Part shown: in pieces, positions 1-64,000 of the stretch
Numbering within the stretch: the stretch's first letter is position 1
Layout of the letters: every line of letters begins with the position of its first letter
Source: Nitrosopumilaceae archaeon
GTDB taxonomy: Archaea > Thermoproteota > Nitrososphaeria > Nitrososphaerales > Nitrosopumilaceae
DNA: 64,000 nt
Direction: 5' to 3'
NCBI GenBank assembly: GCA_965208905.1
Contig: OZ242365.1
Location: forward strand, 320,001 to 384,000
Translations under genes and position numbers: made by a program
The notes under the pieces: model-generated
Told to the model about the DNA's origin: nothing
Seen by the model: only the letters and a program-made list of their open reading frames with translations
Database searches by the model: none

Positions 1-596
1 CCGTTGTCGGAGAGTATGGTGGCCGGGGTTCCAAACTCAACAATGCTATTTTGCAGGACTGTTACCGCGTTCTCGGATGTGGCCCCCTTGAATATCATGG
101 CTCCAACCACACATCTTGACGCATCATCAAGATATGTGATTAATTGGTAGCCTTGAAAACGTGGATCTTTCATCGCATGCCAGTCCGTATGCCACATCGC
201 ATTGGAGTATCTGCGCTCATAGCGTATCCATTTACGCCTGCGCGATTTTGCTGCAGATAGAGTGACCATATTGTTTTCTTTCATGATTGTGTATACCGTT
301 TTTTCACTTATTTGTATGCCCTTGTGATTTAAGTACTTGGTGATCCTTGTGACGCCTGCTGGCATTATACGATGTGCTGCTAGTACGACGTTGGTTTGCT
401 CCTCGGTGGGAGGAATCTTGGGTCTGCCTGGCATTTGTAGTGTGGGAATCTTGCCCGTTGCACGATACATTGCCCAGAGTTGTTGTACGCGTCTCTGGCT
501 AATCTTCATCTCTGTAGCAATGTGTGATGTACTACTACCTTTCCTGCATTGTCGAATGATATAATCTATCTGCTTCTGTGTCAGATTGACTCTCAT
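1..596 (-). CDS. IS481-family DDE transposase (partial, truncated by window edge)
   Basis: ATG at 596 reads MRVNLTQKQIDYIIRQC, then HTH, RYERRYSNAMWHTDWH and YLDDASRCVVG. Frame appears open to the window edge. Confidence 0.8.
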   Translation of the reverse strand, partial: MRVNLTQKQIDYIIRQCRKGSSTSHIATEMKISQRRVQQLWAMYRATGKIPTLQMPGRPKIPPTEEQTNVVLAAHRIMPAGVTRITKYLNHKGIQISEKTVYTIMKENNMVTLSAAKSRRRKWIRYERRYSNAMWHTDWHAMKDPRFQGYQLITYLDDASRCVVGAMIFKGATSENAVTVLQNSIVEFGTPATILSDN

Positions 597-679
597 GGGT
601 TTGCGTGATCTATATAGACTAAAATATTCTTTGGTTGGCAGTCTAAAGTTAGGGCGAACTAATTTCCGCACAATAGACA
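1..679 (-). mobile_element. IS481-family insertion sequence, copy 1 (left part; runs off window start)
   Basis: Minus-strand end TGTCTATTGTGCGGAAATTAGTTCGCCC at 679. Highly similar to 5852-6894. Transposase ORF starts at 596. Confidence 0.85.
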
Positions 680-715
680 TGTCAAAAAACCTTCTAAAAG
701 TATATTTAAGATACG

Positions 716-1897
716 ATGTCTTTCAGTCTGATGTATACATCAAGTTGCATGCTCCTGATTGCAACACTATCTCTGTTTATGGGTGCAAGTGTCGTATATG
801 CAGATGACACTGTCACCATAGGCGGAGTGTTCAATATATCCGGATGGGCCGAAGGGGAGAAGAGTAAGACTGCCGCAGAGTTTGCTGTAGATGACTTTAA
901 TGAGTATTTAGATATGATTGGTGCAGACTGGAACCTCAAGATGCGGGTTGAGGATACTCAAGAGAACGCCAATATAGCATTCCATAAACTGTCGGATCTA
1001 CGAAGTAGCGGTATAGACTTGGTGGTGGGGATGGCATTCAGCCACTTTATCAGTCTGGCATATAATTACATAGAGACCAACGATATTCTGGTCATATCTC
1101 ATGCCGCACAGGCTGCAGATCAAGAGATTGACGATGGCATATTTCGTCTTGTACCAAATGACGGACAGCAGGTACCGGCCATAAGTGCCGCCGTACAGGA
1201 TGCAAATGTAACTGTATTGGCTACCGTATCTCGGATAGGTTCATGGGGTGATGGAATAGTGGATGGTGTGGAAGATGTCTTTGATGGCGAGGTTATAAAG
1301 ATCATACGGTACGACCCTGAGTCAGCATACTACTCATCAGAGGTCTCATTTTTAGACACAGAGTTGGCCAAATTAATTGATAGGCATGGTGTTGACAATG
1401 TTGGAGTTCTATTCGTGGGTAATGATGAGTTCATACAGATAATACAACAGATGAAACTGTACGACAATGTCTCCAAAGTCAGATGGTTTGGTACAAACAA
1501 TCAGGCAGGACAGTCATACTTTTTGACCGACCCAATTGTACAAGAGTTCGCCGATAAAACTGAGTTTGTTGCCGTGCGGTCTATACCTGCTCAAAATAAC
1601 GCGATAAGTACTGCTCTAGATGAGCGATTCATTGAAAGGTACAACACCACGGCAACCATATACAACTATGCTGCGTATGATGCTGTATGGCTGTTGGGCA
1701 TGACTATATTACAGACGCAGAGTACGGAATCTACAACATTAATCGAGGCCATGCCGGCTGTGGCGTTACACACCATAGGTGCTTCAGGTCATTTGGAGTT
1801 GAGTCATGGTGGCGACCTAGTCAATGCCGCATTCGAGATATGGGGAGTACAGGATGGTCAATGGGCCAAGCTTGGAGAGTACGCTCCCACTGATTAA
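716..1897 (+). CDS. ABC transporter substrate-binding protein, branched-chain amino acid (type 1 periplasmic binding fold)
   Basis: Signal peptide, VTIGGVF, EDTQ, FRLVPND and AAYDAVWL motifs typical of LivK-like proteins. Confidence 0.8.
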   Translation: MSFSLMYTSSCMLLIATLSLFMGASVVYADDTVTIGGVFNISGWAEGEKSKTAAEFAVDDFNEYLDMIGADWNLKMRVEDTQENANIAFHKLSDLRSSGIDLVVGMAFSHFISLAYNYIETNDILVISHAAQAADQEIDDGIFRLVPNDGQQVPAISAAVQDANVTVLATVSRIGSWGDGIVDGVEDVFDGEVIKIIRYDPESAYYSSEVSFLDTELAKLIDRHGVDNVGVLFVGNDEFIQIIQQMKLYDNVSKVRWFGTNNQAGQSYFLTDPIVQEFADKTEFVAVRSIPAQNNAISTALDERFIERYNTTATIYNYAAYDAVWLLGMTILQTQSTESTTLIEAMPAVALHTIGASGHLELSHGGDLVNAAFEIWGVQDGQWAKLGEYAPTD

Positions 1898-1903
1898 ATT
1901 AGA

Positions 1904-2004
1904 GACTCCTCCCACAAAGTTGAGTTATACTATGTTGCCCCTCTGAGATGGTCGGACAGCCCTCTTGTATGGTGCGGGGCGATACACGACGGGGTTTGAC
2001 CATA
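1904..2004 (-). mobile_element. Degenerate right-end remnant of a family-A (GGTTCC TIR) TnpB element
   Basis: GACTCCTCCCACAAAGTTGAGTTAT at 1904 resembles TIR GGTTCCTCCCGCAAAGTCGGGTGAT at 9442. GC-rich interior loosely resembles the 3' end of element A. Confidence 0.45.
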
Positions 2005-2068
2005 TTTAGATACGCTGGTTCTAAAAATTATAATTTAAATACACGGTCTCAAAATTTATCATTGTATA

Positions 2069-2320
2069 ATGACTGTACACAACAATGTGCATATACCCTC
2101 AGAATCCTGGCCAAACTGGATATGGTATGCCATAGAGTTTGGCATTGTAATGGCCGTATCCATGCTAGTATCCCGGGAGATAACCGACTATATAGAAGGC
2201 CTTGATGGGGCGCAACAGAACTGGGTCTTTTATGCCATAGTGGGAGGCATATTCTTGTTGTGGTATGTAATAATACGTGGCATGGTATTCAAAAAGAAGA
2301 TTCTCAGAAATCGCTACTAG
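2069..2320 (+). CDS. Small conserved membrane protein (2 TM)
   Basis: 83 aa, two hydrophobic helices, TATA-like tttaaat upstream. Confidence 0.7.
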   Translation: MTVHNNVHIPSESWPNWIWYAIEFGIVMAVSMLVSREITDYIEGLDGAQQNWVFYAIVGGIFLLWYVIIRGMVFKKKILRNRY

Positions 2321-2990
2321 TACTATATATGGTCTTATCTTGTATGTGTGCCTCATTGAAAGCGTTTTTGCGATTACGGCAAGACTCACATCTTCCGCAC
2401 TGCTTATCTCCGCCCGAATAACAGCTCCAGGTCAAGAATATGTCATCGCCCAAGGCATCCAGACCCATCTTCAATAGTGTACTCTTTGATATGCCCTCCT
2501 TGTATGGAGACCAAATACGTATGGGCCGTCGTATACCACTGGATATGCCATCACTCTCGCCCAAATTCATGGCATTCTCAAAGGCATCTGTAAATACGGG
2601 TCGACAGTCCGGATAAGATGTATCACCTGTATGGGCGCCATATGCCACCAACTCGGCCCCTAATGAGAATGCCCACGCTGATGATATAGATAGGAATATA
2701 GCATTTCGTACGGGTACAACAATAGAGTAGTCAAAGGTTTCAGGCATACTTAGTTTAGAGTCAGTGAGAACATTGGACTTTCCGTATAGGCTCTCCATAA
2801 ATGAGATATCCAGTATGTGATGTTGCTTCATACCAATCTTGTCGACAAAGTATTTGGCCGATTCAATCTCAGGGCCGGCCCGCTGTCCATATAAGAACGA
2901 GATACCGTATACATCAAACTGCTCAGACAGATGAGCGGCTGCACATACCGAGTCTATACCACCACTAAACACCATCACAGCCTTCTTCAT
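2304..2990 (-). CDS. queC: 7-cyano-7-deazaguanine synthase
   Basis: SGGIDS, YPDCR, and TWSCY...CGRCESC motifs. Confidence 0.95.
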   Translation of the reverse strand: MKKAVMVFSGGIDSVCAAAHLSEQFDVYGISFLYGQRAGPEIESAKYFVDKIGMKQHHILDISFMESLYGKSNVLTDSKLSMPETFDYSIVVPVRNAIFLSISSAWAFSLGAELVAYGAHTGDTSYPDCRPVFTDAFENAMNLGESDGISSGIRRPIRIWSPYKEGISKSTLLKMGLDALGDDIFLTWSCYSGGDKQCGRCESCRNRKNAFNEAHIQDKTIYSTSSDF

Positions 2991-3901
2991 TGTACTGCAC
3001 CAGCACCTTTGGCAACAGAACAGGGAAATGTTCTACAGTCGATACCCTGACGACCAAAGCCCTCTTGCATTGCTCTTTCAACCCTGTTCATATCAGCAGT
3101 GTCATCATCAACAAAAGCAATGACAGAAGGGCCGGCCCCACTGATGGTAACACCTGCCGCCCCAGCAGATACAGCCAAGCTTCGTATATCATCCAGTCCA
3201 GGAATCATATGTTTACGGACCGGTTCTACTATTACATCCTGTATAGAGTCTCCAATTAGTGATATGTTACCTGTACAGATGCCAGCAACTAGAGATGATG
3301 ATAGTGATACATTGGTGGTGACATTATGTAGCGGAATCATATTGGGTATCACTCCTCGGGATACCTGCGTCTTCTTTTCTGGTGTTGGTATATCAGGAAC
3401 TGCCACACACAGTGCCAAATTTTCTGGTGGTTGTAGATGTATGATACGTAAAGGTTCAGGACGCACAATTACAAAACCACCAGATACAGAGGCTGCCACA
3501 TTATCATAGTGGATGGAACCGGCGCTGGCCTGCTCGCCATATCCAGCGTATCTTGTCAGCTCATCCAAAGATAAGTTCAGATTGTATAAATCAGAGTAGG
3601 CAACGGCAGCTGCCGCTGCAGAAGCAGCACTACTGCCCATCCCATAACCAGCAGGCACGCCCTTGTTAATTGTGATATGTACTCCTGACTCTATCTTAAA
3701 GTCTCTGCGCATCATATCAATTACAATGCCAGCCGTGTTCTTTGTGTATTCCAGTGGTATGTCATCGTCCGAGGATATTGTAATTGAGCTGCCCTCCTGC
3801 GCAACGGATACAGTGTCAAAACATGCATCCAAAGCCATACCAAAGACATCAAAGCCAGGACCTAGATTGGCCGTTGATGATGGAGCTTGCGCAGTATTCA
3901 A
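2987..3901 (-). CDS. thrB: Homoserine kinase
   Basis: STANLGPGFDVFG, GMGSSAAS, HYDNV and SGAGP GHMP-kinase motifs. Confidence 0.95.
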   Translation of the reverse strand: MNTAQAPSSTANLGPGFDVFGMALDACFDTVSVAQEGSSITISSDDDIPLEYTKNTAGIVIDMMRRDFKIESGVHITINKGVPAGYGMGSSAASAAAAAVAYSDLYNLNLSLDELTRYAGYGEQASAGSIHYDNVAASVSGGFVIVRPEPLRIIHLQPPENLALCVAVPDIPTPEKKTQVSRGVIPNMIPLHNVTTNVSLSSSLVAGICTGNISLIGDSIQDVIVEPVRKHMIPGLDDIRSLAVSAGAAGVTISGAGPSVIAFVDDDTADMNRVERAMQEGFGRQGIDCRTFPCSVAKGAGAVQ

Positions 3902-4710
3902 TCCTCCACCTCTTCGCCCATCAGTAGCATTCGACTCAAAGATGACTCTAGGTCTGCTAGTCCATCTCCAGTGGCACTTGATACAGGTATCATATCTTGG
4001 GCGTAATCTTCCTGGTTTAAGGTTGATGATATTGTAGATATTAGAGAGTACGTCTCACCATCCACATTAGAGGTTGCATCCAAGGCTGACGTAATATCTG
4101 TGGCCCACTGTATTATGCTATCGGTGGATATCGCGGGTAGATCAGACTTACTCAATACTGTAATAAATGGAAGTTGAAGTCGCAGTCGTATGGATAGAGA
4201 CAGCATGCTAAGCGAGATAAAGTTAACTGGATTACCTGCCATGGCGCCATCAAACAGAAACAGGCCAGTTTTAGAGTCGGCGTTCAACTCGGAGGTAATA
4301 AACGGTCCACTACTCCTATACGCAAATAGTTCTATCTGGCCAGGTGTGTCCACTATCAAATAGTCAGGGTTTACCGCATCAATCTCAATCTGTAGTTGAG
4401 AGAGTTGTGATGCTATCATATCATTGGCCATGACTAGAGCCCCATTAGGTCCCAAATCATACTGTCTCATTATGGAGAGTATATCGATGCGATCCCGCAC
4501 ATCCATATCTGGAGTATATGGGAGCGACTCCACGCCCGGATCCAGGTTCAATATGGCAGCAAATGCACCATTAGAGGCATAGTACTCGTATAGTTTTGAT
4601 GTCAAGAGTGATTTTCCAGAACCTGCAGTTCCCAACACAAAGATGCACTTCAATGTATTAACTGTAGTAATTTGGCTTATATTTGAACTTGTTAGCATTT
4701 CTTCATGCAA
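3898..4710 (-). CDS. GPN-loop GTPase (true start probably near 4653)
   Basis: GTAGSGKS, NLDPG, LGPNGA, DTPGQIELF. Confidence 0.9.
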   Translation of the reverse strand: MHEEMLTSSNISQITTVNTLKCIFVLGTAGSGKSLLTSKLYEYYASNGAFAAILNLDPGVESLPYTPDMDVRDRIDILSIMRQYDLGPNGALVMANDMIASQLSQLQIEIDAVNPDYLIVDTPGQIELFAYRSSGPFITSELNADSKTGLFLFDGAMAGNPVNFISLSMLSLSIRLRLQLPFITVLSKSDLPAISTDSIIQWATDITSALDATSNVDGETYSLISTISSTLNQEDYAQDMIPVSSATGDGLADLESSLSRMLLMGEEVED

Positions 4711-5730
4711 TGGCGCATTATAGCGGTCTTGGCCACACTCATACCCATCATCATAATTGCCCTACAGTTTGACATACAACTGGAAGACCTACTGGCCATC
4801 GGCTTAGTACCGTTTATGATGGCATTCATACTGATGATGTCAAAACTGGTATTGCAGGGAGTCAAGTTTGCATATATTGCAAAATCCTATACGAAGATGG
4901 CCGGTTCAGCTACAAAACTGTGCGGCGTGCGGGTGGGAGCCGAGTTCATAAAATTCTCCACACCCATGTTTGTGGGAGCCGAGTTCATCATGATATATTA
5001 TCTGCACAAAAGAAAGGTGCCACCCTCACAGTCTGCATGGATAGCTTTTGTAGATATAGTTACTGAAGTTTTAGGTGCCGGTATACTCTCTATTATGGCT
5101 GGTATTATAGCCGTACTCATGGGAGCATACACCATAGGTGTTATAGTATTACTTACCAGTATATCCATAACAGCAATATGGACAGTCTTGTTCTTCTTGT
5201 CTGCTAGAAGGAACTTTCGTGTGCCCAAATCCCTCCGTGTTTTAATCTCTCGCGTAGGGGGCGAGCGTGGCGAACATTATACAAAAGAGATAGACAAGTG
5301 GTTGGATGGCATATGCAAGACCAGTCAGAAACATGCATCATCAAAGCGACTGACTCGTGTATTTACAAACTCATTGATAATGTCCATTGCATCATGGATA
5401 CTGTATGGGTTGTCATTCTTTGTTATAGCCATAGGTGTGGGGTATCAGATTGGTGCATTTGACTCCACAATGGCGGTGATGGCTGCTAACGCCATAGCAA
5501 ACTTACCCATAACGGTGGGAGGTTCAGGGTTAGCCGAGTTGGGCATATTTGGATATCTGAACAACGCAAACCCCTTTGACTTTCAGTTGGATGAGGGCGG
5601 GATAGAATGGGACATTATAGTAGGTTGGAGGATAGCGACCTATTACATACCCATAGTCATAACATGGTTGCTACTGGTAAAGTTGGCGCTCAGTAAAGTC
5701 ACCAGAGCAGACATAAAGGATGAAACATAA
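4705..5730 (+). CDS. Lysylphosphatidylglycerol-synthase TM / flippase-like membrane protein (UPF0104)
   Basis: Multi-TM; PITVGGSGLAE and WRIATYY motifs. Confidence 0.8.
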   Translation: MQWRIIAVLATLIPIIIIALQFDIQLEDLLAIGLVPFMMAFILMMSKLVLQGVKFAYIAKSYTKMAGSATKLCGVRVGAEFIKFSTPMFVGAEFIMIYYLHKRKVPPSQSAWIAFVDIVTEVLGAGILSIMAGIIAVLMGAYTIGVIVLLTSISITAIWTVLFFLSARRNFRVPKSLRVLISRVGGERGEHYTKEIDKWLDGICKTSQKHASSKRLTRVFTNSLIMSIASWILYGLSFFVIAIGVGYQIGAFDSTMAVMAANAIANLPITVGGSGLAELGIFGYLNNANPFDFQLDEGGIEWDIIVGWRIATYYIPIVITWLLLVKLALSKVTRADIKDET

Positions 5731-5851
5731 GCGTATCAATCTTTGGCGGACTTGATTATATAGTATGCATGCGGCGTTATACAAGTTTCCCAATGTCTCG
5801 CTATTTGAGTCAAGAGTTGTATGTACATGACTGTTTTTGTGTACCAGTATT

Positions 5852-6894
5852 CATCTATTGTGCGGAAATTAGTTCGCCCTAACTTTAGACGGTCAACCAA
5901 AGAATATTTTAGTCTATATAGATCACACAAACCCATGAGGGTCAATCTAACACAGAAGCAGATCAATTATATCATTCGACAATGCAGGAAAGGTAGTAGT
6001 ACATCACACATTGCTACAGAGATAAAGATTAGCCAGAGACGCGTACAACAACTCTGGTCAATGTATCGTGTAACGGGCAAGATTCCTACACTACAAATGC
6101 CAGGCAAGCTCAGGACTCTTCCTACCGAGGAACAAACCAACGTTGTACTGGCAGCACATCGTGTAATGCCAGCAGGTGTCGCAAGGATCACCAAGTACCT
6201 AAATCACAAGGGCATACAAATAAGTGAAAAAATGGTATACACAGTCATGAAAGAAAACAATATGGTCATTCCATCTGCAGCAAAATCGCGCAGGCGTAAA
6301 TGGATACGCTATGAGCGCAGATACTCTAATGCGATGTGGCATACGAACTGGCATACGATGAAAGATCCACGTTTTCAAGGCTACCAATTAATCACATATC
6401 TTGATGATGCGTCAAGTGCGTGGTTGGGGCCATGATATTCAAGGATGCCACATCCGAAAACGCGGTAATGGTCCTGCAAAACAACATTGCTGAGTTTGGA
6501 ACCCCGCCACCATACTCTCCGACAACGGATCGTGCTTTGTGGGTGTGAGAAGAAAGATTCCTACAAAATCATGGACCCACACTATATTTGAGACAGAGCT
6601 GCTTGATCGGGGTATTGAGTTGATTAACACCCGCCCTATCACCCACAAACAAATGGCAAGCTTGAACGGTTCCACCGCACCTTGGAAGAAGAACTATATC
6701 ATTTTGGCAGCCTAGCGGAGTTTGTCGCATACTACAACGAGGTGCGACTGCACTGGTCTTTAGACATAAACAATGGTGAGACCCCGCTACAGGCATTCCA
6801 CAACAAAAAAGTGCCAGATGATGTCAGGAAGACTGACTCAAAATGGATGGAGATGGACACCAATGACTAGGCGAAATAATTTCGACATAATACA
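5852..6894 (+). mobile_element. IS481-family insertion sequence, copy 2 (decayed)
   Basis: Left end CATCTATTGTGCGGAAATTAGTTCGCCC (TG changed to CA relative to copy 1). Right end GGCGAAATAATTTCGACATAATACA forms an imperfect IR. Confidence 0.85.
5935..6870 (+). pseudogene. IS481 transposase pseudogene
   Basis: First catalytic Asp changed (WHTNWH vs WHTDWH in copy 1). Frameshift near 6418 and another near 6650. C-terminal YYNEVRLHWSL...TP motif lies in a different frame. Confidence 0.85.
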
Positions 6895-7028
6895 CCCTTT
6901 AGATTTTTTAAAAAACTTATAATTATTTTAATATCTAGCATGCGGAATGTATCTTCATTCCTTGTATGGTCAGTTCGCCCGTCAAAAGACCCGCATGCCA
7001 GATGTATATGGTGCAATTGTACCCCCCA

Positions 7029-8258
7029 TTATTTCTTGTCTAGTGTCTGCGCAGCTATCTTGGCGGCGTTGCGTGCTCCATCTCCCAAAAAGTTTTTCCC
7101 AAATTCATTTAACGACTCCTGAAGCGTTTCAGTGTTATCTCGTATCCATTTTATGGCAGATATAACACGCGCTGGACTCTTTGCTAGTATGCCTAAGCCT
7201 CTCTGTTCTGCCCATCGTAGATTGTTTGTGTGCTCATCATATACGGGAATACCAACTACGGGTCTTCTCTTCTGTCCCAGTATTTCACCCATTACTGTAT
7301 GTGAGCCATTTATGACGGCATAGGTGCATCTTTCCAGCACGCTGTTCTTCTCCTGTTCTGACAGAAAGCCTACATCAATCTGTAGCCAATCTACTTTTTT
7401 TTCATACGCTTCAGAGATTGTATATCGCTTACCATTTCGGCCTAACACACTATCTATGCTGGGATCCTGTCTGGCATGCGAGACTATTCGTCTCTCTGAA
7501 GCCATAAAATCTTTGGCAAATATCTCTTGATATCTAGATCCAGTTCCGTCATTGGTGGATTTATTGCCGGTTCTCATCCAGTACCCGAAATCCACATCAT
7601 GTATCATTAGCTCCAAATCTGTAGCTTTTGAGGTTGTAAAGATGTCTTGTGTAGTAAAATGTCCCACATATGTAGTCTTTTTAGCAACTGATTCACTAAG
7701 ATTCAAGTTAAATTCAGATAATGTGTATGGTGGTGGCGAATCGGCTACCAAAATATGGCTAGCTTTTGCAATCTGTTTTGAGATAAATTCCAATCCAGGA
7801 TAAAAATAGGCACGACTGGCCCATAATTTTGGGCGAAATTGATTTGTAATAAACAGACTGGGAATATTACGATTTTTTGCCAAAACATTGGCCCCCATAT
7901 CCCCATCACTGATTATTATATCAAATTTTTGCTCATTAAATATTCGTCTCTCCTCCCGTAAATAAGACACAATCTGACGTATGAGGGGCGGCATTCCGCT
8001 AATTGGTAATGTAATGTTTAGCAAGCAACGAAACAAGTCTGGACCCATCTTTCCGTCTATGGGTGTGGGTATTGCAATACGGTGTATATTATCAGTATTA
8101 TTAGGATATAACTTTAATAATTTTTCATATATCTCGTCTTTGCTGGAATAGTGAATGTCTGCATCGGCAACATACTCTTTTAATACCTGATTAAGACGAG
8201 TCATGCGAGTGTAATGTCCGTTTCCCCATGAGTAAATAAATTCGCCTATCTTTGCCAT
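7029..8258 (-). CDS. Glycosyltransferase (GT28/MJ1255-like)
   Basis: GNGHYTR, IISDGD, GSHTVMGE, EHTNN; GT-B motifs. Confidence 0.8.
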   Translation of the reverse strand: MAKIGEFIYSWGNGHYTRMTRLNQVLKEYVADADIHYSSKDEIYEKLLKLYPNNTDNIHRIAIPTPIDGKMGPDLFRCLLNITLPISGMPPLIRQIVSYLREERRIFNEQKFDIIISDGDMGANVLAKNRNIPSLFITNQFRPKLWASRAYFYPGLEFISKQIAKASHILVADSPPPYTLSEFNLNLSESVAKKTTYVGHFTTQDIFTTSKATDLELMIHDVDFGYWMRTGNKSTNDGTGSRYQEIFAKDFMASERRIVSHARQDPSIDSVLGRNGKRYTISEAYEKKVDWLQIDVGFLSEQEKNSVLERCTYAVINGSHTVMGEILGQKRRPVVGIPVYDEHTNNLRWAEQRGLGILAKSPARVISAIKWIRDNTETLQESLNEFGKNFLGDGARNAAKIAAQTLDKK

Positions 8259-8268
8259 GTTTGTACGT

Positions 8269-9387
8269 TTATGTTTGTTTTAACTGTCCCATATTATCTA
8301 AAATGTCGTGGATGTTATTAGGTCCAAGTTTTATATTGATATTATATTGCTTTATTTTATATTGTTTCATATCTGGAGGTATTTTTAATAATTTATACTG
8401 TCTGGATTCTGCATTAAAAGGTAGGTTCAATCTCTCGGATATAGCAACCATCTGTTCATAGTCAGGCAATGCCAGTATCGGGTTTAGTTGGGCATCGTAT
8501 ATTCGATGGAGTAATTTATCTACATATAAGCCTGGAAAAATGATTCTAGATATAGGTAATGTTATGTGTGATATGTTGTGATCTTTTGCGATATTAATGG
8601 CTAGTTCGGTGGCAAGTATCACCATATTTAAAAATCCTTGACCTCCTGATGATACTTTATGTATGGTTAATTGTATTTTTTTGTGTATTAAGTATGGAAG
8701 TATTTTATTGATTATCTTTGCCAGATTTGTCAAATCACTCTCCTTTCTGTATAATGCAAGAATTTTGGTATTGTAACCCATCCGTATGGTCTCCAAACAT
8801 GCCATGGCAGACATTTCATCAAATATGCACGATACCGCCTTGCCCTGCACCCCCATTGGCAAGCCTCCAAAGCACTTGTCTTCAAATATGGATATGTAAG
8901 CATTACTCTGTGTCATGTATACATATAGTAGTTTATCATGTCGGTCTTGTGTACCAGGTCGTACATTTTGTGATGACTTTTCTTCTATTATGGATGAAGT
9001 TATTGCCATCTCGGCATCTTTTGGTAGAAATCCTCTAGAGTATCCTTCTACCTGCACATAAAATGTCTCGTTTCCCAATAATAGATTTCCACCTACTTCA
9101 GTGGCGACCTCTACAATGTCGTTGTAATCATTCTTTATCTGTCTGGCTATGAGCACTTTTTCTATGCCGTATAGCCGCTCAATGGCCGATGACGCAAAGA
9201 CCGGATCATGAGCTTCGACCAGTATAAGGTGCTCATCTCTACATATTGAGGTGTATGGTTCGTCTTCAATCTTTAGGACGTTTTTTATGCATCGTATTAA
9301 CGTGCGTATATACTTTTTAGCGTGTAGTGATGTAAATACAACCACAAACGATTTTGTTGCCATCGTGTACATGACTACACCCCCCAC
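8269..9387 (-). CDS. ThiI-like THUMP-domain protein (true start probably 9363)
   Basis: THUMP-like N-terminus and FGGLPMG motif; PP-loop degenerate. Confidence 0.65.
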   Translation of the reverse strand: MGGVVMYTMATKSFVVVFTSLHAKKYIRTLIRCIKNVLKIEDEPYTSICRDEHLILVEAHDPVFASSAIERLYGIEKVLIARQIKNDYNDIVEVATEVGGNLLLGNETFYVQVEGYSRGFLPKDAEMAITSSIIEEKSSQNVRPGTQDRHDKLLYVYMTQSNAYISIFEDKCFGGLPMGVQGKAVSCIFDEMSAMACLETIRMGYNTKILALYRKESDLTNLAKIINKILPYLIHKKIQLTIHKVSSGGQGFLNMVILATELAINIAKDHNISHITLPISRIIFPGLYVDKLLHRIYDAQLNPILALPDYEQMVAISERLNLPFNAESRQYKLLKIPPDMKQYKIKQYNINIKLGPNNIHDILDNMGQLKQT

Positions 9388-10981
9388 ATAATTTCTTTTT
9401 GGAGTCGTGTCTATGATATGAACTATGCCTATAAGTAGCGGGGTTCCTCCCGCAAAGTCGGGTGATTACACCCCCCGCCATGCGGGATAGCCTGTCAGCC
9501 CAGTTGCTCCAGCAACCCTGTATGAGTGGTGTGGGATCGAGGATTACATCCACACCACGACGGACTTCGCCCAGACTGGCCGAAACCTTACGACCATATC
9601 GGGATACGGCGCTTGTTCGCCGTATGTTCTCCACTGCGTTGACGTCGCGATCTACGCCAACCGTATGGCAGCGGGTGCAGTCTTTTTTATGATAAGCTCC
9701 AGTTAGTGGGGTTCTACATGCAGCACATAGCTTGGATGTGTTGTGTGGACGCATATGTAATGCCTCTACTCCCAAAAATTGGGACTTTTCATAAATTAAA
9801 TTCGATGCTTTTCGCATCATGGCAGAATGTAACCTGCGACGCATATTATGGCCAAACTTCCCATTCTTCTGCCAACCATACGATATATGGGTTAAATCCT
9901 CCAACATCACCAAGCACCCGGATTGTGCGGCCCACTGTGCTATACATAACGCTATCACATTCAGCACATGTTCGTGGTGGCGCATGGCTTTGGCCACCCT
10001 GCGCTTTTTAGCATTCTTCCTTGATTTTGTGTGGTTATGTGGTATGCTCAATATGCATCTGCTCATCTGCTTCTTTATCTCGGCGGCCCTCTTGTGTTTG
10101 CCCTCCCTCTTGAGTTTATTGTATCTGCGTTTGAGTTTGCTGTGTAACTTGTGACCACCATGTGTGACTTGTTGCTTTTCTCTGCGCTCCTCCTCTTTCT
10201 TGTGTACAACACACCTTCCGGTACGTGCCGCATATGCGATATTATCATGTGTACGGGTATACGTATTGTTTACATCCTCAGTCTTTGCCCCCTCAATGGC
10301 CTGTATCGTGTATGATAGATCAAACTGTACCATTGTATCTTTATCACCTACGGTGATGTTCTTTTCATTAATATCCACGCCAATTACATCCTTTGGTGTA
10401 CCGCCCACACAGCCCACATCCGTAAGTAGTTCGATAATCTCTGACTTGCCGTGTGGGTGGGATTTTTCAACCTTGGGCACTTTGTTGTAATATGTAATGG
10501 TATATGTGGTTGGCGTGATCCACAACTCTCCCAACTCATTTTGCCCTATTTTACGTACCACATCTGAAGAGACGGGAATTGCTATCATATGTGGGTGTTT
10601 TGATGAGCCAACATTTGCAATAGCCATATATCCACCCGCTATCGGATTCAGCCTCCAATCTTGGTTTTTCAACTTTACAACCGGATTACGAAATATAGGT
10701 TCAGACACCTTCGTGCCCTGCGCAGCCTTTGTATTGTACGTTTTATGGGCGGCAACCCCGTCCCGTATGGCGGTCTGCGTTATGGACGAATATACTTTGG
10801 GGTCAGGGCCGCGCATTATATGATATATTAATGCGTTAACACCATAGGTATTCTTCCCCGTGTTATCTGCTATAATGTACGCCACTTCTGCCACCTTCCT
10901 GACATGTTCAAACACATGTCGCATGCCCAAATTTTTTGTGTATGGACGTGTTACTGCCCTGCTATTTTTGACTAGAGCCAT
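9317..10981 (-). CDS. tnpB: Large TnpB-like RNA-guided endonuclease (about 554 aa)
   Basis: RuvC IGVDINEKN / VMLEDLT / DRDVNAVENI, Zn finger CAAC...CTRC, TATA TTAAATAC about 22 bp upstream. ORF reads through the right TIR. Confidence 0.85.
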   Translation of the reverse strand: MALVKNSRAVTRPYTKNLGMRHVFEHVRKVAEVAYIIADNTGKNTYGVNALIYHIMRGPDPKVYSSITQTAIRDGVAAHKTYNTKAAQGTKVSEPIFRNPVVKLKNQDWRLNPIAGGYMAIANVGSSKHPHMIAIPVSSDVVRKIGQNELGELWITPTTYTITYYNKVPKVEKSHPHGKSEIIELLTDVGCVGGTPKDVIGVDINEKNITVGDKDTMVQFDLSYTIQAIEGAKTEDVNNTYTRTHDNIAYAARTGRCVVHKKEEERREKQQVTHGGHKLHSKLKRRYNKLKREGKHKRAAEIKKQMSRCILSIPHNHTKSRKNAKKRRVAKAMRHHEHVLNVIALCIAQWAAQSGCLVMLEDLTHISYGWQKNGKFGHNMRRRLHSAMMRKASNLIYEKSQFLGVEALHMRPHNTSKLCAACRTPLTGAYHKKDCTRCHTVGVDRDVNAVENIRRTSAVSRYGRKVSASLGEVRRGVDVILDPTPLIQGCWSNWADRLSRMAGGVITRLCGRNPATYRHSSYHRHDSKKKLCGGCSHVHDGNKIVCGCIYITTR

Positions 10982-11057
10982 CACATAGTACGGTTCAATA
11001 ACGTATTTAACACTATCCAACACACATCAACTATCACCCGACTTTGCGGGAGGAATC
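9442..11057 (-). mobile_element. TnpB element A: non-autonomous element with 25-bp TIR and 8-bp TSD
   Basis: TIR GGTTCCTCCCGCAAAGTCGGGTGAT at 9442-9466 and its inverse (1 mismatch) at 11033-11057. TSD AGTAGCGG at 9434-9441 and 11058-11065. Confidence 0.9.
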
Positions 11058-11098
11058 AGTAGCGGTAAGGCTTTTATGGATTGTAAAAACCGCATATT

Positions 11099-11410
11099 AT
11101 GATGCCCAGTTGCCCTGAATGCACTGCCACCGAGAAGAAGAAGGTTCAAGCTAGATACGAAGCTAGTGTTCCCGAGGAGGATCGCCGACGTGATGATTTG
11201 TACAAACTCTTTGATGCCATAGACTTTCCCATGAAGGCGGATCCAAGCACTAAGCACTTTATCTGTAAACGATGTGGATTATACGCTACCAGAGAGCAAG
11301 TCTCCGATATACGAGCCAGACTGAACCGTCGGGTAAAGACCCGTCAGGACATACAGGATGATTATTTAGACTGGTGGCAAAAGAGCAAAAAAGACAAAAA
11401 TTTAGCTTGA
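11099..11410 (+). CDS. Conserved thaumarchaeal Zn-finger hypothetical protein
   Basis: CPEC...CKRCG, DYLDWWQ tail. Confidence 0.75.
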   Translation: MMPSCPECTATEKKKVQARYEASVPEEDRRRDDLYKLFDAIDFPMKADPSTKHFICKRCGLYATREQVSDIRARLNRRVKTRQDIQDDYLDWWQKSKKDKNLA

Positions 11411-11412
11411 TA

Positions 11413-12177
11413 TTATTTATTAATTGATTTTCTAAAGACTTTAGCTATTATACTATCTGTTAGAAACGGTATTGCGTGTTTTATTATTACGCCGGCCCTG
11501 GCTATAGTGGGAACCGTTATCTCTGCCCGGGGAGAGTTTGAAGCTCGCAGTATGGCTTTGGCAACTGATTGTGGACTTAAAGCATATCCGGATTTGTCTA
11601 CAAATCCGGTGCGCACCATTATGGGACTGACCACCGTCACACCTATACCGCTTTCTAATAATTCATGTCGCAGTCCCTCTGAAAATCCCAGCATTGCAGA
11701 TTTTGATGCGCAGTATGCAGATATCATGGGAAGTCCAAAACTGGCGGCTAGTGATGCCACATTGACTATGTGCCCACTCCCCCTTTGCACCATATGTGGT
11801 AAAAGACCCTTTGTCATGTATACCATACCAAAATAATTTGTATTCATTATTTGTTTTATTTTAGAAATATCTGTATTTATGACAGTATCAATCTCTATTA
11901 TGCCTGCATTATTTACCAATATGTCGGGGCAGCCTATCTGGTCCAGTACGCGTTTTATAGTCTGGTTTACCTGTTGTTGATCTGTTACATCACATTTTAT
12001 TATAGTTATTTGGCCATTATCTTTTTTTATTTTTTTGTATAACGACTCTAAGAGATCTTCTCTTCGTGCTATGGCGATTACATGGGCCTTTTTATTGGCA
12101 AAGAGCAAGCTCGTTTCCCATCCTATACCTGAAGATGCACCGGTTACAAGGACTATTTTGTCATCAAATTTGGCCAT
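11413..12177 (-). CDS. Short-chain dehydrogenase/reductase
   Basis: TGASSGIG, NNAG, YCASK. Confidence 0.92.
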   Translation of the reverse strand: MAKFDDKIVLVTGASSGIGWETSLLFANKKAHVIAIARREDLLESLYKKIKKDNGQITIIKCDVTDQQQVNQTIKRVLDQIGCPDILVNNAGIIEIDTVINTDISKIKQIMNTNYFGMVYMTKGLLPHMVQRGSGHIVNVASLAASFGLPMISAYCASKSAMLGFSEGLRHELLESGIGVTVVSPIMVRTGFVDKSGYALSPQSVAKAILRASNSPRAEITVPTIARAGVIIKHAIPFLTDSIIAKVFRKSINK

Positions 12178-12239
12178 GTATCATATTGTCGCATATGGGT
12201 TATTTTGATTTTTTTATCACATGCATGAGATATAGACTA

Positions 12240-12390
12240 TGGCAATCAATTCGACACTAATCGTGGAGTAATTCTTCTTTCCATAGAAACATGCCTGAAG
12301 CCTCAGAGATGCGTTGGCATCTTTCTCTTTTTTGCATATTTCACGTATTGTTATATTGGCATGAAGTCGTCACCTTTGGGAAGTCATTTG
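12240..12390 (-). pseudogene. Possible transposase N-terminal HTH remnant (IS630-like)
   Basis: Minus strand translates to EICKKEKDANASLRLQACFYGKKNYS, which resembles KEKDxxxxxRLxA N-termini of IS630-type proteins; interrupted. Confidence 0.3.
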
Positions 12391-12564
12391 TTATTTATCA
12401 TAAAATTAGTAGTTCACACCGGTACTGTATATAGTAGGTTTTTATGCGAATTTAAATTATGACTTTGTAAGAACTTCAATCATGGCCACCATACAGTAGT
12501 GTTGATGTAAAAGTGAATTTTTATTAAGTATTTATTTTTATTTTTTAAAAAAATAAGTTATTTC

Positions 12565-13332
12565 CTAAATTACCAAAGAAAGAATGTTAGACGTAAACTC
12601 TCCAATATTGGTAGTATACAAGACAATGATACCCATCACCATGCTAAATACTCCTGCCGCATACCTAAAGAGTAATCGTACCCTCTTATGACGGCCTGCC
12701 AATACCAAAGGAATACCCAATAGACCACCCACCAGAGACATTCCAATTGTGGCACCTAAACCAAAGACAAGTGTGAATGCCAGTACAATGTCAGGCCCTT
12801 CCAGTGTAGCGGCAGTCAAGACTATAACGCCTCCACTTCCGGCTAGACCATGCACAAGTCCTATTATGTATGACTTGTGGGTATGGTGGTGTATTCCATT
12901 ATTATGCTCATGTTCGTGGGAATGAACTATTCCATTATTATGCCTGTGAAGGTGCTTGTGAGCAAATTCTAAAGGTGTCTTACCAAACACTACAGTTACA
13001 CCCAATATTAACAGTATCACACCCACCAGTATCTCTAGTCCAGAAAACATCCAACCTTGAATTAGTGATGCGGCCACATAAGCCAGTATTGAAAACAGTG
13101 CCAAAGTTGTGGCATGACCTGCTCCCCATACTGCACCCAGTATGGAGAAGCGTTGCATACTCTCTCGAATTCTTGTTCGTCGTGATTTGTCGACATGTTC
13201 TGCTCTAGCACTTAGGGCGCTCACTGTGGCAATATGATCTGGTTCCAGCGCATGCTGTAAACCCAAAATCAAACCCAGTCCCAATGCAAATGCAGGTGTA
13301 AGCATACCCACATCTGGAGATACATCCACCAT
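12565..13332 (-). CDS. HoxN/HupN/NixA/UreH-type nickel/cobalt transporter
   Basis: HALEPDH, His-rich loop HKHLHRH...HSHEHEH...HHHTH, GLVHGLAGSG. Confidence 0.88.
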   Translation of the reverse strand: MVDVSPDVGMLTPAFALGLGLILGLQHALEPDHIATVSALSARAEHVDKSRRTRIRESMQRFSILGAVWGAGHATTLALFSILAYVAASLIQGWMFSGLEILVGVILLILGVTVVFGKTPLEFAHKHLHRHNNGIVHSHEHEHNNGIHHHTHKSYIIGLVHGLAGSGGVIVLTAATLEGPDIVLAFTLVFGLGATIGMSLVGGLLGIPLVLAGRHKRVRLLFRYAAGVFSMVMGIIVLYTTNIGEFTSNILSLVI

Positions 13333-13789
13333 GTATGGTGTGTAGCATAGTATATTAAATTTGTAGGAATAAATTAACAGTGCGTGTGGTTGAACGGGAT
13401 AATAGTGGCAAAGTCATCAGAAATTTAGTGGCCAAGACTGGTAGGAGTATTGAACCTCAATTGTGTGTGCGCACCGACTATATCAGAACAACGCCGTATG
13501 GGCCATGTCGTGATGTTATATCACTAAAATTATAACACGTTATGGGAGGAAAACCAGCATGAGTGATACCCGTCAGATAATATAGGCACTGCGCATCTTT
13601 AAAGGCGTTACAACAATACAAACCATATGGACAAGCAGTACGCCATGGCAGTCATATTGATACTAATCGGCTAGGACTGACTCAGATTGGTGGCGGGCAG
13701 GCGATATTTCTTTTTGGTCTGGGTATTAGTGTTGTCATTATGGCTATAGTGTGAATTGTGGTCATCATAATCAAGGATATACGGCGTAA

Positions 13790-14050
13790 CTAGTAGTGAT
13801 GCATCTGTTTCTGTTCAATGCCCTCCTGCTCCCAGTAGTTGTGGTTTCTTCCGGGGTCTTTGTGAGTATGAACCTTACCATCAATGTGGGACTGTGTATT
13901 ATCCATTATGTCCTTCATGAATACATCATCGACTCTCAGTATTTGGTTGGCGGCCTCTACAGCAGCCTTTAGGGCCCTGTCTCTTTACTGCGCAAGTATC
14001 CACTATATTGCGTATATGTTTTACACTGTGAGATATTGTATCAATACTCC
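13790..14050 (-). pseudogene. C-terminal fragment of a His-rich thermosome-like chaperonin
   Basis: Reads IVDTCAVKRQ (frameshift) ALKAAVEAANQILRVDDVFM...SHIDGKVHTHKDPGRNHNY...MHHY*; the ILRVDD motif is typical of group II chaperonin C-termini. Confidence 0.65.
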
Positions 14051-14108
14051 ATCTACCACAAGTAATGATAGGCAGGTTCAGCCATACCCCACAAGACGCT
14101 AAATTATA

Positions 14109-16631
14109 TCATTTATAGTTTAAAACTAGTTCACGTATATCATTCGCAGATATCTCATTATTTAGAGTCAGTGAGAGTATATTTAGCAAAGCATCATTCA
14201 GTTTGGGGTTTGTAAAGAGCATATCCGCATCACTAGTTGATATGTCATCAATACCATCATCTAGTAGCTGCAACATAACTCTTAGAAGCGTTACCCTTTC
14301 AGACTCGGTAAGACCAAGCAGGGCATCGTTGATTGCAGTATGACTACATATACCCGCCACAACATCCGAAGAGTAGACATCCGGTATTATCACATTATTA
14401 GATACGGCAAATAGTAGCAACGTGGCTGGGCATGTAGACTCGCCGGTCGGTATCATTATTTGATCCATACCCGTGGATGGCATCTCGCCTGTATGCACTA
14501 TTTCGCCATCGTGTGTCAAAAAGTAGCGCAGTGTATCAGTACCCATTGAGTCTACATTTATGATGAGGGATTCATTTGAGGATGCAGCATCAAACTCAAC
14601 ACTAGTTACATGTGGATATGTAGGTTCAACGAAATGAGACCACATTCCGACTTTATACGGATAAGAGTCATCTCTGAACTCCCGTATTAGGGCTATACCA
14701 TCTTTATCATTGTATGATGAAAGATAAAATGATCCATGACCAATCTCGGCGTGGCCGTGTTGGTCTATCCACTTTATGCTGGCCAAATACCTATCAGTGT
14801 AATACGAGTTGTCCAGGCCGGCTATGGCTTTTGGAGCTATGGCATAATTTGCGAAATGTTCTAGGTATGCACGAATTAGGATAACATCATCACTATCAAT
14901 CACAGACAACCATGGGACACTCTTGCTGGTGGACTCGGTCGACGAAAATGCTCCCTTATCATCTTTAACAATCTGCTCCATTGCAAAGAATATCTCCCAT
15001 GGTGTGCTTGTCCATCGTGTGGCCGTGGTTCCAATCTCATCTTCATCAAAGTGCCAATAGTTGACATACACCTCTAGTGTGTCATCATCTAGTTGGCGAA
15101 CTGCTACAAAGGTGTCTTCAAGGAACGGTCCTACTGTAGTCGTATACTCAGAGTCTTTTGTATTGTCTGAGACTCCAGTGTTAGTACCCCATTCATACAT
15201 AAAGTAAACACCAAAGAGTATGTCCCGCATGTCAATGGTAGGGCCATGATGCCAATCACTGAAGGTGTAATCCATCGTTACAACACTAATAGCAGTGGTA
15301 CCAGAGCCTACAGGGGTCCATTTTTGTATGTATGAATTCCAAGTTATGGCATCAGAGGGCACTTCCAAGGTGCCATCAGGGCCAGCAGTGTCAACTGAGC
15401 GTTCTACTCTCACTGGGATTATACCACCAGTATATGGATGTGAGATTGCTGCAGAGTCTGAGAGAGGGTTGACTATATGGCGACTGTACACATCACCGTA
15501 TCCGGCCACAGGGTTCCAGGATGACTGGCCAAGATGTTTCATGCCAACTCGGAGTACAACATCACCTGTCTGAACATTGTTTAAAGTGAGAGGGTTGGTT
15601 ATGCCGCCACTTACAGAGTTTATCACACCTTTAACATTATTGTTCACTACAAATGTGTCATATGGTGCAGCCACAAATACGCGCACTGCCTCCTGTACGC
15701 CCAAAGTTAGAGCCTCGCGGAGCAGTTGTGTACGTTCATCCTCGTCTTCATATTCACCATTATACACTGTACGGGTGATTCTATCGAGTTTGTCGTTCTC
15801 ATATGACCAAAATTCAGGGTTCTGAGCGCCAGGCATATTGGTACGCCATGGTGCATAGAATACTGCCAAACTACTATCATCATACTTGTTAAAACTGCCT
15901 CCCCAACCTTCCGTATATACATGCCAGCCTAAATCTGCGGGATTAGAGCCATATACCACCTCGTATGCCAGTGCCAGGTTCCCATACATTCTCTCCACTA
16001 CAAACCCCATATTCTCAAGATTAGAGGCTAGTGTGTTCCCAATGGAGTGTCGTATCGGGTCATCATCCCGGATAAATAACTTTAGTGTGACAGGTTTGTC
16101 ATCCATCATCCAGACATCTTTCTTCATGGTGGCGCCAGCTTCGGTCATGGCGGCATCAATCATTGTCTTGGCGGCGGCTAGATTGTACTGTATACCAAAG
16201 GATGCAATCGGCTCTAACATTCTGGTGTAGTCAGGATCAAATGGTGCATAGGGGGATATAATAGCGGAGCCGTACCCATCCAGTAGTTGGGATACAATAT
16301 CTTCTCTGTCTATCATGTAATTTATGGCAGACCGTATCTTTGTAATGCTAAATGGATTAAATTCATCAGTAGGTGCTGGATTCAACAGTATGCTAAGGGT
16401 ACCTCCAGCTGGGTTTGTGTATACATCAAGGTTGTCAAATCCTTCCAAGAGATGCGCAGGTACATTATGATAGTACATATCTAATAGGCCATCATCAACC
16501 AGTTCCAGGGCATGCTCGGCACTGTCCACACGATAGAACAGTACAGAGTCAACGTAGGGAAGGGCTGCAGCTGATGATACTGTCGATACTACGCATAATA
16601 GAGCAGTCAGTACTAAGATCTGCGTATTCAC
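14109..16631 (-). CDS. ABC transporter peptide/nickel substrate-binding protein (family 5) with C-terminal extension
   Basis: Signal peptide; NPFSITKIRSAINYMIDR and WHHG..IDMRD motifs. Confidence 0.85.
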   Translation of the reverse strand: MNTQILVLTALLCVVSTVSSAAALPYVDSVLFYRVDSAEHALELVDDGLLDMYYHNVPAHLLEGFDNLDVYTNPAGGTLSILLNPAPTDEFNPFSITKIRSAINYMIDREDIVSQLLDGYGSAIISPYAPFDPDYTRMLEPIASFGIQYNLAAAKTMIDAAMTEAGATMKKDVWMMDDKPVTLKLFIRDDDPIRHSIGNTLASNLENMGFVVERMYGNLALAYEVVYGSNPADLGWHVYTEGWGGSFNKYDDSSLAVFYAPWRTNMPGAQNPEFWSYENDKLDRITRTVYNGEYEDEDERTQLLREALTLGVQEAVRVFVAAPYDTFVVNNNVKGVINSVSGGITNPLTLNNVQTGDVVLRVGMKHLGQSSWNPVAGYGDVYSRHIVNPLSDSAAISHPYTGGIIPVRVERSVDTAGPDGTLEVPSDAITWNSYIQKWTPVGSGTTAISVVTMDYTFSDWHHGPTIDMRDILFGVYFMYEWGTNTGVSDNTKDSEYTTTVGPFLEDTFVAVRQLDDDTLEVYVNYWHFDEDEIGTTATRWTSTPWEIFFAMEQIVKDDKGAFSSTESTSKSVPWLSVIDSDDVILIRAYLEHFANYAIAPKAIAGLDNSYYTDRYLASIKWIDQHGHAEIGHGSFYLSSYNDKDGIALIREFRDDSYPYKVGMWSHFVEPTYPHVTSVEFDAASSNESLIINVDSMGTDTLRYFLTHDGEIVHTGEMPSTGMDQIMIPTGESTCPATLLLFAVSNNVIIPDVYSSDVVAGICSHTAINDALLGLTESERVTLLRVMLQLLDDGIDDISTSDADMLFTNPKLNDALLNILSLTLNNEISANDIRELVLNYK

Positions 16632-16982
16632 GGTTCTAAATGCATAATTGTATGTTAAAAGCGTTTTGAAGAGTTATATGGGAATCACATGTTTGAGTCC
16701 GAGCGATACTATGATGGTATGGTTCTTGTGCAAACACGGTTGTTTCCCAGCTTGCAACATTACCCATCACGCCAGAGAACGATGGTACATGGAACACCTC
16801 GCTCTTTGGCATGACGTGTAATGTGGTGGGCGCAGTATCAACCGTATTTACGAGAGAACCTAAATTCTGTCAATTGGTAGTCTATCGTCTTATGAAGTGG
16901 GAGACTAAAACATTAGAGCAGATAATACAGGACACTAAAGGTGAATACAGATTATGTTCGGCAACGACATTTCAGACGAGTG

Positions 16983-18440
16983 TCACACATCAAAGTACAG
17001 GTAGAACTCGTGGGGATGGGGCCGTACAGATATCTCCAATTGATCTTGCTTTCCCAACTCTATCAGTCTCTCAATAACATCGTGAGTAAATATTGGATTT
17101 AGAAAGTCACAGTCACTCTCTAGCGAGTCTAGTGCTTCACCCAAAGTAGCTGGTAATGTATCTATACCCCTCTGCCTACGTTCCTTCTTACTCATCTTGA
17201 AGATGTCTTCCTGAACGGGGTCAGCAGGACTTGTCTTCTTTCTGACACCATCCATACCCGCAGCAGTAACTGCTGAAAAGACCAGATACGGATTTGATGA
17301 CGGATCCGGTGCTCTAAACTCCAGCCGTTTCAATTTGGCATGTCTAGAACCCTTGAAGTGTTTTGGTACACGAACTATTGCAGAACGGTTACTTGAACTC
17401 CATGCAATATAGGCAGGAGCTTCATAGCCAGGAACCAGTCGATGATAAGAGTTTGTAGTAGGATTACAGATTGCAGATAGTGCTTTTGCGTGATCCATAA
17501 TGCCCCCACAAAAGTACAAGGCCAACTGGCTTAATTCATCAGGCGCATTCTCATCAAAGAATGCGTTCTCATCACCCTTCCAAAGACTGACGTTGGTGTG
17601 CATACCGCTTCCCGCATCCATGGTTATAGGTTTGGGCATCATCGTGGCCACCTTGTTGAATTTTTGCGCCACGTTTCTGACAATAAACTTGTAGGACTGG
17701 GCCGAGTCGGCGGCATTGGTCAGCTTATCATACATAATATCTATCTCACATTGACCTGCAGTAGCCACTTCATGGTGATGATTATCACATAATATGCCAA
17801 AACTAGAGTTCAGTATGTTGACACACTCATTACGGAAGGGTGTCAATGTGTCTGAAGGAGTGCTAGGATAGTAGCCGCGTTTGAGTCCCATCGGATAGCC
17901 AGTACCCTCCTGATTCCATGGAGCTTCTTGGGATTCTATAGAGTAAGACTGTCCTTTATAGGGTGTCAATACATCCCAATGTATCTTATCAAAGACAAAG
18001 AATTCAACTTCCGGACCCCAAAAGCTCCCGTATCCGGCATCTGTAATGAATTGTTCAGCCTTTTGCGCAATACCTCTAGGATCTCGGGACAGCCTTCCGC
18101 GACCCTCGCCCCAGTATACATCACAGATTAACCGTGCTGTCCTGTTTTCGGTAAGCCAGGGTATTATGGCGTATGTGTTTGGGTCAGGCTTTAGTACAAG
18201 ATCTGAATCCTCTATGCTGGCAAATCCCACTATGGATGAACCGTCCAGCTTTGGTAGACCGTATTTCATCTGCTCTGGAGTAAAGGTCTTTCTGGATATT
18301 GTGGTGTGATGGAAACGGCCAGGTAGGCTGGTAAACTGCATATCAATGAATCTAATCCTGTCCTGTTCTAGCATCTCAAATACTTGTTCTGAAGTGTATG
18401 TGATACGTTTAGGGTCTCCACCGTTGAATCTGTAAGGCAA
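16983..18440 (-). CDS. glnA: Glutamine synthetase type I
   Basis: DGSSI, HHHEVATAGQCEI, GSGMH, NRSA, LEFRAPDP. Confidence 0.97.
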   Translation of the reverse strand: MPYRFNGGDPKRITYTSEQVFEMLEQDRIRFIDMQFTSLPGRFHHTTISRKTFTPEQMKYGLPKLDGSSIVGFASIEDSDLVLKPDPNTYAIIPWLTENRTARLICDVYWGEGRGRLSRDPRGIAQKAEQFITDAGYGSFWGPEVEFFVFDKIHWDVLTPYKGQSYSIESQEAPWNQEGTGYPMGLKRGYYPSTPSDTLTPFRNECVNILNSSFGILCDNHHHEVATAGQCEIDIMYDKLTNAADSAQSYKFIVRNVAQKFNKVATMMPKPITMDAGSGMHTNVSLWKGDENAFFDENAPDELSQLALYFCGGIMDHAKALSAICNPTTNSYHRLVPGYEAPAYIAWSSSNRSAIVRVPKHFKGSRHAKLKRLEFRAPDPSSNPYLVFSAVTAAGMDGVRKKTSPADPVQEDIFKMSKKERRQRGIDTLPATLGEALDSLESDCDFLNPIFTHDVIERLIELGKQDQLEISVRPHPHEFYLYFDV

Positions 18441-18487
18441 TTATTAATTCAGTTATATAGAACCGTGATTTAAGCTTTAAGAACAAC

Positions 18488-19036
18488 ATGGGAGATATTA
18501 CTGTAAACCAACTGCACGGAATTGTCTTGCGTGAATCGGAGAGTGATGCCATATTAGAGATAGATGCCAATACATATCAGAGTATATCAGAGCTTTTGAG
18601 TCGTCTACGAAGACAAGCCTTTGATGGTATGGAGAATGATCTACGAGACAGTCTGGTGAATGCAATGTCTGATCTAAGTGGAATGTTGTTGCGCATGCGA
18701 TTGGAGAAAGCCTCTAAATCTGCTAATGTAGACACCAACAATTTGGTGGACGAGGAGAGATACATTCTGGATGCTTATGAGGAACAACAAGAGAGATTGG
18801 CCTTGGTAGCCGCAGCAACATCCAAGGGGAAGACGCAGTTGCTGAAATATGTTTCAGATAGATATAGAAGTAGAATGATCACGGTGAGACTTCTCAAAGA
18901 TGTTGATACATTGACCGGATCAGACTATGAGTCTTATGGTCCCTTTGAGGCAGAAGATGTTGCGACCATTCCATATGTCAACGCGCGAGCATTGATGTCG
19001 CAGGGCAGCGCCACTCGTATCAGATGGACGGGTTGA
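18488..19036 (+). CDS. GINS complex subunit (Gins51-like)
   Basis: Helical A domain with EERYI; C-terminal YGPFEAEDVATIPYVNARAL B domain. Confidence 0.8.
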   Translation: MGDITVNQLHGIVLRESESDAILEIDANTYQSISELLSRLRRQAFDGMENDLRDSLVNAMSDLSGMLLRMRLEKASKSANVDTNNLVDEERYILDAYEEQQERLALVAAATSKGKTQLLKYVSDRYRSRMITVRLLKDVDTLTGSDYESYGPFEAEDVATIPYVNARALMSQGSATRIRWTG

Positions 19037-19104
19037 ATTAGTACAGCTCGTCTGTCTTGTCACACCCATGGATTAAATAAATGAGGCACATCTACTGAAG
19101 CGTA

Positions 19105-19389
19105 GTGTCTCATACGGGTGTGGATGTAATAGATTTTCTATACTATACAATATATCCCGTACTAGGTATATTCGTGGTAGAAGGAATCAGCCGTCTGGCA
19201 CGAATACCAAAGTGGATAAAGTTGTGGGCACAAGCAGGGGTCTCCATGGGGTTTGGTATATATTATTGGTTCATACTGCCAGCCCCCCAAAACTTTCCAC
19301 TGACAGGTCTTGTATTACTCGCTTTAGCTGCAGCCCTCATATATCAGGGTAAGCGCGCCCGCATCTCTCCAGACAAGAGTCCATACTAA
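19105..19389 (+). CDS. Small conserved membrane protein
   Basis: 94 aa, three TM segments. Confidence 0.7.
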   Translation: MSHTGVDVIDFLYYTIYPVLGIFVVEGISRLARIPKWIKLWAQAGVSMGFGIYYWFILPAPQNFPLTGLVLLALAAALIYQGKRARISPDKSPY

Positions 19390-19604
19390 CGTCCCAGAAA
19401 TCGTTTAAAGAAGCCCTTTTTGTCGGTATTACCGTCTCGTATAACCTTCTTTTGACCAAACTTTTTTGCCCGTATGAGTGTAAGTTTTACGCATCGGTGC
19501 TCTTCAGGAAGGCGATGTTCTGGGCAAAAGTAGTCCCCACAGTAGTTACATTGAAACGGCATATCGGTCATCTCTCCACAGTAACAACACCGCTCTTGCA
19601 TCAT
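19386..19604 (-). CDS. AN1-type zinc finger protein
   Basis: CxYC...PFQCNYCGDYFCPEHRLPEEHRC. Confidence 0.88.
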   Translation of the reverse strand: MMQERCCYCGEMTDMPFQCNYCGDYFCPEHRLPEEHRCVKLTLIRAKKFGQKKVIRDGNTDKKGFFKRFLGR

Positions 19605-19643
19605 AATGCAAGAATAGCTCTTCTAACTAATATAGTTTCAAGA

Positions 19644-21109
19644 GGGAATTATATACAAAAGTACACAACCCCAATTCTGAGAGTTAATGCCTGAACCACG
19701 GATCGCGTCCATACAACTCCCCTTAAATACCAGCATACCGTATTATATATTATGATACGAATAGTTAAGGTACCGCTACGGAGAGATGTGCGGTTCGCGG
19801 AGTGGGCGCACCGCACGAATCATGCGTCAAGATATGTGTACAACCGCGCCGTATCAGAGTATTTGTTTGGCGGCGAATACATGGAGAGGGTGGTAGTGGA
19901 CATCCTGCAGCCCTTTAAACTACCGGGCAAGCTGGATTTTACATCAGGTATGCTGGACGATGACTACCATACATATGATTTTGGGCCGTCAAAGAGGGCA
20001 TTAAAGTACGGCATGTTCAAGCAGCTTACGGAGTGGCGCGCTGAACATGCATGGGTATCTGACTTGCCTATGGTGTTTGGCAGGGGCGCCATACAGGATG
20101 CCTCCGTCGCATGTAGACGAGTTGTAGATGACAACTCCGGCCACGCGCCATACCGCCGCAAAGATGGCCGCATCATACTTAGTTCCGTTACACCGCCTGT
20201 ACGGAAAGATAGCCATACGGTACATATCCCCGGATATGGTATTGTAGAGACCGCCAATCCCATCAATGTATTATGGGACATGCGGTCATTCAAGATAGTT
20301 GATGTTACCAAACGGGTGGACAAGCATACCGTACAATCAGACCACATGTTTGAGCTGCATATTGCCATATATGAACCGATGGAACCGCACCGTACTACGG
20401 GTACAATACGGGGTGTCGATGTGGGAGGCAAGCACCTCGCCGTCACGGTAGATACGGACGGCAACGTTACAATACACAACACCCGCCATAGAGCAATCCT
20501 GCGGGAGATTGACGCTCTCAAGAGTTTGCGCGACCGCAAGACACGGCATGGCCGGAAGTGGCATATATTGAATGACCAAATAAAGCGGCTATACAGGAAG
20601 GCCAACAACATAGCTGCGAACACCATAAATCAGACGATTGTACAGATAACCAATGGTGTGGACGCAGTCGTGGTCGAATCGCTCTCCGTAAAGGATATGA
20701 CCACCCATGGCGGGAATTACAAACGCGCCATGAACCGTTCAATGCGGGAGAACCATGTTGGGGAGTTCCTGCGCAAGCTTGCGCAGTGGTGTGATATACA
20801 CAACATACCGCTGTTGGGGGCATCGGCCAAATATACGAGCCAGACGTGCCATGTGTGTGGGACGGTGGATGCCGAGTCGCGTATATCACGCGACAAATTC
20901 ATTTGCACTAATTGTACCAGGGTATTCCACGCGGATGTCAATGCCGCCTGGAATATTCTGTATAGGGCGGCGGGGAAGATCGTCCTAAGACGGCCAGGGC
21001 ACAAGGAGGACTACAAGCCAACACCTTCTATGCTCCACTGTATACAGAAAAGTCGTCAGAAAAGGCATGAGTGTACAGCCGAGGCTGTGTACTTTTGTAT
21101 ATAATTCCC
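19644..21109 (+). mobile_element. TnpB element B: 24-bp perfect TIR and 8-bp TSD
   Basis: TIR GGGAATTATATACAAAAGTACACA at 19644-19667 and its inverse at 21086-21109. TSD TTTCAAGA at 19636-19643 and 21110-21117. Confidence 0.93.
19752..21104 (+). CDS. tnpB: TnpB-like RNA-guided endonuclease (450 aa)
   Basis: SRYVYNRA, GVDVGGKHL / VVESLSV / HADVNAAWNI, CHVC...CTNC. Stop codon lies inside the right TIR. Confidence 0.92.
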   Translation: MIRIVKVPLRRDVRFAEWAHRTNHASRYVYNRAVSEYLFGGEYMERVVVDILQPFKLPGKLDFTSGMLDDDYHTYDFGPSKRALKYGMFKQLTEWRAEHAWVSDLPMVFGRGAIQDASVACRRVVDDNSGHAPYRRKDGRIILSSVTPPVRKDSHTVHIPGYGIVETANPINVLWDMRSFKIVDVTKRVDKHTVQSDHMFELHIAIYEPMEPHRTTGTIRGVDVGGKHLAVTVDTDGNVTIHNTRHRAILREIDALKSLRDRKTRHGRKWHILNDQIKRLYRKANNIAANTINQTIVQITNGVDAVVVESLSVKDMTTHGGNYKRAMNRSMRENHVGEFLRKLAQWCDIHNIPLLGASAKYTSQTCHVCGTVDAESRISRDKFICTNCTRVFHADVNAAWNILYRAAGKIVLRRPGHKEDYKPTPSMLHCIQKSRQKRHECTAEAVYFCI

Positions 21110-21111
21110 TT

Positions 21112-21381
21112 TCAAGATATTAGGAATATCAGATATATGGAACCGCCCATCAAGCTAAAGCCCAGGCCCATATATACAACCCGATTATTCTTGTCATATG
21201 TTGACTTCCAGAGTAGTACGCCTCCTAAAAGGCCCAAGAGCAGCACAAATACGCCGGCAATAAGCATGTCACCATCGGTACCAGATACTAGAGGCTGAAA
21301 AAGGCCTGACAACAGCATAAAGAATACTATCAAGTATACGTACTTGAAGGAGGATAATGATTTTGTTGTATTTTCAGGCAA
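21112..21381 (-). CDS. Small membrane protein
   Basis: 89 aa, 3 TM; stop codon lies within the TSD of element B. Confidence 0.7.
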   Translation of the reverse strand: MPENTTKSLSSFKYVYLIVFFMLLSGLFQPLVSGTDGDMLIAGVFVLLLGLLGGVLLWKSTYDKNNRVVYMGLGFSLMGGSIYLIFLIS

Positions 21382-21418
21382 CTACAAACAGTACGAACAA
21401 AAGTCGGTAATAAATTTA

Positions 21419-21790
21419 GGGAATTATATACGAAGTTAACGCCAATTGGTGTCAATCTTGTCTTGTCCTAGAGCCTTTGATAGTGGCGCGTATGGTGTTG
21501 CATCTCTTTCGAGATCAGCAGCTGCTGCCAAGTGTCTGCCGCCAACACCAACACCCCGCATATTGCCAGTCTTTTTTGGTTTGTACGACACTACTATGCA
21601 TTTGGTTATCTCCCCGCCAAGTAGGTATGATGAGACAGTGTTGTTGTAAACATACCATAAAATGTATGATTCGTGCGGACGGTCCACTCGTATAGTTTTG
21701 TGTTATGCTACAATCTTACCTTGTAGACCGTGTCATGGGTTCCTTTTAGAGGTGACTTTGTATATTGCGCTACTTTCGTGTATGATTCCC
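21419..21790 (-). mobile_element. Internally deleted (MITE-like) derivative of the GGGAATTATATAC TnpB family
   Basis: GGGAATTATATACGAAG at 21419, degenerate inverse TTTCGTGTATGATTCCC ending at 21790, TSD TAAATTTA at 21411-21418 and 21791-21798. Interior encodes YVYNNTVSSYLLGGE and GVGVGGRHLA, similar to TnpB B. Confidence 0.85.
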
Positions 21791-21795
21791 TAAAT

Positions 21796-23490
21796 TTACA
21801 TCATGCCGCCCATATCAGGCATACCACCCATGCCGGGCATTCCTCCCATACCACCCATACCAGGCATACCGCCTTCGGCTCCAGGTGGAGGTCCTGCAGA
21901 CTTTGCAGTGGTAATAACATCATCTATGCGCAATAGCATACAGGCAGCTTCGGTGGCAGCCATGACTACTTGTAGTTTGACAGAGAGTGGTTCAATAATC
22001 TCGCTCTCCTTCATATCAGAGACCGCAGCCTTTGTTACATCAATACCAACCCATCGCTCACCCTTCAAATGGCGGCTTCGTAGGGAGGTCAGTGTATCAA
22101 TGGGATCCATGCCTGCATTCTCTGCCAAAGCCAGTGGTATGGACTCCATGCTGTCGGCGAACTTTTCTGCAGCCAACTGTTCACGGCCATCTAACGTATT
22201 AGACCAATTCTGTAAGCTTGTGGCGACAAATGTCTCGGGAGCTCCACCCCCAGCCACAACTGATGGTCTTAGTGTAACGTCTCGAACCACCATCAACGCA
22301 TCATGTACAGAACGTTCTACTTCATCTACAACTCTTTGTGAGCCTCCCCGGAGCAGTATGGTAACGGATTTTGGATTGTCACAACCTCGTATAAAGACCC
22401 ACTTGTCTTCTTCAATCTTTTGTTCCTCAACAACTTCTGCTACGCCTAGCTTGACACTGGGCAAGTCGTCGAGATTGGTAACTATCTGTGTGCCGGTAGC
22501 CTTGGCTAACTTTGTCAAGTCACTCTCTTTGATACGACGTACTGCCAAGACACCTGCCTTTGCTAGATAGTGTTGAGCCATATCATCAATTCCTTTCTGG
22601 CACAAGACTACGTTGGCGCCGCTGCCAACAATCTTGTCAACCATGGACTTTAACATTCGGTTCTCTTCTTCCAAAAAGATCTTTATTTGTTGGGGGTTTG
22701 AGATGTTTATCTTGGCATCCGTCTCGGTCTTGTTTATCTCCAAAGCAGAGTTTAACAGTGCAATTCGGGCATTTGATACTCTGCGTGGCATTCCACCATG
22801 GACTATCTCTTTGTCCAAAACCACTCCCTTTACAATCTCAGAGTTTTTAATTGAGGCACCTGCCTTCTTCTCCACCTTTATATCATCAACATCTACCTTG
22901 TAATCACCATCATCTTTCTCTGTAACTGACATTACAGCTTGTACCACAATATCTGCGAGTTGATCTGAATCGCTCTTTACTAGTTTTGTTTGCATGGCAG
23001 TTCGTGCCACCTTCTTTAGAGTATCCACATCATCAGCAGACACAGTCTCGCTGATCTCAGCCAAGAAGGAACCTGCCTGCTTTGAGGCCTTTCTGTAGCC
23101 ATCCACAATTATGGTAGGGTGTACATCCTGATTAACCAAAACCTCAGCATTCTCCAATAGGGCACCTGCCAAGACCACTGCAGATGTAGTTCCATCACCC
23201 ACCTCATTATCGGTAGTCTTTGAGATCTCGACGAGCATCTTTGCGGCAGGGTGTTGTACATCTATCTCTTTGAGTATGGTGGCGCCATCATTGGTTATTG
23301 TGACATCGCCCAAAGAGTCCACCAACATCTTGTCCATTCCTCGAGGGCCTAGACTCGTACGTACTATCTCGGCGATTATCTTTGATGCTGCAATGTTGTT
23401 CTTGTGAGCATCACGTCCTTTTGTCTCAGTAGAACCATCTTTTAGTAGCACTACGGGCATCTTTCCCTGAGAAGCCATTTGTACACTCAT
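21796..23490 (-). CDS. ths: Thermosome (group II chaperonin) subunit
   Basis: [19 protein letters not shown]-repeat tail. Confidence 0.97.
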
Positions 23491-23641
23491 CGAAATTACC
23501 TTCTACAGGCCTCTTTTATATGTTCTGAAAAACGCATGCTTTCTTACATTTTATTATAAATTATGTATAGTATGTAATTTTTGTTGGGCAGATGTAATTA
23601 GTTGTAATCTGTTTTTATACATGACATAGTAACTTCAAACC

Positions 23642-24133
23642 ATGTATGATAAAGGACTTTTGATAGGTCGTTTTCAACCATTTCACAATGGACATATGCA
23701 TGCCATCAAGTATATCTTGGGTCAGGTCAGCCATCTGTTACTGGGAATTGGTAGTTCCAATCGCTCCATGGAGAGAGAAAATCCCTTTACTGCGAAAGAA
23801 CGCAAAGAGATGATACAGGGATCATTAACCCAACAACAACACGACAGAGTCACCATCTGTTTCATACCCGATGTGCAGAACCATATAAAGTGGATTGCCC
23901 TTATACAGCAGACCCTACCGCAGTTTGATGTTGTATTTACCAATGATGAGATTACACGTAGATTGTATACGCAGAAGAAGATGCCGGTGTGTAGTATACC
24001 GTTTCTGGACAGGGCGCATCTTTCAGGTACAAGTATACGCCATGGTATATCTGTTGGAGAGAGATGGCATCATCTTGTACCGCCCGGCACAGTGACAGTC
24101 GTAGAACCCTTACAAGATAGGATATGTGAGTAG
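23642..24133 (+). CDS. nadM: Nicotinamide-nucleotide adenylyltransferase
   Basis: GRFQPFHNGH, NPFTAKER, SGTSIR. Confidence 0.9.
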   Translation: MYDKGLLIGRFQPFHNGHMHAIKYILGQVSHLLLGIGSSNRSMERENPFTAKERKEMIQGSLTQQQHDRVTICFIPDVQNHIKWIALIQQTLPQFDVVFTNDEITRRLYTQKKMPVCSIPFLDRAHLSGTSIRHGISVGERWHHLVPPGTVTVVEPLQDRICE

Positions 24134-24241
24134 ATGATTCAACAAAGCCACAAGTGTAGTAGATTCTGGCTCAAACAATCTGCTTTTGGTCTATCGGAAA
24201 TTTCAACACTATAAATAGCGCTAAAATCAATTTACATTGAT

Positions 24242-25387
24242 TTGGAATATCTGGTAATGCTTCCTGGTCCCACCAATGTGCCAGAGAGAGTGGCAAGGGC
24301 CATGTATGTCCCCATGATTAATCACCGAAGTGCTGATTTTGTAGACTTGTACGTACCATGTATAGAGAAGACAAAACAGGTCTTCAAGACGGAGGGAGAT
24401 GCAGTCTGCCTCTCCGCGTCAGGAACAGGTGCGGTTGAAGCAAGTGTGGTAAATCTAGTTAAAAAGGGAGACAAGGTCATAGTACCAGTAAACGGAGAGT
24501 TCAGCAATCGCTTGGCTCAGATGATAGAGTGGGCCGGTGGTCAGACTATTCGCGTAGAGACCAAGCCGGGCGTTACTGCCACATTGGATCAAGTTCGTGA
24601 AGCCTTTGACAACAATCCAGATGTTAAGGCGTTCTATTGTGTGTGGAATGAGACCTCCACTGGTACAATGATAAAGTATCTAGATAGGATAAAGGATTTA
24701 ACCTCGCGCAATGATGCATTCTACGTTGTAGATGGCGTCTCCATTGTAGGGGGCGAAGAGTTAGAGATGGACAAATGGGGTGTCGACATAGCAATGACTG
24801 GTGCGCAGAAGGCATTCGCTGCCCCTCCAGGTATATCACCCATCTGTGTTAATGAACGTACTAAAAAGTACATGATGAATAATCCACCAGATACCATGTA
24901 CTTTAATCTGCCCCGTTACTTTAGATATTATGATGAGTCCAAACATACACCATTTACACCTGCCTTGCCACTCTTATACGCGTATAATGAGGCCATGGAC
25001 ATAATACTCGAGGAAGGTATTGACAATCGCATACAGCGACATAGAACCTGCTCGGCCGCCCTATACGCGGGATTGAGTGCCATTGGCCTTACGCCTTTTG
25101 CTAATGAGGACTCACGTTCCACTGTGGTCATTGCTTTAAACTATCTGCCGAATTTGGAGGATGCAACATTCAGAAATACATTGGCAAAAGAGTTTCGTGT
25201 GCTGGTGGCTGGTGGTTTTGGTAATCTGAAAGGCAAGGTCTTTCGTGTTGGCTGCATGGGAGAGGTACACAGATATCATGTCATGAGAACCATCTCGGCA
25301 ATATCGTCCACATTAGCCATGATGGGGTACGATACGGATCCTGAGGCTGGATTAAAAGTTGCCAGCCAAAAACTATCGGCATTATAA
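24242..25387 (+). CDS. Class V PLP aminotransferase (alanine-glyoxylate/serine-pyruvate family)
   Basis: PGPT, NETSTG, VDGVS, GAQKAFAAPPG. Confidence 0.92.
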   Translation: MEYLVMLPGPTNVPERVARAMYVPMINHRSADFVDLYVPCIEKTKQVFKTEGDAVCLSASGTGAVEASVVNLVKKGDKVIVPVNGEFSNRLAQMIEWAGGQTIRVETKPGVTATLDQVREAFDNNPDVKAFYCVWNETSTGTMIKYLDRIKDLTSRNDAFYVVDGVSIVGGEELEMDKWGVDIAMTGAQKAFAAPPGISPICVNERTKKYMMNNPPDTMYFNLPRYFRYYDESKHTPFTPALPLLYAYNEAMDIILEEGIDNRIQRHRTCSAALYAGLSAIGLTPFANEDSRSTVVIALNYLPNLEDATFRNTLAKEFRVLVAGGFGNLKGKVFRVGCMGEVHRYHVMRTISAISSTLAMMGYDTDPEAGLKVASQKLSAL

Positions 25388-25428
25388 GATTTAGACGTGG
25401 CCAAAATTGATTTAAAGGCAGTAATAGT

Positions 25429-25983
25429 ATGATGAGTGGTATAGACATACTGTTAGAGGACCATCGTCAGATAAGACGTTTGGGCCATGTCATTTTACAA
25501 TGTCATAAGCAGTTAGAGGCGGGTCATGACATACCCATAGATGACATGGAACTAATAGCAAGCATAATAGATGATTTTCTGGACTCAATACACTACTCCC
25601 GGGAGGAAGACTCTTACTTTCCGTGTGTGGCCAGCTATAATACACTAAACAGTGATATACGTAAACTCTTGATTGAGCATGAATTTTCCAGAAGGGTGTC
25701 TCGCCAGATATCCAGACATTTGGCAGCCTGGCGCGAGGGTCATGACTCCCGAGAGCCAGTAGGCCGCTACATGAAGGCGTATTGGATATATCTTAATGAT
25801 CACATGGATAAAGAGGAAAAGTTCTTTGAGGAGGCACAGAGACAACACATATCCAGAGAGGAGGGCCTGGAGATGTCTGCGCAGTTTCAAACTACAAAGG
25901 CTGCCATACAGTTGGATCGTATTCTAGATGATATATCATATCTGGAAGGCTGTAGCTGGTGTAAGGAATACCCCAAGAAATAA
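25429..25983 (+). CDS. Hemerythrin-domain protein
   Basis: EDH, HYSREE, IEHE, HMDKEE. Confidence 0.85.
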   Translation: MMSGIDILLEDHRQIRRLGHVILQCHKQLEAGHDIPIDDMELIASIIDDFLDSIHYSREEDSYFPCVASYNTLNSDIRKLLIEHEFSRRVSRQISRHLAAWREGHDSREPVGRYMKAYWIYLNDHMDKEEKFFEEAQRQHISREEGLEMSAQFQTTKAAIQLDRILDDISYLEGCSWCKEYPKK

Positions 25984-26009
25984 AAATCCCAGATTGTGTA
26001 ACTTCAACA

Positions 26010-26525
26010 ATGAAACCATTTGTAATATGGATGACCGGACTTCCGTGCTCGGGCAAAAGCACCATCGTCCGACATCTTCAAAAGGAGATACCCAACTTGG
26101 CCATGTTGGACGGTGATGAGTTACGGGAGTGGTTCTCTCCTCAGGACTTTTCAAAGGCAGGGCGGGACGAACATAACAGACGTGTTGCGCACTTGGCAAA
26201 GATGCTCCTAAAACACAAGGTACCTGCAATAGTATCTCTGGTATCACCCTACAGGGAGAATCGTGAAGTAGCCCGTCAAATAATAGACGCGGGGCCGGCA
26301 TTTGCTGAATGTTACGTGCGATGTTCTCTAGAGAAATGTGAAGAACGGGATGTAAAAGGCATGTACGCAAAGGCCAGACGAGGCGAGATAAAGGGTTTCA
26401 CAGGAATTGATGATCCGTATGAGGCGCCAGAGAGTCCAGATATTATAATAGATACAGAGTTAGATACTCTGGAAGCCAGCTCGGCTCAACTTGTCGACTT
26501 TTTGCGGGCACGTAATCTACTATAA
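26010..26525 (+). CDS. cysC: Adenylyl-sulfate kinase
   Basis: TGLPCSGKST, LDGD, RDVKGMY, FTGIDDPYEAP. Confidence 0.95.
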   Translation: MKPFVIWMTGLPCSGKSTIVRHLQKEIPNLAMLDGDELREWFSPQDFSKAGRDEHNRRVAHLAKMLLKHKVPAIVSLVSPYRENREVARQIIDAGPAFAECYVRCSLEKCEERDVKGMYAKARRGEIKGFTGIDDPYEAPESPDIIIDTELDTLEASSAQLVDFLRARNLL

Positions 26526-27304
26526 GACTTCACCATACAATCATGAAGATATCCGTTTGTAGCCAGTATGCCGTTTTGGTGGCAGACATCCGCCTGGTTA
26601 TACACAAGACGGCATCCTTGCATATCAGTCATCACACCGCCGGCCTCGTGTAGTATACAGTATGAAGCAGCTGTATCCCACTCTTTTATGCGGTTTGAGA
26701 ATGTAATGTATGCATCGGCCTCGCCGGAGCTTACCGCCATCACCTTGAGAGAACTTCCCTTGGACTGCAGACTCTTTACATGTAACTCCTCTATAAAATT
26801 ACGTTCAGATTCAGGGTTGTGGGTTCGTGATACAAGCACTCTGGACTGTAGTACGTTACTGATCTTGGATACTCCGATTCTGCTCCACATGCCCTTCTGA
26901 TACATCCAGGCACCTTGTCCTAACTCGGCCGCATATGTTAAGCCTTCATGAGGGGAGTCAATCACGCCCACCACCGGCACTCCATTCTTTACCAACGAGA
27001 CCATAACGGTAAATTCACCTGTGCGGTTTACAAACTCCGCAGTGCCATCTAAAGGGTCAACCACCCACACGTATTCAGCATCAAGACGGGATGCATCATC
27101 AGCACCCTCTTCGGTCAATATGGGATAATCTCCAGCTGTCAGTATATCGCTAATTATATCATTACTCTGTATGTCAGCATCTGTGACAGGCGAGTCATCA
27201 CTCTTTAACTCATATGTTATGGTTTTATCATACAGTCTCATAACTGCCTCTCCACCCTGTCTAGCAGCCTTTATCGCCAGCTGGGTATCTGCAGACCAAT
27301 TCAT
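26486..27304 (-). CDS. cysQ: 3'(2'),5'-bisphosphate nucleotidase
   Basis: SPVTDAD, WVVDPLDGT, EWDTAA. Confidence 0.9.
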   Translation of the reverse strand: MNWSADTQLAIKAARQGGEAVMRLYDKTITYELKSDDSPVTDADIQSNDIISDILTAGDYPILTEEGADDASRLDAEYVWVVDPLDGTAEFVNRTGEFTVMVSLVKNGVPVVGVIDSPHEGLTYAAELGQGAWMYQKGMWSRIGVSKISNVLQSRVLVSRTHNPESERNFIEELHVKSLQSKGSSLKVMAVSSGEADAYITFSNRIKEWDTAASYCILHEAGGVMTDMQGCRLVYNQADVCHQNGILATNGYLHDCMVKSYSRLRARKKSTS

Positions 27305-27507
27305 GTGGCCAACTCGGGTTTGAGCATCCAGACCACTGCTAACATTACAAATGGTATAGACACAATTCCGATTATGCCCAGTATGGTAAACACTTGAGAC
27401 TCTGGAATGTCAGGGTTCCCCACTACCCAAGGCAGAGGCAGTGTCACCACTACCCATATAACACCCAAGAGTATCAAAAGTCGTATCTTGCCTTTTTTGT
27501 TTAACAT
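27301..27507 (-). CDS. Small membrane protein
   Basis: 68 aa, 2 TM. Confidence 0.7.
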   Translation of the reverse strand: MLNKKGKIRLLILLGVIWVVVTLPLPWVVGNPDIPESQVFTILGIIGIVSIPFVMLAVVWMLKPELAT

Positions 27508-27578
27508 TATATTGTAGTCTCCATATACGCTTTAAAATCCATACCATGCGGCAGATAAACAAAAGTTTATGCATAATG

Positions 27579-27705
27579 GGTTCCTCTCGCAAAGACGGGT
27601 GGTGACGATAGTGTCTCGTATGATAGTCCCCAGTAAGGACACCGCGACAGACTGCGCAAAGTTTGGAAGTATGATAGGGGTTCATTTTAACGGCTTCGGC
27701 CCCTA
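27579..27705 (-). pseudogene. Truncated family-A TnpB remnant with right TIR
   Basis: GGTTCCTCTCGCAAAGACGGGTGGT at 27579 matches TIR A. Minus strand reads LGAEAVKMNPYHTSKLCAVCRGVLTGDYH vs LGVEALHMRPHNTSKLCAACRTPLTGAYH in TnpB A. Confidence 0.8.
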
Positions 27706-27828
27706 GTGTTTGTCCTTATTCCATACGTATTGCTTGCCGAGCCTATGTCTTAAATAGTGAACTGATTTCAGGATTATAGATCATAAATTTGTTTTAAAAA
27801 CATTTTTATAGTAAAAATTACCGGTAAA

Positions 27829-27999
27829 GGTTCTGGGAAATCAACGGGACATGACATGGAAGCCGCAGGTATCACTATCGAGGGCAATAGCAAGTACCTA
27901 ACCCTCATTCGAGCAGCCGCAGAATCAACATCTTAATCCCTCATTTTTTATGTCCCTAATTTCCCACTACATGTCATGTCCCGTTGATTTCCCAGAACC
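27829..27999 (+). mobile_element. 171-bp MITE derived from an IS6-like element
   Basis: Perfect 30-bp TIR GGTTCTGGGAAATCAACGGGACATGACATG (27829-27858 / 27970-27999), TSD CCGGTAAA (27821-27828 / 28000-28007). Interior reads EAAGITIEGNSKYLTLIRAAAES*. Confidence 0.9.
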
Positions 28000-28043
28000 C
28001 CGGTAAATATATCTTTTTAAGTAATTACAACGTATTAAGTATA

Positions 28044-28970
28044 GTGGTTGATACATATAATACCACACATCACGATCAAAGATGCCAATCCTCTACCTTC
28101 ATAACCGATTATGAGCGAGGGGAGGTCATCTGTAGTGTGTGTGGGGAAGTGATGGCAGTCTCTCTAACAGATGGAGCTCGTCCTGATCAACTATACACGT
28201 CCGAACAATTTATGAAACGGGCACAAAATGGCCCAACTTCATCTTTGGTGATGTATGATCAAGGACTCTCCACCGTTATTGGTACCAATAGAGACTCTGC
28301 TGGAAACGCCCTTTCGGTAAAATCAAAGTATGAGTTTAATCGGCTCCGTATGTGGGATAGACGAAGTAAGTCCCGCTCATCAGTCTCATTAAGTAAGGCC
28401 TTCACACTGTTAAACTCAATGAAGACAAAGCTGGCCATACCCGACAGTGTAGTGGAGAGGACCGCCTTCATATACCGCAAGGTGGTGGCTGCAAATCTGA
28501 CTCGGGGTAGAACCATAGCATCCTTGTTGACCGCGGCTTTGTATATTGCCTGTCGTGAGAGTGACATACCACGTACGCTAGATGAGTTAGTAGCCATATC
28601 AAATATAGAAAAGAAGGCACTCTTTCGGGACTTGTCGGTCATCTTAAAGCGTCTGGACATAACTTTGGGGCAGTACGATACATCCTCGTTTGTAGTGAAA
28701 CTGTCCAATAACATGAAACTCTCAGAGAAGACCAAGAGGATGGCATTAGAGATACTGCGACGTAGTAAGAAGAAGAGACTTACGGCAGGTAAGCATCCGG
28801 TAGCGATGGCCGCAGCATCAGTCTACATGTCCACATTATTGAATAATGAGAATATAACCCAGAGTTTACTATCCCGGAATGCTGGTGTCAGTGATGTAAC
28901 AATTCGTAGTAGTGTCAATCTAATACGTAACGCCTTAAACATTAAAGACAGCTTACCCGAGTATGCGTAG
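28044..28970 (+). CDS. tfb: Transcription initiation factor IIB paralog
   Basis: ERGEVICSVCG, DQGLST, cyclin repeats, GKHP, GVSDVTIR. GTG at 28044 chosen because the upstream ORF extension lies in the MITE. Confidence 0.92.
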   Translation: MVDTYNTTHHDQRCQSSTFITDYERGEVICSVCGEVMAVSLTDGARPDQLYTSEQFMKRAQNGPTSSLVMYDQGLSTVIGTNRDSAGNALSVKSKYEFNRLRMWDRRSKSRSSVSLSKAFTLLNSMKTKLAIPDSVVERTAFIYRKVVAANLTRGRTIASLLTAALYIACRESDIPRTLDELVAISNIEKKALFRDLSVILKRLDITLGQYDTSSFVVKLSNNMKLSEKTKRMALEILRRSKKKRLTAGKHPVAMAAASVYMSTLLNNENITQSLLSRNAGVSDVTIRSSVNLIRNALNIKDSLPEYA

Positions 28971-28980
28971 AGGGCGCATT

Positions 28981-28997
28981 ACCCCTTTTTTTTAAAA
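28981..28997 (+). terminator. Oligo-T archaeal terminator
   Basis: cccc followed by a T8 run just after the tfb stop, between convergent genes. Confidence 0.5.
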
Positions 28998-29008
28998 TGA
29001 AAAAATCG

Positions 29009-30292
29009 TTAAGATAGAAGGTTGTCTAGAGCGTCGTGTAGTTCATTGTTGGTTATCTGACCACCCTCATACAGTTCAAACAGTTCTGAGGCAGCACTTA
29101 TCATGTTGAGGAATGTCGACTGATCAATCTCATCGTCTTCATACATCTCATTTACAGTATCGATGTAATCTTCAATATCATCAGATACAGTATCACTAAC
29201 CCAAACGTTGGTGGGGCCTGTGTACACTGGTTCACCATCATATGTAACTTGTGAAAGGCCGTCAAGGCCTATGTTCTTTACCAAATCTGCAATGGGCACA
29301 TACAACAGTTGTGAGCTGTATTGTTGTCCATCGGTGATCATCCAAGCAATCATATCAGCTATTGCAGATGCATGCTCAAGGTTGTCGGCAGAGTCTTTCA
29401 GGTCAGGGTGAATTATGAGGTATGAAAAGCTGGTGATCGGATATGAATTAAAGCCGGGTGCGGCCAAAAGATCCACATCTCTCCAACTCTCCTCGGCGTT
29501 GGGTAGCCAAAATGCTGCAGAACCAGAAGCGGCACTAGCCGTATCAAGTGATGGGGGTACAAAGTTTGTGTGGTCACCATTCTGTAGATCTGCAACAGTC
29601 ATGTCATTCTGGAAGGCATATGCCAATGTAACATAGCCTATAGAGTTAGGTGTAGAGTTGATTGTTCCAGCTACACCCTCATTACCAGGAGAACCTAGTC
29701 CGCTAGGCCAGGGTACTGACTTTGCGGCACCAACTTGCTCATCCCATTCTGGACACACTTTAGTCAGATAGCTGGTAAAGGCAAATGTCGTACCTGAACC
29801 ATCTGAGCGGTGAACAGTCTGTATGGCGGCATTGGGTAGTTCAACACCGGGGTTGTCATCTTTGATCTCATCATCACTCCAATTTGTTATCTCACCCAAG
29901 AATATACCACATATGGCTTCCTCGGATATATTTAGTCCGCTACCAACGTTATCTACATTATACGCAACGGATATGGCGCCAACCATTTCAGGTATTGTGA
30001 TAGTACCAGGAGCTGCATCATATTCGGCATCAGTAAGTGGTGCATCGGTGGCGCCAAATTGGCCCAACTTATTTATGTGATCTTTAACTCCGCCTCCGCT
30101 TCCTATAGACTGGTAGTTGAACGCAATGTTCGGCTCTACCTCAGAGTATTGTACTCTCCACAAGTCCAAGAGTGGAAATGCAAAGGTGGCGCCAGATGCC
30201 TCAATTAGTGTTTGGGCAAAGGCGGACTGTGTAGAGGGTATAGCTGCAGTCAGTAAAACTGCTATGGTTGCTATTGCGATTATCTTTCTCAT
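29009..30292 (-). CDS. pstS: Phosphate ABC transporter substrate-binding protein
   Basis: SGATF, YQSIGSGGG, VHRSDGSGTT, YPITSFSY. Confidence 0.93.
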   Translation of the reverse strand: MRKIIAIATIAVLLTAAIPSTQSAFAQTLIEASGATFAFPLLDLWRVQYSEVEPNIAFNYQSIGSGGGVKDHINKLGQFGATDAPLTDAEYDAAPGTITIPEMVGAISVAYNVDNVGSGLNISEEAICGIFLGEITNWSDDEIKDDNPGVELPNAAIQTVHRSDGSGTTFAFTSYLTKVCPEWDEQVGAAKSVPWPSGLGSPGNEGVAGTINSTPNSIGYVTLAYAFQNDMTVADLQNGDHTNFVPPSLDTASAASGSAAFWLPNAEESWRDVDLLAAPGFNSYPITSFSYLIIHPDLKDSADNLEHASAIADMIAWMITDGQQYSSQLLYVPIADLVKNIGLDGLSQVTYDGEPVYTGPTNVWVSDTVSDDIEDYIDTVNEMYEDDEIDQSTFLNMISAASELFELYEGGQITNNELHDALDNLLS

Positions 30293-30376
30293 TATATCAG
30301 TTAGAAATATTGTGGTATAATCATAGATTGACTGTAGATTACAAAATATAATAACAAATCAGAGGGGTATAGACTA

Positions 30377-31021
30377 CTATATAGTGTTATTACTTGTGGT
30401 TACTCGGTTTACTTCGGCCGGTGTTGATGGTAGGCGGGCATTCACCGAATCCGATGCCACTGCGGCGGCTTCAGACATTATATTCTCAACATCCAAAGTC
30501 AACGAACTCGTATTAACATTGAACTCTATCTGGTTCTGAGTCTGTGACATGTAACTGCCCAACATCTCAGTCATCTCTGTTACCTCACCAGCAACACTTG
30601 GTAGAAATCCTCTCAGTGAAGACTTTAGATTCTTCATGAGTACAATTATGGGCTCTATGGTCACAGCCATATCTCCAATACCATCATACGCTACAAATCG
30701 GTGTTCTGTCTTCTCTATCATGATTCTCAGGCTCTGCATCATTCGTTTGGTTTCGCGTGCTTGTGCTAGTTCGTTGGCTAGTGTTTTGGCTTGATACATG
30801 TTTCCTGACTGTTTGGCTTTAGCTACATCCCTCAACATCTTTTGGTCGTGGTAATCCATCTTTGATATTATACCATCTAGTTTCGTCTTTTGAGATGCAA
30901 GTATGTGTGTACCTTCCCTTAGGCGTGGTTTGAGTGGTCCTTGATCATGTAATGAATCAGATATTTTGTCAGTTGTGCTAGGCTTATACGGCGGGTTCCA
31001 GCTATTCGTGAACTTTTCCAT
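30377..31021 (-). CDS. Snf7/CdvB (ESCRT-III) paralog
   Basis: Helical basic N-terminus, LANELAQAR, GDMAVTI, IMSEAAAVA. Confidence 0.75.
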   Translation of the reverse strand: MEKFTNSWNPPYKPSTTDKISDSLHDQGPLKPRLREGTHILASQKTKLDGIISKMDYHDQKMLRDVAKAKQSGNMYQAKTLANELAQARETKRMMQSLRIMIEKTEHRFVAYDGIGDMAVTIEPIIVLMKNLKSSLRGFLPSVAGEVTEMTEMLGSYMSQTQNQIEFNVNTSSLTLDVENIMSEAAAVASDSVNARLPSTPAEVNRVTTSNNTI

Positions 31022-31057
31022 ATATGGCTATCATATATTGAGTACTTAGGGAGGTTT

Positions 31058-31549
31058 GTGAAATTTTTTTTACTCTTTGGTCAAACCTCAGTTATAAAGG
31101 CCAAAGATCACGCATCTATAATGATGAGATACCTTTTATTTTCAGTACCAGTTATTGCAGTGGCCGTACTCTTGATATCTCTGGGAGTTAGTGGTGGCAA
31201 TGATGATGATACTCTATTTCATGTTACATTAGCAGGCTCTGCGCAGTACTCTGAAGGCGTATATACAGATGAGTTCACTCTGCCTTCAGGTGAACACATA
31301 TTACGATTTGTTCCCAACGGAGACAGTCCGCAATACTTGACCATAACTATAAGTGGTTCGGCTCTCTTGTTTGAGGAGCAGTTCAAGTTGAATGGAATCA
31401 TACATGACACTGGTATCTCTGAATATTACACATGGGAATATATCGGAGATAGTCAGGTAGTAATACCATCTGAGCAGCAAGTAAGAATAACCATAGACCC
31501 GCATGGCAATACAATGGGGCCGGTATCTGTAACTTTGATTAAGAATTAA
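31058..31549 (+). CDS. Exported hypothetical protein (true start probably near 31121)
   Basis: N-terminal TM; FVPNGDSP and YYTWEY conserved-looking motifs. Confidence 0.7.
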   Translation: MKFFLLFGQTSVIKAKDHASIMMRYLLFSVPVIAVAVLLISLGVSGGNDDDTLFHVTLAGSAQYSEGVYTDEFTLPSGEHILRFVPNGDSPQYLTITISGSALLFEEQFKLNGIIHDTGISEYYTWEYIGDSQVVIPSEQQVRITIDPHGNTMGPVSVTLIKN

Positions 31550-31551
31550 GG

Positions 31552-31632
31552 GCGCAACCCTGCGAAAGCCATGAGAGAGTCCTCTCAATGTCGGACGTAT
31601 CCGACGCACTACTACGCTTTGCAGGATTGCGC
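31552..31632 (-). ncRNA. Candidate structured non-coding RNA (three-way junction)
   Basis: GC-rich island with outer stem GCGCAATCCTGCAAAGC/GCTTTCGCAGGGTTGCGC enclosing hairpins GTCGGA-TACG-TCCGAC and TGAGAG-GACT-CTCTCA. Confidence 0.5.
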
Positions 31633-32057
31633 AGTTCTAGTCGATTGATATTACTATCATCGCCATCGTATTATACTATGAATATTAGTATTTAAGATTA
31701 GATATCAAATATAGTTTTTTAATTAGTTAAATATGTAAAAATCTCAAATTTTTGTATAAATTATTCAGAAATATAGCAAAACTACTCGAATTTCAAAAGA
31801 TTTAGTGCTGCTCTACACAGAATGCTCTACAGTATATGTAGATGCAACCTTGCAATATCATCAAATTTGTACAGTGTCTCGTCTTAGTACTAGACAGGGT
31901 AGTTTTATGTATACTGTATAATGAGTCCTGCCTTGACGGGTGATGTCAGCACAATATATCTTTAGGACCGTCACTGTTTCCCCATTTTGCCTTTATAGCA
32001 TCAGCTGAATTTACAATATTTCTCCTTTTAGTATATAAAGAACATAGTATTGTTTAT

Positions 32058-33477
32058 GGGAATTATATACCTGGGTAGACAAGGCTAGTTCTGGAGGGTA
32101 CATGTTTATAAAGTATTATGATGTATAAAACTACATGTATCGATCTTATGGCTTCCGCGTAAACCTGACGCGCTCTCAGGCGCGTCACATATCCAAAATA
32201 CGGGACTCACAGCGGTTCGTGTACAACTGGGCCGTGGAGCGGCTGCTTACTAACCCCACACTCACTACATATGACCTCTCCAGAGAGTTCACCAAGGTGA
32301 GGCGTTCCGTATCGTGGCTGCAAACAGTGGAGCGCATATACCAAAATACGGCCATCCATCAGGCCCGCACTGCTGCGGATGTCTCGAACAAATACGGCAA
32401 CGGCGAGCTGAGTTTCCGCGCCAGAAAGCGCGATAATAAAAAGGCAGTATCATGTGATGTACAGCCGCGATTTGTGGACAACAGGCACGCGTCATTGCCG
32501 GGCCTTGGTGTTGTTGAGTTGCCTGAGGAGCAGCCATATCAATTTCCACACAACTGGCTGTATGGCTCAAGGTCTTTCCATTTGGTGCAGGTTACACCAA
32601 AGTCGTGGGGGCACGTCAAGTCATGTGACCATATCTATCGGCTGCACATAACATATGACGTACCAGTACCCGAACGGCGCGCCAAGACCGGTGTTGTTGC
32701 CGGCATAGACAGGGGGATAACAAATCCAACGGTTGTCTGTAAGACAGACCACAACACTTCGTGTATAATATCGTATGACACGGCAACCGCATTCCGCACG
32801 AACCGTACATGGAATGATGGTGTGCGCCGTACCATATCACACCACAACAAGCATTCTCATACAACACACAAGATGAAACGCAAACGAGAAAAGTACAATC
32901 GTGGTAATGCGAATGACCGCGAGTATGCGGAGTGGCTTCTAGCCAAGAAGATATGCGAGGGCGTGGATGTAATATATGTCGAACAGCTCAACCTTGAGGC
33001 CATGAGCAGGCGCGGTGGTAGGCACAAGAAAGGTCTGAACAGGGGAATGAGGTTTATTCGGCATTATGCAATATTGCGAAAGATCCGCACCATCGCAGAG
33101 CGGCTGGGCATCCGTGTAGTAGAGGTAAGTCCAAAGCACACAAGCCAGGAGTGCAGTGTGTGCGGCTACACAAACAAGGAGAACCGAGACGGGGAGATGT
33201 TCAAGTGTCTCAAATGTGACCACGTGGCAAACGCCGACGGCAATGCGTCGGTGAATATGATTCAACGGGGGACCGGTATGAAGGTTCCCGCGGGGGAAGG
33301 AATGGCCCTCGAAAGGCGTGAAATGGGCCGGACCCGGAAGCCACCTGTTTGTGCAGTTCCGGACGCCAGACGGCGGCGTGAGAATCAAGCGTGCAATCGA
33401 CCCAAAACATCAAGCGTCATGAAGCACCTGGGAATGTACGCGTATGTTACGCGTGCATACCCAGGTATATAATTCCC
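32058..33477 (+). mobile_element. TnpB element C: 20-bp perfect TIR and 8-bp TSD (7/8)
   Basis: TIR GGGAATTATATACCTGGGTA at 32058-32077 and its inverse at 33458-33477. Flanks TTGTTTAT (32050-32057) and TTGTTCAT (33478-33485). Confidence 0.9.
32135..33472 (+). CDS. tnpB: TnpB-like RNA-guided endonuclease (445 aa)
   Basis: QRFVYNWA, AGIDRGIT / IYVEQLN / NADGNASVNM, CSVC...CLKC. Stop codon lies in the right TIR. Confidence 0.92.
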   Translation: MYRSYGFRVNLTRSQARHISKIRDSQRFVYNWAVERLLTNPTLTTYDLSREFTKVRRSVSWLQTVERIYQNTAIHQARTAADVSNKYGNGELSFRARKRDNKKAVSCDVQPRFVDNRHASLPGLGVVELPEEQPYQFPHNWLYGSRSFHLVQVTPKSWGHVKSCDHIYRLHITYDVPVPERRAKTGVVAGIDRGITNPTVVCKTDHNTSCIISYDTATAFRTNRTWNDGVRRTISHHNKHSHTTHKMKRKREKYNRGNANDREYAEWLLAKKICEGVDVIYVEQLNLEAMSRRGGRHKKGLNRGMRFIRHYAILRKIRTIAERLGIRVVEVSPKHTSQECSVCGYTNKENRDGEMFKCLKCDHVANADGNASVNMIQRGTGMKVPAGEGMALERREMGRTRKPPVCAVPDARRRRENQACNRPKTSSVMKHLGMYAYVTRAYPGI

Positions 33478-33560
33478 TTGTTCATGAAACAGTTGTTCCA
33501 CACAGGCGTAAAGAAGTGTTTCATAACACTCCTCTTAATACCTCTTGATGTATACTCAGT

Positions 33561-33848
33561 ATGGTAAAGAAACAGTACAGGTCCGAGATTGGAATAGTCG
33601 GAGACATACTTGATGTTACAGCAGATGCAGGGAGAGATGGTGCCCTAGTTTCAGAGATTACAAGATGCGCCAACCTCTCACACTATGTAACTCTAGCAAA
33701 ATGTGACAAACTGGTTAGTGCTGGCTTGGTAAAGCCAGACAGAAATGGACGTAGTCGTGTATTTCTGATAACTGACAAGGGTCGACAGTTTATCCATGAG
33801 TTAGAGAGATTTCGTATCACCGCCCAAGGCCTTAATTTGAGGTTTTGA
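33561..33848 (+). CDS. Winged-helix DNA-binding protein
   Basis: YRSEIGIVGDIL...ANLSH...ITDKGRQF. Confidence 0.85.
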   Translation: MVKKQYRSEIGIVGDILDVTADAGRDGALVSEITRCANLSHYVTLAKCDKLVSAGLVKPDRNGRSRVFLITDKGRQFIHELERFRITAQGLNLRF

Positions 33849-33916
33849 TATGTCTGCGCAGGCTGTCGTATGTGTAACGACAAACTTTGATCTAGGGAAT
33901 AGTTTTTGTAACAATC

Positions 33917-34885
33917 ATGTTAATATCATACCTGATGCTGTCCTTGAAAGTTGTTTTTATTGTGGTGATTGTTTGCAGTGTAATGGGTATGGCATATGGC
34001 TCAACCCAGACAATGAGTGTGGAGGTGTATTCGGATGGTCTTGCCCACATATCCACATACATAACACCAGAAGAGGAGAGTCCAGCCTTGAATATCGCCC
34101 TTTTAGGTTCGGAGATAGACAACTTTATAGCAATGGGACAGAACGACGTATTGCTGGCCGCCGAGGTTGCGGGGGATTCAGCTTTGCTTAACACATTCGA
34201 CTCGGGTACTGTATCTGTAAAGTATGATGTGCATGATCTGATATCCAAAGATGGGCGTGTCTGGACTTTTGCTCTCAACTCTACCATAAAATATACGCTG
34301 ATAATGCCCAGTGGGGCGGTCATTGTGGGGATGAACATCATACCAATATCATTAGATATGATAGATGGAAAGACGCATCTAGAGTTACCATCAGGAGATG
34401 CGGTAATAACATACATTCTTAGCGCAGTCCGAGACTCTGTTGAGTCTGACATGAGTTCTGATAATACATCTGAGGATAGCACAGTATTATGGGTGTTGAT
34501 TGCTTTTGGTGCTGTGGGCGCTTTTATAGCTGTATGGTACTACAAGAGGCCTGCTGCAGGTGTACAAGTCAATGATACCACACCAGAGAAGACCAGAGAA
34601 ATGTATATGTCTGAAGGTGTACAAGTCAATGATACCACACCCACGCCTGAGAGTATCTTTGAGCGCATACCTGATTTGAGGGAGGATGATAAGGAGATAG
34701 TTAGGTATCTCTTTCAAAATGGCGGAGAAGCATCCGAGAGTAGTATTCGTAAAAAGTTCCTACAACCGCGCACCACTATGTGGAGGACGATAAAAAGATT
34801 AGAGAGGGTTGGAGCCGTCAGTGTCGTAAAAAAGGACTCTCTTAATGTTGTAAGATTAAAGTCTAATTCGGAGGTCGTACCATGA
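33917..34885 (+). CDS. Membrane-anchored protein with C-terminal winged HTH
   Basis: Signal peptide, TM near residue 190, C-terminal PRTTMWRTIKRLERVG. Confidence 0.75.
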   Translation: MLISYLMLSLKVVFIVVIVCSVMGMAYGSTQTMSVEVYSDGLAHISTYITPEEESPALNIALLGSEIDNFIAMGQNDVLLAAEVAGDSALLNTFDSGTVSVKYDVHDLISKDGRVWTFALNSTIKYTLIMPSGAVIVGMNIIPISLDMIDGKTHLELPSGDAVITYILSAVRDSVESDMSSDNTSEDSTVLWVLIAFGAVGAFIAVWYYKRPAAGVQVNDTTPEKTREMYMSEGVQVNDTTPTPESIFERIPDLREDDKEIVRYLFQNGGEASESSIRKKFLQPRTTMWRTIKRLERVGAVSVVKKDSLNVVRLKSNSEVVP

Positions 34886-35838
34886 TTATACCAACACTGG
34901 TAGTTACGGTTTTGGTGGCAGTTCTAATACCCATGGCCAGTGCGGAGACGGAGACTGAGACTGACCCGGCAATACTACATAAACTGGCAACGGAGGCGCA
35001 GATTCACGTTGAGGAGCAGATACAAGAGTCTGATGCGCCTCAGGTGTGGAATCTTTTGAACAATGGTACTGCACATGTAAATTTTATACTCAATGCTACA
35101 ACCGTTGAGGAGTCATCAGATCATTTTCTAGCTGCCATGGAGGCGTTTAGACAGGCAGTCGAGATAATGGGGAAGGATACGCCTATTGAGGATATATCTG
35201 ACTATTCAGAGAGGCTTGAAAGAGATGCTCGATACTTTGAGCAGTTGTTGTACCTGGTCGACGCATACGACATGAGTATAGATGTAGCAGAGCTAGAAGG
35301 CCTGTTTAGTACGGCCAGAGCCATGCTGCAAGATAATGATGGGGACGTTGAAGAGGTGCTAGACAGTATAGCATTAGGTATTGAGAGTCTGCGGGAAGAG
35401 ATAACAGTAGTTGCCACAGAGAAGGAACAAGAACGCGCCATTCAATACGCCCAGGAGTATCTGATTCAGCTGGACAGGTTTTTGGAGGTCGCCGATGACT
35501 CGGACATACCAGATGATGTTATAGAAGAGATACAGGCATTGCGTAGTAAATTAGAGGAGGCCACACAGTCCGATGTCATTGTATCTATAATACTAGAGAT
35601 AATATCCATAAAGGAGGGCTTAAGTTTGGATACTGTTGATCAGTTACAGTTATGGGGCCTGCAACTTGAGGATACTGTCAGGCAATTTTGGATAGATGAC
35701 AAAATAGATGATGCCGAATATACATCGGCTTTAGTGACACTAGAAAAGTGCCGATTCTTTTTGGATATAGAAGAGATAGATGAGGCCGAAACGCTACTAG
35801 ATGAGTTGAACAACTGGCTTGTGGATATAGAAGGTTAG
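34882..35838 (+). CDS. Acidic exported helical hypothetical protein
   Basis: Signal peptide; Glu/Asp-rich. Confidence 0.7.
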   Translation: MIIPTLVVTVLVAVLIPMASAETETETDPAILHKLATEAQIHVEEQIQESDAPQVWNLLNNGTAHVNFILNATTVEESSDHFLAAMEAFRQAVEIMGKDTPIEDISDYSERLERDARYFEQLLYLVDAYDMSIDVAELEGLFSTARAMLQDNDGDVEEVLDSIALGIESLREEITVVATEKEQERAIQYAQEYLIQLDRFLEVADDSDIPDDVIEEIQALRSKLEEATQSDVIVSIILEIISIKEGLSLDTVDQLQLWGLQLEDTVRQFWIDDKIDDAEYTSALVTLEKCRFFLDIEEIDEAETLLDELNNWLVDIEG

Positions 35839-35885
35839 TGGTGAGCAGACCAAAAATTCATATATTTTCCAATTGTGTCAACTTT

Positions 35886-36080
35886 ATGGCATCTAGGGCT
35901 ATTACAGTTGGGGTAGGAATACCCATGATTGTGGTGGGCGCCCTTATGGCAGTATTATGGGCTCCGTTGGAGGGGGATATACAGCCAACAGTTGAGTTTG
36001 TAGGTAGTCTGATTGGAATATTAGGGGTGGTCTTTTTCATATCTGGACTCTTTTACACAAAAGAGCCGGTACTACATTAG
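35886..36080 (+). CDS. Small membrane protein
   Basis: MASRAITVGVGIPM..., 2 TM. Confidence 0.65.
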   Translation: MASRAITVGVGIPMIVVGALMAVLWAPLEGDIQPTVEFVGSLIGILGVVFFISGLFYTKEPVLH

Positions 36081-36105
36081 ATATAATGAGACGTTTGTAT
36101 GATGT

Positions 36106-36828
36106 GTGGGAGACATGAGTGTTCGCGTATTTGAGGTGTTTACATCGATTGAGGGTGAGGGTATATTGTGTGGAACAAAGACACTCTTCTTTAGGCTGGC
36201 TGGTTGTCCGTTCTCGTGTTTTTACTGTGACACTACTGAGGCACTGCCTGCTGACTCGGGGGTTGAGTATTCACTGCATGATGCGCAGGTTTTGATAGAC
36301 AAAAATCTACAAGAACACACCCATAAAGTAAATTTTACAGGTGGAGATCCTTTAATACAGTATAAATCCGTGGCATTACTAGCCAAATATGTTCAGACGT
36401 TGGGAGTATTCACATATCTGGAATCCGCGTGTTTTGATTCAAAACGATTCGCTCATGTGCTACCTTACTTTGACTACATCAAGATAGAGTTCAAGACTCC
36501 GGATTCAGAATTTGTTAAATCGCATAATTATAGCACGGTATATGAAAATATGTTACAGTGTTTGGCCAAGTCGGTTCAGTCTGATAAAACCACCTATATC
36601 AAAGTGGTGGTGAGTAGTCGTACCACTTTAGAGTACATGCAAAGGCTCATTCAGGACATATGTGGTGTTGCAACCCCGCAGGAGTTATCTGGATTTATTA
36701 TACAGCCAACGTATGGTGTTGAAGAGCCATCATTAGGTAGTCTATTAGAGATGTATGATACAATACATACAAGATACTCGGATGTTAGAGTAGTGCCCCA
36801 ATTGCACAAGTATTTAGGCGCTCCATAA
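36106..36828 (+). CDS. queE: 7-carboxy-7-deazaguanine synthase (radical SAM)
   Basis: FTSIEGEG, CPFSCFYCDT, TGGDP, PQLHK. Confidence 0.92.
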   Translation: MGDMSVRVFEVFTSIEGEGILCGTKTLFFRLAGCPFSCFYCDTTEALPADSGVEYSLHDAQVLIDKNLQEHTHKVNFTGGDPLIQYKSVALLAKYVQTLGVFTYLESACFDSKRFAHVLPYFDYIKIEFKTPDSEFVKSHNYSTVYENMLQCLAKSVQSDKTTYIKVVVSSRTTLEYMQRLIQDICGVATPQELSGFIIQPTYGVEEPSLGSLLEMYDTIHTRYSDVRVVPQLHKYLGAP

Positions 36829-36894
36829 CATTTGTGTTCTAACTTTTTGTTATCATGCGCACGGTTCAAATAACACAGTACAATATTATATTAC

Positions 36895-37449
36895 ATGGAT
36901 AGCGAGAGAGTACAAAAACTTGTTCGAGAGTTGATAATAGAGATAGGTGAGGACCCCACACGTGAGGGGCTTCGGGACACCCCTGCAAGAATAGCAAATA
37001 TGTATAAGGAGATATTTGCAGGATATGATGCCCCATCTGAATTGGAGGTACAGTTCTGTGAAGATTCAGATGTCGTAGTGGTCCGGGACATACAGTTCTA
37101 CTCAATGTGTGAACATCATATGATGCCATTTTATGGTAAGGTCAGCATCGCATACTCCCCCAATGGCCGAGTCTTTGGAATATCAAAGTTGGTGCGCGTA
37201 GTAGAAAAGTATGCAAAACGTCTCCAGATACAGGAGCGACTCACAAAAAATGTTGCAGACGAGTTATACTCCCGAGGAGTCCGGGGTGTGGCAGTATTTG
37301 CTGATGCCGAGCATCTCTGTATGAAGATGCGGGGTGTGCGCAGCCATGCCAAAGTGACTTCGGCTGCATATCGTGGAATATTTGAGAGTCGTGAGGAGAA
37401 GGATGCCATCCTCTCAATGGTGCGTCGCCGTGCCGCGGATCCCGTTTGA
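36895..37449 (+). CDS. folE: GTP cyclohydrolase I
   Basis: REGLRDTPAR, SMCEHH, LQIQERLT, HLCMKMRGV. Confidence 0.95.
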   Translation: MDSERVQKLVRELIIEIGEDPTREGLRDTPARIANMYKEIFAGYDAPSELEVQFCEDSDVVVVRDIQFYSMCEHHMMPFYGKVSIAYSPNGRVFGISKLVRVVEKYAKRLQIQERLTKNVADELYSRGVRGVAVFADAEHLCMKMRGVRSHAKVTSAAYRGIFESREEKDAILSMVRRRAADPV

Positions 37450-37584
37450 GTGTCTTCGGGTAGATCCAGTATTGTAAATTCTACTAAAATTATAACTTTC
37501 ATGGTCCGACTTCGGCACAAGTCCTCCTCCGCACAAGTTTGGGGGTTCAAGTAAACATTTTTAGAGACCAAAATTGCACGCAAC

Positions 37585-38325
37585 GTGTTGACTGATAAAG
37601 TTGCCATAGTCACTGGTGCCAGTAGTGGTATTGGTCGTGCTACAGCTCAAAGTCTGGCAAAGAAAGGAGTTCGAGTAGTCTTGGGAGCTAGAAGGCGTGA
37701 TAGACTAGATGAGTTGGTGTCTGAGATTCAAAGTGTTGGAGGTCAGGCCTTATCGTTTGTAACTGATGTTGCGCAACGACAGAGTTGTGAGGATTTAATA
37801 CGGTACGCCATAGAACAGTGGGGCCGTATAGACATCTTAGTGAACAATGCTGGCCTTATGCCTCTCAGTTTCATAAAGAATCTACATGTAGACGAATGGG
37901 ATAGGATGATTGATGTAAACATCAAGGGTGTGCTGTATTGTACGGCTGCCGCCTTACCCCACATGCTAACTGCAAAGTCCGGTCACATAATCAACGTCTC
38001 GTCAGTTGCGGGCCGCATAGTGTTTCCGGCCGGCAGTGTTTACTGCGCAACAAAGCATGCGGTTACAGCCTTTAGTGAAGGGTTACGACAAGAGTTAAGC
38101 ACACGAAAGAATATTCGGGTGACATGTATTGAACCGGGGGTTGTTGCGACCGAGCTTACCAGTACAATAACAGATGAGTCGCTACAGGAATATGTTGAGG
38201 GCGCAAAGAAGATGGCGGCCTTACAGTCTCAAGATATAGCAGATGCTATACTATATGCAGTATTCTCACCCAATCACGTTAATGTCAACGAGATACTAAT
38301 TCGCCCCACCGCTCAGGAGCGATAG
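37585..38325 (+). CDS. Short-chain dehydrogenase/reductase
   Basis: TGASSGIG, NNAG, YCATK. Confidence 0.92.
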   Translation: MLTDKVAIVTGASSGIGRATAQSLAKKGVRVVLGARRRDRLDELVSEIQSVGGQALSFVTDVAQRQSCEDLIRYAIEQWGRIDILVNNAGLMPLSFIKNLHVDEWDRMIDVNIKGVLYCTAAALPHMLTAKSGHIINVSSVAGRIVFPAGSVYCATKHAVTAFSEGLRQELSTRKNIRVTCIEPGVVATELTSTITDESLQEYVEGAKKMAALQSQDIADAILYAVFSPNHVNVNEILIRPTAQER

Positions 38326-38326
38326 A

Positions 38327-39460
38327 GTGGCAAAGATTCCTCATATTGTGATATTAGGTGGTGGATTTGGAGGGCTATCTGCCGCATTAGAGATTCGTAC
38401 TCGGTTGTCTGCTGCGCAAGCTCGCGTGACAGTTGTGGATAGAAAGGATTGGTTCATGGTGGGTTTTGCCAAGCTCTGGATAATTCAAGGAACACGTACA
38501 TTTGAAGAGTCCATCGCCCCTTTGGAGAACCTCTCAAAAAAGGATATAGAATTTGTCAGAGCAGAAGTACGAGAGTTAGACACTATACAGAAACATGTGG
38601 AGACATCCAAAGGACGACTATCCTATGACTATCTGATAGTGGCCATGGGTGCCCACTTGGCACCAAATAGTATACCGGGTCTGGCCGAGTATGGTCTCAA
38701 CCTGTATGATCATGACCATCTAGAAACCATACGTAAAAGATTAATGGATATAAAGTCCGGTTCAGTTGCCATCGTCATATCATCCATGCCTTACAAATGC
38801 CCGCCGGCTCCCTTTGAGGCGGCCATGTTGATAGACTCGCTACTCAACGAAATAGGGAGTCGTAAAAGCATATCGATAGAGGTGTATGGTCCAGGGCCCA
38901 TTACACTGCCTGCAGCAGGTCCAGAGATCAGCGGCCGCATCTTAGATATGATACGGCAGAGAGATATACAGTTTCATGGATCTCACAAGTTGGTTTCAGT
39001 GAAAGAGTCCGACATTATATTTGAAGATGTAACCAAAAAGTTCGATGTATTGCTTGTTGTTCCACCCCATGTAGTGCCACCAGTAGTATCAGTTTTAACA
39101 GATTCAGAACCATTTATTAAAATAGATCGTTTTGGAAGAACACGTCTACATAATGTCTATGCAGTGGGCGACATCACCACACTACCTGGTGGCAAGGGTC
39201 CGGTTCCAAAGGCGGGTGTATTTGCCGAAGGGGAAGGGGCGGTGGTTGCCAGAGATATCATAGCAAAGATAACAGATGGTGATGGTCCTGAGCCCTACGA
39301 TGGTAAGGGAGGCTGTTTTATAGAGTCTGGCCAGAGTACAGCATCCATAATACAGGTAGATGCTTTTGAGCCGTCAACCACACTGAGTGAGCCCACACAG
39401 TCTAATCTTGAAGCAAAGCTGCAGTTTGAGAAAGACCATCTGCAGGGCTGGCTGGGCTAG
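38327..39460 (+). CDS. FAD-dependent oxidoreductase (sulfide:quinone reductase-like)
   Basis: GGGFGG, YKCPPAPFE, AVGD, PKAG, GGCF. Confidence 0.8.
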   Translation: MAKIPHIVILGGGFGGLSAALEIRTRLSAAQARVTVVDRKDWFMVGFAKLWIIQGTRTFEESIAPLENLSKKDIEFVRAEVRELDTIQKHVETSKGRLSYDYLIVAMGAHLAPNSIPGLAEYGLNLYDHDHLETIRKRLMDIKSGSVAIVISSMPYKCPPAPFEAAMLIDSLLNEIGSRKSISIEVYGPGPITLPAAGPEISGRILDMIRQRDIQFHGSHKLVSVKESDIIFEDVTKKFDVLLVVPPHVVPPVVSVLTDSEPFIKIDRFGRTRLHNVYAVGDITTLPGGKGPVPKAGVFAEGEGAVVARDIIAKITDGDGPEPYDGKGGCFIESGQSTASIIQVDAFEPSTTLSEPTQSNLEAKLQFEKDHLQGWLG

Positions 39461-39651
39461 TTTGTATCACTTTTATTCATATGTTCCAAGAGGGCCTGGA
39501 GCTCCTTTCCAAGCTTAATATCGCTGGAGCCCAAATTTGTTATAGCCTTCTTCTTCAAGTCCTCATTCTCCATCTCCAACCTTGCTTTCTCTATGCAGTC
39601 TATGTGGTCTCTGCCTGTGGCAGATATGCGATTGCAGATTGAACACAACAT
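39457..39651 (-). CDS. Small hypothetical protein
   Basis: 64 aa, CSIC...H.DC. Confidence 0.55.
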   Translation of the reverse strand: MLCSICNRISATGRDHIDCIEKARLEMENEDLKKKAITNLGSSDIKLGKELQALLEHMNKSDTN

Positions 39652-39710
39652 GTTATAGTTATTAAAAAAAACGACAATTTAATAATTTCAAAATATGTGC
39701 TGTATAGTAT

Positions 39711-39788
39711 GGGACCGTCGTCTAGCTTGGCCATGATGCTAGCCTGGGGTGCTAGAGGTCGTGAGTTCGAATCTCACCGGTCCCACCA
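39711..39788 (+). tRNA. tRNA-Pro(GGG), CCA encoded
   Basis: Acceptor GGGACCG/CGGTCCC, anticodon arm CTAGC-CTGGGGT-GCTAG, T arm GTGAG-TTCGAAT-CTCAC, ends ACCA. Confidence 0.95.
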
Positions 39789-39942
39789 TTCTGTGGTATT
39801 ATTATAGAGGGGAAGGATTGGTTCAAAAAATTGATAGTCCTTTGTGCTCGGCCTAGCGTACAGCAAACTACCTTTGGTGTTGCATATAGTATTTTTTAGT
39901 GATCTATATTGTTAAATAGCATTATATACATGAATAAACATT

Positions 39943-39956
39943 CATATATAATTCCC
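39943..39956. repeat. Solo GGGAATTATATA-type element end
   Basis: CATATATAATTCCC ends at 39956, directly abutting the stop codon of the kinase gene. Confidence 0.5.
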
Positions 39957-40760
39957 TTAAATTTGTCCCTGTTTTTCGCTTTCAGATGTGGTTGAGGCAT
40001 CACCGCCCATAACTACGTCTAGTAGTCTTTGAAACGTCTCGTATGATGGATTGCGTTTGTAAATGCGTAGTTCAGGTATCAGTGTGGAGGGTTTTGGCGA
40101 ATCATATATTGTATGTATCTTTGATGCCAGTGCCGAGTTTATCAGCATGCTTTGAGTTGCTGAGGTTACATTGGATACGCGTCTATCCAGACTACTACTC
40201 TCAAAGTCGATTAGTGTAGGAGTATTATTATTTATGATGACATGTTTGTATATGTTGGTTAGCTCACCATGATCCAACCCCAGGCAATCCAGACGGAAAC
40301 AATCTTTCAATATATTACGTATTACGCGCTTTAGTTGCTGAGCATTACTAACAATATTTAATATCCATTCACCAATACCAAATCCACTCAGATACTCCAT
40401 GACAATAATATCATCATGAAACTCCAATAAACGCGGACCCACATCCACCCCATTTGCCAGCTTTAACAGTCTGGCCTCGGGTACCATCGTATCCCTAACA
40501 GAGTCGGAGCGCTTAATCTTTAGTGCCACTCTTTGGTTGTTTAAGAGTGCCAGTAAAACTATACCAGAGTGACCTTTGCCCAATATGGGAATCCCCTGTA
40601 ATTGAATACGACCAGCAAATGATATACCATCTACTCCCATATCAGACAGAATAGATATTCTGTCCAAGCTAATGCCAAAGTCTGCGCGGGGGTAGTCAAA
40701 GATGATACTGTATCGTTTGGCATCTAGTGTATCAATGGGAAGAAACTGCGGCTCCATCAT
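39957..40760 (-). CDS. RIO-like Ser/Thr protein kinase
   Basis: LGKGHSGIV, VALK, DHGEL, IDFE. Confidence 0.8.
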   Translation of the reverse strand: MMEPQFLPIDTLDAKRYSIIFDYPRADFGISLDRISILSDMGVDGISFAGRIQLQGIPILGKGHSGIVLLALLNNQRVALKIKRSDSVRDTMVPEARLLKLANGVDVGPRLLEFHDDIIVMEYLSGFGIGEWILNIVSNAQQLKRVIRNILKDCFRLDCLGLDHGELTNIYKHVIINNNTPTLIDFESSSLDRRVSNVTSATQSMLINSALASKIHTIYDSPKPSTLIPELRIYKRNPSYETFQRLLDVVMGGDASTTSESEKQGQI

Positions 40761-42045
40761 CAGACATCAAAGGGGCGGCGTATTGTTTAATTAAATCATT
40801 AAATTGCTCTCCGCCTGTTAGTGTGTACGTCTTTATATCGTTGTGCAGACCAGCAGGGATTCCTGCTACAGTAGGGTTTGTTAAAAGATGATCTAATATC
40901 TCAAATATGCTGGTGTACTGCCTGTCCTCCAGGCATAGCAATGTCATGTCATCAGAGACCCAAATAATATTATTATTTTTTGCAATAAAACTAGTTATAG
41001 CGTTCTTTAAAAATACACTCGGGCCTTGGCGGATAAATATTTTAGATAGGTAGAATGACTCCAAAAAAAGAAATATGTATATCTGCTGCTCAAGTATGGC
41101 AATATGGTGTTTTATTACTATAAAATTGTGTAATTGTAACTGGCGTTTCAATGCCGAAAGTGTCTTTTTGGTCTGTCCCCACACCACATCAAGAGATTTA
41201 TCGGTATGTCTAAATTTTATACATATCACATTACTCCAATTGTTATGATTTTTGGTATGTCTATTCTCAAATGTATAACGAGACGGATTTTTTAAAAAAG
41301 CTCGGCAAGCAAGTATGAATAATGCAATATTTCTCTTGGATATGGCGGCTGCCAGATTGCGATTATTATCTATGGGGTCTGTAATGGTAACTGCGGTATC
41401 AAAGTTTTTAGATGTAATACCAATAACGCCACCAGGTTTTATGTGGGCAATGTTTTGTATTACGTTTAAAAATCCTCCAAAGTTTAGTATTAATGTCTCA
41501 GCAGCATATCCACTAAATCCTTGGCTTGCTATCTCTGCGCCATATATGTTATAATTTTTAAGAAATTTTTTTAGAGTGCGTACCTCGTCTTTTTGAGATT
41601 CTGTAAGGTGTTCTTGCATGTGTCTTGTATGATATGGGGACCTATCTGCGGCGCTCTGCCATCTGCCTTTTTCAACATCATAACATGGTACTACATTTAT
41701 TATTACACCATCAACCTCTGCAATGAGATATGGGTGTTCGGCATACTTCTCATATGGATCAAAGTCTTTGAGGGCATTATACCCCACCCTTTTTGATAGT
41801 TTTGTAAACATCTCTCGGCGTACATCCTTGTTAAATTTTACAAAAACATCAATATCCGCCGAGTTAGCCAACCATGTACCCTTGGCGTATGACCCACCCA
41901 CTTCTATACCAGATATCTGGGGCACCTTCTCTGCTTCGTTTGATATCAATGTTAAAACTTTATCCACCGTACAGGATTTTTCTTTTATCTCTTCTTCTGT
42001 GGGCCGTGCCTCTTGAATTATGTCTTGTATGTTTATCAATTGCAA
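40732..42045 (-). CDS. cca: Archaeal CCA-adding tRNA nucleotidyltransferase
   Basis: GGSYAKGTWL..DIDVF, YAEHPY, GFSGY, DPIDNNRNLAAA. Confidence 0.93.
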   Translation of the reverse strand: MQLINIQDIIQEARPTEEEIKEKSCTVDKVLTLISNEAEKVPQISGIEVGGSYAKGTWLANSADIDVFVKFNKDVRREMFTKLSKRVGYNALKDFDPYEKYAEHPYLIAEVDGVIINVVPCYDVEKGRWQSAADRSPYHTRHMQEHLTESQKDEVRTLKKFLKNYNIYGAEIASQGFSGYAAETLILNFGGFLNVIQNIAHIKPGGVIGITSKNFDTAVTITDPIDNNRNLAAAISKRNIALFILACRAFLKNPSRYTFENRHTKNHNNWSNVICIKFRHTDKSLDVVWGQTKKTLSALKRQLQLHNFIVIKHHIAILEQQIYIFLFLESFYLSKIFIRQGPSVFLKNAITSFIAKNNNIIWVSDDMTLLCLEDRQYTSIFEILDHLLTNPTVAGIPAGLHNDIKTYTLTGGEQFNDLIKQYAAPLMSDDGAAVSSH

Positions 42046-42542
42046 GTCACCTCGGCCATATCAGTATATACAGGTCCTGTCGGAGCTAGAACACTTCTTT
42101 TTATTTTAAATCTGTCCATATGTTGTACGCCCCAAGTGTAATCCTTGTATGGTGTGATGTTAATTTTATCGTTCTTCTTTAAGCGGGAGATTGTAAGGTG
42201 GGGCGTAAATTTTTTATTAGATTTTTGTTCTAGTGTATGGCCTATACTGTCGGAGAGCTCTTGGAGTGGTGTGTGATCAGTTACGCCGACCCAGATTAAT
42301 CTAGCTGGCCTTCCAAATGTACCAATGCCATGTAGTGTCACATCAAACCCATCAAATTTTATAGTTTGAAGTTTATTAATTATATCTGGAATAGATGACT
42401 CATCTACCTCCCCCAAAAACTGTAGTGTAAAATGTAGATTTTCCTGTTTGACATTTCGTCCTCCTATAACGCTTTGCGCAGATATTATATTGTTTATAAG
42501 GACATTATCAGTTATGTCAGCTGCCACAAATACTCTCATCAT
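42036..42542 (-). CDS. thpR: RNA 2',3'-cyclic phosphodiesterase (2H family)
   Basis: HFTL and PHLT 2H motifs, GPVY. Confidence 0.9.
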   Translation of the reverse strand: MMRVFVAADITDNVLINNIISAQSVIGGRNVKQENLHFTLQFLGEVDESSIPDIINKLQTIKFDGFDVTLHGIGTFGRPARLIWVGVTDHTPLQELSDSIGHTLEQKSNKKFTPHLTISRLKKNDKINITPYKDYTWGVQHMDRFKIKRSVLAPTGPVYTDMAEVTCN

Positions 42543-42729
42543 ATAGTACGTTTAATTAGACATTAATAGAATTTACCATCTTTTTGTTATGAATTATTTG
42601 TGGATGTGTTTTCTATCAGTCTTTTAGTTGGTTCTAGATTATGTGGGCAATACCAACCCAAAGAGTAAGAATGCAAATAAACACCACAACACCGAACCAA
42701 GTAAATATGAGGTAGAATGTTCATCCATT

Positions 42730-43281
42730 ATGCCAAAGTTAATTGTCTGTCTTGTGGGAATGCCCGGGGCAGGTAAATCCACAATTGCCAATGGCTTGGC
42801 CAGTCAAGGATATGATATGGTAAATATGGGCGACTCTATTCGCGCAGAGGCTACAAAGCGCCAGATAGAACCCACTAGTAAAAATTTAGGCAAGATAATG
42901 GTGGAGATGCGTTCACATTATGGGCCAGGAGCCGTTGCTCATCTAATAAAACCACAGGTTATTAGCGCCCAATCAGATATTGTAATAGTAGATGGAATAC
43001 GTTCCTCAGATGAGATCAAAGTGTTGCAGGAGTGTGGTGTTGTAAAGGTGCTAGCCATTCATGCATCTCAGGATACACGATTTACATTTCTAAAGAAGAG
43101 GAGACGTTCTGATGATCCAGACAGCCAAGAGATGCTTCAAAAACGGGATCAGAGAGAGATGGGTATTGGTATCAGTGATCCTATAGCTCTTGCTGATGAA
43201 TCCATATCAAATAATAATTTAGATAAAAATATGCTAATAAGCACAGCAGCAGATACAATACAAAGATGGAGACAATTATAG
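42730..43281 (+). CDS. P-loop nucleotide kinase (UPF0200 / dephospho-CoA-kinase-like)
   Basis: GMPGAGKS, MGD, DGIRS. Confidence 0.8.
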   Translation: MPKLIVCLVGMPGAGKSTIANGLASQGYDMVNMGDSIRAEATKRQIEPTSKNLGKIMVEMRSHYGPGAVAHLIKPQVISAQSDIVIVDGIRSSDEIKVLQECGVVKVLAIHASQDTRFTFLKKRRRSDDPDSQEMLQKRDQREMGIGISDPIALADESISNNNLDKNMLISTAADTIQRWRQL

Positions 43282-43658
43282 ACTGTCAAGTACACGCAGA
43301 GTCTCAGATTAGTCCATCAGAGAGTCACAAAAAGGTGTTAAAGGCCATGCTCAATATACTACCGGATTGTGAGTACAGAACCACACACAATACAGTTCAG
43401 GTACACTCCAAAAATATTATGGATTTAGATACCATACGCAAATCGATGTTATCCAGGCAGTTATCAAACAGTTTAAGGAAGAGTCTATTGCGCAATGCAG
43501 ATGATACAAGCACGTGGCTCTTTTTGAATCGCCAAGCTGCCTTTGTGGGTATTGCTGCCATATGTGAAGAGGCCGGCGAGTCCCCACTAGGCCCCATTAA
43601 AATTACACTAACATCTCCAGATATACAAGGTGTCATAGAGTGGTTTTCACATATTTAA
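43266..43658 (+). CDS. UPF0201-like RNA-binding protein
   Basis: PSES..KV.KAM.NI, LNRQAAFVG, ESPLGPI. Confidence 0.8.
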   Translation: METIIDCQVHAESQISPSESHKKVLKAMLNILPDCEYRTTHNTVQVHSKNIMDLDTIRKSMLSRQLSNSLRKSLLRNADDTSTWLFLNRQAAFVGIAAICEEAGESPLGPIKITLTSPDIQGVIEWFSHI

Positions 43659-43693
43659 TGTGAAAAGAACGTTGTGTTTTTAAGCAGTTTTGT

Positions 43694-43930
43694 GTGATAT
43701 GTAATATGCTGATAAAGCTTCTCTTAATAGCAACAGTACTGGTAGCTGGCGCCATAATATTTCAGACCCAGTTACAAACGATACTTCCCAATACAGTATC
43801 CACAATACCTGACACAATCAGAGAAGATGTGGATGCCATCACATCGAGAATAGAGGAGCAGGCAAGTGATGCGCTAGATACAATTACCGAAGAAGTTCTA
43901 AACACCACTGCTAATATTATACAGCCTTAG
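43694..43930 (+). CDS. Small membrane-anchored hypothetical protein
   Basis: N-terminal TM, acidic helix. Confidence 0.55.
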   Translation: MICNMLIKLLLIATVLVAGAIIFQTQLQTILPNTVSTIPDTIREDVDAITSRIEEQASDALDTITEEVLNTTANIIQP

Positions 43931-44639
43931 CCCATTGCCAAGGGTAGTTCATATACGAGTCAGATTTATTCTGATCAATCACCATTACGGTCATATCTGA
44001 AAACTCTCTTCCTATCAATTCAGCCATACTGCCCTCAAAGACCTTCTCTGTAGGCATTGTAAGATACTCATATACTAGTACCCTCTGTTGCTTTGTGTCA
44101 AACCCCTTATCAGCTAAATACTTTGAGACATCTGATGGCATAAAAGACAAGTCCGGTCTGCTAGGCCAGGGTCTTGGTACTAATATCACACTAAGTTTAT
44201 CTTTTAGAGCTTGTATCATGCGATGTTTCTTATCTTCAATATCCCCTGTTATATGCATCGATATAACTTGACATTTATCAGTGGGAATACAAGCTCGAGA
44301 GGCGGCCACCTGAGTGGAGCTGACACCAGGTATTAGTGTCACATCACTAAATATCTGTATGAGTCTGTCTATCACCTCGGACTCGGAGAAGTTAACATCT
44401 CCTGTAAATGGTATCACCAAGGTTTCATCTCTCAAGTCTTTTGCCAGTCTTTGATATGCATTCTCCTGATTGCTCATTGTAATGTGGTGTACTTTTTTTC
44501 CGATTAAATGCTGGTTTATTGTATTTAATGTGTAGTCGTATCCAGCCACCACATCAGCGTTCTGTATTATATCCATGACTATTTTTGTGATATATTCGGG
44601 AGAGCCAGGCCCCACACCGACCGCGTATACTTTTGCCAA
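43917..44639 (-). CDS. cbiE: Precorrin-6Y C5,15-methyltransferase CbiE subunit
   Basis: VGVGPG, TGD, IPGVSSTQ, YEYLT. Confidence 0.85.
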   Translation of the reverse strand: MAKVYAVGVGPGSPEYITKIVMDIIQNADVVAGYDYTLNTINQHLIGKKVHHITMSNQENAYQRLAKDLRDETLVIPFTGDVNFSESEVIDRLIQIFSDVTLIPGVSSTQVAASRACIPTDKCQVISMHITGDIEDKKHRMIQALKDKLSVILVPRPWPSRPDLSFMPSDVSKYLADKGFDTKQQRVLVYEYLTMPTEKVFEGSMAELIGREFSDMTVMVIDQNKSDSYMNYPWQWAKAV

Positions 44640-44640
44640 T

Positions 44641-45135
44641 CTATCTTGTTATCCTCTGGCGCTCTTTTATGAATGCGACAAATGGTTGCCAATCCACATG
44701 CATAAATTTGAGGGCATCCTTCATGGGATACTTTACCCAATCCTGAGCTATGCTGTATTGATATTTCTGGGCCGTGCCATTATGTGTATACTCTATATAC
44801 AATACACTGCCCCAATCTTTTTCGTCATACCACACATCAGATATGTCATCAAAGTTCAGCTTCTCATTCTTTGGATTTTCCATATCGACTTTGAGGTTAT
44901 CCTCATCGTACCCATCATGTAATATCATGACATCTTTGGACTTCATAAAATTCAAGGCTTGTCGTCGTCGTATCGCCTGCCACCATGCCGACTTGGCTTT
45001 GGTCTTTTGTATAAAGTATATGTGCTTATCAGTTAGCACCAACATTCCCTCTCGCCCCCCTAAACTAAAGAATTTTGCTGACTCTCGCCATACAGACACC
45101 AAATGCGCCTCCATTGTTTCATCATAATCTGGCAT
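44641..45135 (-). CDS. Conserved hypothetical protein (PH-like)
   Basis: EGMLVLTDKHIYF. Confidence 0.7.
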   Translation of the reverse strand: MPDYDETMEAHLVSVWRESAKFFSLGGREGMLVLTDKHIYFIQKTKAKSAWWQAIRRRQALNFMKSKDVMILHDGYDEDNLKVDMENPKNEKLNFDDISDVWYDEKDWGSVLYIEYTHNGTAQKYQYSIAQDWVKYPMKDALKFMHVDWQPFVAFIKERQRITR

Positions 45136-45337
45136 GTTGATAGGGAGACATACTCCATTAAAAAGGATGGTTATGTATCAGATACTGCAATGTTGACCAA
45201 CCTGCCATATGTTCAATTATGAGTGTGTGTCGCGCATTGGCATCATACCAAGATGTACATCATCTGATTTTACATTAGTTGGCACTAGAAAGATTGTCAT
45301 ATTATCGCTAAAATATGATTAACAACACATTATACAT

Positions 45338-46687
45338 ATGAAATCCTCGGTAATAATAGTAGGCGCAGGTGTTGGAGGGTTATCCATGGGGGCCCTTTTG
45401 GCACGTGACGGATATGCAGTCACCATATTTGAGAAGGACAAGAAGATAGGTGGTCGTACAGCGTCAACCACCTACAAAAACCACACACTGGATAATGGAT
45501 TTCACATAATGCCATTCTACAAAAAGTCCGCCTTGTATGATGTGCTGTCCATGACGGGCATACTACACAAGACTGGTCTATCACTAGTATCTGATATTGC
45601 ATTCTACTCCAAGAATAAATTTCACAGGTATCCAAAAGGCATGCTGGACATACTTAGGATGAGTCTTATTCCATTCAAGAGTAGAATGGTACTACTTCGA
45701 ATATTGTTACCCATGGCGTTTAGTACAATGACTGCTGCCGAGAAGAAGGATAACATGTCGTTGTCGTCCATAACCACATCCATGGACAGTCGTACCCGGG
45801 CTTTCTTTGATGCCGTATGTATGTTAGCCTTTGCAGACACACCTGATCGTGTCTCGTTGGGGGAGTTCATTCGAACCATAATAAGGGCCAATCCTTTTCG
45901 GGGTGGAACCAGCCAATTTGCCTATCCAGCCAAGGGATACGACACCATATGTAAAATGTTGGCTACATATATAGAGAGTCATGGTGGCCGGATACTCTTA
46001 TCATCACCCATACAAAAGATAGAGATACGTCAAGATTCCGCATGTGGTGTAATTGACTCTAAAGGGAACATAATAAAGGCAAGTTGTGTGGTAGCATCAC
46101 CGCCTGCCTACCAGATACCTAATCTTTTAGATGACCACATATTGAATAATAGTACAAAACGCCACATAGACAGCCTAAAGAGTAGTACTGCCGTTGTGGA
46201 GGTACACTACGCCACTAACAGGCGAATCGATACCCGTCAGATAGTCTTTCCTGTGGGCGACTATACCGCCAAGGGCATATTCTTTACATCCAACATATCC
46301 TCCCAACTCTGTCCTTCTGGAGAGCACCAGCTCATATGTGGAGCGCCCATAGATCCTAATCATATGACCGGTTCAAAACTCCGACAGACTACCAGTGAGA
46401 TGCGTCAGGATTTAGAGTCAATATATCCCGGATTCCAAGATAGTATCATCTGGGAGAGGCCGCAGGCGTGGAAGTTGGTGGAATCGGTTGCAAAGATGCC
46501 TGGCATGGTCTGGCGGTCCAAGATGCCTCACTATACATCAGAGGTGAATGGGTTGTTTTTTGTGGGTGACTCGACCATAAGCTATGGTATAGGTACAGAT
46601 TCGGCGGCTCACAGCGCGCTACTGTGCTACCCCCACGTAAAGGCGCATATTTTGGGGGCGGCGCCCATCATATCAGCGCCAGCCTAG
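45338..46687 (+). CDS. FAD-dependent oxidoreductase (phytoene desaturase/amine oxidase family)
   Basis: GAGVGG, EK...IGGR, DNGFH, LFFVGD. Confidence 0.85.
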   Translation: MKSSVIIVGAGVGGLSMGALLARDGYAVTIFEKDKKIGGRTASTTYKNHTLDNGFHIMPFYKKSALYDVLSMTGILHKTGLSLVSDIAFYSKNKFHRYPKGMLDILRMSLIPFKSRMVLLRILLPMAFSTMTAAEKKDNMSLSSITTSMDSRTRAFFDAVCMLAFADTPDRVSLGEFIRTIIRANPFRGGTSQFAYPAKGYDTICKMLATYIESHGGRILLSSPIQKIEIRQDSACGVIDSKGNIIKASCVVASPPAYQIPNLLDDHILNNSTKRHIDSLKSSTAVVEVHYATNRRIDTRQIVFPVGDYTAKGIFFTSNISSQLCPSGEHQLICGAPIDPNHMTGSKLRQTTSEMRQDLESIYPGFQDSIIWERPQAWKLVESVAKMPGMVWRSKMPHYTSEVNGLFFVGDSTISYGIGTDSAAHSALLCYPHVKAHILGAAPIISAPA

Positions 46688-46930
46688 ATATACACACAGC
46701 ATAATGTTGTAAATTCAACATTTAATAGAAAAAACCAAAGATAATCTTCTGTTTTATTCCAAGTGTGTACATCTCTTGTTTACGATGACCAGAGTACTAT
46801 AATAAATTCTGATGTATTTGATGTGTAATTCGTTGAGGTCTGTCGGCGTTCTGATATCAGGTGCTGGGAGTGGCTTCTCAGTATATGCAGAACACTAGAG
46901 CTTTTATAGAGTGGGTATTTTTAACAGTCA

Positions 46931-48490
46931 TTGAATGGTATTGTGTTTGTCTTAATAGCGGCACTGATATTGGGCTCAACGAGTCTGGTGTATGGCCAGA
47001 ATACAGACACAGTAGTGGTACTGCAGACAGAGCAAGGTCCGCTGGTTATCGAGTTCTTCCCTGAAGATGCACCAAATCATGTAGCAAACTTTATTGAACT
47101 ATCTCGTAGCGGCTTTTATGACAACACCTTATTTCATCGCATCATACCTAACTTTATGATACAGGGTGGAGATCCGCACACAAAGCCCGATTCCGGAGTC
47201 GGACAAGACCGGTGGGGTATGGGCGGACCCGATGCCACCTTAGATGCAGAGTTTAATGATATAATGCACAATCGTGGCATAGTATCCATGGCCCGCTCCA
47301 GTGACCCAAATAGTGCAGGTTCACAGTTCTTTATAGTACATCAGGACTCTAACTTTTTAGATGCATCATATACGGTCTTTGGTCGTTTAGCTACTGCTGA
47401 GAGTTATGAAACATTGGATGCCATAGCTGGTATAGAGGTGGATGCCATAGACCGTCCCGTATCGCCAGACTTGGTTCGAATAATCTCTGCGCAGGTGTTG
47501 ACTCGTGATCAGGTTGCCGATATACAAGATATGGACCCGCCCCTGCGAATGCAATCAGGTTTTGAGGAGCCTTCTTCCAGTGGAGAGTATACAAGTGAGA
47601 TATACAACTTTTCCATTAAATTTCCTGAAGGGTGGGTAGTACAAAATATCGATAGTGAAGGCGGACCAAACATAGCAGCAGTAAGTTCTAGTGATGCTCC
47701 GATACCTCCAAGTATCGCTGTATACATCGAAGAGGCCGGCAATCACACGATAAATACTGTTCGTGAGAGCAAACTCGCAGACGTAGAGGCGATGGGGGAC
47801 AGTCTGCAGATTGTAAATCATGAGCTGACGACCATAAACAACTTTGATGCGTTTGTATTAGATGCCACTGGTATATTTGATATAGGTACTGGGCCTTTTG
47901 ATATTGGATATCGCGAAGTGACCATAGTGTCATCAGGTAAAATCTACACTTTTCTGTTTAGCTCAGTCTTGAGTGACTATGACTCAGATGTGCGCTCCTT
48001 TTCTGAATCATTAGATTCGTTTACAGTGTTAACGGTAGATACTCCTGAAGAGACTCCAGCCGAGGAGCCTGATGATACAACATCAGAAGGGGGCGGGTGT
48101 CTAATTGCGACTGCAGCCTTTGGCTCGGAACTATCTTCTCCCATACAACAACTTCGGGAGCTGCGGGATGAGACATTGATGCAGACTGATGCCGGATACA
48201 GTTTTGTAACTGGATTTAACACCATATATTACACGTTCAGTCCCAGTATAGCAGATTATGAGCGTGAAAATCCTCTATTTCGTGACTTGGTACGCCTCTC
48301 CATAACACCGATGATACATACACTATCAATACTGACTCTTGTGGATATGAATAGTGATATTGAAGTTGTTGTGTATGGCGTTTCGGTCATACTTTTGACA
48401 CTGTTGATATATGTTGGTCCACCCATTCTAGCCGCTATATTGATACGTCGCAGAGTAGCACCATACAGCACATCACCAAAAGTCGTCTAA
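46931..48490 (+). CDS. Exported cyclophilin-type peptidyl-prolyl isomerase with PsbP-like and CFI-box C-terminal domains
   Basis: FHRIIPNFMIQGGDP, SMAR..DPNSAGSQFF; GGGCLIATAAFGSE...LRELRD. Confidence 0.88.
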   Translation: MNGIVFVLIAALILGSTSLVYGQNTDTVVVLQTEQGPLVIEFFPEDAPNHVANFIELSRSGFYDNTLFHRIIPNFMIQGGDPHTKPDSGVGQDRWGMGGPDATLDAEFNDIMHNRGIVSMARSSDPNSAGSQFFIVHQDSNFLDASYTVFGRLATAESYETLDAIAGIEVDAIDRPVSPDLVRIISAQVLTRDQVADIQDMDPPLRMQSGFEEPSSSGEYTSEIYNFSIKFPEGWVVQNIDSEGGPNIAAVSSSDAPIPPSIAVYIEEAGNHTINTVRESKLADVEAMGDSLQIVNHELTTINNFDAFVLDATGIFDIGTGPFDIGYREVTIVSSGKIYTFLFSSVLSDYDSDVRSFSESLDSFTVLTVDTPEETPAEEPDDTTSEGGGCLIATAAFGSELSSPIQQLRELRDETLMQTDAGYSFVTGFNTIYYTFSPSIADYERENPLFRDLVRLSITPMIHTLSILTLVDMNSDIEVVVYGVSVILLTLLIYVGPPILAAILIRRRVAPYSTSPKVV

Positions 48491-49795
48491 CTCGGCCTCG
48501 GTCTCATACTCTTTGACTTTCTTGTTGTTGGTAAACTTTAGTCTGGATATATCCCTATCAAATATGGCATCGCCGGTCCAGTCTAATATGAGTCGAATCT
48601 TTTTGGAGAAGGTCGGTACTTTGGTGATAAATAGATTCCTCCACATCATCCAAGCTAGAATCCCTCCCACACTCATGCCAAAGAGAGAGGCTATTCCGGA
48701 GCGTTTTCCTATTAGGGCCATATGTGATTTATGTTTGAACTCATAGGTACGTATGGGTTTGCCGTTTATTATTGAGACTAAATTGTCTGCTACACATTTA
48801 GCTTGAGATGAAGCCACTTGAGCAGTGGGTGGCAATGGTTTACCATCCACATCATGAAATAATGCACAGTCTCCTGCAACAAAGACGTTTTTGTACTCCT
48901 TGGCCTCTAGATGGTCGTCTACTTCTATCTTTCCTTGTTTTGTCTTGAAGACAGATCTCTTTACGGTATTCACTGGTGTGACACCTGCCGTCCATATCAC
49001 TGTTTTAGTATGTATGTCATCATGCATGTTACCATCGACATCCTCTACTCCAACAGTATCCCCATCAAAAGATACTACGACAGTCCTTAAGCGAACATCA
49101 ATGCCATCTTGTAGTATCTTTGTATGAGCAATGTGGGCCAGTTTTTTAGTAATACTAGGCAGTATGACATCGCCCGATTCCAGAACTATAACATGTATCT
49201 CCTCCCTTGATATGGTATGGTAGTACTTGACGGCATCCGTTAAAAGGTCATGCAGCTCGCCTGCCGTCTCTATACCTGCAAAACCTCCCCCCACGATTAC
49301 AATTGTAAGCAGACTCTTTTTTATATCGGGATCACTTTCATTATCGGCCTGTTCTAATATGTCAATTACTCTGTTTCGTACATCGACCGCATCTTTTAGT
49401 GTCTTCATCTTAAACGAGTTATCCTCCACGTCTTGCATACCAAAGAAGTTAGTCTCACTACCTAAAGCCACCACTAAAAAATCATAGTCTAGTGTAATGC
49501 CATGCCTTTCAGGAGTGCCCCACAGACTCACCTTTTGGGATACTGGGTCTATGCCCTGTACTCTGTTCTCATAAAATTTTGTCTTCTTTAATATGGTTCG
49601 AATTGGTATCACAATATTTCTGGTCTGCACCATACCAGAGGCTACTTGCGGTAGAAGGGGCGTAAATAGTAAAAAGTTGTCTTCACTGACCAGTGCAATC
49701 TCGGTTGATGAGTTACTTCGCACGTGCTTCTCTATTCTACGGGCGCACTCGACCCCCGCAAAACCACCACCTAATATCACTATCCTTTTTTTCAT
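48473..49795 (-). CDS. Type II NADH dehydrogenase-like FAD oxidoreductase, paralog 1
   Basis: GGGFAG twice, FTPLLP, WTAG, AGD, PPTAQVA. Confidence 0.88.
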   Translation of the reverse strand: MKKRIVILGGGFAGVECARRIEKHVRSNSSTEIALVSEDNFLLFTPLLPQVASGMVQTRNIVIPIRTILKKTKFYENRVQGIDPVSQKVSLWGTPERHGITLDYDFLVVALGSETNFFGMQDVEDNSFKMKTLKDAVDVRNRVIDILEQADNESDPDIKKSLLTIVIVGGGFAGIETAGELHDLLTDAVKYYHTISREEIHVIVLESGDVILPSITKKLAHIAHTKILQDGIDVRLRTVVVSFDGDTVGVEDVDGNMHDDIHTKTVIWTAGVTPVNTVKRSVFKTKQGKIEVDDHLEAKEYKNVFVAGDCALFHDVDGKPLPPTAQVASSQAKCVADNLVSIINGKPIRTYEFKHKSHMALIGKRSGIASLFGMSVGGILAWMMWRNLFITKVPTFSKKIRLILDWTGDAIFDRDISRLKFTNNKKVKEYETEAELDDFW

Positions 49796-49821
49796 TACAC
49801 ATGAAATATAGCAAATTTTAC

Positions 49822-50496
49822 TTATAAGGCTCTCACTGAACGCAGTATTTCATAAGCTCTAGAAGCATGACTCTCTTCGACCACCAATGTTATGTAATCC
49901 AAGTTAAAGAATGCATCTCTTAGCTCTATGCCATTGTTATGAAGTACGTCTGCTATAAACGATATAGCATCAGGCCAAGACCTATTGGTGGGCACACTAA
50001 TCCTTATTCGTGCCAATCCTCTAACATATGTACGCTTACCTAGTATGTTGTCCAAAATTTCTCGTATGGACTCTTCATCTTCCACCAAAAACCTTACCGA
50101 ATCAGACATTCTAAAAAAGTCATAGTTATCTGTAGCTTCCGAGAACTTTGTCAAGATATCTGCAGTGTCTAGGCCCTCTTCGCTCACAGAGACACGCACA
50201 TCGAGCATTCCGTCAGTTAGTGTCATTCGAGAGTTCTCCAATACACGTTCATTCTCCCCCCAGTCCTGATCTTTGAAAGAGTCGGCGTATCTCTTGATGG
50301 CCACCACCAGTGTATTGAGGTTAACTGGTCTACTGATCTCAACTTCGACTTCGTGTTGTATACGAACTGCCAAGGCAGTGTAATTGATTACATTCATTCT
50401 GAGACAGTCATATACTGCACGATTTCTGGATATGACCTCACGAACGGCCTCTGGTACTGATACACCACTTGTGCGCATACTTGTATATGTACACAA
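49822..50496 (-). CDS. Conserved archaeal regulator-like protein (C-terminal ACT-like)
   Basis: INYTALA...LVVAIKRY. Confidence 0.7.
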   Translation of the reverse strand: MCTYTSMRTSGVSVPEAVREVISRNRAVYDCLRMNVINYTALAVRIQHEVEVEISRPVNLNTLVVAIKRYADSFKDQDWGENERVLENSRMTLTDGMLDVRVSVSEEGLDTADILTKFSEATDNYDFFRMSDSVRFLVEDEESIREILDNILGKRTYVRGLARIRISVPTNRSWPDAISFIADVLHNNGIELRDAFFNLDYITLVVEESHASRAYEILRSVRAL

Positions 50497-50573
50497 TCAA
50501 GATATTAGCGTTGCCCAAATTAGTTATTGCTGGACCATGATGTTGAATTTATTTGCCGAAATGATATGGTATT

Positions 50574-51899
50574 TTACCAAAAGTCATCCAACGCCTGTAA
50601 TGTCTCATACTCTTTGACTGGGGCGTCTCTCATTATCTTTAGTCTGGATATGTCTCGATCAAAGAGGGCATCCTGAAACCAGTCCATCAACAATCTAACA
50701 CGTTTGGATATTGAAGGCATCTTTGATAGATATACATTTCTCCACAATAACCAAGCAGTCATTCCTTGAATGTTCAACCCAAAGATGGATGCAATGCCTG
50801 TTCGCTTGCCAATTATCGCCATCTGTCCTCGGGGTGTGTATGTGAACTCTTCCATCGAATTATTATTTATTAATAAGAATAGATTGGAGGCTATTTTTTT
50901 GGCTTGAGCCTCGGCCAATTGGGCGGTGGCCGCAAATGGTTTCTGTGTGGCCGGATCTATACATAATGCGCAGTCTCCAGCTGCAAATACGCCTTTGTAT
51001 CCATCAGCTTCTAGATATTCATTTATCAGCATTTTACCCTTCTCGGTCTTGAATATTGACCGTTTTATTGTATTTGTAGGAGTAACACCTGCCGTCCATA
51101 TCACCGTCTTTGTAGATATGTTGTCTGTCATTTGATCATCCAAGTTTTTAGTGGTTATTGTAGCTCCATCAAATCCAGTCACTGCTGTTCGAAGGTTTAT
51201 CTCTATACCCCTCTGTATCATCTGGTTCTTTGTAAATTGAGCCAGTCTTTGAGAGAAGCCGGGTAGTATGGTAGGCAAGGCCTCCAGCACCTTTACAGAT
51301 ATGTCACTCATACTTATTTTAGGATAATATTTTGTTGCATCGTTTAGAAAATCATTCAGCTCTCCCGCCGTCTCTATACCTGCAAAGCCACCTCCAACTA
51401 TAACAATGGTCAAGAGACTCTTTCTTGTCTCGGTATCAGGTTCATTGTTGGCCTGCTCCAGCATATCTATAATACGGTTGCGCACAATGACTGCATCGTT
51501 CAATGTCTTCATTCTAAAGGCATTATTCTCCAAGTCATTCATACCAAAAAAGTTGGTCTCACTACCTAAAGCCACCACCAGATAATCATAATTTAATACA
51601 ATGCCGGGCTTCTCGGGTGTACCCCACAAACTTATCCGGCGTGCAACAGGGTCTATGTGCCTTACCCTCCCCTCATAAAATGTTGTTTTTTTAATCATAG
51701 CCCTTATCGGTATGACTATATTTCTGGTCTGCACCGTTCCAGAGGCCACCTGAGGCAGCATTGGTGTGAATAATAAAAAGTTGTCTTCGCTGACCAGTAT
51801 AATCTCGGTTAAAGAGTTACTTCGCATGCGCTTCTCTAGTCTACGGGCGCACTCGACCCCCGCAAAACCACCACCTAATATTATAATTGTCGTTTTCAT
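50574..51899 (-). CDS. Type II NADH dehydrogenase-like FAD oxidoreductase, paralog 2
   Basis: Same motifs as 48473-49795. Confidence 0.88.
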   Translation of the reverse strand: MKTTIIILGGGFAGVECARRLEKRMRSNSLTEIILVSEDNFLLFTPMLPQVASGTVQTRNIVIPIRAMIKKTTFYEGRVRHIDPVARRISLWGTPEKPGIVLNYDYLVVALGSETNFFGMNDLENNAFRMKTLNDAVIVRNRIIDMLEQANNEPDTETRKSLLTIVIVGGGFAGIETAGELNDFLNDATKYYPKISMSDISVKVLEALPTILPGFSQRLAQFTKNQMIQRGIEINLRTAVTGFDGATITTKNLDDQMTDNISTKTVIWTAGVTPTNTIKRSIFKTEKGKMLINEYLEADGYKGVFAAGDCALCIDPATQKPFAATAQLAEAQAKKIASNLFLLINNNSMEEFTYTPRGQMAIIGKRTGIASIFGLNIQGMTAWLLWRNVYLSKMPSISKRVRLLMDWFQDALFDRDISRLKIMRDAPVKEYETLQALDDFW

Positions 51900-52229
51900 A
51901 GTGTATAATATCTCCAGTACATTCTGATGTAGCAGTCCCCAACTCTCTGTGATGGGTCATCTACACTCCGACTTACATGGGCAGGCATAACTAAATTGTA
52001 TATGTAAAATACTAGTATATATTTGAGTTGCGACATAAAGATTGATACTATACGTCAAGCACAATTATTTAGACAGTATGTCATTTTGTTATATTGCATA
52101 TATATCAAAAGAGCATGTTGCAATCTATTTTTTGGCAAAATATATGCAGGCTGTATGTAAGCGACATTTTTAATGTTGTTTAATTTGACAGTATGCTTTA
52201 TATTATGTCATATATGTTACATAAGTAAC

Positions 52230-52661
52230 ATGAAAATGACAATATTTGAGGAATTCGACAGAGTCTTTGACAGAATGCTCTCGGATTCATCATTTATGAC
52301 CAACCCTGTATGGTATGGATGTCGTGTTGAATCAAGACCAGATGGGCCACCAAAGATACAAGAGTTTGGAAACTTACAAAGGAACACCATTGAGGTAGAT
52401 GTAATACCAAATGAAGAAAATAGTGAGATAAAGGTGGTTGCTGAAATGCCAGGTGTGGCAAAAGATGACATAAACGTCTATGTCGATGAAGACGATTTGG
52501 TGATTGATGCTACGCGCGCAGACAAAAAGTATCATGCTCGCGTACCAATTCAACACACAATTATTGATGATGACATAAAGGCATCGTACAGAAACGGCAT
52601 ACTAGAGATTGTCTTTAGTACAGAGAATAAACCTAAGGGTAAAAAGATAAGGGTGGATTAA
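52230..52661 (+). CDS. Small heat shock protein Hsp20
   Basis: AEMPGV.KDDI, ASYRNGILEI. Confidence 0.9.
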   Translation: MKMTIFEEFDRVFDRMLSDSSFMTNPVWYGCRVESRPDGPPKIQEFGNLQRNTIEVDVIPNEENSEIKVVAEMPGVAKDDINVYVDEDDLVIDATRADKKYHARVPIQHTIIDDDIKASYRNGILEIVFSTENKPKGKKIRVD

Positions 52662-52767
52662 CCCCCTCTTTTTTTATTCATAAAAATATACAACAGATAA
52701 TCGAGTAAAAATTGTTGTACCAAATGTATCATACAACAAATAAAACAAAATAAAAAAACCTGTAAAA

Positions 52768-53067
52768 TTAAGCTGCGAGTTCGTCCCAACCCTTTACGAA
52801 GAGACCATTCTCACGTAGTGGAATTGGTTGTCCAACAGTGAACTCTGTTGGTCTCATCCAAAAGATTGCCTTTGTGGGACACACACCTATACATGCGCCA
52901 TCAGAGATACATCTCTCTGGATAAAAGACGAATGCTTTGCTTCGGCTCCAGCCTTCAACGGACTTAATTCTGAGAACATCTGGTCCCAGAGCAGTGCAGA
53001 CCTGTACACAAAGTGCACATCCAATACACATTGCATCGTTGATGTCTGGTAGTATTGCTACTGGCAT
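52768..53067 (-). CDS. 4Fe-4S ferredoxin
   Basis: CIGCALCVQVC and CISDGACIGVCP. Confidence 0.9.
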   Translation of the reverse strand: MPVAILPDINDAMCIGCALCVQVCTALGPDVLRIKSVEGWSRSKAFVFYPERCISDGACIGVCPTKAIFWMRPTEFTVGQPIPLRENGLFVKGWDELAA

Positions 53068-53158
53068 ACCATACAAAATGCTGTTTTAGTTAATATAGCT
53101 TATTGCAGTCTGTACACTCATAACACCGTTTAAAACCACTAGCAGTGTCACGTTTAGT

Positions 53159-53692
53159 TTAAGTCGCTTTTGTCAGTTTTGCAGAGTTATCTGCAATATC
53201 TAGTGTATACATGTTGTTTGGTAAGTTGGTATGACCGCCAGGAATCTTCCAGCTGTCCGTGGTCTTTTTTGTTATGGCAGCAATTATTACTCGAGTATTG
53301 ACATTAACTCCTAATGATGACATCAGCATTATGGAATGAAGTGTCAGACGCTTATGTCCAAAGGATGTCATCATTCCGTTTAGTGAATCTATTATAATCA
53401 TATACTCATGTGCAGATGTTGTTTGTATTATACTTGTGATCTCTGCTCGCCAATCTGATAAATTGGGACGACGCACCAGTACATTGACGGGGAGGTCAAA
53501 TATGCCTGAATTAACATAACCACTATACAACATATCAAAATCCAGATATATTACGCCATGATTGGTATGATGTACTAACTTCTCTAAAAAAACACATTTC
53601 AAGAGAGGGTTTGAACATAATATAATATCGGGACCCGTTGTTTTTTGGGATAAAAATTTGTCCAGTATCTGTTTTATGTTGTGCAGCTGCAT
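53159..53692 (-). CDS. Hypothetical protein (degenerate RecA/KaiC-like)
   Basis: IYLDFD, IIIDSLNG. Confidence 0.6.
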   Translation of the reverse strand: MQLHNIKQILDKFLSQKTTGPDIILCSNPLLKCVFLEKLVHHTNHGVIYLDFDMLYSGYVNSGIFDLPVNVLVRRPNLSDWRAEITSIIQTTSAHEYMIIIDSLNGMMTSFGHKRLTLHSIMLMSSLGVNVNTRVIIAAITKKTTDSWKIPGGHTNLPNNMYTLDIADNSAKLTKAT

Positions 53693-53757
53693 CTATTATT
53701 GTGTCATATATTGTCAAATAAACCTGCTGTGATTTAGAATTTTTTCTCTTATAATAT

Positions 53758-54972
53758 TTGGTGAACGAACCTTGTATAGAATTAGCCATAATTTATAATG
53801 AAAACATGCCACTAATCAGATACATGTCAAGACAAGATATAGAGTCGGATTATTATGAAGAGTTTCCCGGTGAAGGCCGCATATACCTGAACAATGCCTC
53901 GATATCCCGAATGCCAACCTCAACAATTACAGCCATGTCTGATTTTATTACAGAATATAATAGTGTCGGACCGGACTCAGCGACGGGCAGACAGATGGTA
54001 CTAGATCTGGGGCGCCAGATACGACGCATCATCTCTAATATGATACACTGCCAACCCGATGAGATAGTATTGACACAGAGCATAACAGATGGCGTAAATA
54101 TCATATCCAATGGACTTGATGTAAAACTACACAATAATGTGGTAATACGTGATGTGACACACGAGCACCACGCCAACTCATTTCCCTGGCTCAATCTACA
54201 GGCAGAGCACAGAATACTCAAAGTTGATCAAAACGGACTGTTTGATATCAGAGATATAGAGTCGTATATTGATAATAATACTGTTGTAGTAGCCTTGACC
54301 CATGCGCTATACAATACGGGCGCCATCCTACCATTAGAGCAGGTGGGCCGCATGACAAAAGGGACTAGTCACTTTTTTGTAGACGCTGCGCAGACTATGG
54401 GAAATTTTGGTAGTTATGATTTCTCAAGACTGTACTGTGATTCTATGGCGTTTAATGGTTCAAAGTGGCTCTGCGGCCCCATGGGAACAGGACTCCTCTA
54501 TTGTAGCAGGAAGGCCGCATCGCAACTGCGTCCTGTTGCCATTGGTGGGGAGTCTGCCATGCTCTATGATAACACAAAGATAGCATTCAAAGATATGCCT
54601 GATAAGTTTGAAGCTGGATACCGCAACTATGCAGGTCTAGCAGGCCTTGCGGCCTCTTTAGAATACATCACAGGCATAGGGCTTGACACAATACAATACA
54701 AGAACAACAAGTTGAGTCAGGCGTTTAGAGAGAGTATATCTGATATGTCCGGCGTTACCATATACGGACCAGAGGATGAGCACATTGGCATTGTGTCGTT
54801 TCGTATTGATAATCAAAAGTCATCAGATGTGGTAAAGATGTTGGACGAACGGGGTGTGGTTGTAGCTCAGCGAGAGATCGGCGACCTGGACATAGTACGA
54901 GTATCACCACATTTTTACAACACATATAACGAGATCGATGCGACTGTAGATATAATTAAAGAGTGTTTATGA
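53758..54972 (+). CDS. Class V aminotransferase / cysteine desulfurase-like (true start probably near 53824)
   Basis: YLNNAS, EHHAN, VDAAQ, GSKWLCGPMGTG, RVSPHFYN. Confidence 0.88.
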   Translation: MVNEPCIELAIIYNENMPLIRYMSRQDIESDYYEEFPGEGRIYLNNASISRMPTSTITAMSDFITEYNSVGPDSATGRQMVLDLGRQIRRIISNMIHCQPDEIVLTQSITDGVNIISNGLDVKLHNNVVIRDVTHEHHANSFPWLNLQAEHRILKVDQNGLFDIRDIESYIDNNTVVVALTHALYNTGAILPLEQVGRMTKGTSHFFVDAAQTMGNFGSYDFSRLYCDSMAFNGSKWLCGPMGTGLLYCSRKAASQLRPVAIGGESAMLYDNTKIAFKDMPDKFEAGYRNYAGLAGLAASLEYITGIGLDTIQYKNNKLSQAFRESISDMSGVTIYGPEDEHIGIVSFRIDNQKSSDVVKMLDERGVVVAQREIGDLDIVRVSPHFYNTYNEIDATVDIIKECL

Positions 54973-55227
54973 TGTTTCTTGTTCTTCTATAACCATCATG
55001 GTTAATGTTGATTGAACTTTTGTTATCTTGCGTATCTTGTTGGTAATTACAAATCGTAGATTCTCTGTCTTTTGAGCAGTTAACTTTAAGACGATATCAT
55101 AGACACCATAGACACCCTGCAGTTCAAAATCTATATCTGACTCTTCAGCTAAAACTCTCTTTATGTCTGTGATAACTGATGCGTCAGAGCCCAGATCAGA
55201 ATTCAATAATACATACGCCGTTGGCAC
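54967..55227 (-). CDS. Lrp/AsnC ligand-binding domain protein
   Basis: AYVLLN, VYGVYDIV, IRKI..V.STLT. Confidence 0.88.
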   Translation of the reverse strand: MPTAYVLLNSDLGSDASVITDIKRVLAEESDIDFELQGVYGVYDIVLKLTAQKTENLRFVITNKIRKITKVQSTLTMMVIEEQETS

Positions 55228-55308
55228 AATGTAACTACTGATAGTTGATATTTAACTTTTAAGGATTCAAAACAGCAGCGTTAAATGTGCAACTACACTA
55301 TGTAGTGT

Positions 55309-55953
55309 ATGTTATTGGATTTGACATTGGAGATGTCCGATACACTGCCTGTGTTCCCAGGCTCGCCATCAATGCACACGATACCATGGAGCACCATAAA
55401 AGGGGAGGGATACAACTCTGAGATGTTGTTTCTAAGTTCACATTTGGGAACTCATATGGACGCACCATATCACTTTAGACAAGATGGTCTACGCATACAC
55501 CAAATCCCCCTGAATGTATTGGTTGGTAGAGCCACACTGCTTCATATACATAAAGATGCCAACGGGTATATTCAAAGAGACGATATTATACGGTGGCAGA
55601 AGGAAAACTGTACAATTCCGCACGGCTCGCCGGTAATATTTCGGACCGGGTGGCAGACGCACATCAATGATGACAATTACTTTTCTGAGAATCCAGGTCT
55701 TTCAAAGGACGCGGCCGAATATTTGGCATCCATATCAGTCTCACTGGTGGGGATGGACTCGCCTAGCATTGATGCTGGATTGGATGCTACATTTCCTGCG
55801 CACCACATATTGGCTCGTGCAGGTACGATAAATGTGGAAAATCTTGCCCATCTCGACAAGATACCAGGTATGCAATTTAACTATATTATTTTGCCCCTCA
55901 AAATATTAGACAGTACAGCTTCGCCAGTTCGAGCAGTAGCAGTCTTAGAATAA
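55309..55953 (+). CDS. Cyclase family protein (kynurenine formamidase-like)
   Basis: HLGTHMDAPYH, RTGW, GMDSPSID, ENL, SPVRA. Confidence 0.9.
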   Translation: MLLDLTLEMSDTLPVFPGSPSMHTIPWSTIKGEGYNSEMLFLSSHLGTHMDAPYHFRQDGLRIHQIPLNVLVGRATLLHIHKDANGYIQRDDIIRWQKENCTIPHGSPVIFRTGWQTHINDDNYFSENPGLSKDAAEYLASISVSLVGMDSPSIDAGLDATFPAHHILARAGTINVENLAHLDKIPGMQFNYIILPLKILDSTASPVRAVAVLE

Positions 55954-55985
55954 TTTTAAAAGGATTATTGCTTGTGTGTATATGC

Positions 55986-56486
55986 ATGAGTCGGCCTGGA
56001 AATCTATGGAGAAGCATACATGGACGTGTCACACGCCGACCCACCAACTTCTCTTGGGTCTTACCAGACATATTGGCGGGATCAGGGTTTCCCACCTCAG
56101 AGAATGAGTTTGAGTGGTTGTTAAGTCAGGGAGTAGAATGTGTGGTTACAATGACCGAGGAACCACTACCAAAATCATGGACTAATAATGTACAATACAA
56201 ACACACTCCCACGCCAGACATGACGGCTCCCACGCCAGAAGAGATAGATGAGACTGTAGATTTTATACATCAGAATATAATAGCAAAGAGGCCGGTCATG
56301 GTGCACTGCGCAGCGGGTCTGGGACGGGCGGGAACCATTCTAGCATGCTATCTGATAAAATACAAGGATTATGATGCGCAGCAGGCCATCGACACCATAC
56401 GAAGAGAGAGGCACGGCTCCATACAGTCAGAGGTACAGGAGATTGCCATCTCTATGTATAAAAAACACACACTTCAGGACACTTGA
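55986..56486 (+). CDS. Dual-specificity protein phosphatase
   Basis: VHCAAGLGRAG. Confidence 0.92.
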   Translation: MSRPGNLWRSIHGRVTRRPTNFSWVLPDILAGSGFPTSENEFEWLLSQGVECVVTMTEEPLPKSWTNNVQYKHTPTPDMTAPTPEEIDETVDFIHQNIIAKRPVMVHCAAGLGRAGTILACYLIKYKDYDAQQAIDTIRRERHGSIQSEVQEIAISMYKKHTLQDT

Positions 56487-56614
56487 GATTGTAGTCTTCC
56501 ATCCTGTATACTGATTATAACTCGCCGGCCCTCTTGAAACTGCAATATTATCTGGTCGTTCTCCTCTTGTACGCCCACTAGTTCGGTCATCTTGAGTTTT
56601 TCATAGTCAGCCAT
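56474..56614 (-). CDS. Small hypothetical protein (46 aa; below ORF-track cutoff)
   Basis: MADYEKLKMTELVGVQEENDQIILQFQEGRRVIISIQDGRLQSQVS; pattern similar to the upstream neighbour. Confidence 0.5.
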   Translation of the reverse strand: MADYEKLKMTELVGVQEENDQIILQFQEGRRVIISIQDGRLQSQVS

Positions 56615-56619
56615 CTCAA

Positions 56620-56772
56620 TCACTCGGGTATCGATATGGTCTGTATCTTGCCATCTTCAGCCTTTACAAACAAAAACCGATTATCTTTAAAGATGAAGGT
56701 GATTCCTCCTTCCTTGTCTGGTTCTTCCACTTCTAGGAGAGGTTGTCCTAGTAGACCATCATACTTTGCCAT
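56620..56772 (-). CDS. Small hypothetical protein (50 aa; below ORF-track cutoff)
   Basis: MAKYDGLLGQPLLEVEEPDKEGGITFIFKDNRFLFVKAEDGKIQTISIPE; TATA-like tataaaaa upstream. Confidence 0.6.
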   Translation of the reverse strand: MAKYDGLLGQPLLEVEEPDKEGGITFIFKDNRFLFVKAEDGKIQTISIPE

Positions 56773-56971
56773 ACAATCTACACTTGAGCGACTTTTTTAT
56801 ATCTTAGGTTCCTCTGATCAATATACAGTGTGCCACCTGCACTATCCAAAAGGGGTATTAGTCATTATGATGATACGGCATTATTCCGGCTGTCCTCCCC
56901 GTATTGTACACTCCAATATCTGAGCACTACGCATGCGTTTTATCTCTAGTGTATAACTACATCTTAGTCTA

Positions 56972-58456
56972 TGAGCTGGTAACTAAACGTCGCGTAGGTT
57001 ACCGGCCTGCCGTGCGGCAGATGTTGGTGGCGAACCACCATCCAGAGGAGTTACATTGAGACGTTCTTTGTTGGCTGGACTTTGACGCCCGACCTTTGGA
57101 CATCCTGTACCGGCCATCACGTCGTTAACACTTGGAGGAGGCATGCAAGTGCCAAGATGTATCTTCCCTCTCAAGACCATTCCGGCCTTGTCTTGCAGCG
57201 CGTAAACGGCTTGCGCACGCTTAGACCACTGCACTGTGTAAAAAGTGAATAATATGTTGAATGCCGCGTTGACATCCGCGTGCATCAGAACACCGCAATC
57301 ATAACACCGAAACTGGCTGCTTTTGCGCCATGTGTTTGTGTTGCCGCATACACAGCACTGTTGTGAGGTGCCTTTCTGGTCTATCTCGACATACTCTGTA
57401 TTATACTTGAGTGATTGTTGCGCAAGCAAGTTCCGCGCCTCACCACACTTGCTTTGTCGCATCAATTTATTCTTGGCTTTCTGACCCTTCCCTTTTGTGG
57501 TCATGGTTCTGAGGTTCATGCCCTCCATGATGATTTTATCGCACTGCAGCATCAGTTTTTTGGAGAACTTGCGCAGATCATCCATCTGTTTATTTCCCAT
57601 CTTCTTGTAGACCGATTGCAGCTGCGCATGCAAGTTGCGCCACTTGTGAGAATGAAGCTTGCACCGCGCCATCTTCTTTTGTGTTCGCGCGATGTTCCGC
57701 ATGGTATCTTTTTCACGAAGTGTCAGCATCGCAATACCCCCATCCGACTTTCCAACTATAAGCGTGTGCTTGCCGCCCATGTCAATACCCGCGTGTATGC
57801 CGGTACATACACGGTCCGGGACGTGCTCACGAATAGTTACGTGCAACTCGAACTGCCTCTCTTTATCATCGTGATTTGTAACATCCACAATCTTGTAGGA
57901 CTGTGAGGATTTTGGAAGCGTGTCCTTTTGCAGTTTGAAGGGTTTGTCGCACTTTGGGAAGTATACAGTATTACCCTTGGACTTTTTGCCCAATGGAACC
58001 GCGCTGTATAGTGGATATATCTTACGCCCGTACTTTACATGTGCACAACCCTCCATCTTATAGCCTTCTTGTATTGCGCCACGAACCCAAGCTTGGGGGA
58101 TTGTCTGGCATATGGTGGCTACTTTATTGGTATCAAATACCGACAGGCCGGCCCGACGCGCCTCAATTCCGGCATTGAGCCACATGTGCGATTCAGAATA
58201 CATGGAGTCAAAGTATTGTGTTAGTTTGGTTGATGTCTTTAAACGGTACTGCAGAGTCCTAATGATGTACTTTTCATCTTTGTACTTCATATATTACACA
58301 TGATTCGGTGATATTTAAGCGGTGTTCCTATCCAAAGGTTGTACAAAGTCCAGCCAACAAAGAACGTCTCAATGTAACTCCTCTGAATGGCGGTTTGCCG
58401 CCAACATCTGCCATACGGCAGGCCGGTAACCTACGCGACGTTTAGTTACCAGCCCA
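56972..58456 (-). mobile_element. TnpB element D: 113-bp TIR and 8-bp TSD
   Basis: IR 56972-57084 vs 58344-58456 (7 mismatches, no indels), ends TGRGCTGGTAAC. TSD TTAGTCTA at 56964-56971 and 58457-58464. Confidence 0.93.
56983..58290 (-). CDS. tnpB: TnpB-like RNA-guided endonuclease (435 aa)
   Basis: GIDMGGKH / IIMEGMN / HADVNAAFNI, CCVC...CYDC. C-terminus and stop codon lie inside the TIR. Confidence 0.9.
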   Translation of the reverse strand: MKYKDEKYIIRTLQYRLKTSTKLTQYFDSMYSESHMWLNAGIEARRAGLSVFDTNKVATICQTIPQAWVRGAIQEGYKMEGCAHVKYGRKIYPLYSAVPLGKKSKGNTVYFPKCDKPFKLQKDTLPKSSQSYKIVDVTNHDDKERQFELHVTIREHVPDRVCTGIHAGIDMGGKHTLIVGKSDGGIAMLTLREKDTMRNIARTQKKMARCKLHSHKWRNLHAQLQSVYKKMGNKQMDDLRKFSKKLMLQCDKIIMEGMNLRTMTTKGKGQKAKNKLMRQSKCGEARNLLAQQSLKYNTEYVEIDQKGTSQQCCVCGNTNTWRKSSQFRCYDCGVLMHADVNAAFNILFTFYTVQWSKRAQAVYALQDKAGMVLRGKIHLGTCMPPPSVNDVMAGTGCPKVGRQSPANKERLNVTPLDGGSPPTSAARQAGNLRDV

Positions 58457-58476
58457 TTAGTCTACCTGTATATCTA
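58344..58476 (+). ncRNA. Putative second (left-end, outward-facing) omega-RNA-like transcript
   Basis: Non-coding inverted copy of the tnpB 3' hairpins with a compensatory change; AT-rich ATATTTAAG at 58311-58319 upstream. Confidence 0.45.
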
Positions 58477-58987
58477 CAGGTAGAATATCACCATGTACAT
58501 CGTTCTTGTCTAAGAAATGATGTTTCTGCCATGACACTTGCACGTTGCCTCTTACTTTGTGTGTACCCTTACCCAGCTCTGATGCTTTGATGGTATAGTC
58601 CTCCTCAAAGTCGAACAGCTCTTGGCGTACATCTTCTTCAGTCAGTTTTATGATGGGCGTAAAATTCTTTGCAACCTGCACCCAGACCCGCTTCTCCTTC
58701 ATGGGATTTACTAGTTTTGGGTTTCTGGTCCAAAATATTGCTGCCTTCTTGTATGATATGATGGGTTTGCCCAGTTTTTGGCGCCTCAACCCTGTAGAGG
58801 TTATATGAACCTCATACTTCATCTTGACGGATACATCGTTGGCATTGTACGCCTCAGTCCAGTTCTGTTCGGTGAATGACTCCCGGTTCTTGCCTTGTAC
58901 AGAAAACTTTACCAGCAAATGTATTGTGTCATCAAGTGAATATGACGACTTTGATGGTATAACCTCTATCTTATCAATTCGATCCAT
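58457..58987 (-). CDS. Conserved hypothetical protein
   Basis: 176 aa; stop codon is within the TSD of element D. Confidence 0.7.
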   Translation of the reverse strand: MDRIDKIEVIPSKSSYSLDDTIHLLVKFSVQGKNRESFTEQNWTEAYNANDVSVKMKYEVHITSTGLRRQKLGKPIISYKKAAIFWTRNPKLVNPMKEKRVWVQVAKNFTPIIKLTEEDVRQELFDFEEDYTIKASELGKGTHKVRGNVQVSWQKHHFLDKNDVHGDILPVDIQVD

Positions 58988-59030
58988 GCTCGGTTGATTT
59001 ATATCCGTAATATGTTCTTTTTTTAATTAT

Positions 59031-59306
59031 ATGAAGGTCGAAGCTATCAGCTCCACCGCCAACGAGGTAGGATTATCATTTACAGATGTGGATATCGCGA
59101 CACTATACATAATACAACACGAACTCCAAAAGAACCCAGATGTGGAGTTTGTGGGAGTTATTCTCAAACATCCCCTCACAAACGAGTGCTGGATGCGGGT
59201 GACCTCAAAATCAGACCCCAAACAAAACATACGCGATGCAGTAGATGCAGCCATCATCTCCGCCAACGAAATGAAAGATATAATGGCCATGGATGTTTTG
59301 GTTTGA
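59031..59306 (+). CDS. rpoL: RNA polymerase subunit RpoL/Rpo11
   Basis: V.FVGV..KHPL motif, next to TFS. Confidence 0.8.
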   Translation: MKVEAISSTANEVGLSFTDVDIATLYIIQHELQKNPDVEFVGVILKHPLTNECWMRVTSKSDPKQNIRDAVDAAIISANEMKDIMAMDVLV

Positions 59307-59307
59307 G

Positions 59308-59613
59308 ATGAAGTTTTGTCCCAGTTGCAATACACGTCTTCGAAAGATGGATGGTGTCCTAATATGCTCAAAGTGCGACCATAAGGAAGACGGCTCAAGC
59401 GTCACATCTCAACATACAGATGTGGTTCCCGAATTGGATGTTCTAACCGAGGAGGATGGTAAAGATATGCTGCCAACCACAAAGATAGACTGTGACAGAT
59501 GTGGTCATGATGAGGCAGTATGGTGGATGCTACAGACTCGTAGTGCAGATGAGCCCACAACACAGTTTTACAGATGTGTCAAATGCGGCCACACTTGGCG
59601 TGACTACTCTTAA
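59308..59613 (+). CDS. tfs: Transcription factor S (TFS/RpoM)
   Basis: MKFCPSC, QTRSADEPTTQFYRCVKCGHTWR. Confidence 0.93.
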   Translation: MKFCPSCNTRLRKMDGVLICSKCDHKEDGSSVTSQHTDVVPELDVLTEEDGKDMLPTTKIDCDRCGHDEAVWWMLQTRSADEPTTQFYRCVKCGHTWRDYS

Positions 59614-61031
59614 AGATCTGTTAAATGAAACTCGGCGTGTAAGGCTTGTACGACGGTCTTTACATCAGAGTTTTTTATCACAAAGGAGAGATTAATCTCT
59701 GAGGAGCCCTGCGTTATCATTATTACGTTTACATCTTTGTTGCTTACAGTATTGAATACTCGAGATGCTGTTCCAACGGTTCCACGCAGTCCCAAACCTA
59801 TCAGGGATACGACGGCTACATTGGTGGTGACATTAAGGTTTTTGATCTTTTTGCCCAAGTGTTCCATCTCTAAAACATTTACGGCCTTATGCAAGTCCTG
59901 ATTCTTCAATACAATACTGATACTGGACTCTGACGGGTTCTGCGATATCATCATTACGCTGATACCTGGTGCGGCCAGTGTACCAAATATTGCAGCTGCC
60001 GTACCCGGAGAGGCCGCCATTCCAAATCCCTGCATGTCGATAAGGCCGCTATCCCTTATCATACTGACACATTTTATTGTGTTATCAACTATATGAGAGG
60101 GCACAATGAGTGTTCCAGAATTTTTAGTGTTGGTGGCGCTGCGTATGCGCAGAGGTATCCCTCTGTCTAAGACAGGCTCAAAGGTACGTGGGTGTATCTC
60201 CCTTTCGCCAAACATCGACATTTCACGAGCTTCAGAGTATGATATCTTTTGTAATGTTTGTGCCTCAGGTACGATATATGGATCGGCAGTCATCATGCCA
60301 TCCATCTCACCCATAAGCCATACTTGATCAGCATCAATACATGCAGCGATTATGGTGGCCGTATAGTCAGAGCCGCCTCTCCCAAATGTTGTAATGCGGC
60401 CATGCTGGTCGGCAGCAGTATATCCCCCCAACACAGGAACCACGCCTTTATCGATGTGTTCATTTAGATTCTTTGATACCCGTAGTTTGGTGGTATCCAT
60501 TAATGGTTTGGACTTGCCAAATCTTGAATCAGTGAGTATGCCGGCCTCCTTACCACTGAGAGGTACTGTATCCACACCCATAGATTGTAGTGCCGAGGCC
60601 ATCAAGAGTGTGGAGAACCGCTCACCAAAAGAGACCAGATAGTCTCGTGAGCGGGGGGTCTCTTCAGATAACAGTATGAGGCCATCCACCAATACTTGTA
60701 GTTCATCAAATGTTTGGTCTAGTGATTCATCAAGGTTTTGTGATATCGTATGATCAGTTATTATGGTATCTTTTAGATTGTCAGATGTTGTTCTGTGATA
60801 GTCTATTATATCATGGAGTATTTTGATTATCTCTTGCCGCTCGCCAGTCTCCATACTAGAAGACAGTTTTAGTAGATGGTTGGTGGTCTCTCCCATAGCA
60901 GAGCAGACTACCACTAGTTTGTAGTGGTGCGATATCTCAGATAGATATTTTGTGATCTTTGCAATGTCATCTGCTCCAGAGATGGTAGAACCGCCGTACT
61001 TTATTACCAGTCTTGGTCTATCAGAAGGCAT
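59610..61031 (-). CDS. lysC: Aspartate kinase
   Basis: KYGGS, SAMG, GRGGSDYTA, two ACT domains. Confidence 0.93.
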   Translation of the reverse strand: MPSDRPRLVIKYGGSTISGADDIAKITKYLSEISHHYKLVVVCSAMGETTNHLLKLSSSMETGERQEIIKILHDIIDYHRTTSDNLKDTIITDHTISQNLDESLDQTFDELQVLVDGLILLSEETPRSRDYLVSFGERFSTLLMASALQSMGVDTVPLSGKEAGILTDSRFGKSKPLMDTTKLRVSKNLNEHIDKGVVPVLGGYTAADQHGRITTFGRGGSDYTATIIAACIDADQVWLMGEMDGMMTADPYIVPEAQTLQKISYSEAREMSMFGEREIHPRTFEPVLDRGIPLRIRSATNTKNSGTLIVPSHIVDNTIKCVSMIRDSGLIDMQGFGMAASPGTAAAIFGTLAAPGISVMMISQNPSESSISIVLKNQDLHKAVNVLEMEHLGKKIKNLNVTTNVAVVSLIGLGLRGTVGTASRVFNTVSNKDVNVIMITQGSSEINLSFVIKNSDVKTVVQALHAEFHLTDL

Positions 61032-61792
61032 CAGGACTCTGTACGGGGAGCCATGTAAAAGTGAATATGACCCATGTTGGATATGTCAAATCCCACTCGG
61101 AGGGGTTTCTTGTTGGAGAACTCACATGTTATTATACTTGAAGCACCGCCCACGGCCTTTACCACGGGGGTCAGATATTCGAGGCTATAAGTACCCTCAC
61201 TCTGTTGTTCCGCCGATATGGTAACAGAGTTCTCTGTATCTTGTGGTACATCTATACTGGCCTCACCAGAGTCACCCTTACCTGAAAAGGTGGCATTGTT
61301 GTTGTCTATCTGTATAGTCACATAGTCGGTCACGACGCTGACATCTCCTAGTATTTTGTCTAGTGTTGCTGGTGGCATTGTTATCTTTGCATCAAATGTT
61401 AATTTTGGTAGAGGCGCTTCAGTAGCCAAGCTCTCTACTAGTCTCATCTTGTAACGTTTACTGGTACCCATATACAATTGTAGAAAGTTGTCATCGGTTA
61501 ATGTAATTTTGACATCATCACTCTTTGATGCTCGGCGAATCAGTTTTGCAAGCTCGTCTATACGTACACCAAACCTTATCTCCGAGTCACAGATATAGGA
61601 GGCAAATGCCGCGTTCGGCCAATACACATCTATCAATGCTATATGTGAGGGGTCCATTCCCTTGAAGGATATCCCTTCGGTGGTGGCCTCAAAGGTCGCC
61701 TCCTCGACAAGTGTGGCAATGGCGCCAACCACAGCCTTTAGATCATTAGGCCCGCTGGTCTTTGCCTCAAAAGTCAATAAATCTACTATCAA
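61031..61792 (-). CDS. pcn: Proliferating cell nuclear antigen (sliding clamp)
   Basis: MDPSHIALID, YSLEYL, FYMAPR. Confidence 0.95.
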   Translation of the reverse strand: MIVDLLTFEAKTSGPNDLKAVVGAIATLVEEATFEATTEGISFKGMDPSHIALIDVYWPNAAFASYICDSEIRFGVRIDELAKLIRRASKSDDVKITLTDDNFLQLYMGTSKRYKMRLVESLATEAPLPKLTFDAKITMPPATLDKILGDVSVVTDYVTIQIDNNNATFSGKGDSGEASIDVPQDTENSVTISAEQQSEGTYSLEYLTPVVKAVGGASSIITCEFSNKKPLRVGFDISNMGHIHFYMAPRTES

Positions 61793-62005
61793 ATACTCTA
61801 TTTTTAAGTCTTATAGGATATGTTGGATCTCTTACACAAATCTGAGTGATACTACATCTTTTTGCACAAGTACGCCGGAGCAGTGCACCCCAGCGGCCCG
61901 TAATAGAACCACACCGTACCAGACTCTTTTATTTGGAACGGCGCCGCGCGACCACCTCATGACTCAATGAAAACAAAGTATGTGGCCGTATCTGGGGCCA
62001 TATGA

Positions 62006-62179
62006 CTAGCCGTGCCGCTTGTCCAGCTGCTCTATGACAGTCCCTATCAACTGGGAGTTCGCCTGTATGGCCGCCGCATTCGCCTCTATCTTTGCCGCAT
62101 TTGACTCCAGACGCTCAAGTGCCTTAGCTAGGTTCTGGTTTGTGCGCCGTAACTCCTGTATGAGTGTTTGCTCGTCCAT
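62006..62179 (-). CDS. Small coiled-coil hypothetical protein
   Basis: MDEQTLIQELRRTNQNLAKALERLESNAAKIEANAAAIQANSQ; GC-richer than neighbours. Confidence 0.5.
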   Translation of the reverse strand: MDEQTLIQELRRTNQNLAKALERLESNAAKIEANAAAIQANSQLIGTVIEQLDKRHG

Positions 62180-62341
62180 GCTACCTAAACATAAGTCAGA
62201 CGATATATTAATCATAACGCCTCGCGGTTCATAGTAGAATACGGTGTGTTTTCTGAGGATGCCAGGGCATCCGGCACCCGCGATTAGGATGGAAATTCTA
62301 AAAGCCTAAACAATTTATAATAGTTTATTGGTATTCAAGCA

Positions 62342-63796
62342 TTGAACCGTATCTTACTTGCCATCATAGTGTCTGGAGTAGCAGCAGGTCTGATATTTGC
62401 AGCATCCATGCCCGAGCAGACCGCTCAGGCCGGTTCTAATAAAAAATTTCATTTTACAGAGACGGTTGTCTCATCATTATCCCCAGGAGTAGGTCATGAG
62501 ACGCACCAACTAAGCATGATACTCTCGCCTAACAAAGGCACAATATATGATGGTTCCATGACGTATACGGCCAGTACCCCTGTACAGTTGGTGGTACTAC
62601 ATGAGATTGACGAGTCAGACGCTCGTGGCCAACCCACATGGACTGTAGATGGTGAAACAGTATATGGTTGGACTTTCATTGATGAGGGCAAATCCTCGGG
62701 TTCGTTTGAGTATACAGGGGCCGCAGTAGGTCTACACACCCGGGGTGATGAGTTTACTGCTACTGTAAGTGTGGATGGATGGATTCGTGGTCAACCCACC
62801 GATATAATACTGCAAAATCCAAGTGTCGACATACCAGAACCCTCCATAGAGTTGGGTGATGCCAGTGTACCTGCCACCATACCCCTACATGCGGGAATGC
62901 ATGATGGTGGAGATATATTATACATAATAACCGATGCCAGTGATGCGGAATGGGCCGAGGATGTATCCGAACGCCAAGAGTGGAGGGTAGAGCTGGCTCC
63001 GCCGCTAGCAAGTGCAGACAATTTGAATACCATGTATGTATTCACCAATGGTGAGAAGGGTGATGGCATATATGGATATCAGAGTGAGGTGTTTGCATAC
63101 ACACCAGAACAGAGCGACAAGTATAACGCCCTAAGCAAACTAGTCGAGATAACCTGGAAGCCAGGCCAAAACCAACAGGTGCAAGAGTACGCATCAGATA
63201 TACTAGATCTCATAGATGCAGGCCGTGTGCTTGTCAGAGACGAGGGCATTGTGGTAAATGCTCCTCAGATAGTGTGGCCAGATGGTCAGATGATGGTACG
63301 CTCTGACCCTACCATAACAAATGATATGGAGTATGGAGGCGGTCAAATAACCGAGATAAATGAAGAAGAGATGACGGTCACATTTGTAGCCCACAGAGGG
63401 TGGGGTCCAGATGGCCGAACCATATATTATATAGTTACAGATGCCACGCCTTCAGACCCAGCAGGGGCCATGGGCGTACTACACACTCCTACAACAGCCA
63501 GTCTCATAACAAACGCAGCGGCCGTGGATCTCTTCCAGTTCTCAAACGGATTGATGAGTTCAGGTCCATTAGGGTTCCAACCCGGCATAGCATCAGCTGC
63601 TCCTGGTGATGAGGAGTACAGTCCCATGTGGCGTATTTACTTGGTATCATGGAATGATCCATCTGCAGCCACTCTCTTGGAGACTCGCGCAGATATTGAC
63701 CGTTATGTAAGTAACGAGATGGTAACCACATCTTTAGCTCGGCCCATGAATACAGACCACATAGTGAACTGTCCGTTTATAGACCCGTTCCAGTGA
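62342..63796 (+). CDS. Exported hypothetical protein with duplicated YI(I/V)TDA domain
   Basis: Signal anchor; two repeats of YI(I/V)TDA...F(T/S)NG...G..G(Y/F)Q; YSPMW and VNCPF. Confidence 0.75.
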   Translation: MNRILLAIIVSGVAAGLIFAASMPEQTAQAGSNKKFHFTETVVSSLSPGVGHETHQLSMILSPNKGTIYDGSMTYTASTPVQLVVLHEIDESDARGQPTWTVDGETVYGWTFIDEGKSSGSFEYTGAAVGLHTRGDEFTATVSVDGWIRGQPTDIILQNPSVDIPEPSIELGDASVPATIPLHAGMHDGGDILYIITDASDAEWAEDVSERQEWRVELAPPLASADNLNTMYVFTNGEKGDGIYGYQSEVFAYTPEQSDKYNALSKLVEITWKPGQNQQVQEYASDILDLIDAGRVLVRDEGIVVNAPQIVWPDGQMMVRSDPTITNDMEYGGGQITEINEEEMTVTFVAHRGWGPDGRTIYYIVTDATPSDPAGAMGVLHTPTTASLITNAAAVDLFQFSNGLMSSGPLGFQPGIASAAPGDEEYSPMWRIYLVSWNDPSAATLLETRADIDRYVSNEMVTTSLARPMNTDHIVNCPFIDPFQ

Positions 63797-64000
63797 GTGT
63801 CTCGTATTTGTAGTTTGATTAGATGCAAGTAAGAGAATCAATACCCATCATGTATAACGTATCTACAAAGACTCGACTACAAAACCGTACAATGATGCTG
63901 CGGGTGGAGCGCAAGGCGCCAGAGTTGGAGGCATTTACCTGTGAGACAAGCCCCGATATGTTTAAACTATAATTAATCGCCACAATATCATACTGTGATA

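What the first reader, a model, noticed from the sequence alone, without database searches (positions are those of the whole stretch)
9434..58464. All four TnpB genes sit in transposase-less elements with TIRs and 8-bp TSDs (DDE-type ends)
Seen: elements at 9442-11057, 19644-21109, 32058-33477 and 56972-58456 each carry only a tnpB-like gene with RuvC D-E-D and a Zn finger. Their TIRs are 25, 24, 20 and 113 bp, and their 8-bp direct flanks are AGTAGCGG, TTTCAAGA, TTGTT(T/C)AT and TTAGTCTA. Established: canonical prokaryotic TnpB travels with IS200/IS605 (HUH Y1; subterminal hairpins, no TIR or TSD) or IS607 (serine recombinase), while TIR plus 8-bp TSD is typical of DDE families such as IS6 and IS1595. 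Inference: in this archaeon TnpB has been captured by DDE-type non-autonomous elements, paralleling the association of eukaryotic Fanzors with TIR transposons. I cannot confirm that this is undescribed.
Basis: partly seen in the sequence, partly recalled or inferred. Interest (0 to 1): 0.92.

Follow-up and report, generated by a model that had tools for sequence, protein, structure and literature searches.

The report
TnpB cassettes riding DDE transposon ends
In this archaeal genome the RNA-guided nuclease gene tnpB travels in small transposase-less cassettes whose ends match IS1595-type and IS6-like transposons; such borrowing is known in principle, but these two partner families have not been named for it.

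Summary
All four elements have the stated inverted ends and 8-bp flanking duplications. A sister genome (G005, flanks 96-99% identical) lacks all four and carries each 8-mer once.

The genome has 75 TnpB-domain matches but no Y1 (IS200/IS605) or serine (IS607) transposase.
- E2 and E3 share their terminal 13 nt (GGGAATTATATAC) with four intact IS1595-family elements of the same genome. Those elements also make 8-bp duplications.
- E1 shares its ends with an IS6-like element. That element is decayed here but intact in sister genomes, with 8-bp duplications.
- The partner of E4 is uncertain.

TnpB genes are under purifying selection (dN/dS about 0.2).

New here: a family-specific motif lies immediately 5' of the upstream duplication, on the tnpB-upstream side only (E1: TA in 10 of 11 copies; E2: G in 15 of 17). 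I read it as the TAM. The guide would then begin with the 8-bp duplication. This is inferred, not shown.

Altae-Tran et al. 2023 already described DDE-associated TnpBs with inverted ends, and solo TnpBs mobilised in trans. IS1595 and IS6 partners were not named in the texts I could read. Verdict: new variant of a known kind.

The parts
9442..11057 (-). E1: transposase-less TnpB cassette with IS6-like ends. TIRs at 9442-9466 and 11033-11057; tnpB ORF 9317-11023 on the minus strand, running through the right-end TIR into the flank.
   Evidence: 13 full-length copies in the genome. Empty site in G005.
9434..9441 (.). E1 target-site duplication AGTAGCGG, copy on the tnpB-downstream side. The second copy is at 11058-11065.
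   Evidence: G005 has one 8-mer (ACTGGCGG) at this site.
11066..11068 (-). E1 candidate TAM: TTA on the tnpB strand, immediately 5' of the upstream TSD copy (11058-11065).
   Evidence: T at -2 and A at -1 in 10 of 11 family copies, against 4 and 3 of 11 at the equivalent right-end positions. The motif pre-exists in 3 of 3 empty E1 sites in G005. That it is a TAM is inferred.
9442..9690 (-). E1 3' region ending in the right TIR: putative omega-RNA scaffold.
   Evidence: Fold of -102.3 kcal/mol, z = -3.13. The last 300 nt are 0.93-0.97 identical among copies, against 0.86-0.92 elsewhere. Covariation is weak: 1 compensatory pair of 77. No Rfam match. Inferred.
19644..21109 (+). E2: transposase-less TnpB cassette with IS1595-type ends. 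TIRs at 19644-19670 and 21083-21109; tnpB at 19752-21104.
   Evidence: 15 full-length copies. Empty sites in G005 and G008.
19636..19643 (.). E2 target-site duplication TTTCAAGA, upstream copy. The second copy is at 21110-21117.
   Evidence: A single copy in G005 and in G008.
19632..19635 (+). E2 candidate TAM: ATAG, immediately 5' of the upstream TSD.
   Evidence: G at -1 in 15 of 17 copies (p = 2e-8), against 5 of 17 at the equivalent right-end position. 3 of 4 left ends in G008 also have G. At this particular site G005 and G008 read T where this genome reads G. Inferred.
20870..21109 (+). E2 3' region ending in the right TIR: putative omega-RNA scaffold.
   Evidence: Fold of -82.7 kcal/mol, z = -3.68. 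Covariation inconclusive. Inferred.
32058..33477 (+). E3: transposase-less TnpB cassette with IS1595-type ends. 20-nt TIRs; tnpB at 32135-33472; TSD TTGTTTAT at 32050-32057 and TTGTTCAT at 33478-33485.
   Evidence: 7 copies. G005 has a single TTGTTCAT.
56972..58456 (-). E4: transposase-less TnpB cassette with 113-114-nt TIRs (56972-57084 and 58344-58456). tnpB at 56983-58290 on the minus strand; TSD TTAGTCTA at 56964-56971 and 58457-58464.
   Evidence: 11 diverged copies at 73-81% identity. G005 has a single CTAGTCTA. DDE partner uncertain.
21419..21790 (-). Degraded, internally deleted TnpB remnant. It starts with the IS1595-type TIR GGGAATTATATAC at 21419; the ORF fragment is at 21436-21687.
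   Evidence: Mostly shared with G005, which lacks about 110 bp of it.
27410..27685 (-). Remnant of the 3' end of an E1-type TnpB, with an IS6-type TIR at 27579-27602.

Best explanation
Each element is a 1.4-1.6-kb non-autonomous cassette bounded by terminal inverted repeats. Its only gene is an apparently functional tnpB, with an intact RuvC D-E-D triad and a zinc finger. Its 3' part folds stably and ends in the right TIR.

Shown:
- The cassettes insert with an 8-bp (once 9-bp) target duplication, like DDE transposons.
- They are recent, because they are absent from a 96-99% identical sister genome.
- Their ends are those of DDE elements. E2 and E3 carry the terminal 13 nt of intact IS1595-family elements of the same genome. 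E1, and a fifth family E5, carry the TIR of an IS6-like element that is intact in sister genomes.

Inferred:
- Those DDE transposases move the cassettes in trans.
- TnpB with an omega-RNA read out through the right TIR acts as a homing or retention nuclease. The guide would be the 8-bp duplication plus the downstream flank. The TAM would be the family-specific motif found immediately 5' of the duplication on the left side. An unoccupied allele would then read TAM-target and be cut.

The partner of E4 is not identified.
For: Ends and duplications.

Empty sites with one 8-mer: 7 of 7 resolvable sites in G005, and also G008 for E2.

Genome content: 75 PF07282 matches, 0 Y1_Tnp, 0 Resolvase.

TIR classes: 64 of 74 TnpB loci have at least one end of the three TIR classes, and 47 have both ends of one class.

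IS1595 partner:
- 4 intact genes.
- 4 of 4 elements start GGGAATTATA (two of them GGGAATTATATAC) and have 8-bp TSDs.
- NF033547 scores 176.7 bits against a cut-off of 75.

IS6-like partner:
- A frameshifted copy with E1-type TIRs at C1:926302-927837.
- Intact 385-388-aa transposase elements with the same TIRs and perfect 8-bp TSDs in G009 (two) and G004 (one).
- PF13610 scores 30.4 bits against a threshold of 27.

Purifying selection: dN/dS is 0.21, 0.21 and 0.17 for E1, E2 and E5.

Flank motif:
- E1: T at -2 and A at -1 in 10 of 11 copies.
- E2: G at -1 in 15 of 17 copies.
- E5: TT at -3 and -2 in 7 of 8, and G at -1 in 5 of 8.
- The equivalent right-end positions are unbiased.
- The motif differs between families that share one TIR type.
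- It is kept by deletion derivatives: an E1-derived MITE has ATA|C and an E2-derived one has ATAG.
- It is present in G008 copies, 3 of 4.

3' folds: z = -3.1 and -3.7.

The same TIR type with solo TnpB and an 8-bp TSD occurs in 10 of 21 loci scanned from five other genomes (hits in four of them), spanning two genera.
Against: - The omega-RNA, its guide and the TAM are therefore inference.
- Covariation in the 3' region is weak: E1 has 1 compensatory pair of 77, and in E2 most changes come from one or two diverged rows. There is no Rfam match.
- At the window's own E2 site, both empty alleles (G005, G008) read T where this genome reads the 'TAM' G. The other E2 empty site does have the G.
- No intact IS6-like transposase with E1-type TIRs is present in this genome. 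The 13 other IS240-like ORFs have different ends.
- The E4 ends resemble IS6-like ends only in about 6-8 terminal bases.
- The TIR classification by pattern is loose: 8 loci matched two classes.
- IS6-family elements are thought to move by cointegrates without excision (PMC7986276, passages), which gives a retention nuclease less to do.
Confidence: 0.8

Rival explanations
1. The cassettes are DDE-mobilised as above, but the motif 5' of the duplication is the target preference of the DDE transposase, or of an asymmetric transpososome, and not a TAM. TnpB would be mere cargo, or would do something other than cut empty sites.
For: DDE transposases often have sequence preferences. E2 duplications are AT-rich, like those of the autonomous IS1595 copies. 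The window's E2 empty alleles lack the G. No RNA or cleavage data exist.
Against: The motif is one-sided and tied to tnpB orientation, although the TIRs are near-perfect. For E2, G is at -1 in 15 of 17 copies against 5 of 17 at the mirror position. For E1, TA is in 10 of 11 against 4 and 3 of 11. The motif differs between families that share a TIR type: E1 has WTA and E5 has TTG; E2 has G while E3 has t, a, t. The 4 autonomous IS1595 copies read c, g, g, c. Numbers for E3 (n = 3) and for the autonomous copies (n = 4) are small.
Confidence: 0.25
2. They are ordinary IS200/IS605 (IS1341-type) elements moved by a Y1 HUH transposase, and the inverted ends and 8-mers are incidental.
For: Standard family models name the gene as IS200/IS605 or IS607 TnpB-like, below their cut-offs. 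Solo TnpB elements are usually filed this way (PMC3627910, passages).
Against: 0 Y1_Tnp and 0 Resolvase matches in a 99.57% complete one-contig genome. TIRs of 20-114 nt. A different 8-bp duplication at each copy, and single 8-mers at 7 of 7 empty sites.
Confidence: 0.02
3. TnpB itself, with its RNA, directs or performs the insertion (RNA-guided transposition), which would explain why insertions sit next to a TAM.
For: Insertions lie at a fixed distance (8 bp) from the motif in 10 of 11 E1 copies and 15 of 17 E2 copies.
Against: A guide copied from the previous site cannot match a new site. The RuvC triad is intact, unlike the nuclease-dead effectors of known RNA-guided transposons (recalled). 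Ends and duplication length equal those of TnpB-less IS1595 and IS6-like elements.
Confidence: 0.03

Closest known systems
DDE-associated TnpB branches DDE-1 to DDE-6 (Altae-Tran et al. 2023, PNAS, PMC10691335; passages read)
   Same: These are prokaryotic TnpBs inside elements with inverted terminal repeats. The tnpB 3' end lies close to a transposon end. Solo TnpBs have ends like those of transposase-bearing copies and are proposed to be mobilised in trans.
   Different: The DDE families named in the texts I read are IS630 (PNAS main text) and ISL2, IS630 and IS1031 (2026 review PMC13565253). IS1595 and IS6 are not named. Here the transposase is never in the same element as tnpB. Nearly the whole TnpB complement of one archaeal genome is of this kind. 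The duplication is 8 bp and variable.
Fanzor1 / Fanzor2* in eukaryotic TIR transposons (Bao & Jurka 2013, PMC3627910; Yoon et al. 2023, PMC10711439; passages read)
   Same: A TnpB-family nuclease as cargo of TIR and TSD transposons of several superfamilies, often in non-autonomous copies.
   Different: Those are eukaryotic or viral. Their short fixed TSD is reported to be part of the TAM and of the RNA scaffold. Here the 8-bp TSD varies from copy to copy and the conserved motif lies outside it, so the TSD would have to be the start of the guide (inferred).
IS1341-type solo TnpB elements of the IS200/IS605 family
   Same: One gene, tnpB. A structured 3' non-coding part at the right end. A short conserved motif on the left flank; E1's WTA(C) resembles the TTAC quoted for IS608 in PMC13565253.
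   Different: Those lack TIRs and TSDs and depend on a Y1 transposase (PMC3627910, PMC13565253). Here TIRs and 8-bp TSDs are present and no Y1 gene is in the genome.
Non-autonomous derivatives of IS families: MITEs and mobile insertion cassettes (the MIC term is recalled, not from a call)
   Same: IS ends plus a target duplication, no transposase, in some cases a passenger gene. TnpB-less MITEs with the same TIRs exist here.
   Different: The passenger is an RNA-guided nuclease. For IS6, the family review (PMC7986276, passages) lists only two MITEs and one passenger-bearing member, and does not mention TnpB.

Membership tests
TnpB (RNA-guided nuclease, OMEGA effector) | TnpB family and domain models match | tested here: met
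   PF07282 is above its threshold in 4 of 4 and PF01385 in 3 of 4. NF040570 scores 123.8 bits against a cut-off of 100 for E2, but only 30.6 for E1.
TnpB (RNA-guided nuclease, OMEGA effector) | RuvC D-E-D triad and CxxC...CxxC zinc finger | tested here: met
   E2 aligned to solved TnpB 8iaz: GVDVGG, VVVESL and HADVNAAWNI line up. For E1, E3 and E4 the motifs were read by eye in the translations.
TnpB (RNA-guided nuclease, OMEGA effector) | omega-RNA encoded at the 3' end, with the guide beyond the right end | tested here: inconclusive
   Stable folds with z = -3.1 and -3.7. Weak covariation. No Rfam match. No reads could be laid.
IS200/IS605 family element (IS1341 group) | Y1 HUH transposase in the element or in the genome | tested here: not met
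   0 matches to PF01797 in the whole genome, while the control genomes did give matches.
IS200/IS605 family element (IS1341 group) | No terminal inverted repeats and no target duplication | tested here: not met
   TIRs of 20-114 nt and 8-bp TSDs. Single 8-mers at empty sites.
IS607 family element | Serine recombinase transposase | tested here: not met
   0 matches to PF00239 in the whole genome.
IS1595 family (E2 and E3 as non-autonomous derivatives) | Ends shared with elements that encode an IS1595-family DDE transposase | tested here: met
   The terminal 13 nt GGGAATTATATAC are identical to the ends of C1:1770047-1772736 and C1:1043578-1046414. Their transposase scores NF033547 176.7 against 75 and PF12762 138 bits.
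IS1595 family (E2 and E3 as non-autonomous derivatives) | 8-bp target duplication | tested here: met
   4 of 4 autonomous copies. 12 of 17 E2 copies and 2 of 3 E3 copies with at most 1 mismatch.
IS1595 family (E2 and E3 as non-autonomous derivatives) | Transposase gene inside the element | tested here: not met
   The only long ORF is tnpB. They are therefore derivatives, not IS proper.
IS6 family (E1 as non-autonomous derivative) | Short TIRs and an 8-bp target duplication (as given in PMC7986276) | tested here: met
   A 25-nt TIR starting GG. 8-bp TSDs with at most 1 mismatch in 7 of 11 E1 copies. Intact relatives L033, L039 and L037 have perfect 8-bp TSDs.
IS6 family (E1 as non-autonomous derivative) | Partner transposase belongs to the IS6 family | tested here: inconclusive
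   The best NCBIfam model is IS6 (NF033587) at 73.8 bits, below its cut-off of 125. PF13610 scores 30.4, just above its threshold of 27. The protein is 388 aa with an N-terminal zinc-binding domain, against the usual 213-254 aa (PMC7986276).
IS6 family (E1 as non-autonomous derivative) | Cointegrate (copy-in) transposition | not testable with these tools
   Needs an experiment.
DDE-associated TnpB branches (Altae-Tran 2023) | Inverted terminal repeats around tnpB | tested here: met
DDE-associated TnpB branches (Altae-Tran 2023) | Placement of the protein in one of branches DDE-1 to DDE-6 | not tested
   The tree and sequence lists are in supplements or on Zenodo, which I could not see.

The most novel reading that the evidence does not exclude
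In these archaea the OMEGA nuclease has been fitted onto DDE transposons that make a long, variable 8-bp duplication. The TAM lies outside the duplication and the duplication itself forms the first 8 nt of the guide. Because a DDE transposase cannot know the TAM, the near-universal TAM next to surviving insertions would mean that TnpB decides which insertions persist. That would be a nuclease-imposed retention or homing filter acting on otherwise promiscuous DDE insertions. It would also explain how about 75 copies from at least five TnpB lineages could accumulate on two or three borrowed sets of ends without any IS605-type transposase.
Probability: 0.45. Interest if true: 0.75.

Novelty: new variant of a known kind. 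Interest (0 to 1): 0.55.

Why it matters
TnpB is the ancestor of Cas12 and is normally explained through its partnership with the scarless Y1 and serine transposases. A 2026 review (PMC13565253) calls DDE plus OMEGA combinations rare in prokaryotes and asks whether inflexible target recognition is the reason.

This genome is a natural counter-example at scale. Nearly all of about 75 tnpB copies sit on IS1595-type or IS6-like ends. Insertions are recent, empty sites are available for comparison, and the candidate TAMs are testable. It offers a direct way to ask whether RNA-guided retention works with cut-and-paste or copy-in DDE transposition.

It also matters for annotation. These genes are routinely labelled 'IS200/IS605 family', which is wrong for the mobile element that carries them.

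Tried and rejected
1. RNA evidence. The look-up of sequencing runs listed 10 RNA runs, labelled sponge or marine metagenome, with word shares of 0.12-0.38, and six unlabelled runs with shares of 0.71-0.93. None could be laid, so I draw nothing from them about expression or habitat.

2. Rfam. With the gathering threshold on the whole window the only match was a tRNA. With the E-value mode on 9300-21300 there were two chance-level hits outside the elements. No known omega-RNA or IS605-orfB family matched.

3. Covariation in the 3' regions. Too little independent variation to support or reject a structure.

4. Partner of E4.
- The 13 IS240-like ORFs were scanned for TIR plus TSD. Only two have an E4-like terminus, and on one side only.
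- A 3,602-bp IS6-like element has ends GGAACTGGTGCATC that share only nGnnCTGG with E4 ends.
- The weak IS1595-like ORFs at C1:139459, 1403835 and 781017 proved to be end-less fragments.
- I rejected all of these as proof of a partner.

5. The IS6-like element was searched for in 40 genomes of the family. It was found in 0 of 40 (only one of them of the same genus, the rest of other genera). The genus search then found it in 7 of 9.

6. My first TIR/TSD scan of the DDE loci timed out and was rewritten.

7. The loose scan includes spurious pairs (for example lengths 2177, 941 and 2638). I therefore rely on the family-motif tables.

8. In one search the sets 'E2' and 'E2b' overlap almost entirely, because my pattern allowed 2 mismatches. 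I report only E2 (n = 17).

9. The 75th PF07282 row (504647-504754, below the cut-off and overlapping another row) was dropped before all counts of 74.

10. Literature. Searches found no paper that links TnpB with IS1595 or IS6 ends. The supplements of PMC10691335 may list such cases, and I could not see them.

Full report
OBSERVATION

All four elements are as described.
- E1 (9442-11057) has 25-nt ends matching at 24 of 25 positions. AGTAGCGG stands on both sides.
- E2 (19644-21109) has ends of about 27 nt and TTTCAAGA on both sides.
- E3 (32058-33477) has perfect 20-nt ends, with TTGTTTAT on one side and TTGTTCAT on the other.
- E4 (56972-58456) has 113-114-nt ends at 94% identity and TTAGTCTA on both sides.

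Each element holds one long ORF with TnpB domains. E2 aligns to a solved TnpB with the RuvC D, E and D motifs and the zinc finger in place. For the other three I read those motifs by eye in the translations. The window has exactly four TnpB-domain matches. It also has two degraded remnants, at 21419-21790 and 27410-27685.

EMPTY SITES

The window is G000:C1:320001-384000, in a 2.21-Mb one-contig genome. A genome of the same genus, G005, is 96-99% identical in the flanks. It lacks all four elements and carries one copy of each 8-mer:
- TTTCAAGA for E2 (G008 has this empty site too).
- ACTGGCGG for E1.
- TTGTTCAT for E3.
- CTAGTCTA for E4.

Three further copies elsewhere in the genome gave the same result:
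- The E2 copy at C1:864610.
- The E1 copy at C1:891631, which has a 9-bp duplication.
- The E1 copy at C1:894636.

That makes 7 of 7 resolvable sites. Two other E1 sites (C1:872692 and C1:906661) could not be read because G005 is rearranged there. The duplications are therefore made on insertion, and the insertions are recent.

GENOME-WIDE PICTURE

The genome gives 75 matches to the TnpB TNB domain. It gives none to the Y1 transposase of IS200/IS605 and none to the serine recombinase of IS607. Completeness is 99.57%.

Each window element belongs to a multicopy family. There are 13, 15, 7 and 11 full-length copies of E1 to E4, with a different 8-mer at each copy.

- A fifth family, E5 (for example C1:441999-443514), shares the E1-type ends.
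- By end motifs, 64 of 74 TnpB loci carry at least one end of three TIR classes. 47 carry both ends of one class: 21 IS1595-type, 21 IS6-type and 5 E4-type. 10 are unclassified. The patterns are loose, and 8 loci matched two classes.
- A family-blind scan found TIR plus an 8-bp duplication at 36 of 74 TnpB loci, against 24 of 300 random loci.
- Between copies, dN/dS is 0.21 (E1), 0.21 (E2) and 0.17 (E5), so the proteins are kept functional.

PARTNERS

IS1595 type (E2 and E3).
- Four intact IS1595-family transposase genes are present.
- All four elements begin GGGAATTATA and have perfect 8-bp duplications.
- Two of them (C1:1770047-1772736 and C1:1043578-1046414) share the full 13-nt GGGAATTATATAC with E2 and E3.
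- The transposase passes the curated IS1595 models.
- These elements carry a DNA methyltransferase-HNH passenger.

IS6-like type (E1 and E5).
- The TIR recurs around a frameshifted IS240-type DDE gene at C1:926302-927837.
- In sister genomes the same element is intact. It is 1.45 kb, encodes a 385-388-aa transposase, has the same TIRs and has perfect 8-bp duplications: CGCCATCG and CCAATTTG in G009, AGCAAAAG in G004.
- Its best family model is IS6. It scores below NCBI's cut-off and just above Pfam's threshold, so I call it IS6-like.

E4. I found no convincing partner. Its termini share only a few bases with ends of other IS6-like elements of the genome.

A MOTIF NEXT TO THE DUPLICATION

I oriented every copy by tnpB. 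The bases just 5' of the upstream duplication are then conserved in a family-specific way:
- E1: T at -2 and A at -1 in 10 of 11 copies. The exception is the copy with the 9-bp duplication, where the motif is shifted by one. W at -3 in 11 of 11.
- E2: G at -1 in 15 of 17 copies (p = 2e-8). Both exceptions lack a duplication. A at -4 and T at -3 in 11 of 17.
- E5: T at -3 and -2 in 7 of 8, and G at -1 in 5 of 8.

Controls and extensions:
- The mirror positions beyond the right end are unbiased (E1: 4 and 3 of 11; E2: 5 of 17).
- E3 shares E2's terminal 13 nt but reads t, a, t (n = 3).
- The four autonomous IS1595 copies read c, g, g, c.
- Deletion derivatives that keep the 3' region keep the motif.
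- 3 of 4 E2-type left ends in G008 have the G.
- The motif pre-exists in 3 of 3 empty E1 sites and in 1 of 2 empty E2 sites.
- At the window's own E2 site, G005 and G008 read T where this genome reads G.

In an unoccupied allele this motif directly precedes the 8-mer plus right flank. That is the sequence an RNA read out of the right end would carry as its guide. I therefore read the motif as the TAM.

This is inference.
- No reads could be laid.
- The 3' regions fold stably, with z = -3.1 and -3.7, but covariation is weak.
- Rfam has no match.

The main rival is a one-sided target preference of the transposases.

DISTRIBUTION

Relatives of the E2 TnpB (E at most 1e-20) were found in 8 of 201 genomes sampled from the class. 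That count includes this genome, 4 of 4 other sampled genomes of the genus, and 3 of 47 of a second genus.

I scanned 21 loci from five other genomes. Ten are solo-tnpB elements with GGGAATTA(T/C)ATAC-type ends and an 8-bp duplication. They lie in four of those genomes (G006, G002, G121, G187), spanning both genera. The nearest named records are MAGs titled Cenarchaeum sp..

WHAT IS KNOWN

- Bao and Jurka 2013 state that TnpB-only elements lack TIRs and TSDs (PMC3627910, passages).
- Altae-Tran et al. 2023 report six DDE-associated TnpB branches, all with inverted terminal repeats. They also report solo TnpBs with near-identical ends, 'mobilized by transposases in trans' (PMC10691335, passages).
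- A 2026 review names ISL2, IS630 and IS1031 as the DDE families and calls such combinations rare in prokaryotes (PMC13565253, passages).
- For Fanzors, the short TSD is described as part of the TAM and of the RNA scaffold (PMC10711439 and PMC13565253, passages).
- The IS6 family review does not mention TnpB (PMC7986276, passages).
- Seven full-text searches found nothing that links TnpB to IS1595 or IS6 ends.

VERDICT

The principle is already published.

What is new:
- The partner families, IS1595 and IS6-like.
- The strictly trans arrangement.
- The scale of it in one thaumarchaeal genome that has no IS605 or IS607 transposase.
- The candidate TAM lying outside a variable 8-bp duplication.

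Noticed in passing
window 19635; G005:C1 near 1654838; G008:C169 near 5422: The base just 5' of the E2 duplication is G in this genome but T in both empty alleles. It is either a chance SNP, a change that made the site a target, or a change selected after insertion. If the G is part of a TAM, the T alleles would escape cleavage.
   Followed up: partly
G005 compared with G000, whole genome: G005 has flanks 96-99% identical to this genome but no E1, E2 or E3 family member at all. Copies within this genome differ by 8-20% (dS 0.26-0.38). G008 has more distant flanks (78-86%) but E1 and E2 copies at 82-92%. This suggests an influx of already diverged copies, possibly by horizontal transfer.
   Followed up: partly
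G000:C1:1770047-1772736, 1043578-1046414 (L003); C1:1337692-1341293 and 1851328-1854929 (L006): The autonomous IS1595 elements carry an N6/N4 DNA methyltransferase fused to an HNH domain (intact in one copy, split in the other). A 3,602-bp IS6-like element carries a methyltransferase next to its 414-aa transposase.
   Followed up: partly
G000:C1:1337692 and C1:1851328: The two identical 3,602-bp IS6-like copies have exchanged flanking 8-mers: GTCCGTTG and AAAATAAC each occur once at each copy. One copy also has a 358-bp tandem repeat of its end. This points to recombination between the copies, or to an IS26-like exchange of flanks.
   Followed up: no
G000:C1:140415 and C1:1116873: An 8,265-bp segment, duplicated at 99.9% identity, begins with an E4-type terminus (TGGGCTGGTAACTTATCC). 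It encodes a 767-aa ORF followed by a 232-aa ORF. It may be a large cargo transposon. The ORFs were not run against any family library.
   Followed up: no
G005:C1:1093200-1096800 (L047): In G005 a different 3.3-kb element, with ends GGGTGTGTCCCAC and a 9-bp duplication CAAACAGCA, sits directly beside the empty 8-mer where this genome has an E1 copy (C1:894636). It holds three ORFs, one with a CxxC motif.
   Followed up: no
window 56972-57084 and 58344-58456: E4's 113-nt TIR means that the 3' end of tnpB, the side of the putative guide RNA, is repeated in inverted form at the 5' end. If it were transcribed outward, it could give a second guide against the other flank.
   Followed up: no
window 39944-39956, near the tRNA at 39711-39785: A lone IS1595-type end (ATATATAATTCCC) preceded by a short hairpin-like repeat, about 160 nt downstream of a tRNA gene. 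It may be a solo end or a tiny MITE.
   Followed up: no
window 5821-6908; G000 at 14 or more other places: A repeat of about 0.9 kb has at least 14 copies at 99.8-100% identity in the genome. A 93% copy overlaps a 204-aa HTH-containing ORF (5821-6435) in the window. It is a separate, very recently active IS.
   Followed up: no
G000:C1:999540-1000124; 2089312-2089952; 1954623-1955336; 658457-658571: TnpB-less deletion derivatives and MITEs with the same three TIR types and 8-bp duplications. The E1- and E2-derived ones keep the 3' region, like the stand-alone omega-RNA elements described for IS605-type systems.
   Followed up: partly

Follow-up and report, generated by a model that had tools for sequence, protein, structure and literature searches.

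tnpB-only elements with the ends of DDE-type transposons in a Nitrosopumilaceae archaeon

We found that tnpB-only elements of a Nitrosopumilaceae archaeon (GCA_965208905.1) are probably non-autonomous DDE-type transposons, whose sole gene encodes the RNA-guided nuclease TnpB, which are moved in trans and whose persistence is aided by TnpB. The window, a stretch of 64,000 nucleotides (OZ242365.1:320001-384000), contains four tnpB-only elements (A to D) and one deletion derivative. Each is bounded by terminal inverted repeats (TIRs) and flanked by an 8-bp target site duplication (TSD).

Anatomy of the elements in the window

The end motifs listed in the initial annotation were all found at their places, and its two limits, 9434 and 58464, are the outermost TSD bases of A and D. 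The four elements have TIRs and TSDs, and its expectation that every TIR type makes 8-bp TSDs was confirmed, the two copies in C matching at 7 of 8 positions.

Element A (9442..11057, minus strand, family F1) has a class II TIR (IS6-like type) of 23-25 nt, GGTTCCTCCCGCAAAGTCGGGTGAT, with a right end beginning GATTCC, and the TSD AGTAGCGG (9434-9441 and 11058-11065). Its listed ORF (9317-11023, minus strand) overruns the element end by 125 nt in the window copy, while most F1 copies stop ~24 nt inside. Element B (19644..21109, plus strand, family F0) has a class I TIR (IS1595 type), GGGAATTATATACAAAAGTACACA, the TSD TTTCAAGA (19636-19643 and 21110-21117) and a tnpB gene (19752-21104, plus strand) with its TAA stop codon within the right TIR. 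A 372-bp deletion derivative (MITE) of a B-type element is located at 21419..21790 (minus strand) between copies of the TSD TAAATTTA (21411-21418 and 21791-21798), and its interior consists of inverted copies of stretches of B.

Element C (32058..33477, plus strand, family F7) has a class I TIR with a differing inner part (20 nt, perfect, GGGAATTATATACCTGGGTA), the TSD TTGTTTAT/TTGTTCAT, and a tnpB gene (32135-33472, plus strand) that also stops with TAA within the right TIR. Element D (56972..58456, minus strand, family F4) has a class IV TIR of 114 nt (94% identical) beginning TGAGCTGGTAAC/TGGGCTGGTAAC, the TSD TTAGTCTA (56964-56971 and 58457-58464) and tnpB at 56983-58290. At 27562..27604 (plus strand), two solo ends adjoin, a class III-like one (AAAGTTTATGCATAAT) and, immediately after it, one of class II (GGTTCCTCTCGCAAAGACGGGTGG); a search for a partner end of this pair found none.

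The A end pattern occurred four times where 0.2 matches were expected, and the B/C core pattern nine times where 2.2 were; none of 100 shuffles reached either count. The 12-nt end pattern of D alone was not above chance (6 found, 8.3 expected), unlike its 114-nt inverted repeat with an exact TSD, which places D above chance.

TnpB proteins and copy numbers in the genome

A profile search of the genome gave 75 PF07282 (TnpB-domain) matches. The 58 full-length TnpB proteins form eight groups that share no more than 37% identity with one another, in agreement with the earlier view that the four window proteins are highly divergent, and the D, E, D triad columns of RuvC are kept in 58/58. In the window, PF07282 (Cas12f1-like_TNB) was over cut-off in 4/4 TnpBs and PF01385 (OrfB_IS605) in B, C and D; an HTH_OrfB_IS605 domain was also among the Pfam matches of these genes. 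The TnpB of B keeps the triad and aligns to the solved TnpB 8iaz (E 4e-10). By these matches, the window tnpB genes are bona fide TnpB genes with an intact RuvC triad and a zinc-ribbon TNB domain.

The families are present in multiple copies: 13 for F1 (A), 15 for F0 (B), 7 for F7 (C) and 11 for F4 (D). Genome-wide, the tnpB elements with exact 8-bp TSDs number 13 in class I, 12 in class II and 4 in class IV, and two further elements of each class have 7/8 TSDs. The tnpB reading frame stops 5-25 nt short of the element right end.

DDE-transposase partners of the TIR classes

Compared by their ends, each TIR class carrying tnpB has a DDE-transposase partner. The classes match different DDE lineages, so the suggestion that unrelated TIR families carry TnpB is supported. 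The comparison with transposase-bearing elements of the same genome, proposed at the outset, gave matches to DDE families and to more than one transposase type.

Intact IS1595-family elements of this genome terminate in the class I end GGGAATTATATAC. The four intact IS1595-family transposase genes scored 140-142 bits with PF12762 and ~176 bits with NF033547 (cut-off 75), and their elements end GGGAATTATATAC/GGGAATTATAGTG with exact 8-bp TSDs. The 13-nt terminal core GGGAATTATATAC is common to the B and C elements and the IS1595-transposase element L014. Among 11 IS1595 transposase relatives from other genomes, GGG[AG]ATTATA was located 37-80 bp upstream of the match in nine, and all five elements checked had exact TSDs. 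The autonomous IS1595 copies of the genome carry a DNA methylase-HNH gene inside their TIRs. A DDE gene and tnpB within one simple TIR pair were found in 0/4 IS1595 elements here and 0/11 relatives. Judged by the shared 13-nt core and the 8-bp TSD, B and C are non-autonomous derivatives of the IS1595 family, which bears out the initial assignment to that family.

IS6-like elements share the class II end GGTTCC/T…GCAA, and they are present as a decayed copy in this genome (G000) and intact in congeners. In congener G083, a 28-nt TIR, GGATTCCTCCCGCAAAGACGGGTG, surrounds an IS6-like gene (NF033587, E 5e-17). Congener G065 has three 1631-bp copies, 99.9-100% identical, with ends GGTTCT…GCAAAT…CGGG, a 390-aa IS6-like transposase and the TSD GGAGCTCA. 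Short TIRs starting GGTTC and an 8-bp TSD are common to these copies and the A and F6 elements, and GGTTCTG is what we take to be the IS6 end consensus. NF033587 (IS6) was the best hit of the class II partner transposases at 62-123 bits, under the NCBIfam cut-off of 125, and PF13610 was over cut-off in several proteins. Thus, the proposed resemblance of A to IS6 stands for the TIR, which also bounds IS6-like DDE elements, but the transposases fall short of the family cut-off.

The A-family copies are up to 99.7% identical, although the sole class II DDE copy of the genome is decayed. Furthermore, we found a composite at 924780-927837 of this genome, in which a tnpB element, 8 bp and then the decayed IS6-like element lie within one exact outer TSD, TTAAACTC. 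This single shared TSD indicates that the two elements moved as one unit.

For class IV, D's TGRGCTG/GGAACTGTC ends match ends beside genes encoding SWIM and DDE_Tnp_IS240 domains, with 34/43, 20/26 (first 12 identical) and 36/40 nt identical between D-type and DDE-adjacent ends. These DDE genes have one recognisable end only, and a TSD is absent. The initial placement of D in the IS1016 group of IS1595 was not upheld, since the IS1595-type genes here lack such ends and the match is to the SWIM and DDE_Tnp_IS240 genes.

We also considered whether these are ordinary IS200/IS605- or IS607-type (IS1341-group) tnpB elements in which the DDE-like TIRs and TSDs are coincidental. The elements resemble the IS1341 group in their single tnpB gene, multiple copies and predicted 3' structure, their OrfB_IS605, TNB and HTH_OrfB_IS605 domains are those of bona fide TnpB genes, and tnpB-only elements are described as common in archaea (Altae-Tran 2023, PMC10691335). 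Coincidence is nonetheless highly improbable against TIRs and TSDs in dozens of copies, the 13-nt terminal identity with IS1595 elements and the joint transposition with an IS6-like element. According to the account in PMC13565253, IS200/IS605 and IS607 elements have neither TIRs nor TSDs and IS200/IS605 depends on the Y1 transposase TnpA; for IS200/IS605, all three features are contradicted here. The IS200-type Y1 transposase (PF01797) had 0 matches in the genome and was found in 0/5 congeners, and the serine recombinase/resolvase (PF00239) had 0 matches in the genome. Membership in IS200/IS605 (IS1341 group), a type with subterminal hairpins whose Y1 TnpA works in cis or in trans, was ruled out by the 20-114-nt TIRs, the 8-bp TSDs and the result for PF01797, and membership in IS607, whose TnpA is a serine recombinase, by the result for PF00239 and the presence of TIRs and TSDs.

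Polyphyly of TIR class in the TnpB phylogeny

In a 40-protein TnpB tree from a 'quick' search, with long branches flagged, the class I TIR is distributed over three clades and class II over two. Of the class I clades, one groups as the sister of class IV (support 99) and one as the sister of a class II clade (support 92). In AU tests, class I as one clade was rejected (p 4.9e-5) and class II as one clade was marginally rejected (p 0.036). TIR class is thus polyphyletic on the TnpB tree. The congruence test recommended in the initial annotation found TnpB clades and TIR families to be incongruent, in support of its inference of repeated capture or swapping of ends; the present data fit either route equally well.

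Alternatively, instead of several captures of free tnpB modules, tnpB could have been captured once by an ancestral DDE element, whose ends were later replaced as the TIRs of other resident IS families recombined with them or converted them. The D protein group (>=60% identity) has at least four end variants (TGAGCTGGTAAC, TGGGCTGTGACG, GGAACTGTCCCA, GGAGCTGTCAAA), indicating that the turnover of ends outpaces that of the protein. TIRs that are long but sporadic (D 114 nt, F14 84 nt) point to conversion between ends, and all TIR classes make 8-bp TSDs. However, a hybrid element with two different end classes was not found, and the composite joins two elements of the same class. Protein groups at most 37% identical leave ample time for either route. 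We regard a single capture as possible but the less likely history; it is compatible with non-autonomous DDE-type transposons carrying tnpB, since both amount to repeated re-association.

An oriented motif flanks the left-end TSD

We identified a motif that adjoins the left-end TSD on its upstream side and is specific to orientation, a feature that is new here and whose place suggests a TnpB target-adjacent motif (TAM), as it occupies the position expected of one. In A the TAM-like motif, CTTA in tnpB orientation, is located at 11066..11068 (minus strand), and in B it is ATAG at 19632..19635 (plus strand). The A family has T(-2) and A(-1) in 10/10 insertions, and the B family has G(-1) in 14/14 insertions against 3/14 at the mirrored side. 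In F6 (motif ATTG), T(-3) and T(-2) occur in 7/7 and G(-1) in 5/7. The related groups in congeners follow, with TTA in 5/5 for the A-like group of G083 and G(-1) in 4/5 for the B-like group of G065. The upstream flank of the MITE, read in B orientation, is GATG. The signal is weak in C (A(-1) in 4/5) and D (G(-2) in 5/6), and a clear flank motif was absent from the G065 class I family (n=4).

The motif might instead reflect the target preference of a DDE transposase or local sequence context. In the two class II tnpB clades, T occupies position -2 and mostly -3 as well, and such similar motifs (TTA, TTG) could partly reflect the class II transposase. The target sites are AT-rich, and IS1595 elements used the same TSD, AAAATTAT, twice, indicating that DDE enzymes do have target preferences. 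However, near-identical TIRs in a transpososome should give a symmetric preference, and the mirrored right-end side showed nothing comparable. The motif was also absent from autonomous copies of IS1595 (nine: four here and five elsewhere) and of IS6-like elements (three). Class I ends are alike but their motifs differ (G in 14/14 for B, A in 4/5 for C), and the motif tracks the TnpB clade into the congener G083, whose TIR has diverged (GGTTCTCTCGAAAA…). Thus, we consider a transposase or context origin unlikely, and a TAM the better reading of the motif.

A candidate omegaRNA at the 3' end

The last ~220 nt of element C (33258..33477, plus strand) form a candidate omegaRNA scaffold. It closes with a hairpin, of which the inner TIR supplies the 3' arm, and UAUAUAAUUCCC comes after it. 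This 3' part shares 76-80% identity with congeneric relatives, against 48-65%, or about 55%, across the rest of the element. The terminal hairpin has a fold z-score of -3.57 in C and -1.77 in B; the candidates range from -1.2 to -3.6 and internal controls from -0.95 to +0.8. Two of the 34 predicted pairs in C are compensatory, a modest support for the structure, and an Rfam search of the candidate gave no match.

Discussion

We propose that DDE transposases recognising the TIRs move the tnpB elements in trans, with an 8-bp duplication on insertion. Class I (B, C and a third group) would be the substrate of IS1595-family enzymes, class II (A and a second group) that of a short IS6-like enzyme, and class IV (D) that of a SWIM/zinc-finger IS240-type DDE enzyme. 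The tnpB/omegaRNA module would have been joined to different transposon ends several times, by capture or end replacement. Since only 5-25 nt separate the end of the tnpB frame from the right end, an omegaRNA made from the 3' part of the frame would extend through the TIR and into the duplication and flank on the right. At an empty site, the same guide-matching sequence would be preceded by the left flank, where the TAM should be, and the surviving insertions carry their clade-specific 3-4-nt motif exactly at that position. TnpB may thus cut the empty allele (TAM, duplication and right flank), and repair from the occupied copy would restore or spread the element.

If TnpB, with an omegaRNA guide made up of the 8-bp duplication and the right flank, cuts the empty allele, only insertions beside the TAM of the clade would persist. 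We tentatively suggest, at somewhat less than even confidence, that RNA-guided homing was transplanted onto TSD-making archaeal DDE transposons, or that TnpB biases DDE insertion, in a Fanzor-like arrangement that arose several times within one genus through exchange of IS1595 and IS6-like ends.

The elements also resemble what we take to be the 'ISNwi1+' type, IS1595-family elements with passenger genes, in their ends starting GGGAATTAT, 8-bp TSD and extra genes inside the TIRs. Unlike that type, the tnpB elements lost or never had the DDE gene, and the passenger is an RNA-guided nuclease.

DDE-associated TnpB is already known. Altae-Tran et al. (2023, PNAS, PMC10691335) described the DDE-transposase-associated TnpB branches DDE-1 to DDE-6. 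As in that account, TnpB lies inside inverted-terminal-repeat elements with the tnpB 3' end near the transposon end, solo tnpB elements have ends like those of elements with a transposase (a likeness that the authors attribute to mobilisation in trans), and the TnpB-transposase association is polyphyletic. The DDE families named with TnpB are IS630 in its main text, and ISL2, IS630 and IS1031 in a 2026 review (PMC13565253); IS1595 appears in PMC10691335 in a methods list of the supplement. Unlike DDE-1 to DDE-6 as described there, the present case involves IS1595 and IS6-like partners and a Nitrosopumilaceae-type archaeal host, tnpB is housed apart from the DDE gene in an element of its own, and the 8-bp TSD is variable, with an oriented TAM-like motif outside it.

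The elements are also similar to Fanzor1 and Fanzor2, as described by Bao & Jurka (2013, PMC3627910) and Yoon et al. (2023, PMC10711439). In both, TIR/TSD transposons from several superfamilies carry a TnpB-type nuclease as passenger, the phylogeny points to independent captures, and the guide RNA, here the candidate omegaRNA, overlaps the TIR. Unlike the present case, the hosts of Fanzor are eukaryotic or viral, and its TSD is given as sequence-specific (TA, TTAA) and part of the TAM (PMC13565253), whereas here the TSD is variable and the motif is upstream.

The usual explanation of TnpB rests on a partnership with HUH or serine transposases, which leave no scar. In the view of the 2026 review (PMC13565253), DDE elements gain little from TnpB, and DDE-TnpB pairs in prokaryotes are rare. 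The present genus presents the reverse picture, with tnpB copies that look active occurring by the dozen, only in DDE-type frames, and with three or four DDE lineages involved. Because the flank motif gives predicted TAMs for named elements, the function is testable. If the TAM reading is true, TnpB homing would need no sequence-specific transposase target, and these elements would be a natural prokaryotic model for the origin of Fanzor-type associations with cut-and-paste transposons.

Elements with terminal repeats that carry tnpB

We identified four tnpB-only elements and one short derivative in the window, and pattern searches recovered the end motifs described in the initial annotation at the places it had assigned to them. 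Element A (window 9442-11057) has TIRs of 23-25 nt and the TSD AGTAGCGG. Element B (window 19644-21109) has TIRs of 24-28 nt and the TSD TTTCAAGA, and a 372-bp derivative of B lies at window 21419-21790 with the TSD TAAATTTA. Element C (window 32058-33477) is bounded by a perfect 20-nt TIR and TTGTTTAT/TTGTTCAT, and element D (window 56972-58456) by a 114-nt TIR (94%) and the TSD TTAGTCTA. The sole protein of each full element contains a Cas12f1-like TNB domain, and the proteins of B, C and D also match OrfB_IS605.

The frame of the A copy in the window has no stop inside the element and extends 125 nt into the flank (window 9317-9441), giving 568 aa; most A copies terminate about 24 nt short of the right end and encode 517-523 aa. 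The TIR arms of D lie at window 56972-57085 and 58344-58457. At 114 nt, this TIR is long enough for the final ~100 nt of the tnpB coding sequence to be repeated, inverted, within the left end of D. TIRs measure 21-54 nt in other D-family copies and 84 nt in F14, a further tnpB-only family of this genome. The long ends of D and F14 might reflect conversion between ends, or a second outward-reading RNA.

Other features were observed in the same window. At window 27562-27604, two ends, one class III-like and one class II, stand back to back with their partner ends absent, and from their sequence they look like remnants of two elements. A 1.06-kb rve-type IS, present in 13 copies across the genome, occurs at window 1-684 and 5823-6908 and encloses ~5 kb of the window start. 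Tandem NDH-2-type paralogues (Pyr_redox_2 and NDH2_C; 440 and 441 aa; ~68% DNA identity) are located at window 48473-49795 and 50574-51899.

The TnpB complement of the genome

The genome is a single contig of 2.21 Mb with 45.6% G+C, and contains the archaeal markers thermosome and archaeal CCA-adding enzyme. Self-comparison revealed 15 copies of B, 13 of A, 11 D-like and 7 of C, together with three more tnpB-only families, F6 (8 copies), F10 (4) and F14 (3). A profile search found 75 matches to PF07282. The 58 full-length TnpBs (≥400 aa) form eight groups whose between-group identity is at most 37%; the RuvC D, E and D columns are conserved in every one of the 58, and the TnpB of B aligned with the solved TnpB 8iaz at E 4e-10. 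Copies of one family at differing sites are up to 98-99.9% identical, indicating recent movement.

Profile searches detected no Y1 transposase in this 99.6%-complete genome or in five congeners, and no resolvase-type recombinase in the source genome. B-type TnpB was found in all five congeners, and at E ≤ 1e-20 in none of the 95 genomes searched from 26 other genera of the family.

The IS load is very heavy (304 intervals of ≥300 bp are repeated), and a DUF285 protein family is also repeated. The congener G065 has a 548-aa TnpB family of six copies (L118-L124) with another putative end type (…GGCTGTGTCCCACAGAC), in which GGC/CCT bases are constant at the putative junctions.

Class I ends are shared with IS1595-family elements

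Class I ends (GGGAATTATATAC…) are borne by B, C and F14. The initial annotation had likened the B and C ends to IS1595/ISNwi1 and the A ends to IS6. IS1595-family genes do lie within ends like those of B and C, and IS6-like genes, which score below the family cut-off, within ends like those of A. We found four intact IS1595-family transposase genes in the genome, scoring 140-142 bits against PF12762 and ~176 bits against NF033547 (cut-off 75). Their elements are 2.1-2.8 kb long, have exact 8-bp TSDs, and end in GGGAATTATATAC/G… or GGGAATTATAGTG…. Two of the four contain a DNA methylase-HNH gene: the autonomous elements L014 (1770047-1772736 of the contig) and L015 (1043578-1046414) carry an N6/N4 DNA methylase fused to an HNH nuclease as passenger, and the gene is split in one of these copies. 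A further IS1595 transposase element is located at 675271-677401.

Searches beyond this genome yielded eleven relatives of the IS1595 transposase, from Cenarchaeum sp., Nitrosopumilaceae and several marine bacterial MAGs. GGG[AG]ATTATA lies 37-80 bp upstream of the match in nine of them, and all five of their elements that were checked have exact 8-bp TSDs. None of the eleven has tnpB inside the element.

Two distant class I pairs were considered and set aside. Rather than a compound transposon, the 11.7-kb pair at 1098872-1110533 (L109) is a single C-type tnpB element with the TSD TTGGCACA; ~10 kb of nested insertions split it, among them an rve-type IS, a SWIM-DDE gene and a gene for a 983-aa Eco57I-like methylase. 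The 4.2-kb pair at 791624-795801 may be due to chance, as its left end is poor (GAGAATTATATGG) and its 8-mer AT-rich.

Class II ends enclose IS6-like genes

Class II ends (GGTTCCTCCCGCAA…) are borne by A and F6. One class II pair in the source genome, at 926302-927837, encloses a frameshifted gene whose two pieces are 26% and 51% identical to a DDE_Tnp_IS240 protein; Pfam gave no match in these fragments. The closest relatives of this decayed IS6-like gene are in congeners, at 65-67% identity; the tallies of this comparison count three unpublished genomes (G077, G092 and G093), on which none of our conclusions rests. The element that holds the G083 relative is 1514 bp long and has TIRs of 28 nt (GGATTCCTCCCGCAAAGACGGGTG); the best family of this relative is IS6 (NF033587, E 5e-17, 62 bits, below the cut-off of 125). 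The G043 relative has one internal stop. In G065, an IS6-like element is present in three copies of 1631 bp that are 99.9-100% identical, with the ends GGTTCT…GCAAAT…CGGG and the TSD GGAGCTCA; its 390-aa transposase is IS6-like at 84 bits, below the cut-off. G083 also has a DDE repeat of 405 aa.

The decayed IS6-like element forms part of a 3058-bp composite outside the window (924780-927837), in which an F6 tnpB element is followed by 8 bp (AGCGTTGA) and then by the IS6-like element. Its outer flanks are an identical 8-mer, TTAAACTC, and no other distant pair among all class II termini has an exact shared 8-mer. The simplest reading of this arrangement is a single transposition that would have used one tnpB-element end and one DDE-element end. 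One transposition spanning both would mean that the same enzyme accepts the ends of tnpB and DDE elements.

Class IV and further end classes

Class IV ends are borne by D and its family, in the variants TGRGCTGGTAAC, TGGGCTGTGACG, GGAACTGTCCCA and GGAGCTGTCAAA. They adjoin members of a 13-copy gene family encoding SWIM and DDE_Tnp_IS240 domains (355-461 aa). Comparison of D-type with DDE-adjacent ends showed 34/43, 20/26 and 36/40 identical nt, and in the 20/26-nt case the first 12 nt are the same as the D end in the window. A plain inverted-repeat search found no TIRs for the SWIM-DDE genes, and motif-led inspection revealed a single class IV-like end for each gene, without a TSD. The link between class IV and these DDE genes is weaker because only one clear end and no TSD are seen. 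The D ends had also been compared with IS1016; this assignment was wrong in that no IS1595-type gene has D-type ends, which leaves it unsupported.

A fourth end class (AGAGTTTATGCGTAAT) occurs on F10 and on a frameshifted tnpB pair, and also bounds a 1585-bp element with a DDE_Tnp_4 fragment. Loci with these ends are L029 (1564409-1565993 of the contig) and L028 (1561191-1562634). Judged from its sequence, the DDE_Tnp_4 element is a possible fourth DDE partner.

End classes are incongruent with the TnpB tree

TnpB relatives in congeners retain the TIR class of their clade; for example, GGGAATTATATAC ends with 8-bp TSDs accompany B-like proteins (55% identity), and GGTTCTCTCGAAAA ends accompany A-like proteins. 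We built a tree of 40 TnpB proteins from the source genome, G065 and G083 by a quick search, with long branches flagged. The class I proteins occupy three clades and those of class II two: the class I F14-type groups as sister to D (class IV) at support 99, and the class I C-type as sister to the class II F6-type at support 92. Forcing class I to be monophyletic cost 49.9 log-likelihood units (AU p 4.9e-5), and forcing class II cost 18.1 units (p 0.036, marginal).

Thus, TIR class is stable within clades and incongruent with deep TnpB relationships, so several captures or end replacements are required. End replacement is plausible because ends vary rapidly within the D protein group. The main proposal of the initial annotation, that unrelated TIR families carry TnpB through repeated capture or end swapping, holds.

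A TAM-like motif flanks the left end

We oriented all TSD-bearing insertions with tnpB on the top strand and compared the bases outside both TSDs. Clade-specific conservation is seen immediately upstream of the left-end TSD but not at the mirrored right-end positions. For A (8 full copies and 2 derivatives), T(-2) and A(-1) are each found in 10/10, and TSD base 1 is C in 7/8 full copies. F6 has "ATTG" (T(-3) 7/7, T(-2) 7/7, G(-1) 5/7), B has "AT.G" (G(-1) 14/14; G on the mirrored side 3/14), D has G(-2) in 5/6, and C has A(-1) in 4/5. Chance probabilities from base composition alone are ~2e-15 for A (13 full copies over two genomes) and ~5e-9 for B (computed for 13/13 G). The A-like clade of G083 shows TTA in 5/5 despite a diverged TIR, and the B-like clade of G065 shows G in 4/5. 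No clear motif was found in the class I 444-aa family of G065 (n = 4), and the motif is absent from the autonomous IS1595 elements (four in the source genome, five elsewhere) and from the three G065 IS6-like copies.

The motif is TAM-like: it occupies the position where a TnpB target-adjacent motif (TAM) must sit, and we predict a TAM role from these flanks. In an empty site, the motif would abut the TSD and right flank, corresponding to the guide of an RNA read out of the right end. In an occupied site, only the 8-bp TSD would separate the motif from the left TIR, so the element itself would be spared.

RNA support for such a right-end transcript is thin. In B and C, the stop codon of tnpB falls within the right TIR (TAA of …ATAATTCCC). 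Over its final ~220 nt, C shares 76-80% identity with G065 relatives, compared with 48-65% elsewhere in the element. The inner TIR forms the 3' arm of a hairpin that is followed by UAUAUAAUUCCC and has z-scores of -3.57 (C) and -1.77 (B); the four windows used as internal controls scored -0.95 to -1.43, and +0.82. Five C-clade right ends have 34 predicted pairs, 2 of them compensatory, and Rfam gave no match for the candidate RNA. Sponge metatranscriptome contigs from four runs cover parts of B at low depth, with DNA carry-over possible, and one contig spans the right end of another copy; these contigs reveal neither ends, strand nor level.

Relation to known systems

IS200/IS605 and IS607 have neither TIRs nor TSDs, according to the available text of the review PMC13565253. 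The accessible part of Altae-Tran et al. 2023 (PMC10691335) describes six DDE-associated TnpB branches with inverted terminal repeats; solo tnpB genes there carry the same ends, which the authors interpret as mobilisation in trans. The DDE families named in these texts are IS630 (PMC10691335) and ISL2, IS630 and IS1031 (PMC13565253). Eukaryotic cut-and-paste transposons independently captured Fanzor2, as outlined in the available portion of Yoon et al. 2023 (PMC10711439). A Sulfolobus orfB element (PMC4872121) was rejected as a comparison, being of the GG-ended, IS607-like type. Our literature search, in the text available for the papers returned, found none pairing TnpB with IS1595 or IS6-type ends, and it found no description of a TAM-like motif outside a variable TSD.

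Compared with the known DDE-associated TnpBs, the IS1595 and IS6-like lineages are new as DDE partners. The elements also preserve a physical trace of a joint transposition and yield a TAM prediction that can be tested, in an archaeal genus where tnpB appears to live only in DDE-type frames.

Follow-up and report, generated by a model that had tools for sequence, protein, structure and literature searches.

A TnpB-only archaeal transposon with an inverted second copy of its putative guide-RNA core

Element D, a TnpB-only transposon of 1,485 bp in the genome of a Nitrosopumilaceae archaeon, carries the 3´ core of a putative omega-RNA at both of its ends: on the left as part of a full module that overlaps the 3´ end of tnpB, and on the right as an inverted, non-coding copy of about 129 nt. 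The second scaffold is best explained as a by-product of the rebuilding of the transposon ends rather than as a selected second guide-RNA gene, a reading to which we give a probability of about 0.55. The window analysed is a stretch of 64,000 nucleotides (positions 320,001 to 384,000 of contig OZ242365.1), and all coordinates refer to it. The features are as follows:

56964-56971, no strand: left copy of the 8-bp target-site duplication, TTAGTCTA, read from the sequence
56972-58456, minus strand: element D, a non-autonomous TnpB-carrying transposon with DDE-type ends, from the duplication and the empty-site contig
56972-57100 (ungapped 56972-57084), minus strand: left inverted-repeat arm, 113 nt ungapped and 129 nt gapped, an omega-RNA-like 3´ core
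about 56972-57200 (~225 nt), minus strand: putative constrained RNA module overlapping the tnpB 3´ end, from synonymous-codon identity and fold
56983-58290, minus strand: tnpB, 435 aa, apparently intact
58311-58318, no strand: AT-rich TATA-like box, ATATTTAA (TTAAATAT when read on the minus strand), with the tnpB ATG 20 nt downstream
58328-58456 (ungapped 58344-58456), plus strand: right inverted-repeat arm, a non-coding inverted second copy of the putative omega-RNA 3´ core
58457-58464, no strand: right copy of the 8-bp target-site duplication, TTAGTCTA, read from the sequence

The boundaries of element D were set by the duplication together with an empty-site contig. The direct repeat around the element is perfect over 8 bp, and an 18,850-nt contig from the public run X6 joins 56963 to 58457 with a single copy of the 8-mer, whose eight letters are assignable to either side of the joint. 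The bases missing from this contig amount to 1,493, that is, the 1,485 of the element plus 8. Since the contig represents the empty site, element D is a recent insertion. The element was also recovered by a screen of the genome for perfect duplications accompanied by terminal inverted repeats. In run X5, from a strain diverged by about 3%, contigs span the occupied right junction of D and link repeat-arm sequence with the region upstream of tnpB, and there are contigs in which the flank before 56970, at the left end, is unlike that of the window. Run X5 also contains two "opposite strand" joints, from 57080 or 57087 to 58353, with one contig each, which are probably due to the aligner switching between the two arms. 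Because the direct repeat flanks the element on both sides, the two guides that the initial annotation had proposed start with the same duplicated 8-mer, reverse-complemented in one of them.

The tnpB gene reads through the entire left arm, and 11 nt lie between its stop codon and the left end of the element. The protein scores above the cut-offs of the family signatures, both in Pfam (OrfB_IS605, 35.1 bits, cut-off 30.5; Cas12f1-like_TNB, 56.1, cut-off 26.3) and in NCBIfam (guided_TnpB, 113.7, cut-off 100). Residues D170 (GIDMGG), E256 (IIMEGMN) and D339 (HADVNAA), as well as C312, C315, C329 and C332, are invariant in all eight aligned paralogs. We take the three acidic motifs to be RuvC-I, II and III and the four cysteines to be a zinc finger (CxxC..CxxC), both intact in D. 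The AT-rich box of the initial annotation is present at 58311-58318 and is conserved, with its surroundings, in the sister element c1947. It is presumably the tnpB promoter. About 26 nt separate it from the inner part of the right arm, and it may act bidirectionally.

A structured RNA is predicted at the 3´ end of the gene. Across 13 intact ORFs, synonymous-codon identity is about 0.5 before alignment column ~371 and 0.70-0.82 from there onward, which places the constraint in the last ~225 nt (~70 codons) of tnpB. Three hairpins covary across 18 sequences (D and its relatives), with 93.9% of cells paired (slid controls, 28-46%) and changes on both sides in 8 of 14 pairs. In the minimum-energy fold of the module, a central domain is closed by the long-range helix AGAGGG/UCCUCU. 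The predicted RNA reaches the element boundary, the arrangement by which TnpB/OMEGA systems are recognised. Searching the whole window against Rfam at gathering thresholds gave a single match, a tRNA elsewhere in the window; between 56900 and 58520 there was a chance-level P26 match alone (22.8 bits; gathering score 36), and thus no Rfam family for the RNA. Judged from the alignments, the left arm is a structured and constrained RNA in the omega-RNA position, where the initial annotation had placed the left repeat, and the covariance analysis that it had suggested supports the three hairpins.

The repeat search returned two arms of 114 nt, 56971-57084 and 58344-58457, which are 94% complementary and separated by 1,259 nt. 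Each includes, as its outermost base, one letter of the target duplication, which leaves 113 nt inside the element. Pairwise alignment over these 113 nt, without gaps, reveals exactly seven mismatches: two fall in the CTGCC-GCAC/ATAC-GGCAG loop and three in the TGGTGG/TGGCGG hairpin, and the others are a terminal A/G and a single-stranded C/T. In this hairpin the T/C and A/G differences are the two partners of one base pair (TGGTGG..CCACCA vs TGGCGG..CCGCCA), and the remaining one falls in the loop (TTCG/TTTG). The terminal stem GGTAAC..GTTACC is the same in both arms. The initial annotation had described a 113-bp repeat with seven differences, among them a compensatory pair and three loop changes, and an identical terminal stem, and the alignment bears out this description. 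When an indel of 3-4 nt is allowed, the arms grow on their inner side to about 129 and 126 nt, with 117 identities in 130 aligned columns. A blastn search with the left end of D against the whole 2.2-Mb genome recovered the right arm with E = 1.1e-44, which excludes a chance match.

The left arm contains hairpins H1, H2 and H3 and the terminal hairpin GGUAAC..GUUACC, and also codes for the C-terminal tail of TnpB. The right arm contains a variant of H1, H2, H3 and the terminal hairpin, with the 5´ ~95 nt of the module absent. Its fold (-34.5 kcal/mol, z = -1.96) keeps all four 3´ hairpins, and by alignment and fold no helix is broken by the differences between the arms. Homology to the left end of the sister c1691 begins at 58328, and the junction is abrupt, with homology to the sister promoter region ending at 58325. 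Apart from the RNA hairpins, no internal repeats of a binding motif were found in the inner 100 nt of the arm. A 45-aa plus-strand ORF (58308-58445) was rejected as a gene because it mirrors the TnpB C-terminal tail via the repeat.

The genome, a single contig of 2.2 Mb that is 99.6% complete, contains 67 tnpB ORFs of at least 180 aa, belonging to six families. No match to the Y1 transposase (PF01797) was found in it at E<=0.01, whereas the same search matches 6 of 14 control genomes, and the serine recombinase (PF00239) also gave no match in the genome. Perfect 8-bp duplications and terminal inverted repeats (at least 10 of 12 positions matching) enclose 23 of the 67 ORFs. The terminus GGGAATTATATAC of families tnpB2 and tnpB5 is also that of four IS1595-family elements, exactly over 13 nt, and 13 of 15 end pairs of this type have perfect duplications. 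A second, weaker IS1595-like ORF family (3 copies) was dropped as a candidate partner, as it has no recognisable inverted ends. The termini of the D family, [TG]G[AG][AG]CTG[TG], are similar to the 24-nt repeats of 3.4-4.0-kb elements with a DDE_Tnp_IS240+SWIM transposase; over the first 12 nt, 11 positions agree with the IS6-like element in the sister c768 and 7 in D. This protein is present in 12 copies, 66-82% identical, and the boundaries of 4 of the 12 were resolved by a motif-plus-duplication screen. In this one genome, common termini are found in autonomous copies, in MITEs of 589-648 bp and in derivatives that carry TnpB.

Target duplications of 8 bp are typical of the IS6 and IS1595 families in ISfinder descriptions, and the duplication of D fits the IS6 family. 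From these likenesses, D is probably mobilised in trans by the IS6-like DDE/SWIM transposase encoded elsewhere in the genome. Against this partner stand the terminal agreement of only 7-11 of 12 positions and a score for NCBIfam transpos_IS6 of 85.7 bits, under the cut-off of 125. A search for an autonomous element with the exact terminus of D (20-23-nt termini, <=4 mismatches, ten solo ends inspected) found no transposase gene between such ends. D-type termini occur elsewhere in TnpB elements, in solo ends and in one MITE-like element of 715 bp. With inverted repeats around tnpB and a TnpB 3´ end less than 250 bp from the end of the element, D resembles the DDE-associated TnpBs. It does not belong with IS200/IS605 (IS1341 group), given its inverted repeat of 113-129 nt, its 8-bp duplication and a genome without Y1, nor with IS607, given its inverted repeats and duplication and a genome without PF00239 matches.

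The flanks of TnpB-element insertions vary. In seven insertions of the D family, a small sample, the dinucleotide preceding the duplication, read along the tnpB-sense strand, has G first (6/7) and G or T second (7/7), and two relatives in another genome (G083) do not fit this motif. The position where a second guide would need the motif reads TC in D. One TnpB family shows a strand-specific motif beside the duplication, with G at -1 in 11 of 11 cases.

In repeat length, D is an outlier. Its 130 aligned columns are the longest value among 33 elements measured, the others having 18-80: the 26 other TnpB elements reach 18-54 and the six autonomous elements 23-80. For the sister c402 the value is about 75. 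None of the 26 elements, and none of the five other TnpB families, has a scaffold at both ends, and the junction of promoter and inverted scaffold was absent from all nine other genomes of the genus. The right ends of the sisters c394 and c402 keep the terminal module and 'AGATGTTGG' and have lost half of hairpin H3. The proposal of two outward scaffolds in the initial annotation holds as far as orientation and structure go, since a plus-strand transcript of the right arm would be a sense module running into the right flank with its four hairpins kept; the architecture, however, is unconserved, and in c394 and c402 H3 is lost.

All seven variant states of the right arm are present in the left ends of sister elements, including the "compensatory" pair. 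The copy c740 has five of the seven, with the C-G pair among them, and c1691 has the inner H1 variant GGTTGTA, so that the right arm is a mosaic: H1 like c1691, the H2 and H3 states like c740, and a D-type terminal module. Because these states are shared with sister left ends, they do not show selection on the right copy, and the interpretation of the compensatory pair as selection on both copies, as put forward in the initial annotation, is not upheld. The pattern can instead be inherited from left ends that are presumably functional. About 43% of the arm positions are paired, and the chance that seven random substitutions would all spare the stems is, by our own estimate, about 0.02-0.05. 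No near-identical donor for the right arm was found among the extant copies in the genome, the best matches being the left arm of D (94%), the fragment f902 (91%) and c1691 (84%); the right arm may therefore be old yet undecayed. The fragment f902 is 96% identical to the left end of D over 154 nt and further in resembles c1691 and c768, a patchwork that makes recombination among paralogs evident.

In the favoured explanation, D is a recently inserted, non-autonomous element with DDE-type movement (inverted ends, 8-bp duplication), unlike IS200/IS605 elements. The canonical guide-RNA module at the tnpB 3´ end would form its left end, and the last ~20-25 nt of the module would double as the terminus recognised by the transposase. 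Being such a terminus, the module end would have to recur, inverted, at the other end. The repeat usually takes up ~20-55 nt in the family but ~129 nt in D, in which the ordinary right end would have been replaced by an inverted copy of the left-end 3´ core, with either a sister element or an older left end of the D type as its source. On the inner side of the right arm, ~100 nt would then be a structural by-product that has not yet decayed. We infer this origin of the right arm, and its lack of function, from the comparison of sequences. The explanation is favoured by the hallmarks of DDE-type insertion, the lack of Y1 or serine TnpA genes and the termini like those of autonomous elements. 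It is also favoured by the exceptional repeat length of D, the decay of right copies in c394 and c402, the seven shared variants and the count of 0/9 genomes, and both DDE-associated and trans-mobilised solo TnpBs are already described in the text of PMC10691335. Against it are the intact state of the right arm, with no helix broken (the 0.02-0.05 estimate), and the lack of a near-identical donor. In ISDra2, moreover, the 3´ 116 nt of the omega-RNA scaffold are described as sufficient for cleavage (PMC10097598), so that a copy of 116-129 nt could be a complete functional core. The TATA-like box about 26 nt away, possibly bidirectional, points in the same direction, as does the fact that D transposed in its present form and has an occupied right junction in the X5 strain.

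The same evidence bears on a two-guide TnpB, in which the right arm would be transcribed outward from the AT-rich box or another promoter and bound by TnpB, with a second guide made of the 8-mer and the right flank. The empty site would then be cuttable from either strand, with a doubled chance of a suitable TAM. Elements that make duplications land at varied sites where a TAM is not guaranteed, which would provide a rationale for a second guide, and the sense orientation, the four intact 3´ hairpins, arm differences that are all in loops, in single strands or compensated, the ISDra2 precedent (PMC10097598) and the mobility of D in this form are in agreement with it. Nevertheless, we regard this alternative as unlikely. 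D is a singleton in the comparisons with 26 elements, nine genomes and five families; the partial right copies of c394 and c402 are without an intact H3; and the right-arm variants pre-exist in sister left ends, with no sign of selection in place. The missing 5´ ~95 nt of the module include one strand of the long-range helix. Transcription starts about 26 nt from a TATA box, and a start at this distance would land in the 5´ strand of H1. In the seven insertions, a small sample, the G then G/T motif is on the tnpB-sense side, against TC at the second-guide position. The full claim that D is a natural two-guide TnpB transposon, DDE-mobilised, with an outward omega-RNA core at each end, both flanks programming TnpB and the empty or a sister site open to cutting on either strand, is decidedly improbable; in a bolder version, the guides derived from the two junctions may allow the nuclease to act at both borders of the element that encodes it.

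The long repeat might instead be selected as DNA, providing extra subterminal transposase sites, assisting end synapsis or forming a snap-back or cruciform that aids mobilisation or repair. The autonomous IS6-like repeats of 50-59 nt and the one IS1595 element of about 80 columns indicate that subterminal sequence may matter, and D-type ends are mobile, as seen from the X6 empty site and the X5 contigs with a different left flank before 56970. However, sisters with repeats of 18-27 nt also have perfect duplications and several copies, and the long repeat is therefore unneeded; the absence of a repeated binding motif other than the RNA hairpins in the inner 100 nt, and of comparative conservation in the nine other genus genomes, makes such a role very doubtful. 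A further alternative concerns origin and fits a by-product as well as a functional outcome: an inverted sister element, in or beside the right end of D, would have been deleted to its last ~129 nt, after which the two 'left' termini were paired. The mosaic of the right arm, unlike D's own left arm, the abrupt junction at 58325/58328 and the paralog recombination seen in f902 are what such a nested or adjacent element would leave. Yet it requires two or three separate events and has no surviving donor copy in the genome, and the same data would also result if an older D-type left end had been copied by fold-back and the left arm had changed later, so that we consider the nested-element origin quite improbable.

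Element D can be compared with several known systems. DDE-associated TnpBs form the branches DDE-1 to DDE-6 (Altae-Tran et al. 2023, PMC10691335), and partners named in a review are ISL2, IS630 and IS1031 (PMC13565253). As in D, TnpB lies within inverted terminal repeats, its 3´ end less than 250 bp from the transposon end. The ends of solo elements resemble those of transposase-carrying elements, which implies trans mobilisation (PMC10691335). The D family shows a likeness of this kind at 7-11 of 12 positions. In contrast, the partners suggested here, IS6-like (DDE_Tnp_IS240+SWIM) and IS1595-family, are not named in the main texts of PMC10691335 and PMC13565253, the host is a Nitrosopumilaceae archaeon, and what D repeats is a stretch of ~129 nt from the guide-RNA module rather than a short repeat alone. 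IS200/IS605 elements of the IS1341 group, ISDra2 among the relatives, share the TnpB protein family with D. In IS200/IS605 there are no terminal inverted repeats and no target duplication, and a Y1 TnpA is needed (PMC13565253; PMC3119063); subterminal hairpins lie on one strand, as the text of PMC13565253 has it. D differs in its inverted repeats and duplication, in a genome without a Y1 gene and in an RNA that matches no Rfam family. In ISDra2, as is predicted for D, the guide-RNA module shares sequence with the 3´ end of tnpB and adjoins the flank, and the RNA core encodes a C-terminal tail, which in ISDra2 is described as disordered and dispensable (PMC10097598). Fanzor, a eukaryotic homologue of TnpB, is an RNA-guided nuclease found in DDE-type transposons with inverted ends and target duplications, and as in D the duplicated target sequence sits at the scaffold/guide boundary (according to the text of PMC13565253); D, however, is prokaryotic and its protein is an ordinary short TnpB. 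No Fanzor element with a scaffold duplicated at both ends is reported in the literature searched, as far as those texts go. Finally, the IS6 and IS1595 families and their non-autonomous, MITE-like derivatives have 8-bp target duplications, as does D, and short terminal inverted repeats; the cargo of D is distinct in being a nuclease gene with its putative guide RNA.

Cas12 descends from TnpB, whose biology is known almost wholly from IS200/IS605 and IS607 elements, with scarless excision beside a fixed TAM. Here, in a complete archaeal genome that lacks TnpA but has 67 tnpB ORFs, TnpB elements behave as cargo of DDE-type transposons, and for one of them, element D, a polymorphic empty site is confirmed. 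This raises the question of what benefit a TAM-dependent homing nuclease brings to an element that inserts at varied sites, and the G at -1 in 11 of 11 insertions of one family is a hint at the answer. D offers a test case, in that its single nuclease gene has the full guide-RNA module at one end and, at the other, only a copy of the 3´ core. If the second guide is not made, D would still illustrate how inverted ends grow by copying a guide-RNA module.

Element D is a TnpB-only transposon whose arms form a long inverted repeat. As the initial annotation described, pairwise alignment returns 113 nt with seven mismatches inside the element. The arms reported by repeat search are 114 nt long and 94% complementary, and the repeat extends inward to 129/126 nt if a 3–4-nt indel is allowed (130 columns, 117 identical). 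When the left end was used as a probe against the whole 2.2-Mb host genome, the right arm matched with E = 1.1e-44. Two of the mismatches are the partners of one base pair in the TGGYGG..CCRCCA hairpin (T-A vs C-G). The others fall in the loop of that hairpin (one), in the CTGCC..GGCAG hairpin loop (two), in a single-stranded stretch (one) and at the terminus (one).

Features of element D (window coordinates)
56964–56971 and 58457–58464: perfect 8-bp direct repeat TTAGTCTA
56971–57084: left arm, at the tnpB 3´ end
56983–58290, minus strand: tnpB, 435 aa, between the arms
58311–58318: AT-rich box
58344–58457: right arm, an inverted non-coding copy

Contigs from four public sequencing runs were compared with positions 56300–59100. 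Run X6 comes from another study and has another organism code; one of its contigs, 18,850 nt long, joins 56963 straight to 58457. It omits 1,493 bases, with eight letters placeable on either side, and comparison of its flanks with the window shows differences at 6 of 664 nt and 4 of 644 nt. This contig is an empty site with a single copy of the 8-mer, so D spans 56972–58456 (1,485 bp) and was inserted with an 8-bp target duplication. In run X5, whose right flank is about 3% diverged, one contig spans the occupied right junction of D, and contigs also connect repeat-arm sequence with the tnpB upstream region.

The tnpB gene scores above the cut-offs of Pfam OrfB_IS605, Pfam Cas12f1-like_TNB and NCBIfam guided_TnpB, and the acidic triad and four zinc-finger cysteines of its product are invariant in 8/8 paralogs. 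The reading frame traverses the entire left arm and stops 11 nt short of the end of D. The AT-rich box lies 20 nt upstream of the ATG, a distance suggesting that the mRNA may be leaderless.

IS200/IS605 and IS607 elements have neither inverted repeats nor duplications (PMC3119063, PMC13565253), whereas D has both, so its ends are not of either type. Altae-Tran et al. 2023 (PMC10691335) describe six DDE-associated TnpB branches, every one with inverted terminal repeats, as well as solo TnpBs with ends matching transposase-carrying systems; D is of this known kind. The DDE partners named in a 2026 review are ISL2, IS630 and IS1031 (PMC13565253). In literature searches on TnpB with IS1595, DDE, inverted repeats or Thaumarchaeota, no link to IS1595- or IS6-type ends was found; the supplements of PMC10691335, outside this scope, may list some. 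D is a DDE-type TnpB-cargo transposon, and its distinctive trait is that the 3´ core of the guide RNA is present a second time, in inverted orientation.

Besides D, the host genome carries ten near-full-length copies of the D family, which share 73–81% identity at the DNA level, as well as a partial copy of 863 nt and several solo fragments of the left end. Like D, the sisters have inverted ends and are bordered by 8-bp duplications; the two duplicates are identical in c768, c1379 and c2209 and agree at 7/8 positions in c394, c250 and c1947, and no target duplication was found for c402. A profile of eight paralogs detected the family in three of six other sampled genomes of the genus and in none of the 114 genomes that represented 26 further genera of the same taxonomic family. 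The distribution is narrow, with related loci in Nitrosopumilaceae and Cenarchaeum metagenome-assembled genomes, going by record titles.

The solo left-end fragments consist of the guide-RNA module and a tnpB 3´ stub; one is 96% identical to the D left end over 154 nt. They lie, together with a tnpB-less MITE-like element of 715 bp that has D-type termini, at genome positions 902528–902765, 822346–822712, 1136480–1136831, 424610–424713 and 1954622–1955336. Solo ends of three D-family subtypes occur within about 11 kb at 413800–424750 (413801–413828, 421348–421369, 422888–422919 and 424719–424739), a pattern resembling an insertion hotspot or a nest of elements that has decayed.

Six tnpB families, with 67 ORFs of 180 aa or longer, are present in the host genome. 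In 23 cases the ORF lies between terminal inverted repeats that agree at ≥10/12 positions and are bordered by a perfect 8-bp duplication. Neither a Y1 transposase (PF01797) nor a serine recombinase (PF00239) was found in this genome, while the same searches were positive in 6 and 12, respectively, of 14 reference genomes used as controls. Its DDE families comprise two rve types (22 and 16 copies), IS630 (12), IS6-like with SWIM (12) and IS1595 (four, plus weaker fragments). At least three further TnpB elements of other families lie in the window, together with an rve-type transposase ORF; the tnpB2 and tnpB5 elements have GGGAATTATA termini and 8-bp duplications.

Other mobile elements in the window
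5821–6435: rve-type transposase ORF, member of the 22-copy family
9317–10981, minus strand: tnpB3 ORF
19644–21109 (genome 339644–341109): tnpB2 element
32058–33477: tnpB5 element

Terminal sequences suggest that IS1595-family and IS6-like elements may be the autonomous partners of the TnpB elements. The four IS1595-family elements (2,131–2,837 bp; NCBIfam transpos_IS1595, 176 bits) have termini GGGAATTATA.. and perfect 8-bp duplications. The first 13 nt of this terminus are common to families tnpB2 and tnpB5, and among 15 end pairs of this type 13 have perfect duplications and two match at 7/8. When the whole genome was screened for the D-family terminus [TG]G[AG][AG]CTG[TG] with a duplication matching at 7/8 or better, the hits included D-family elements, MITEs of 589–648 bp and one 3,688-bp element (genome 157876–161563; repeat 24/24, duplication 8/8). 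The latter encodes a DDE_Tnp_IS240+SWIM transposase, for which the top NCBIfam match is IS6 at 85.7 bits, under the cut-off of 125. Three further copies of this transposase lie inside 23–24/24 repeats that start with the D-family motif. The terminus of the IS6-like element is matched at 11/12 positions by that of c768 and at 7/12 by that of D.

Cargo of 1–2.5 kb is present in the autonomous IS6-like and IS1595 elements (genome 157876–161563, 1130912–1134320, 1337692–1341644, 1851328–1854929, 675271–677401, 1043578–1046414 and 1770047–1772736). An N-terminal ..LDPPF/LDPPY.. motif, reminiscent of DNA methyltransferases, occurs in several cargo ORFs. The IS6-like copies at 1337692–1341644 and 1851328–1854929 share a stretch of 2,236 nt, flank included, at 100% identity, and their flanking 8-mers are swapped (GTCCGTTG/AAAATAAC vs AAAATAAC/GTCCGTTG), suggesting a possible rearrangement or segmental duplication between them.

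Comparative evidence argues for a guide-RNA module in the left arm. Across 13 intact ORFs (eight from the host genome, five from the relative G083), synonymous-site codon identity is about 0.45–0.6 over most of tnpB and 0.70–0.82 from about column 371 to the end, which indicates nucleotide-level constraint over the last ~225 nt. In an alignment of 18 left ends (13 host, four G083, one from the relative G018), standard pairs account for 93.9% of the cells of three hairpins (H1–H3), vs 28–46% when the 3´ partners are slid by 1–3 columns; the hairpins were picked by eye from these same sequences, a choice that favours them over the slid versions. Both sides have changed in 8/14 pairs, and the covariation score is 0.392 (slid controls ≤0.118; shuffles ≤0.210, 0/500 reaching 0.392). 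Four distinct H3 sequences all pair (CUGCC/GGCAG, CUGUU/AACAG, CUGUG/CACAG, CACUC/GAGUG), which would be hard to explain without a real hairpin. The terminal hairpin (GGUAAC..GUUACC in D) varies by subfamily and cannot be aligned. In the minimum-energy fold of the 234-nt module, a long-range helix AGAGGG/UCCUCU is predicted to close the central domain; it is invariant and so gives no covariation. No Rfam family matched the module.

In its predicted fold, the right arm retains H1 (as a GGUUGUA variant also found in c1691), H2, H3 and the terminal hairpin. Absent from it are the ~95 nt at the 5´ end of the constrained module, with the AGAGGG strand among them. D is homologous to the sister promoter regions up to 58325 and to left ends from 58328; thus, in D the inverted 3´ core adjoins the tnpB promoter region, where the sisters have an ordinary right end of 57–118 nt. 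At 7/7 variable positions the D left arm has the state of the solo fragment f902, and all seven right-arm states occur in left ends of other copies, five of them in c740.

Left ends of other copies that carry the right-arm states
GAATGG: c740, c1691, c2094 and four relatives
H2 C-G pair, 5´ C: c740, c1691, c2094, c1379, c1405 and five relatives
H2 C-G pair, 3´ G: c740 and G018 only
H2 loop T: c402, c1947, c250, c2209
H3 loop AT: A in c740, T in nine copies
Terminal C: c250, c2209

The compensatory pair therefore represents variation among functional left ends. It shows that the hairpin matters there, and is no proof of selection on the right copy since its making.

We consider the right copy to be an undecayed by-product of end replacement, with a probability of about 0.55. 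The initial annotation proposed that both arms are transcribed outward, each flank supplying one guide. A working second guide is unlikely, although no difference between the arms disrupts a helix and no near-identical donor of the right arm is left in the host genome. Also in its favour, the 5´ 115 nt of ISDra2 omega-RNA are dispensable and a 116-nt core is enough, according to PMC10097598, which also describes as disordered the C-terminal tail that TnpB has encoded over the core. The AT-rich box could in principle fire rightwards too. With the usual archaeal TATA-to-start spacing, a rightward transcript would start at about 58340, within the 5´ strand of H1. The stems are not respected in homologous right ends: those of c402 and c394, which align with their own left ends over ~75 and ~54 nt, have lost half of H3 and kept the adjacent 'AGATGTTGG'.

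Insertion sites bear on the second guide as well. In empty sites reconstructed in tnpB-sense orientation, seven D-family insertions have G at -2 in 6/7 and G or T at -1 in 7/7; two G083 relatives with different termini fall outside this pattern. The canonical guide site of D (..ACAGG) agrees with it, whereas ..ACATC, the site of the proposed second guide, does not, a weak argument given the small sample. Among 33 elements, the repeat covers 130 aligned columns in D, 18–54 in 26 other TnpB elements and 23–80 in six autonomous ones. The junction of promoter and inverted scaffold is absent from nine other genomes of the genus, where matches cover the scaffold part only, at tnpB 3´ ends. An origin of the right copy as a nested remnant, which would leave its function undecided, is less probable than a second guide, and a role at the DNA level is the least probable of these readings.

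An element with target duplication and varied insertion sites has no built-in TAM. In 11 tnpB2 insertions with perfect duplications, the 5´ side has G at -1 in 11/11 (P ~9e-8 by base composition), T at -3 in 8/11 and A at -4 in 8/11, while the 3´ mirror has C at +1 in 3/11; the autonomous IS1595 elements, with the same termini, have G at -1 in two of four insertions. The position of this strand-specific motif is that expected of a TAM if the guide begins with the duplicated 8-mer. The tnpB2 motif looks like a TAM adjoining the target duplication, and which insertions persist may accordingly be shaped by TnpB-dependent retention or by target choice.
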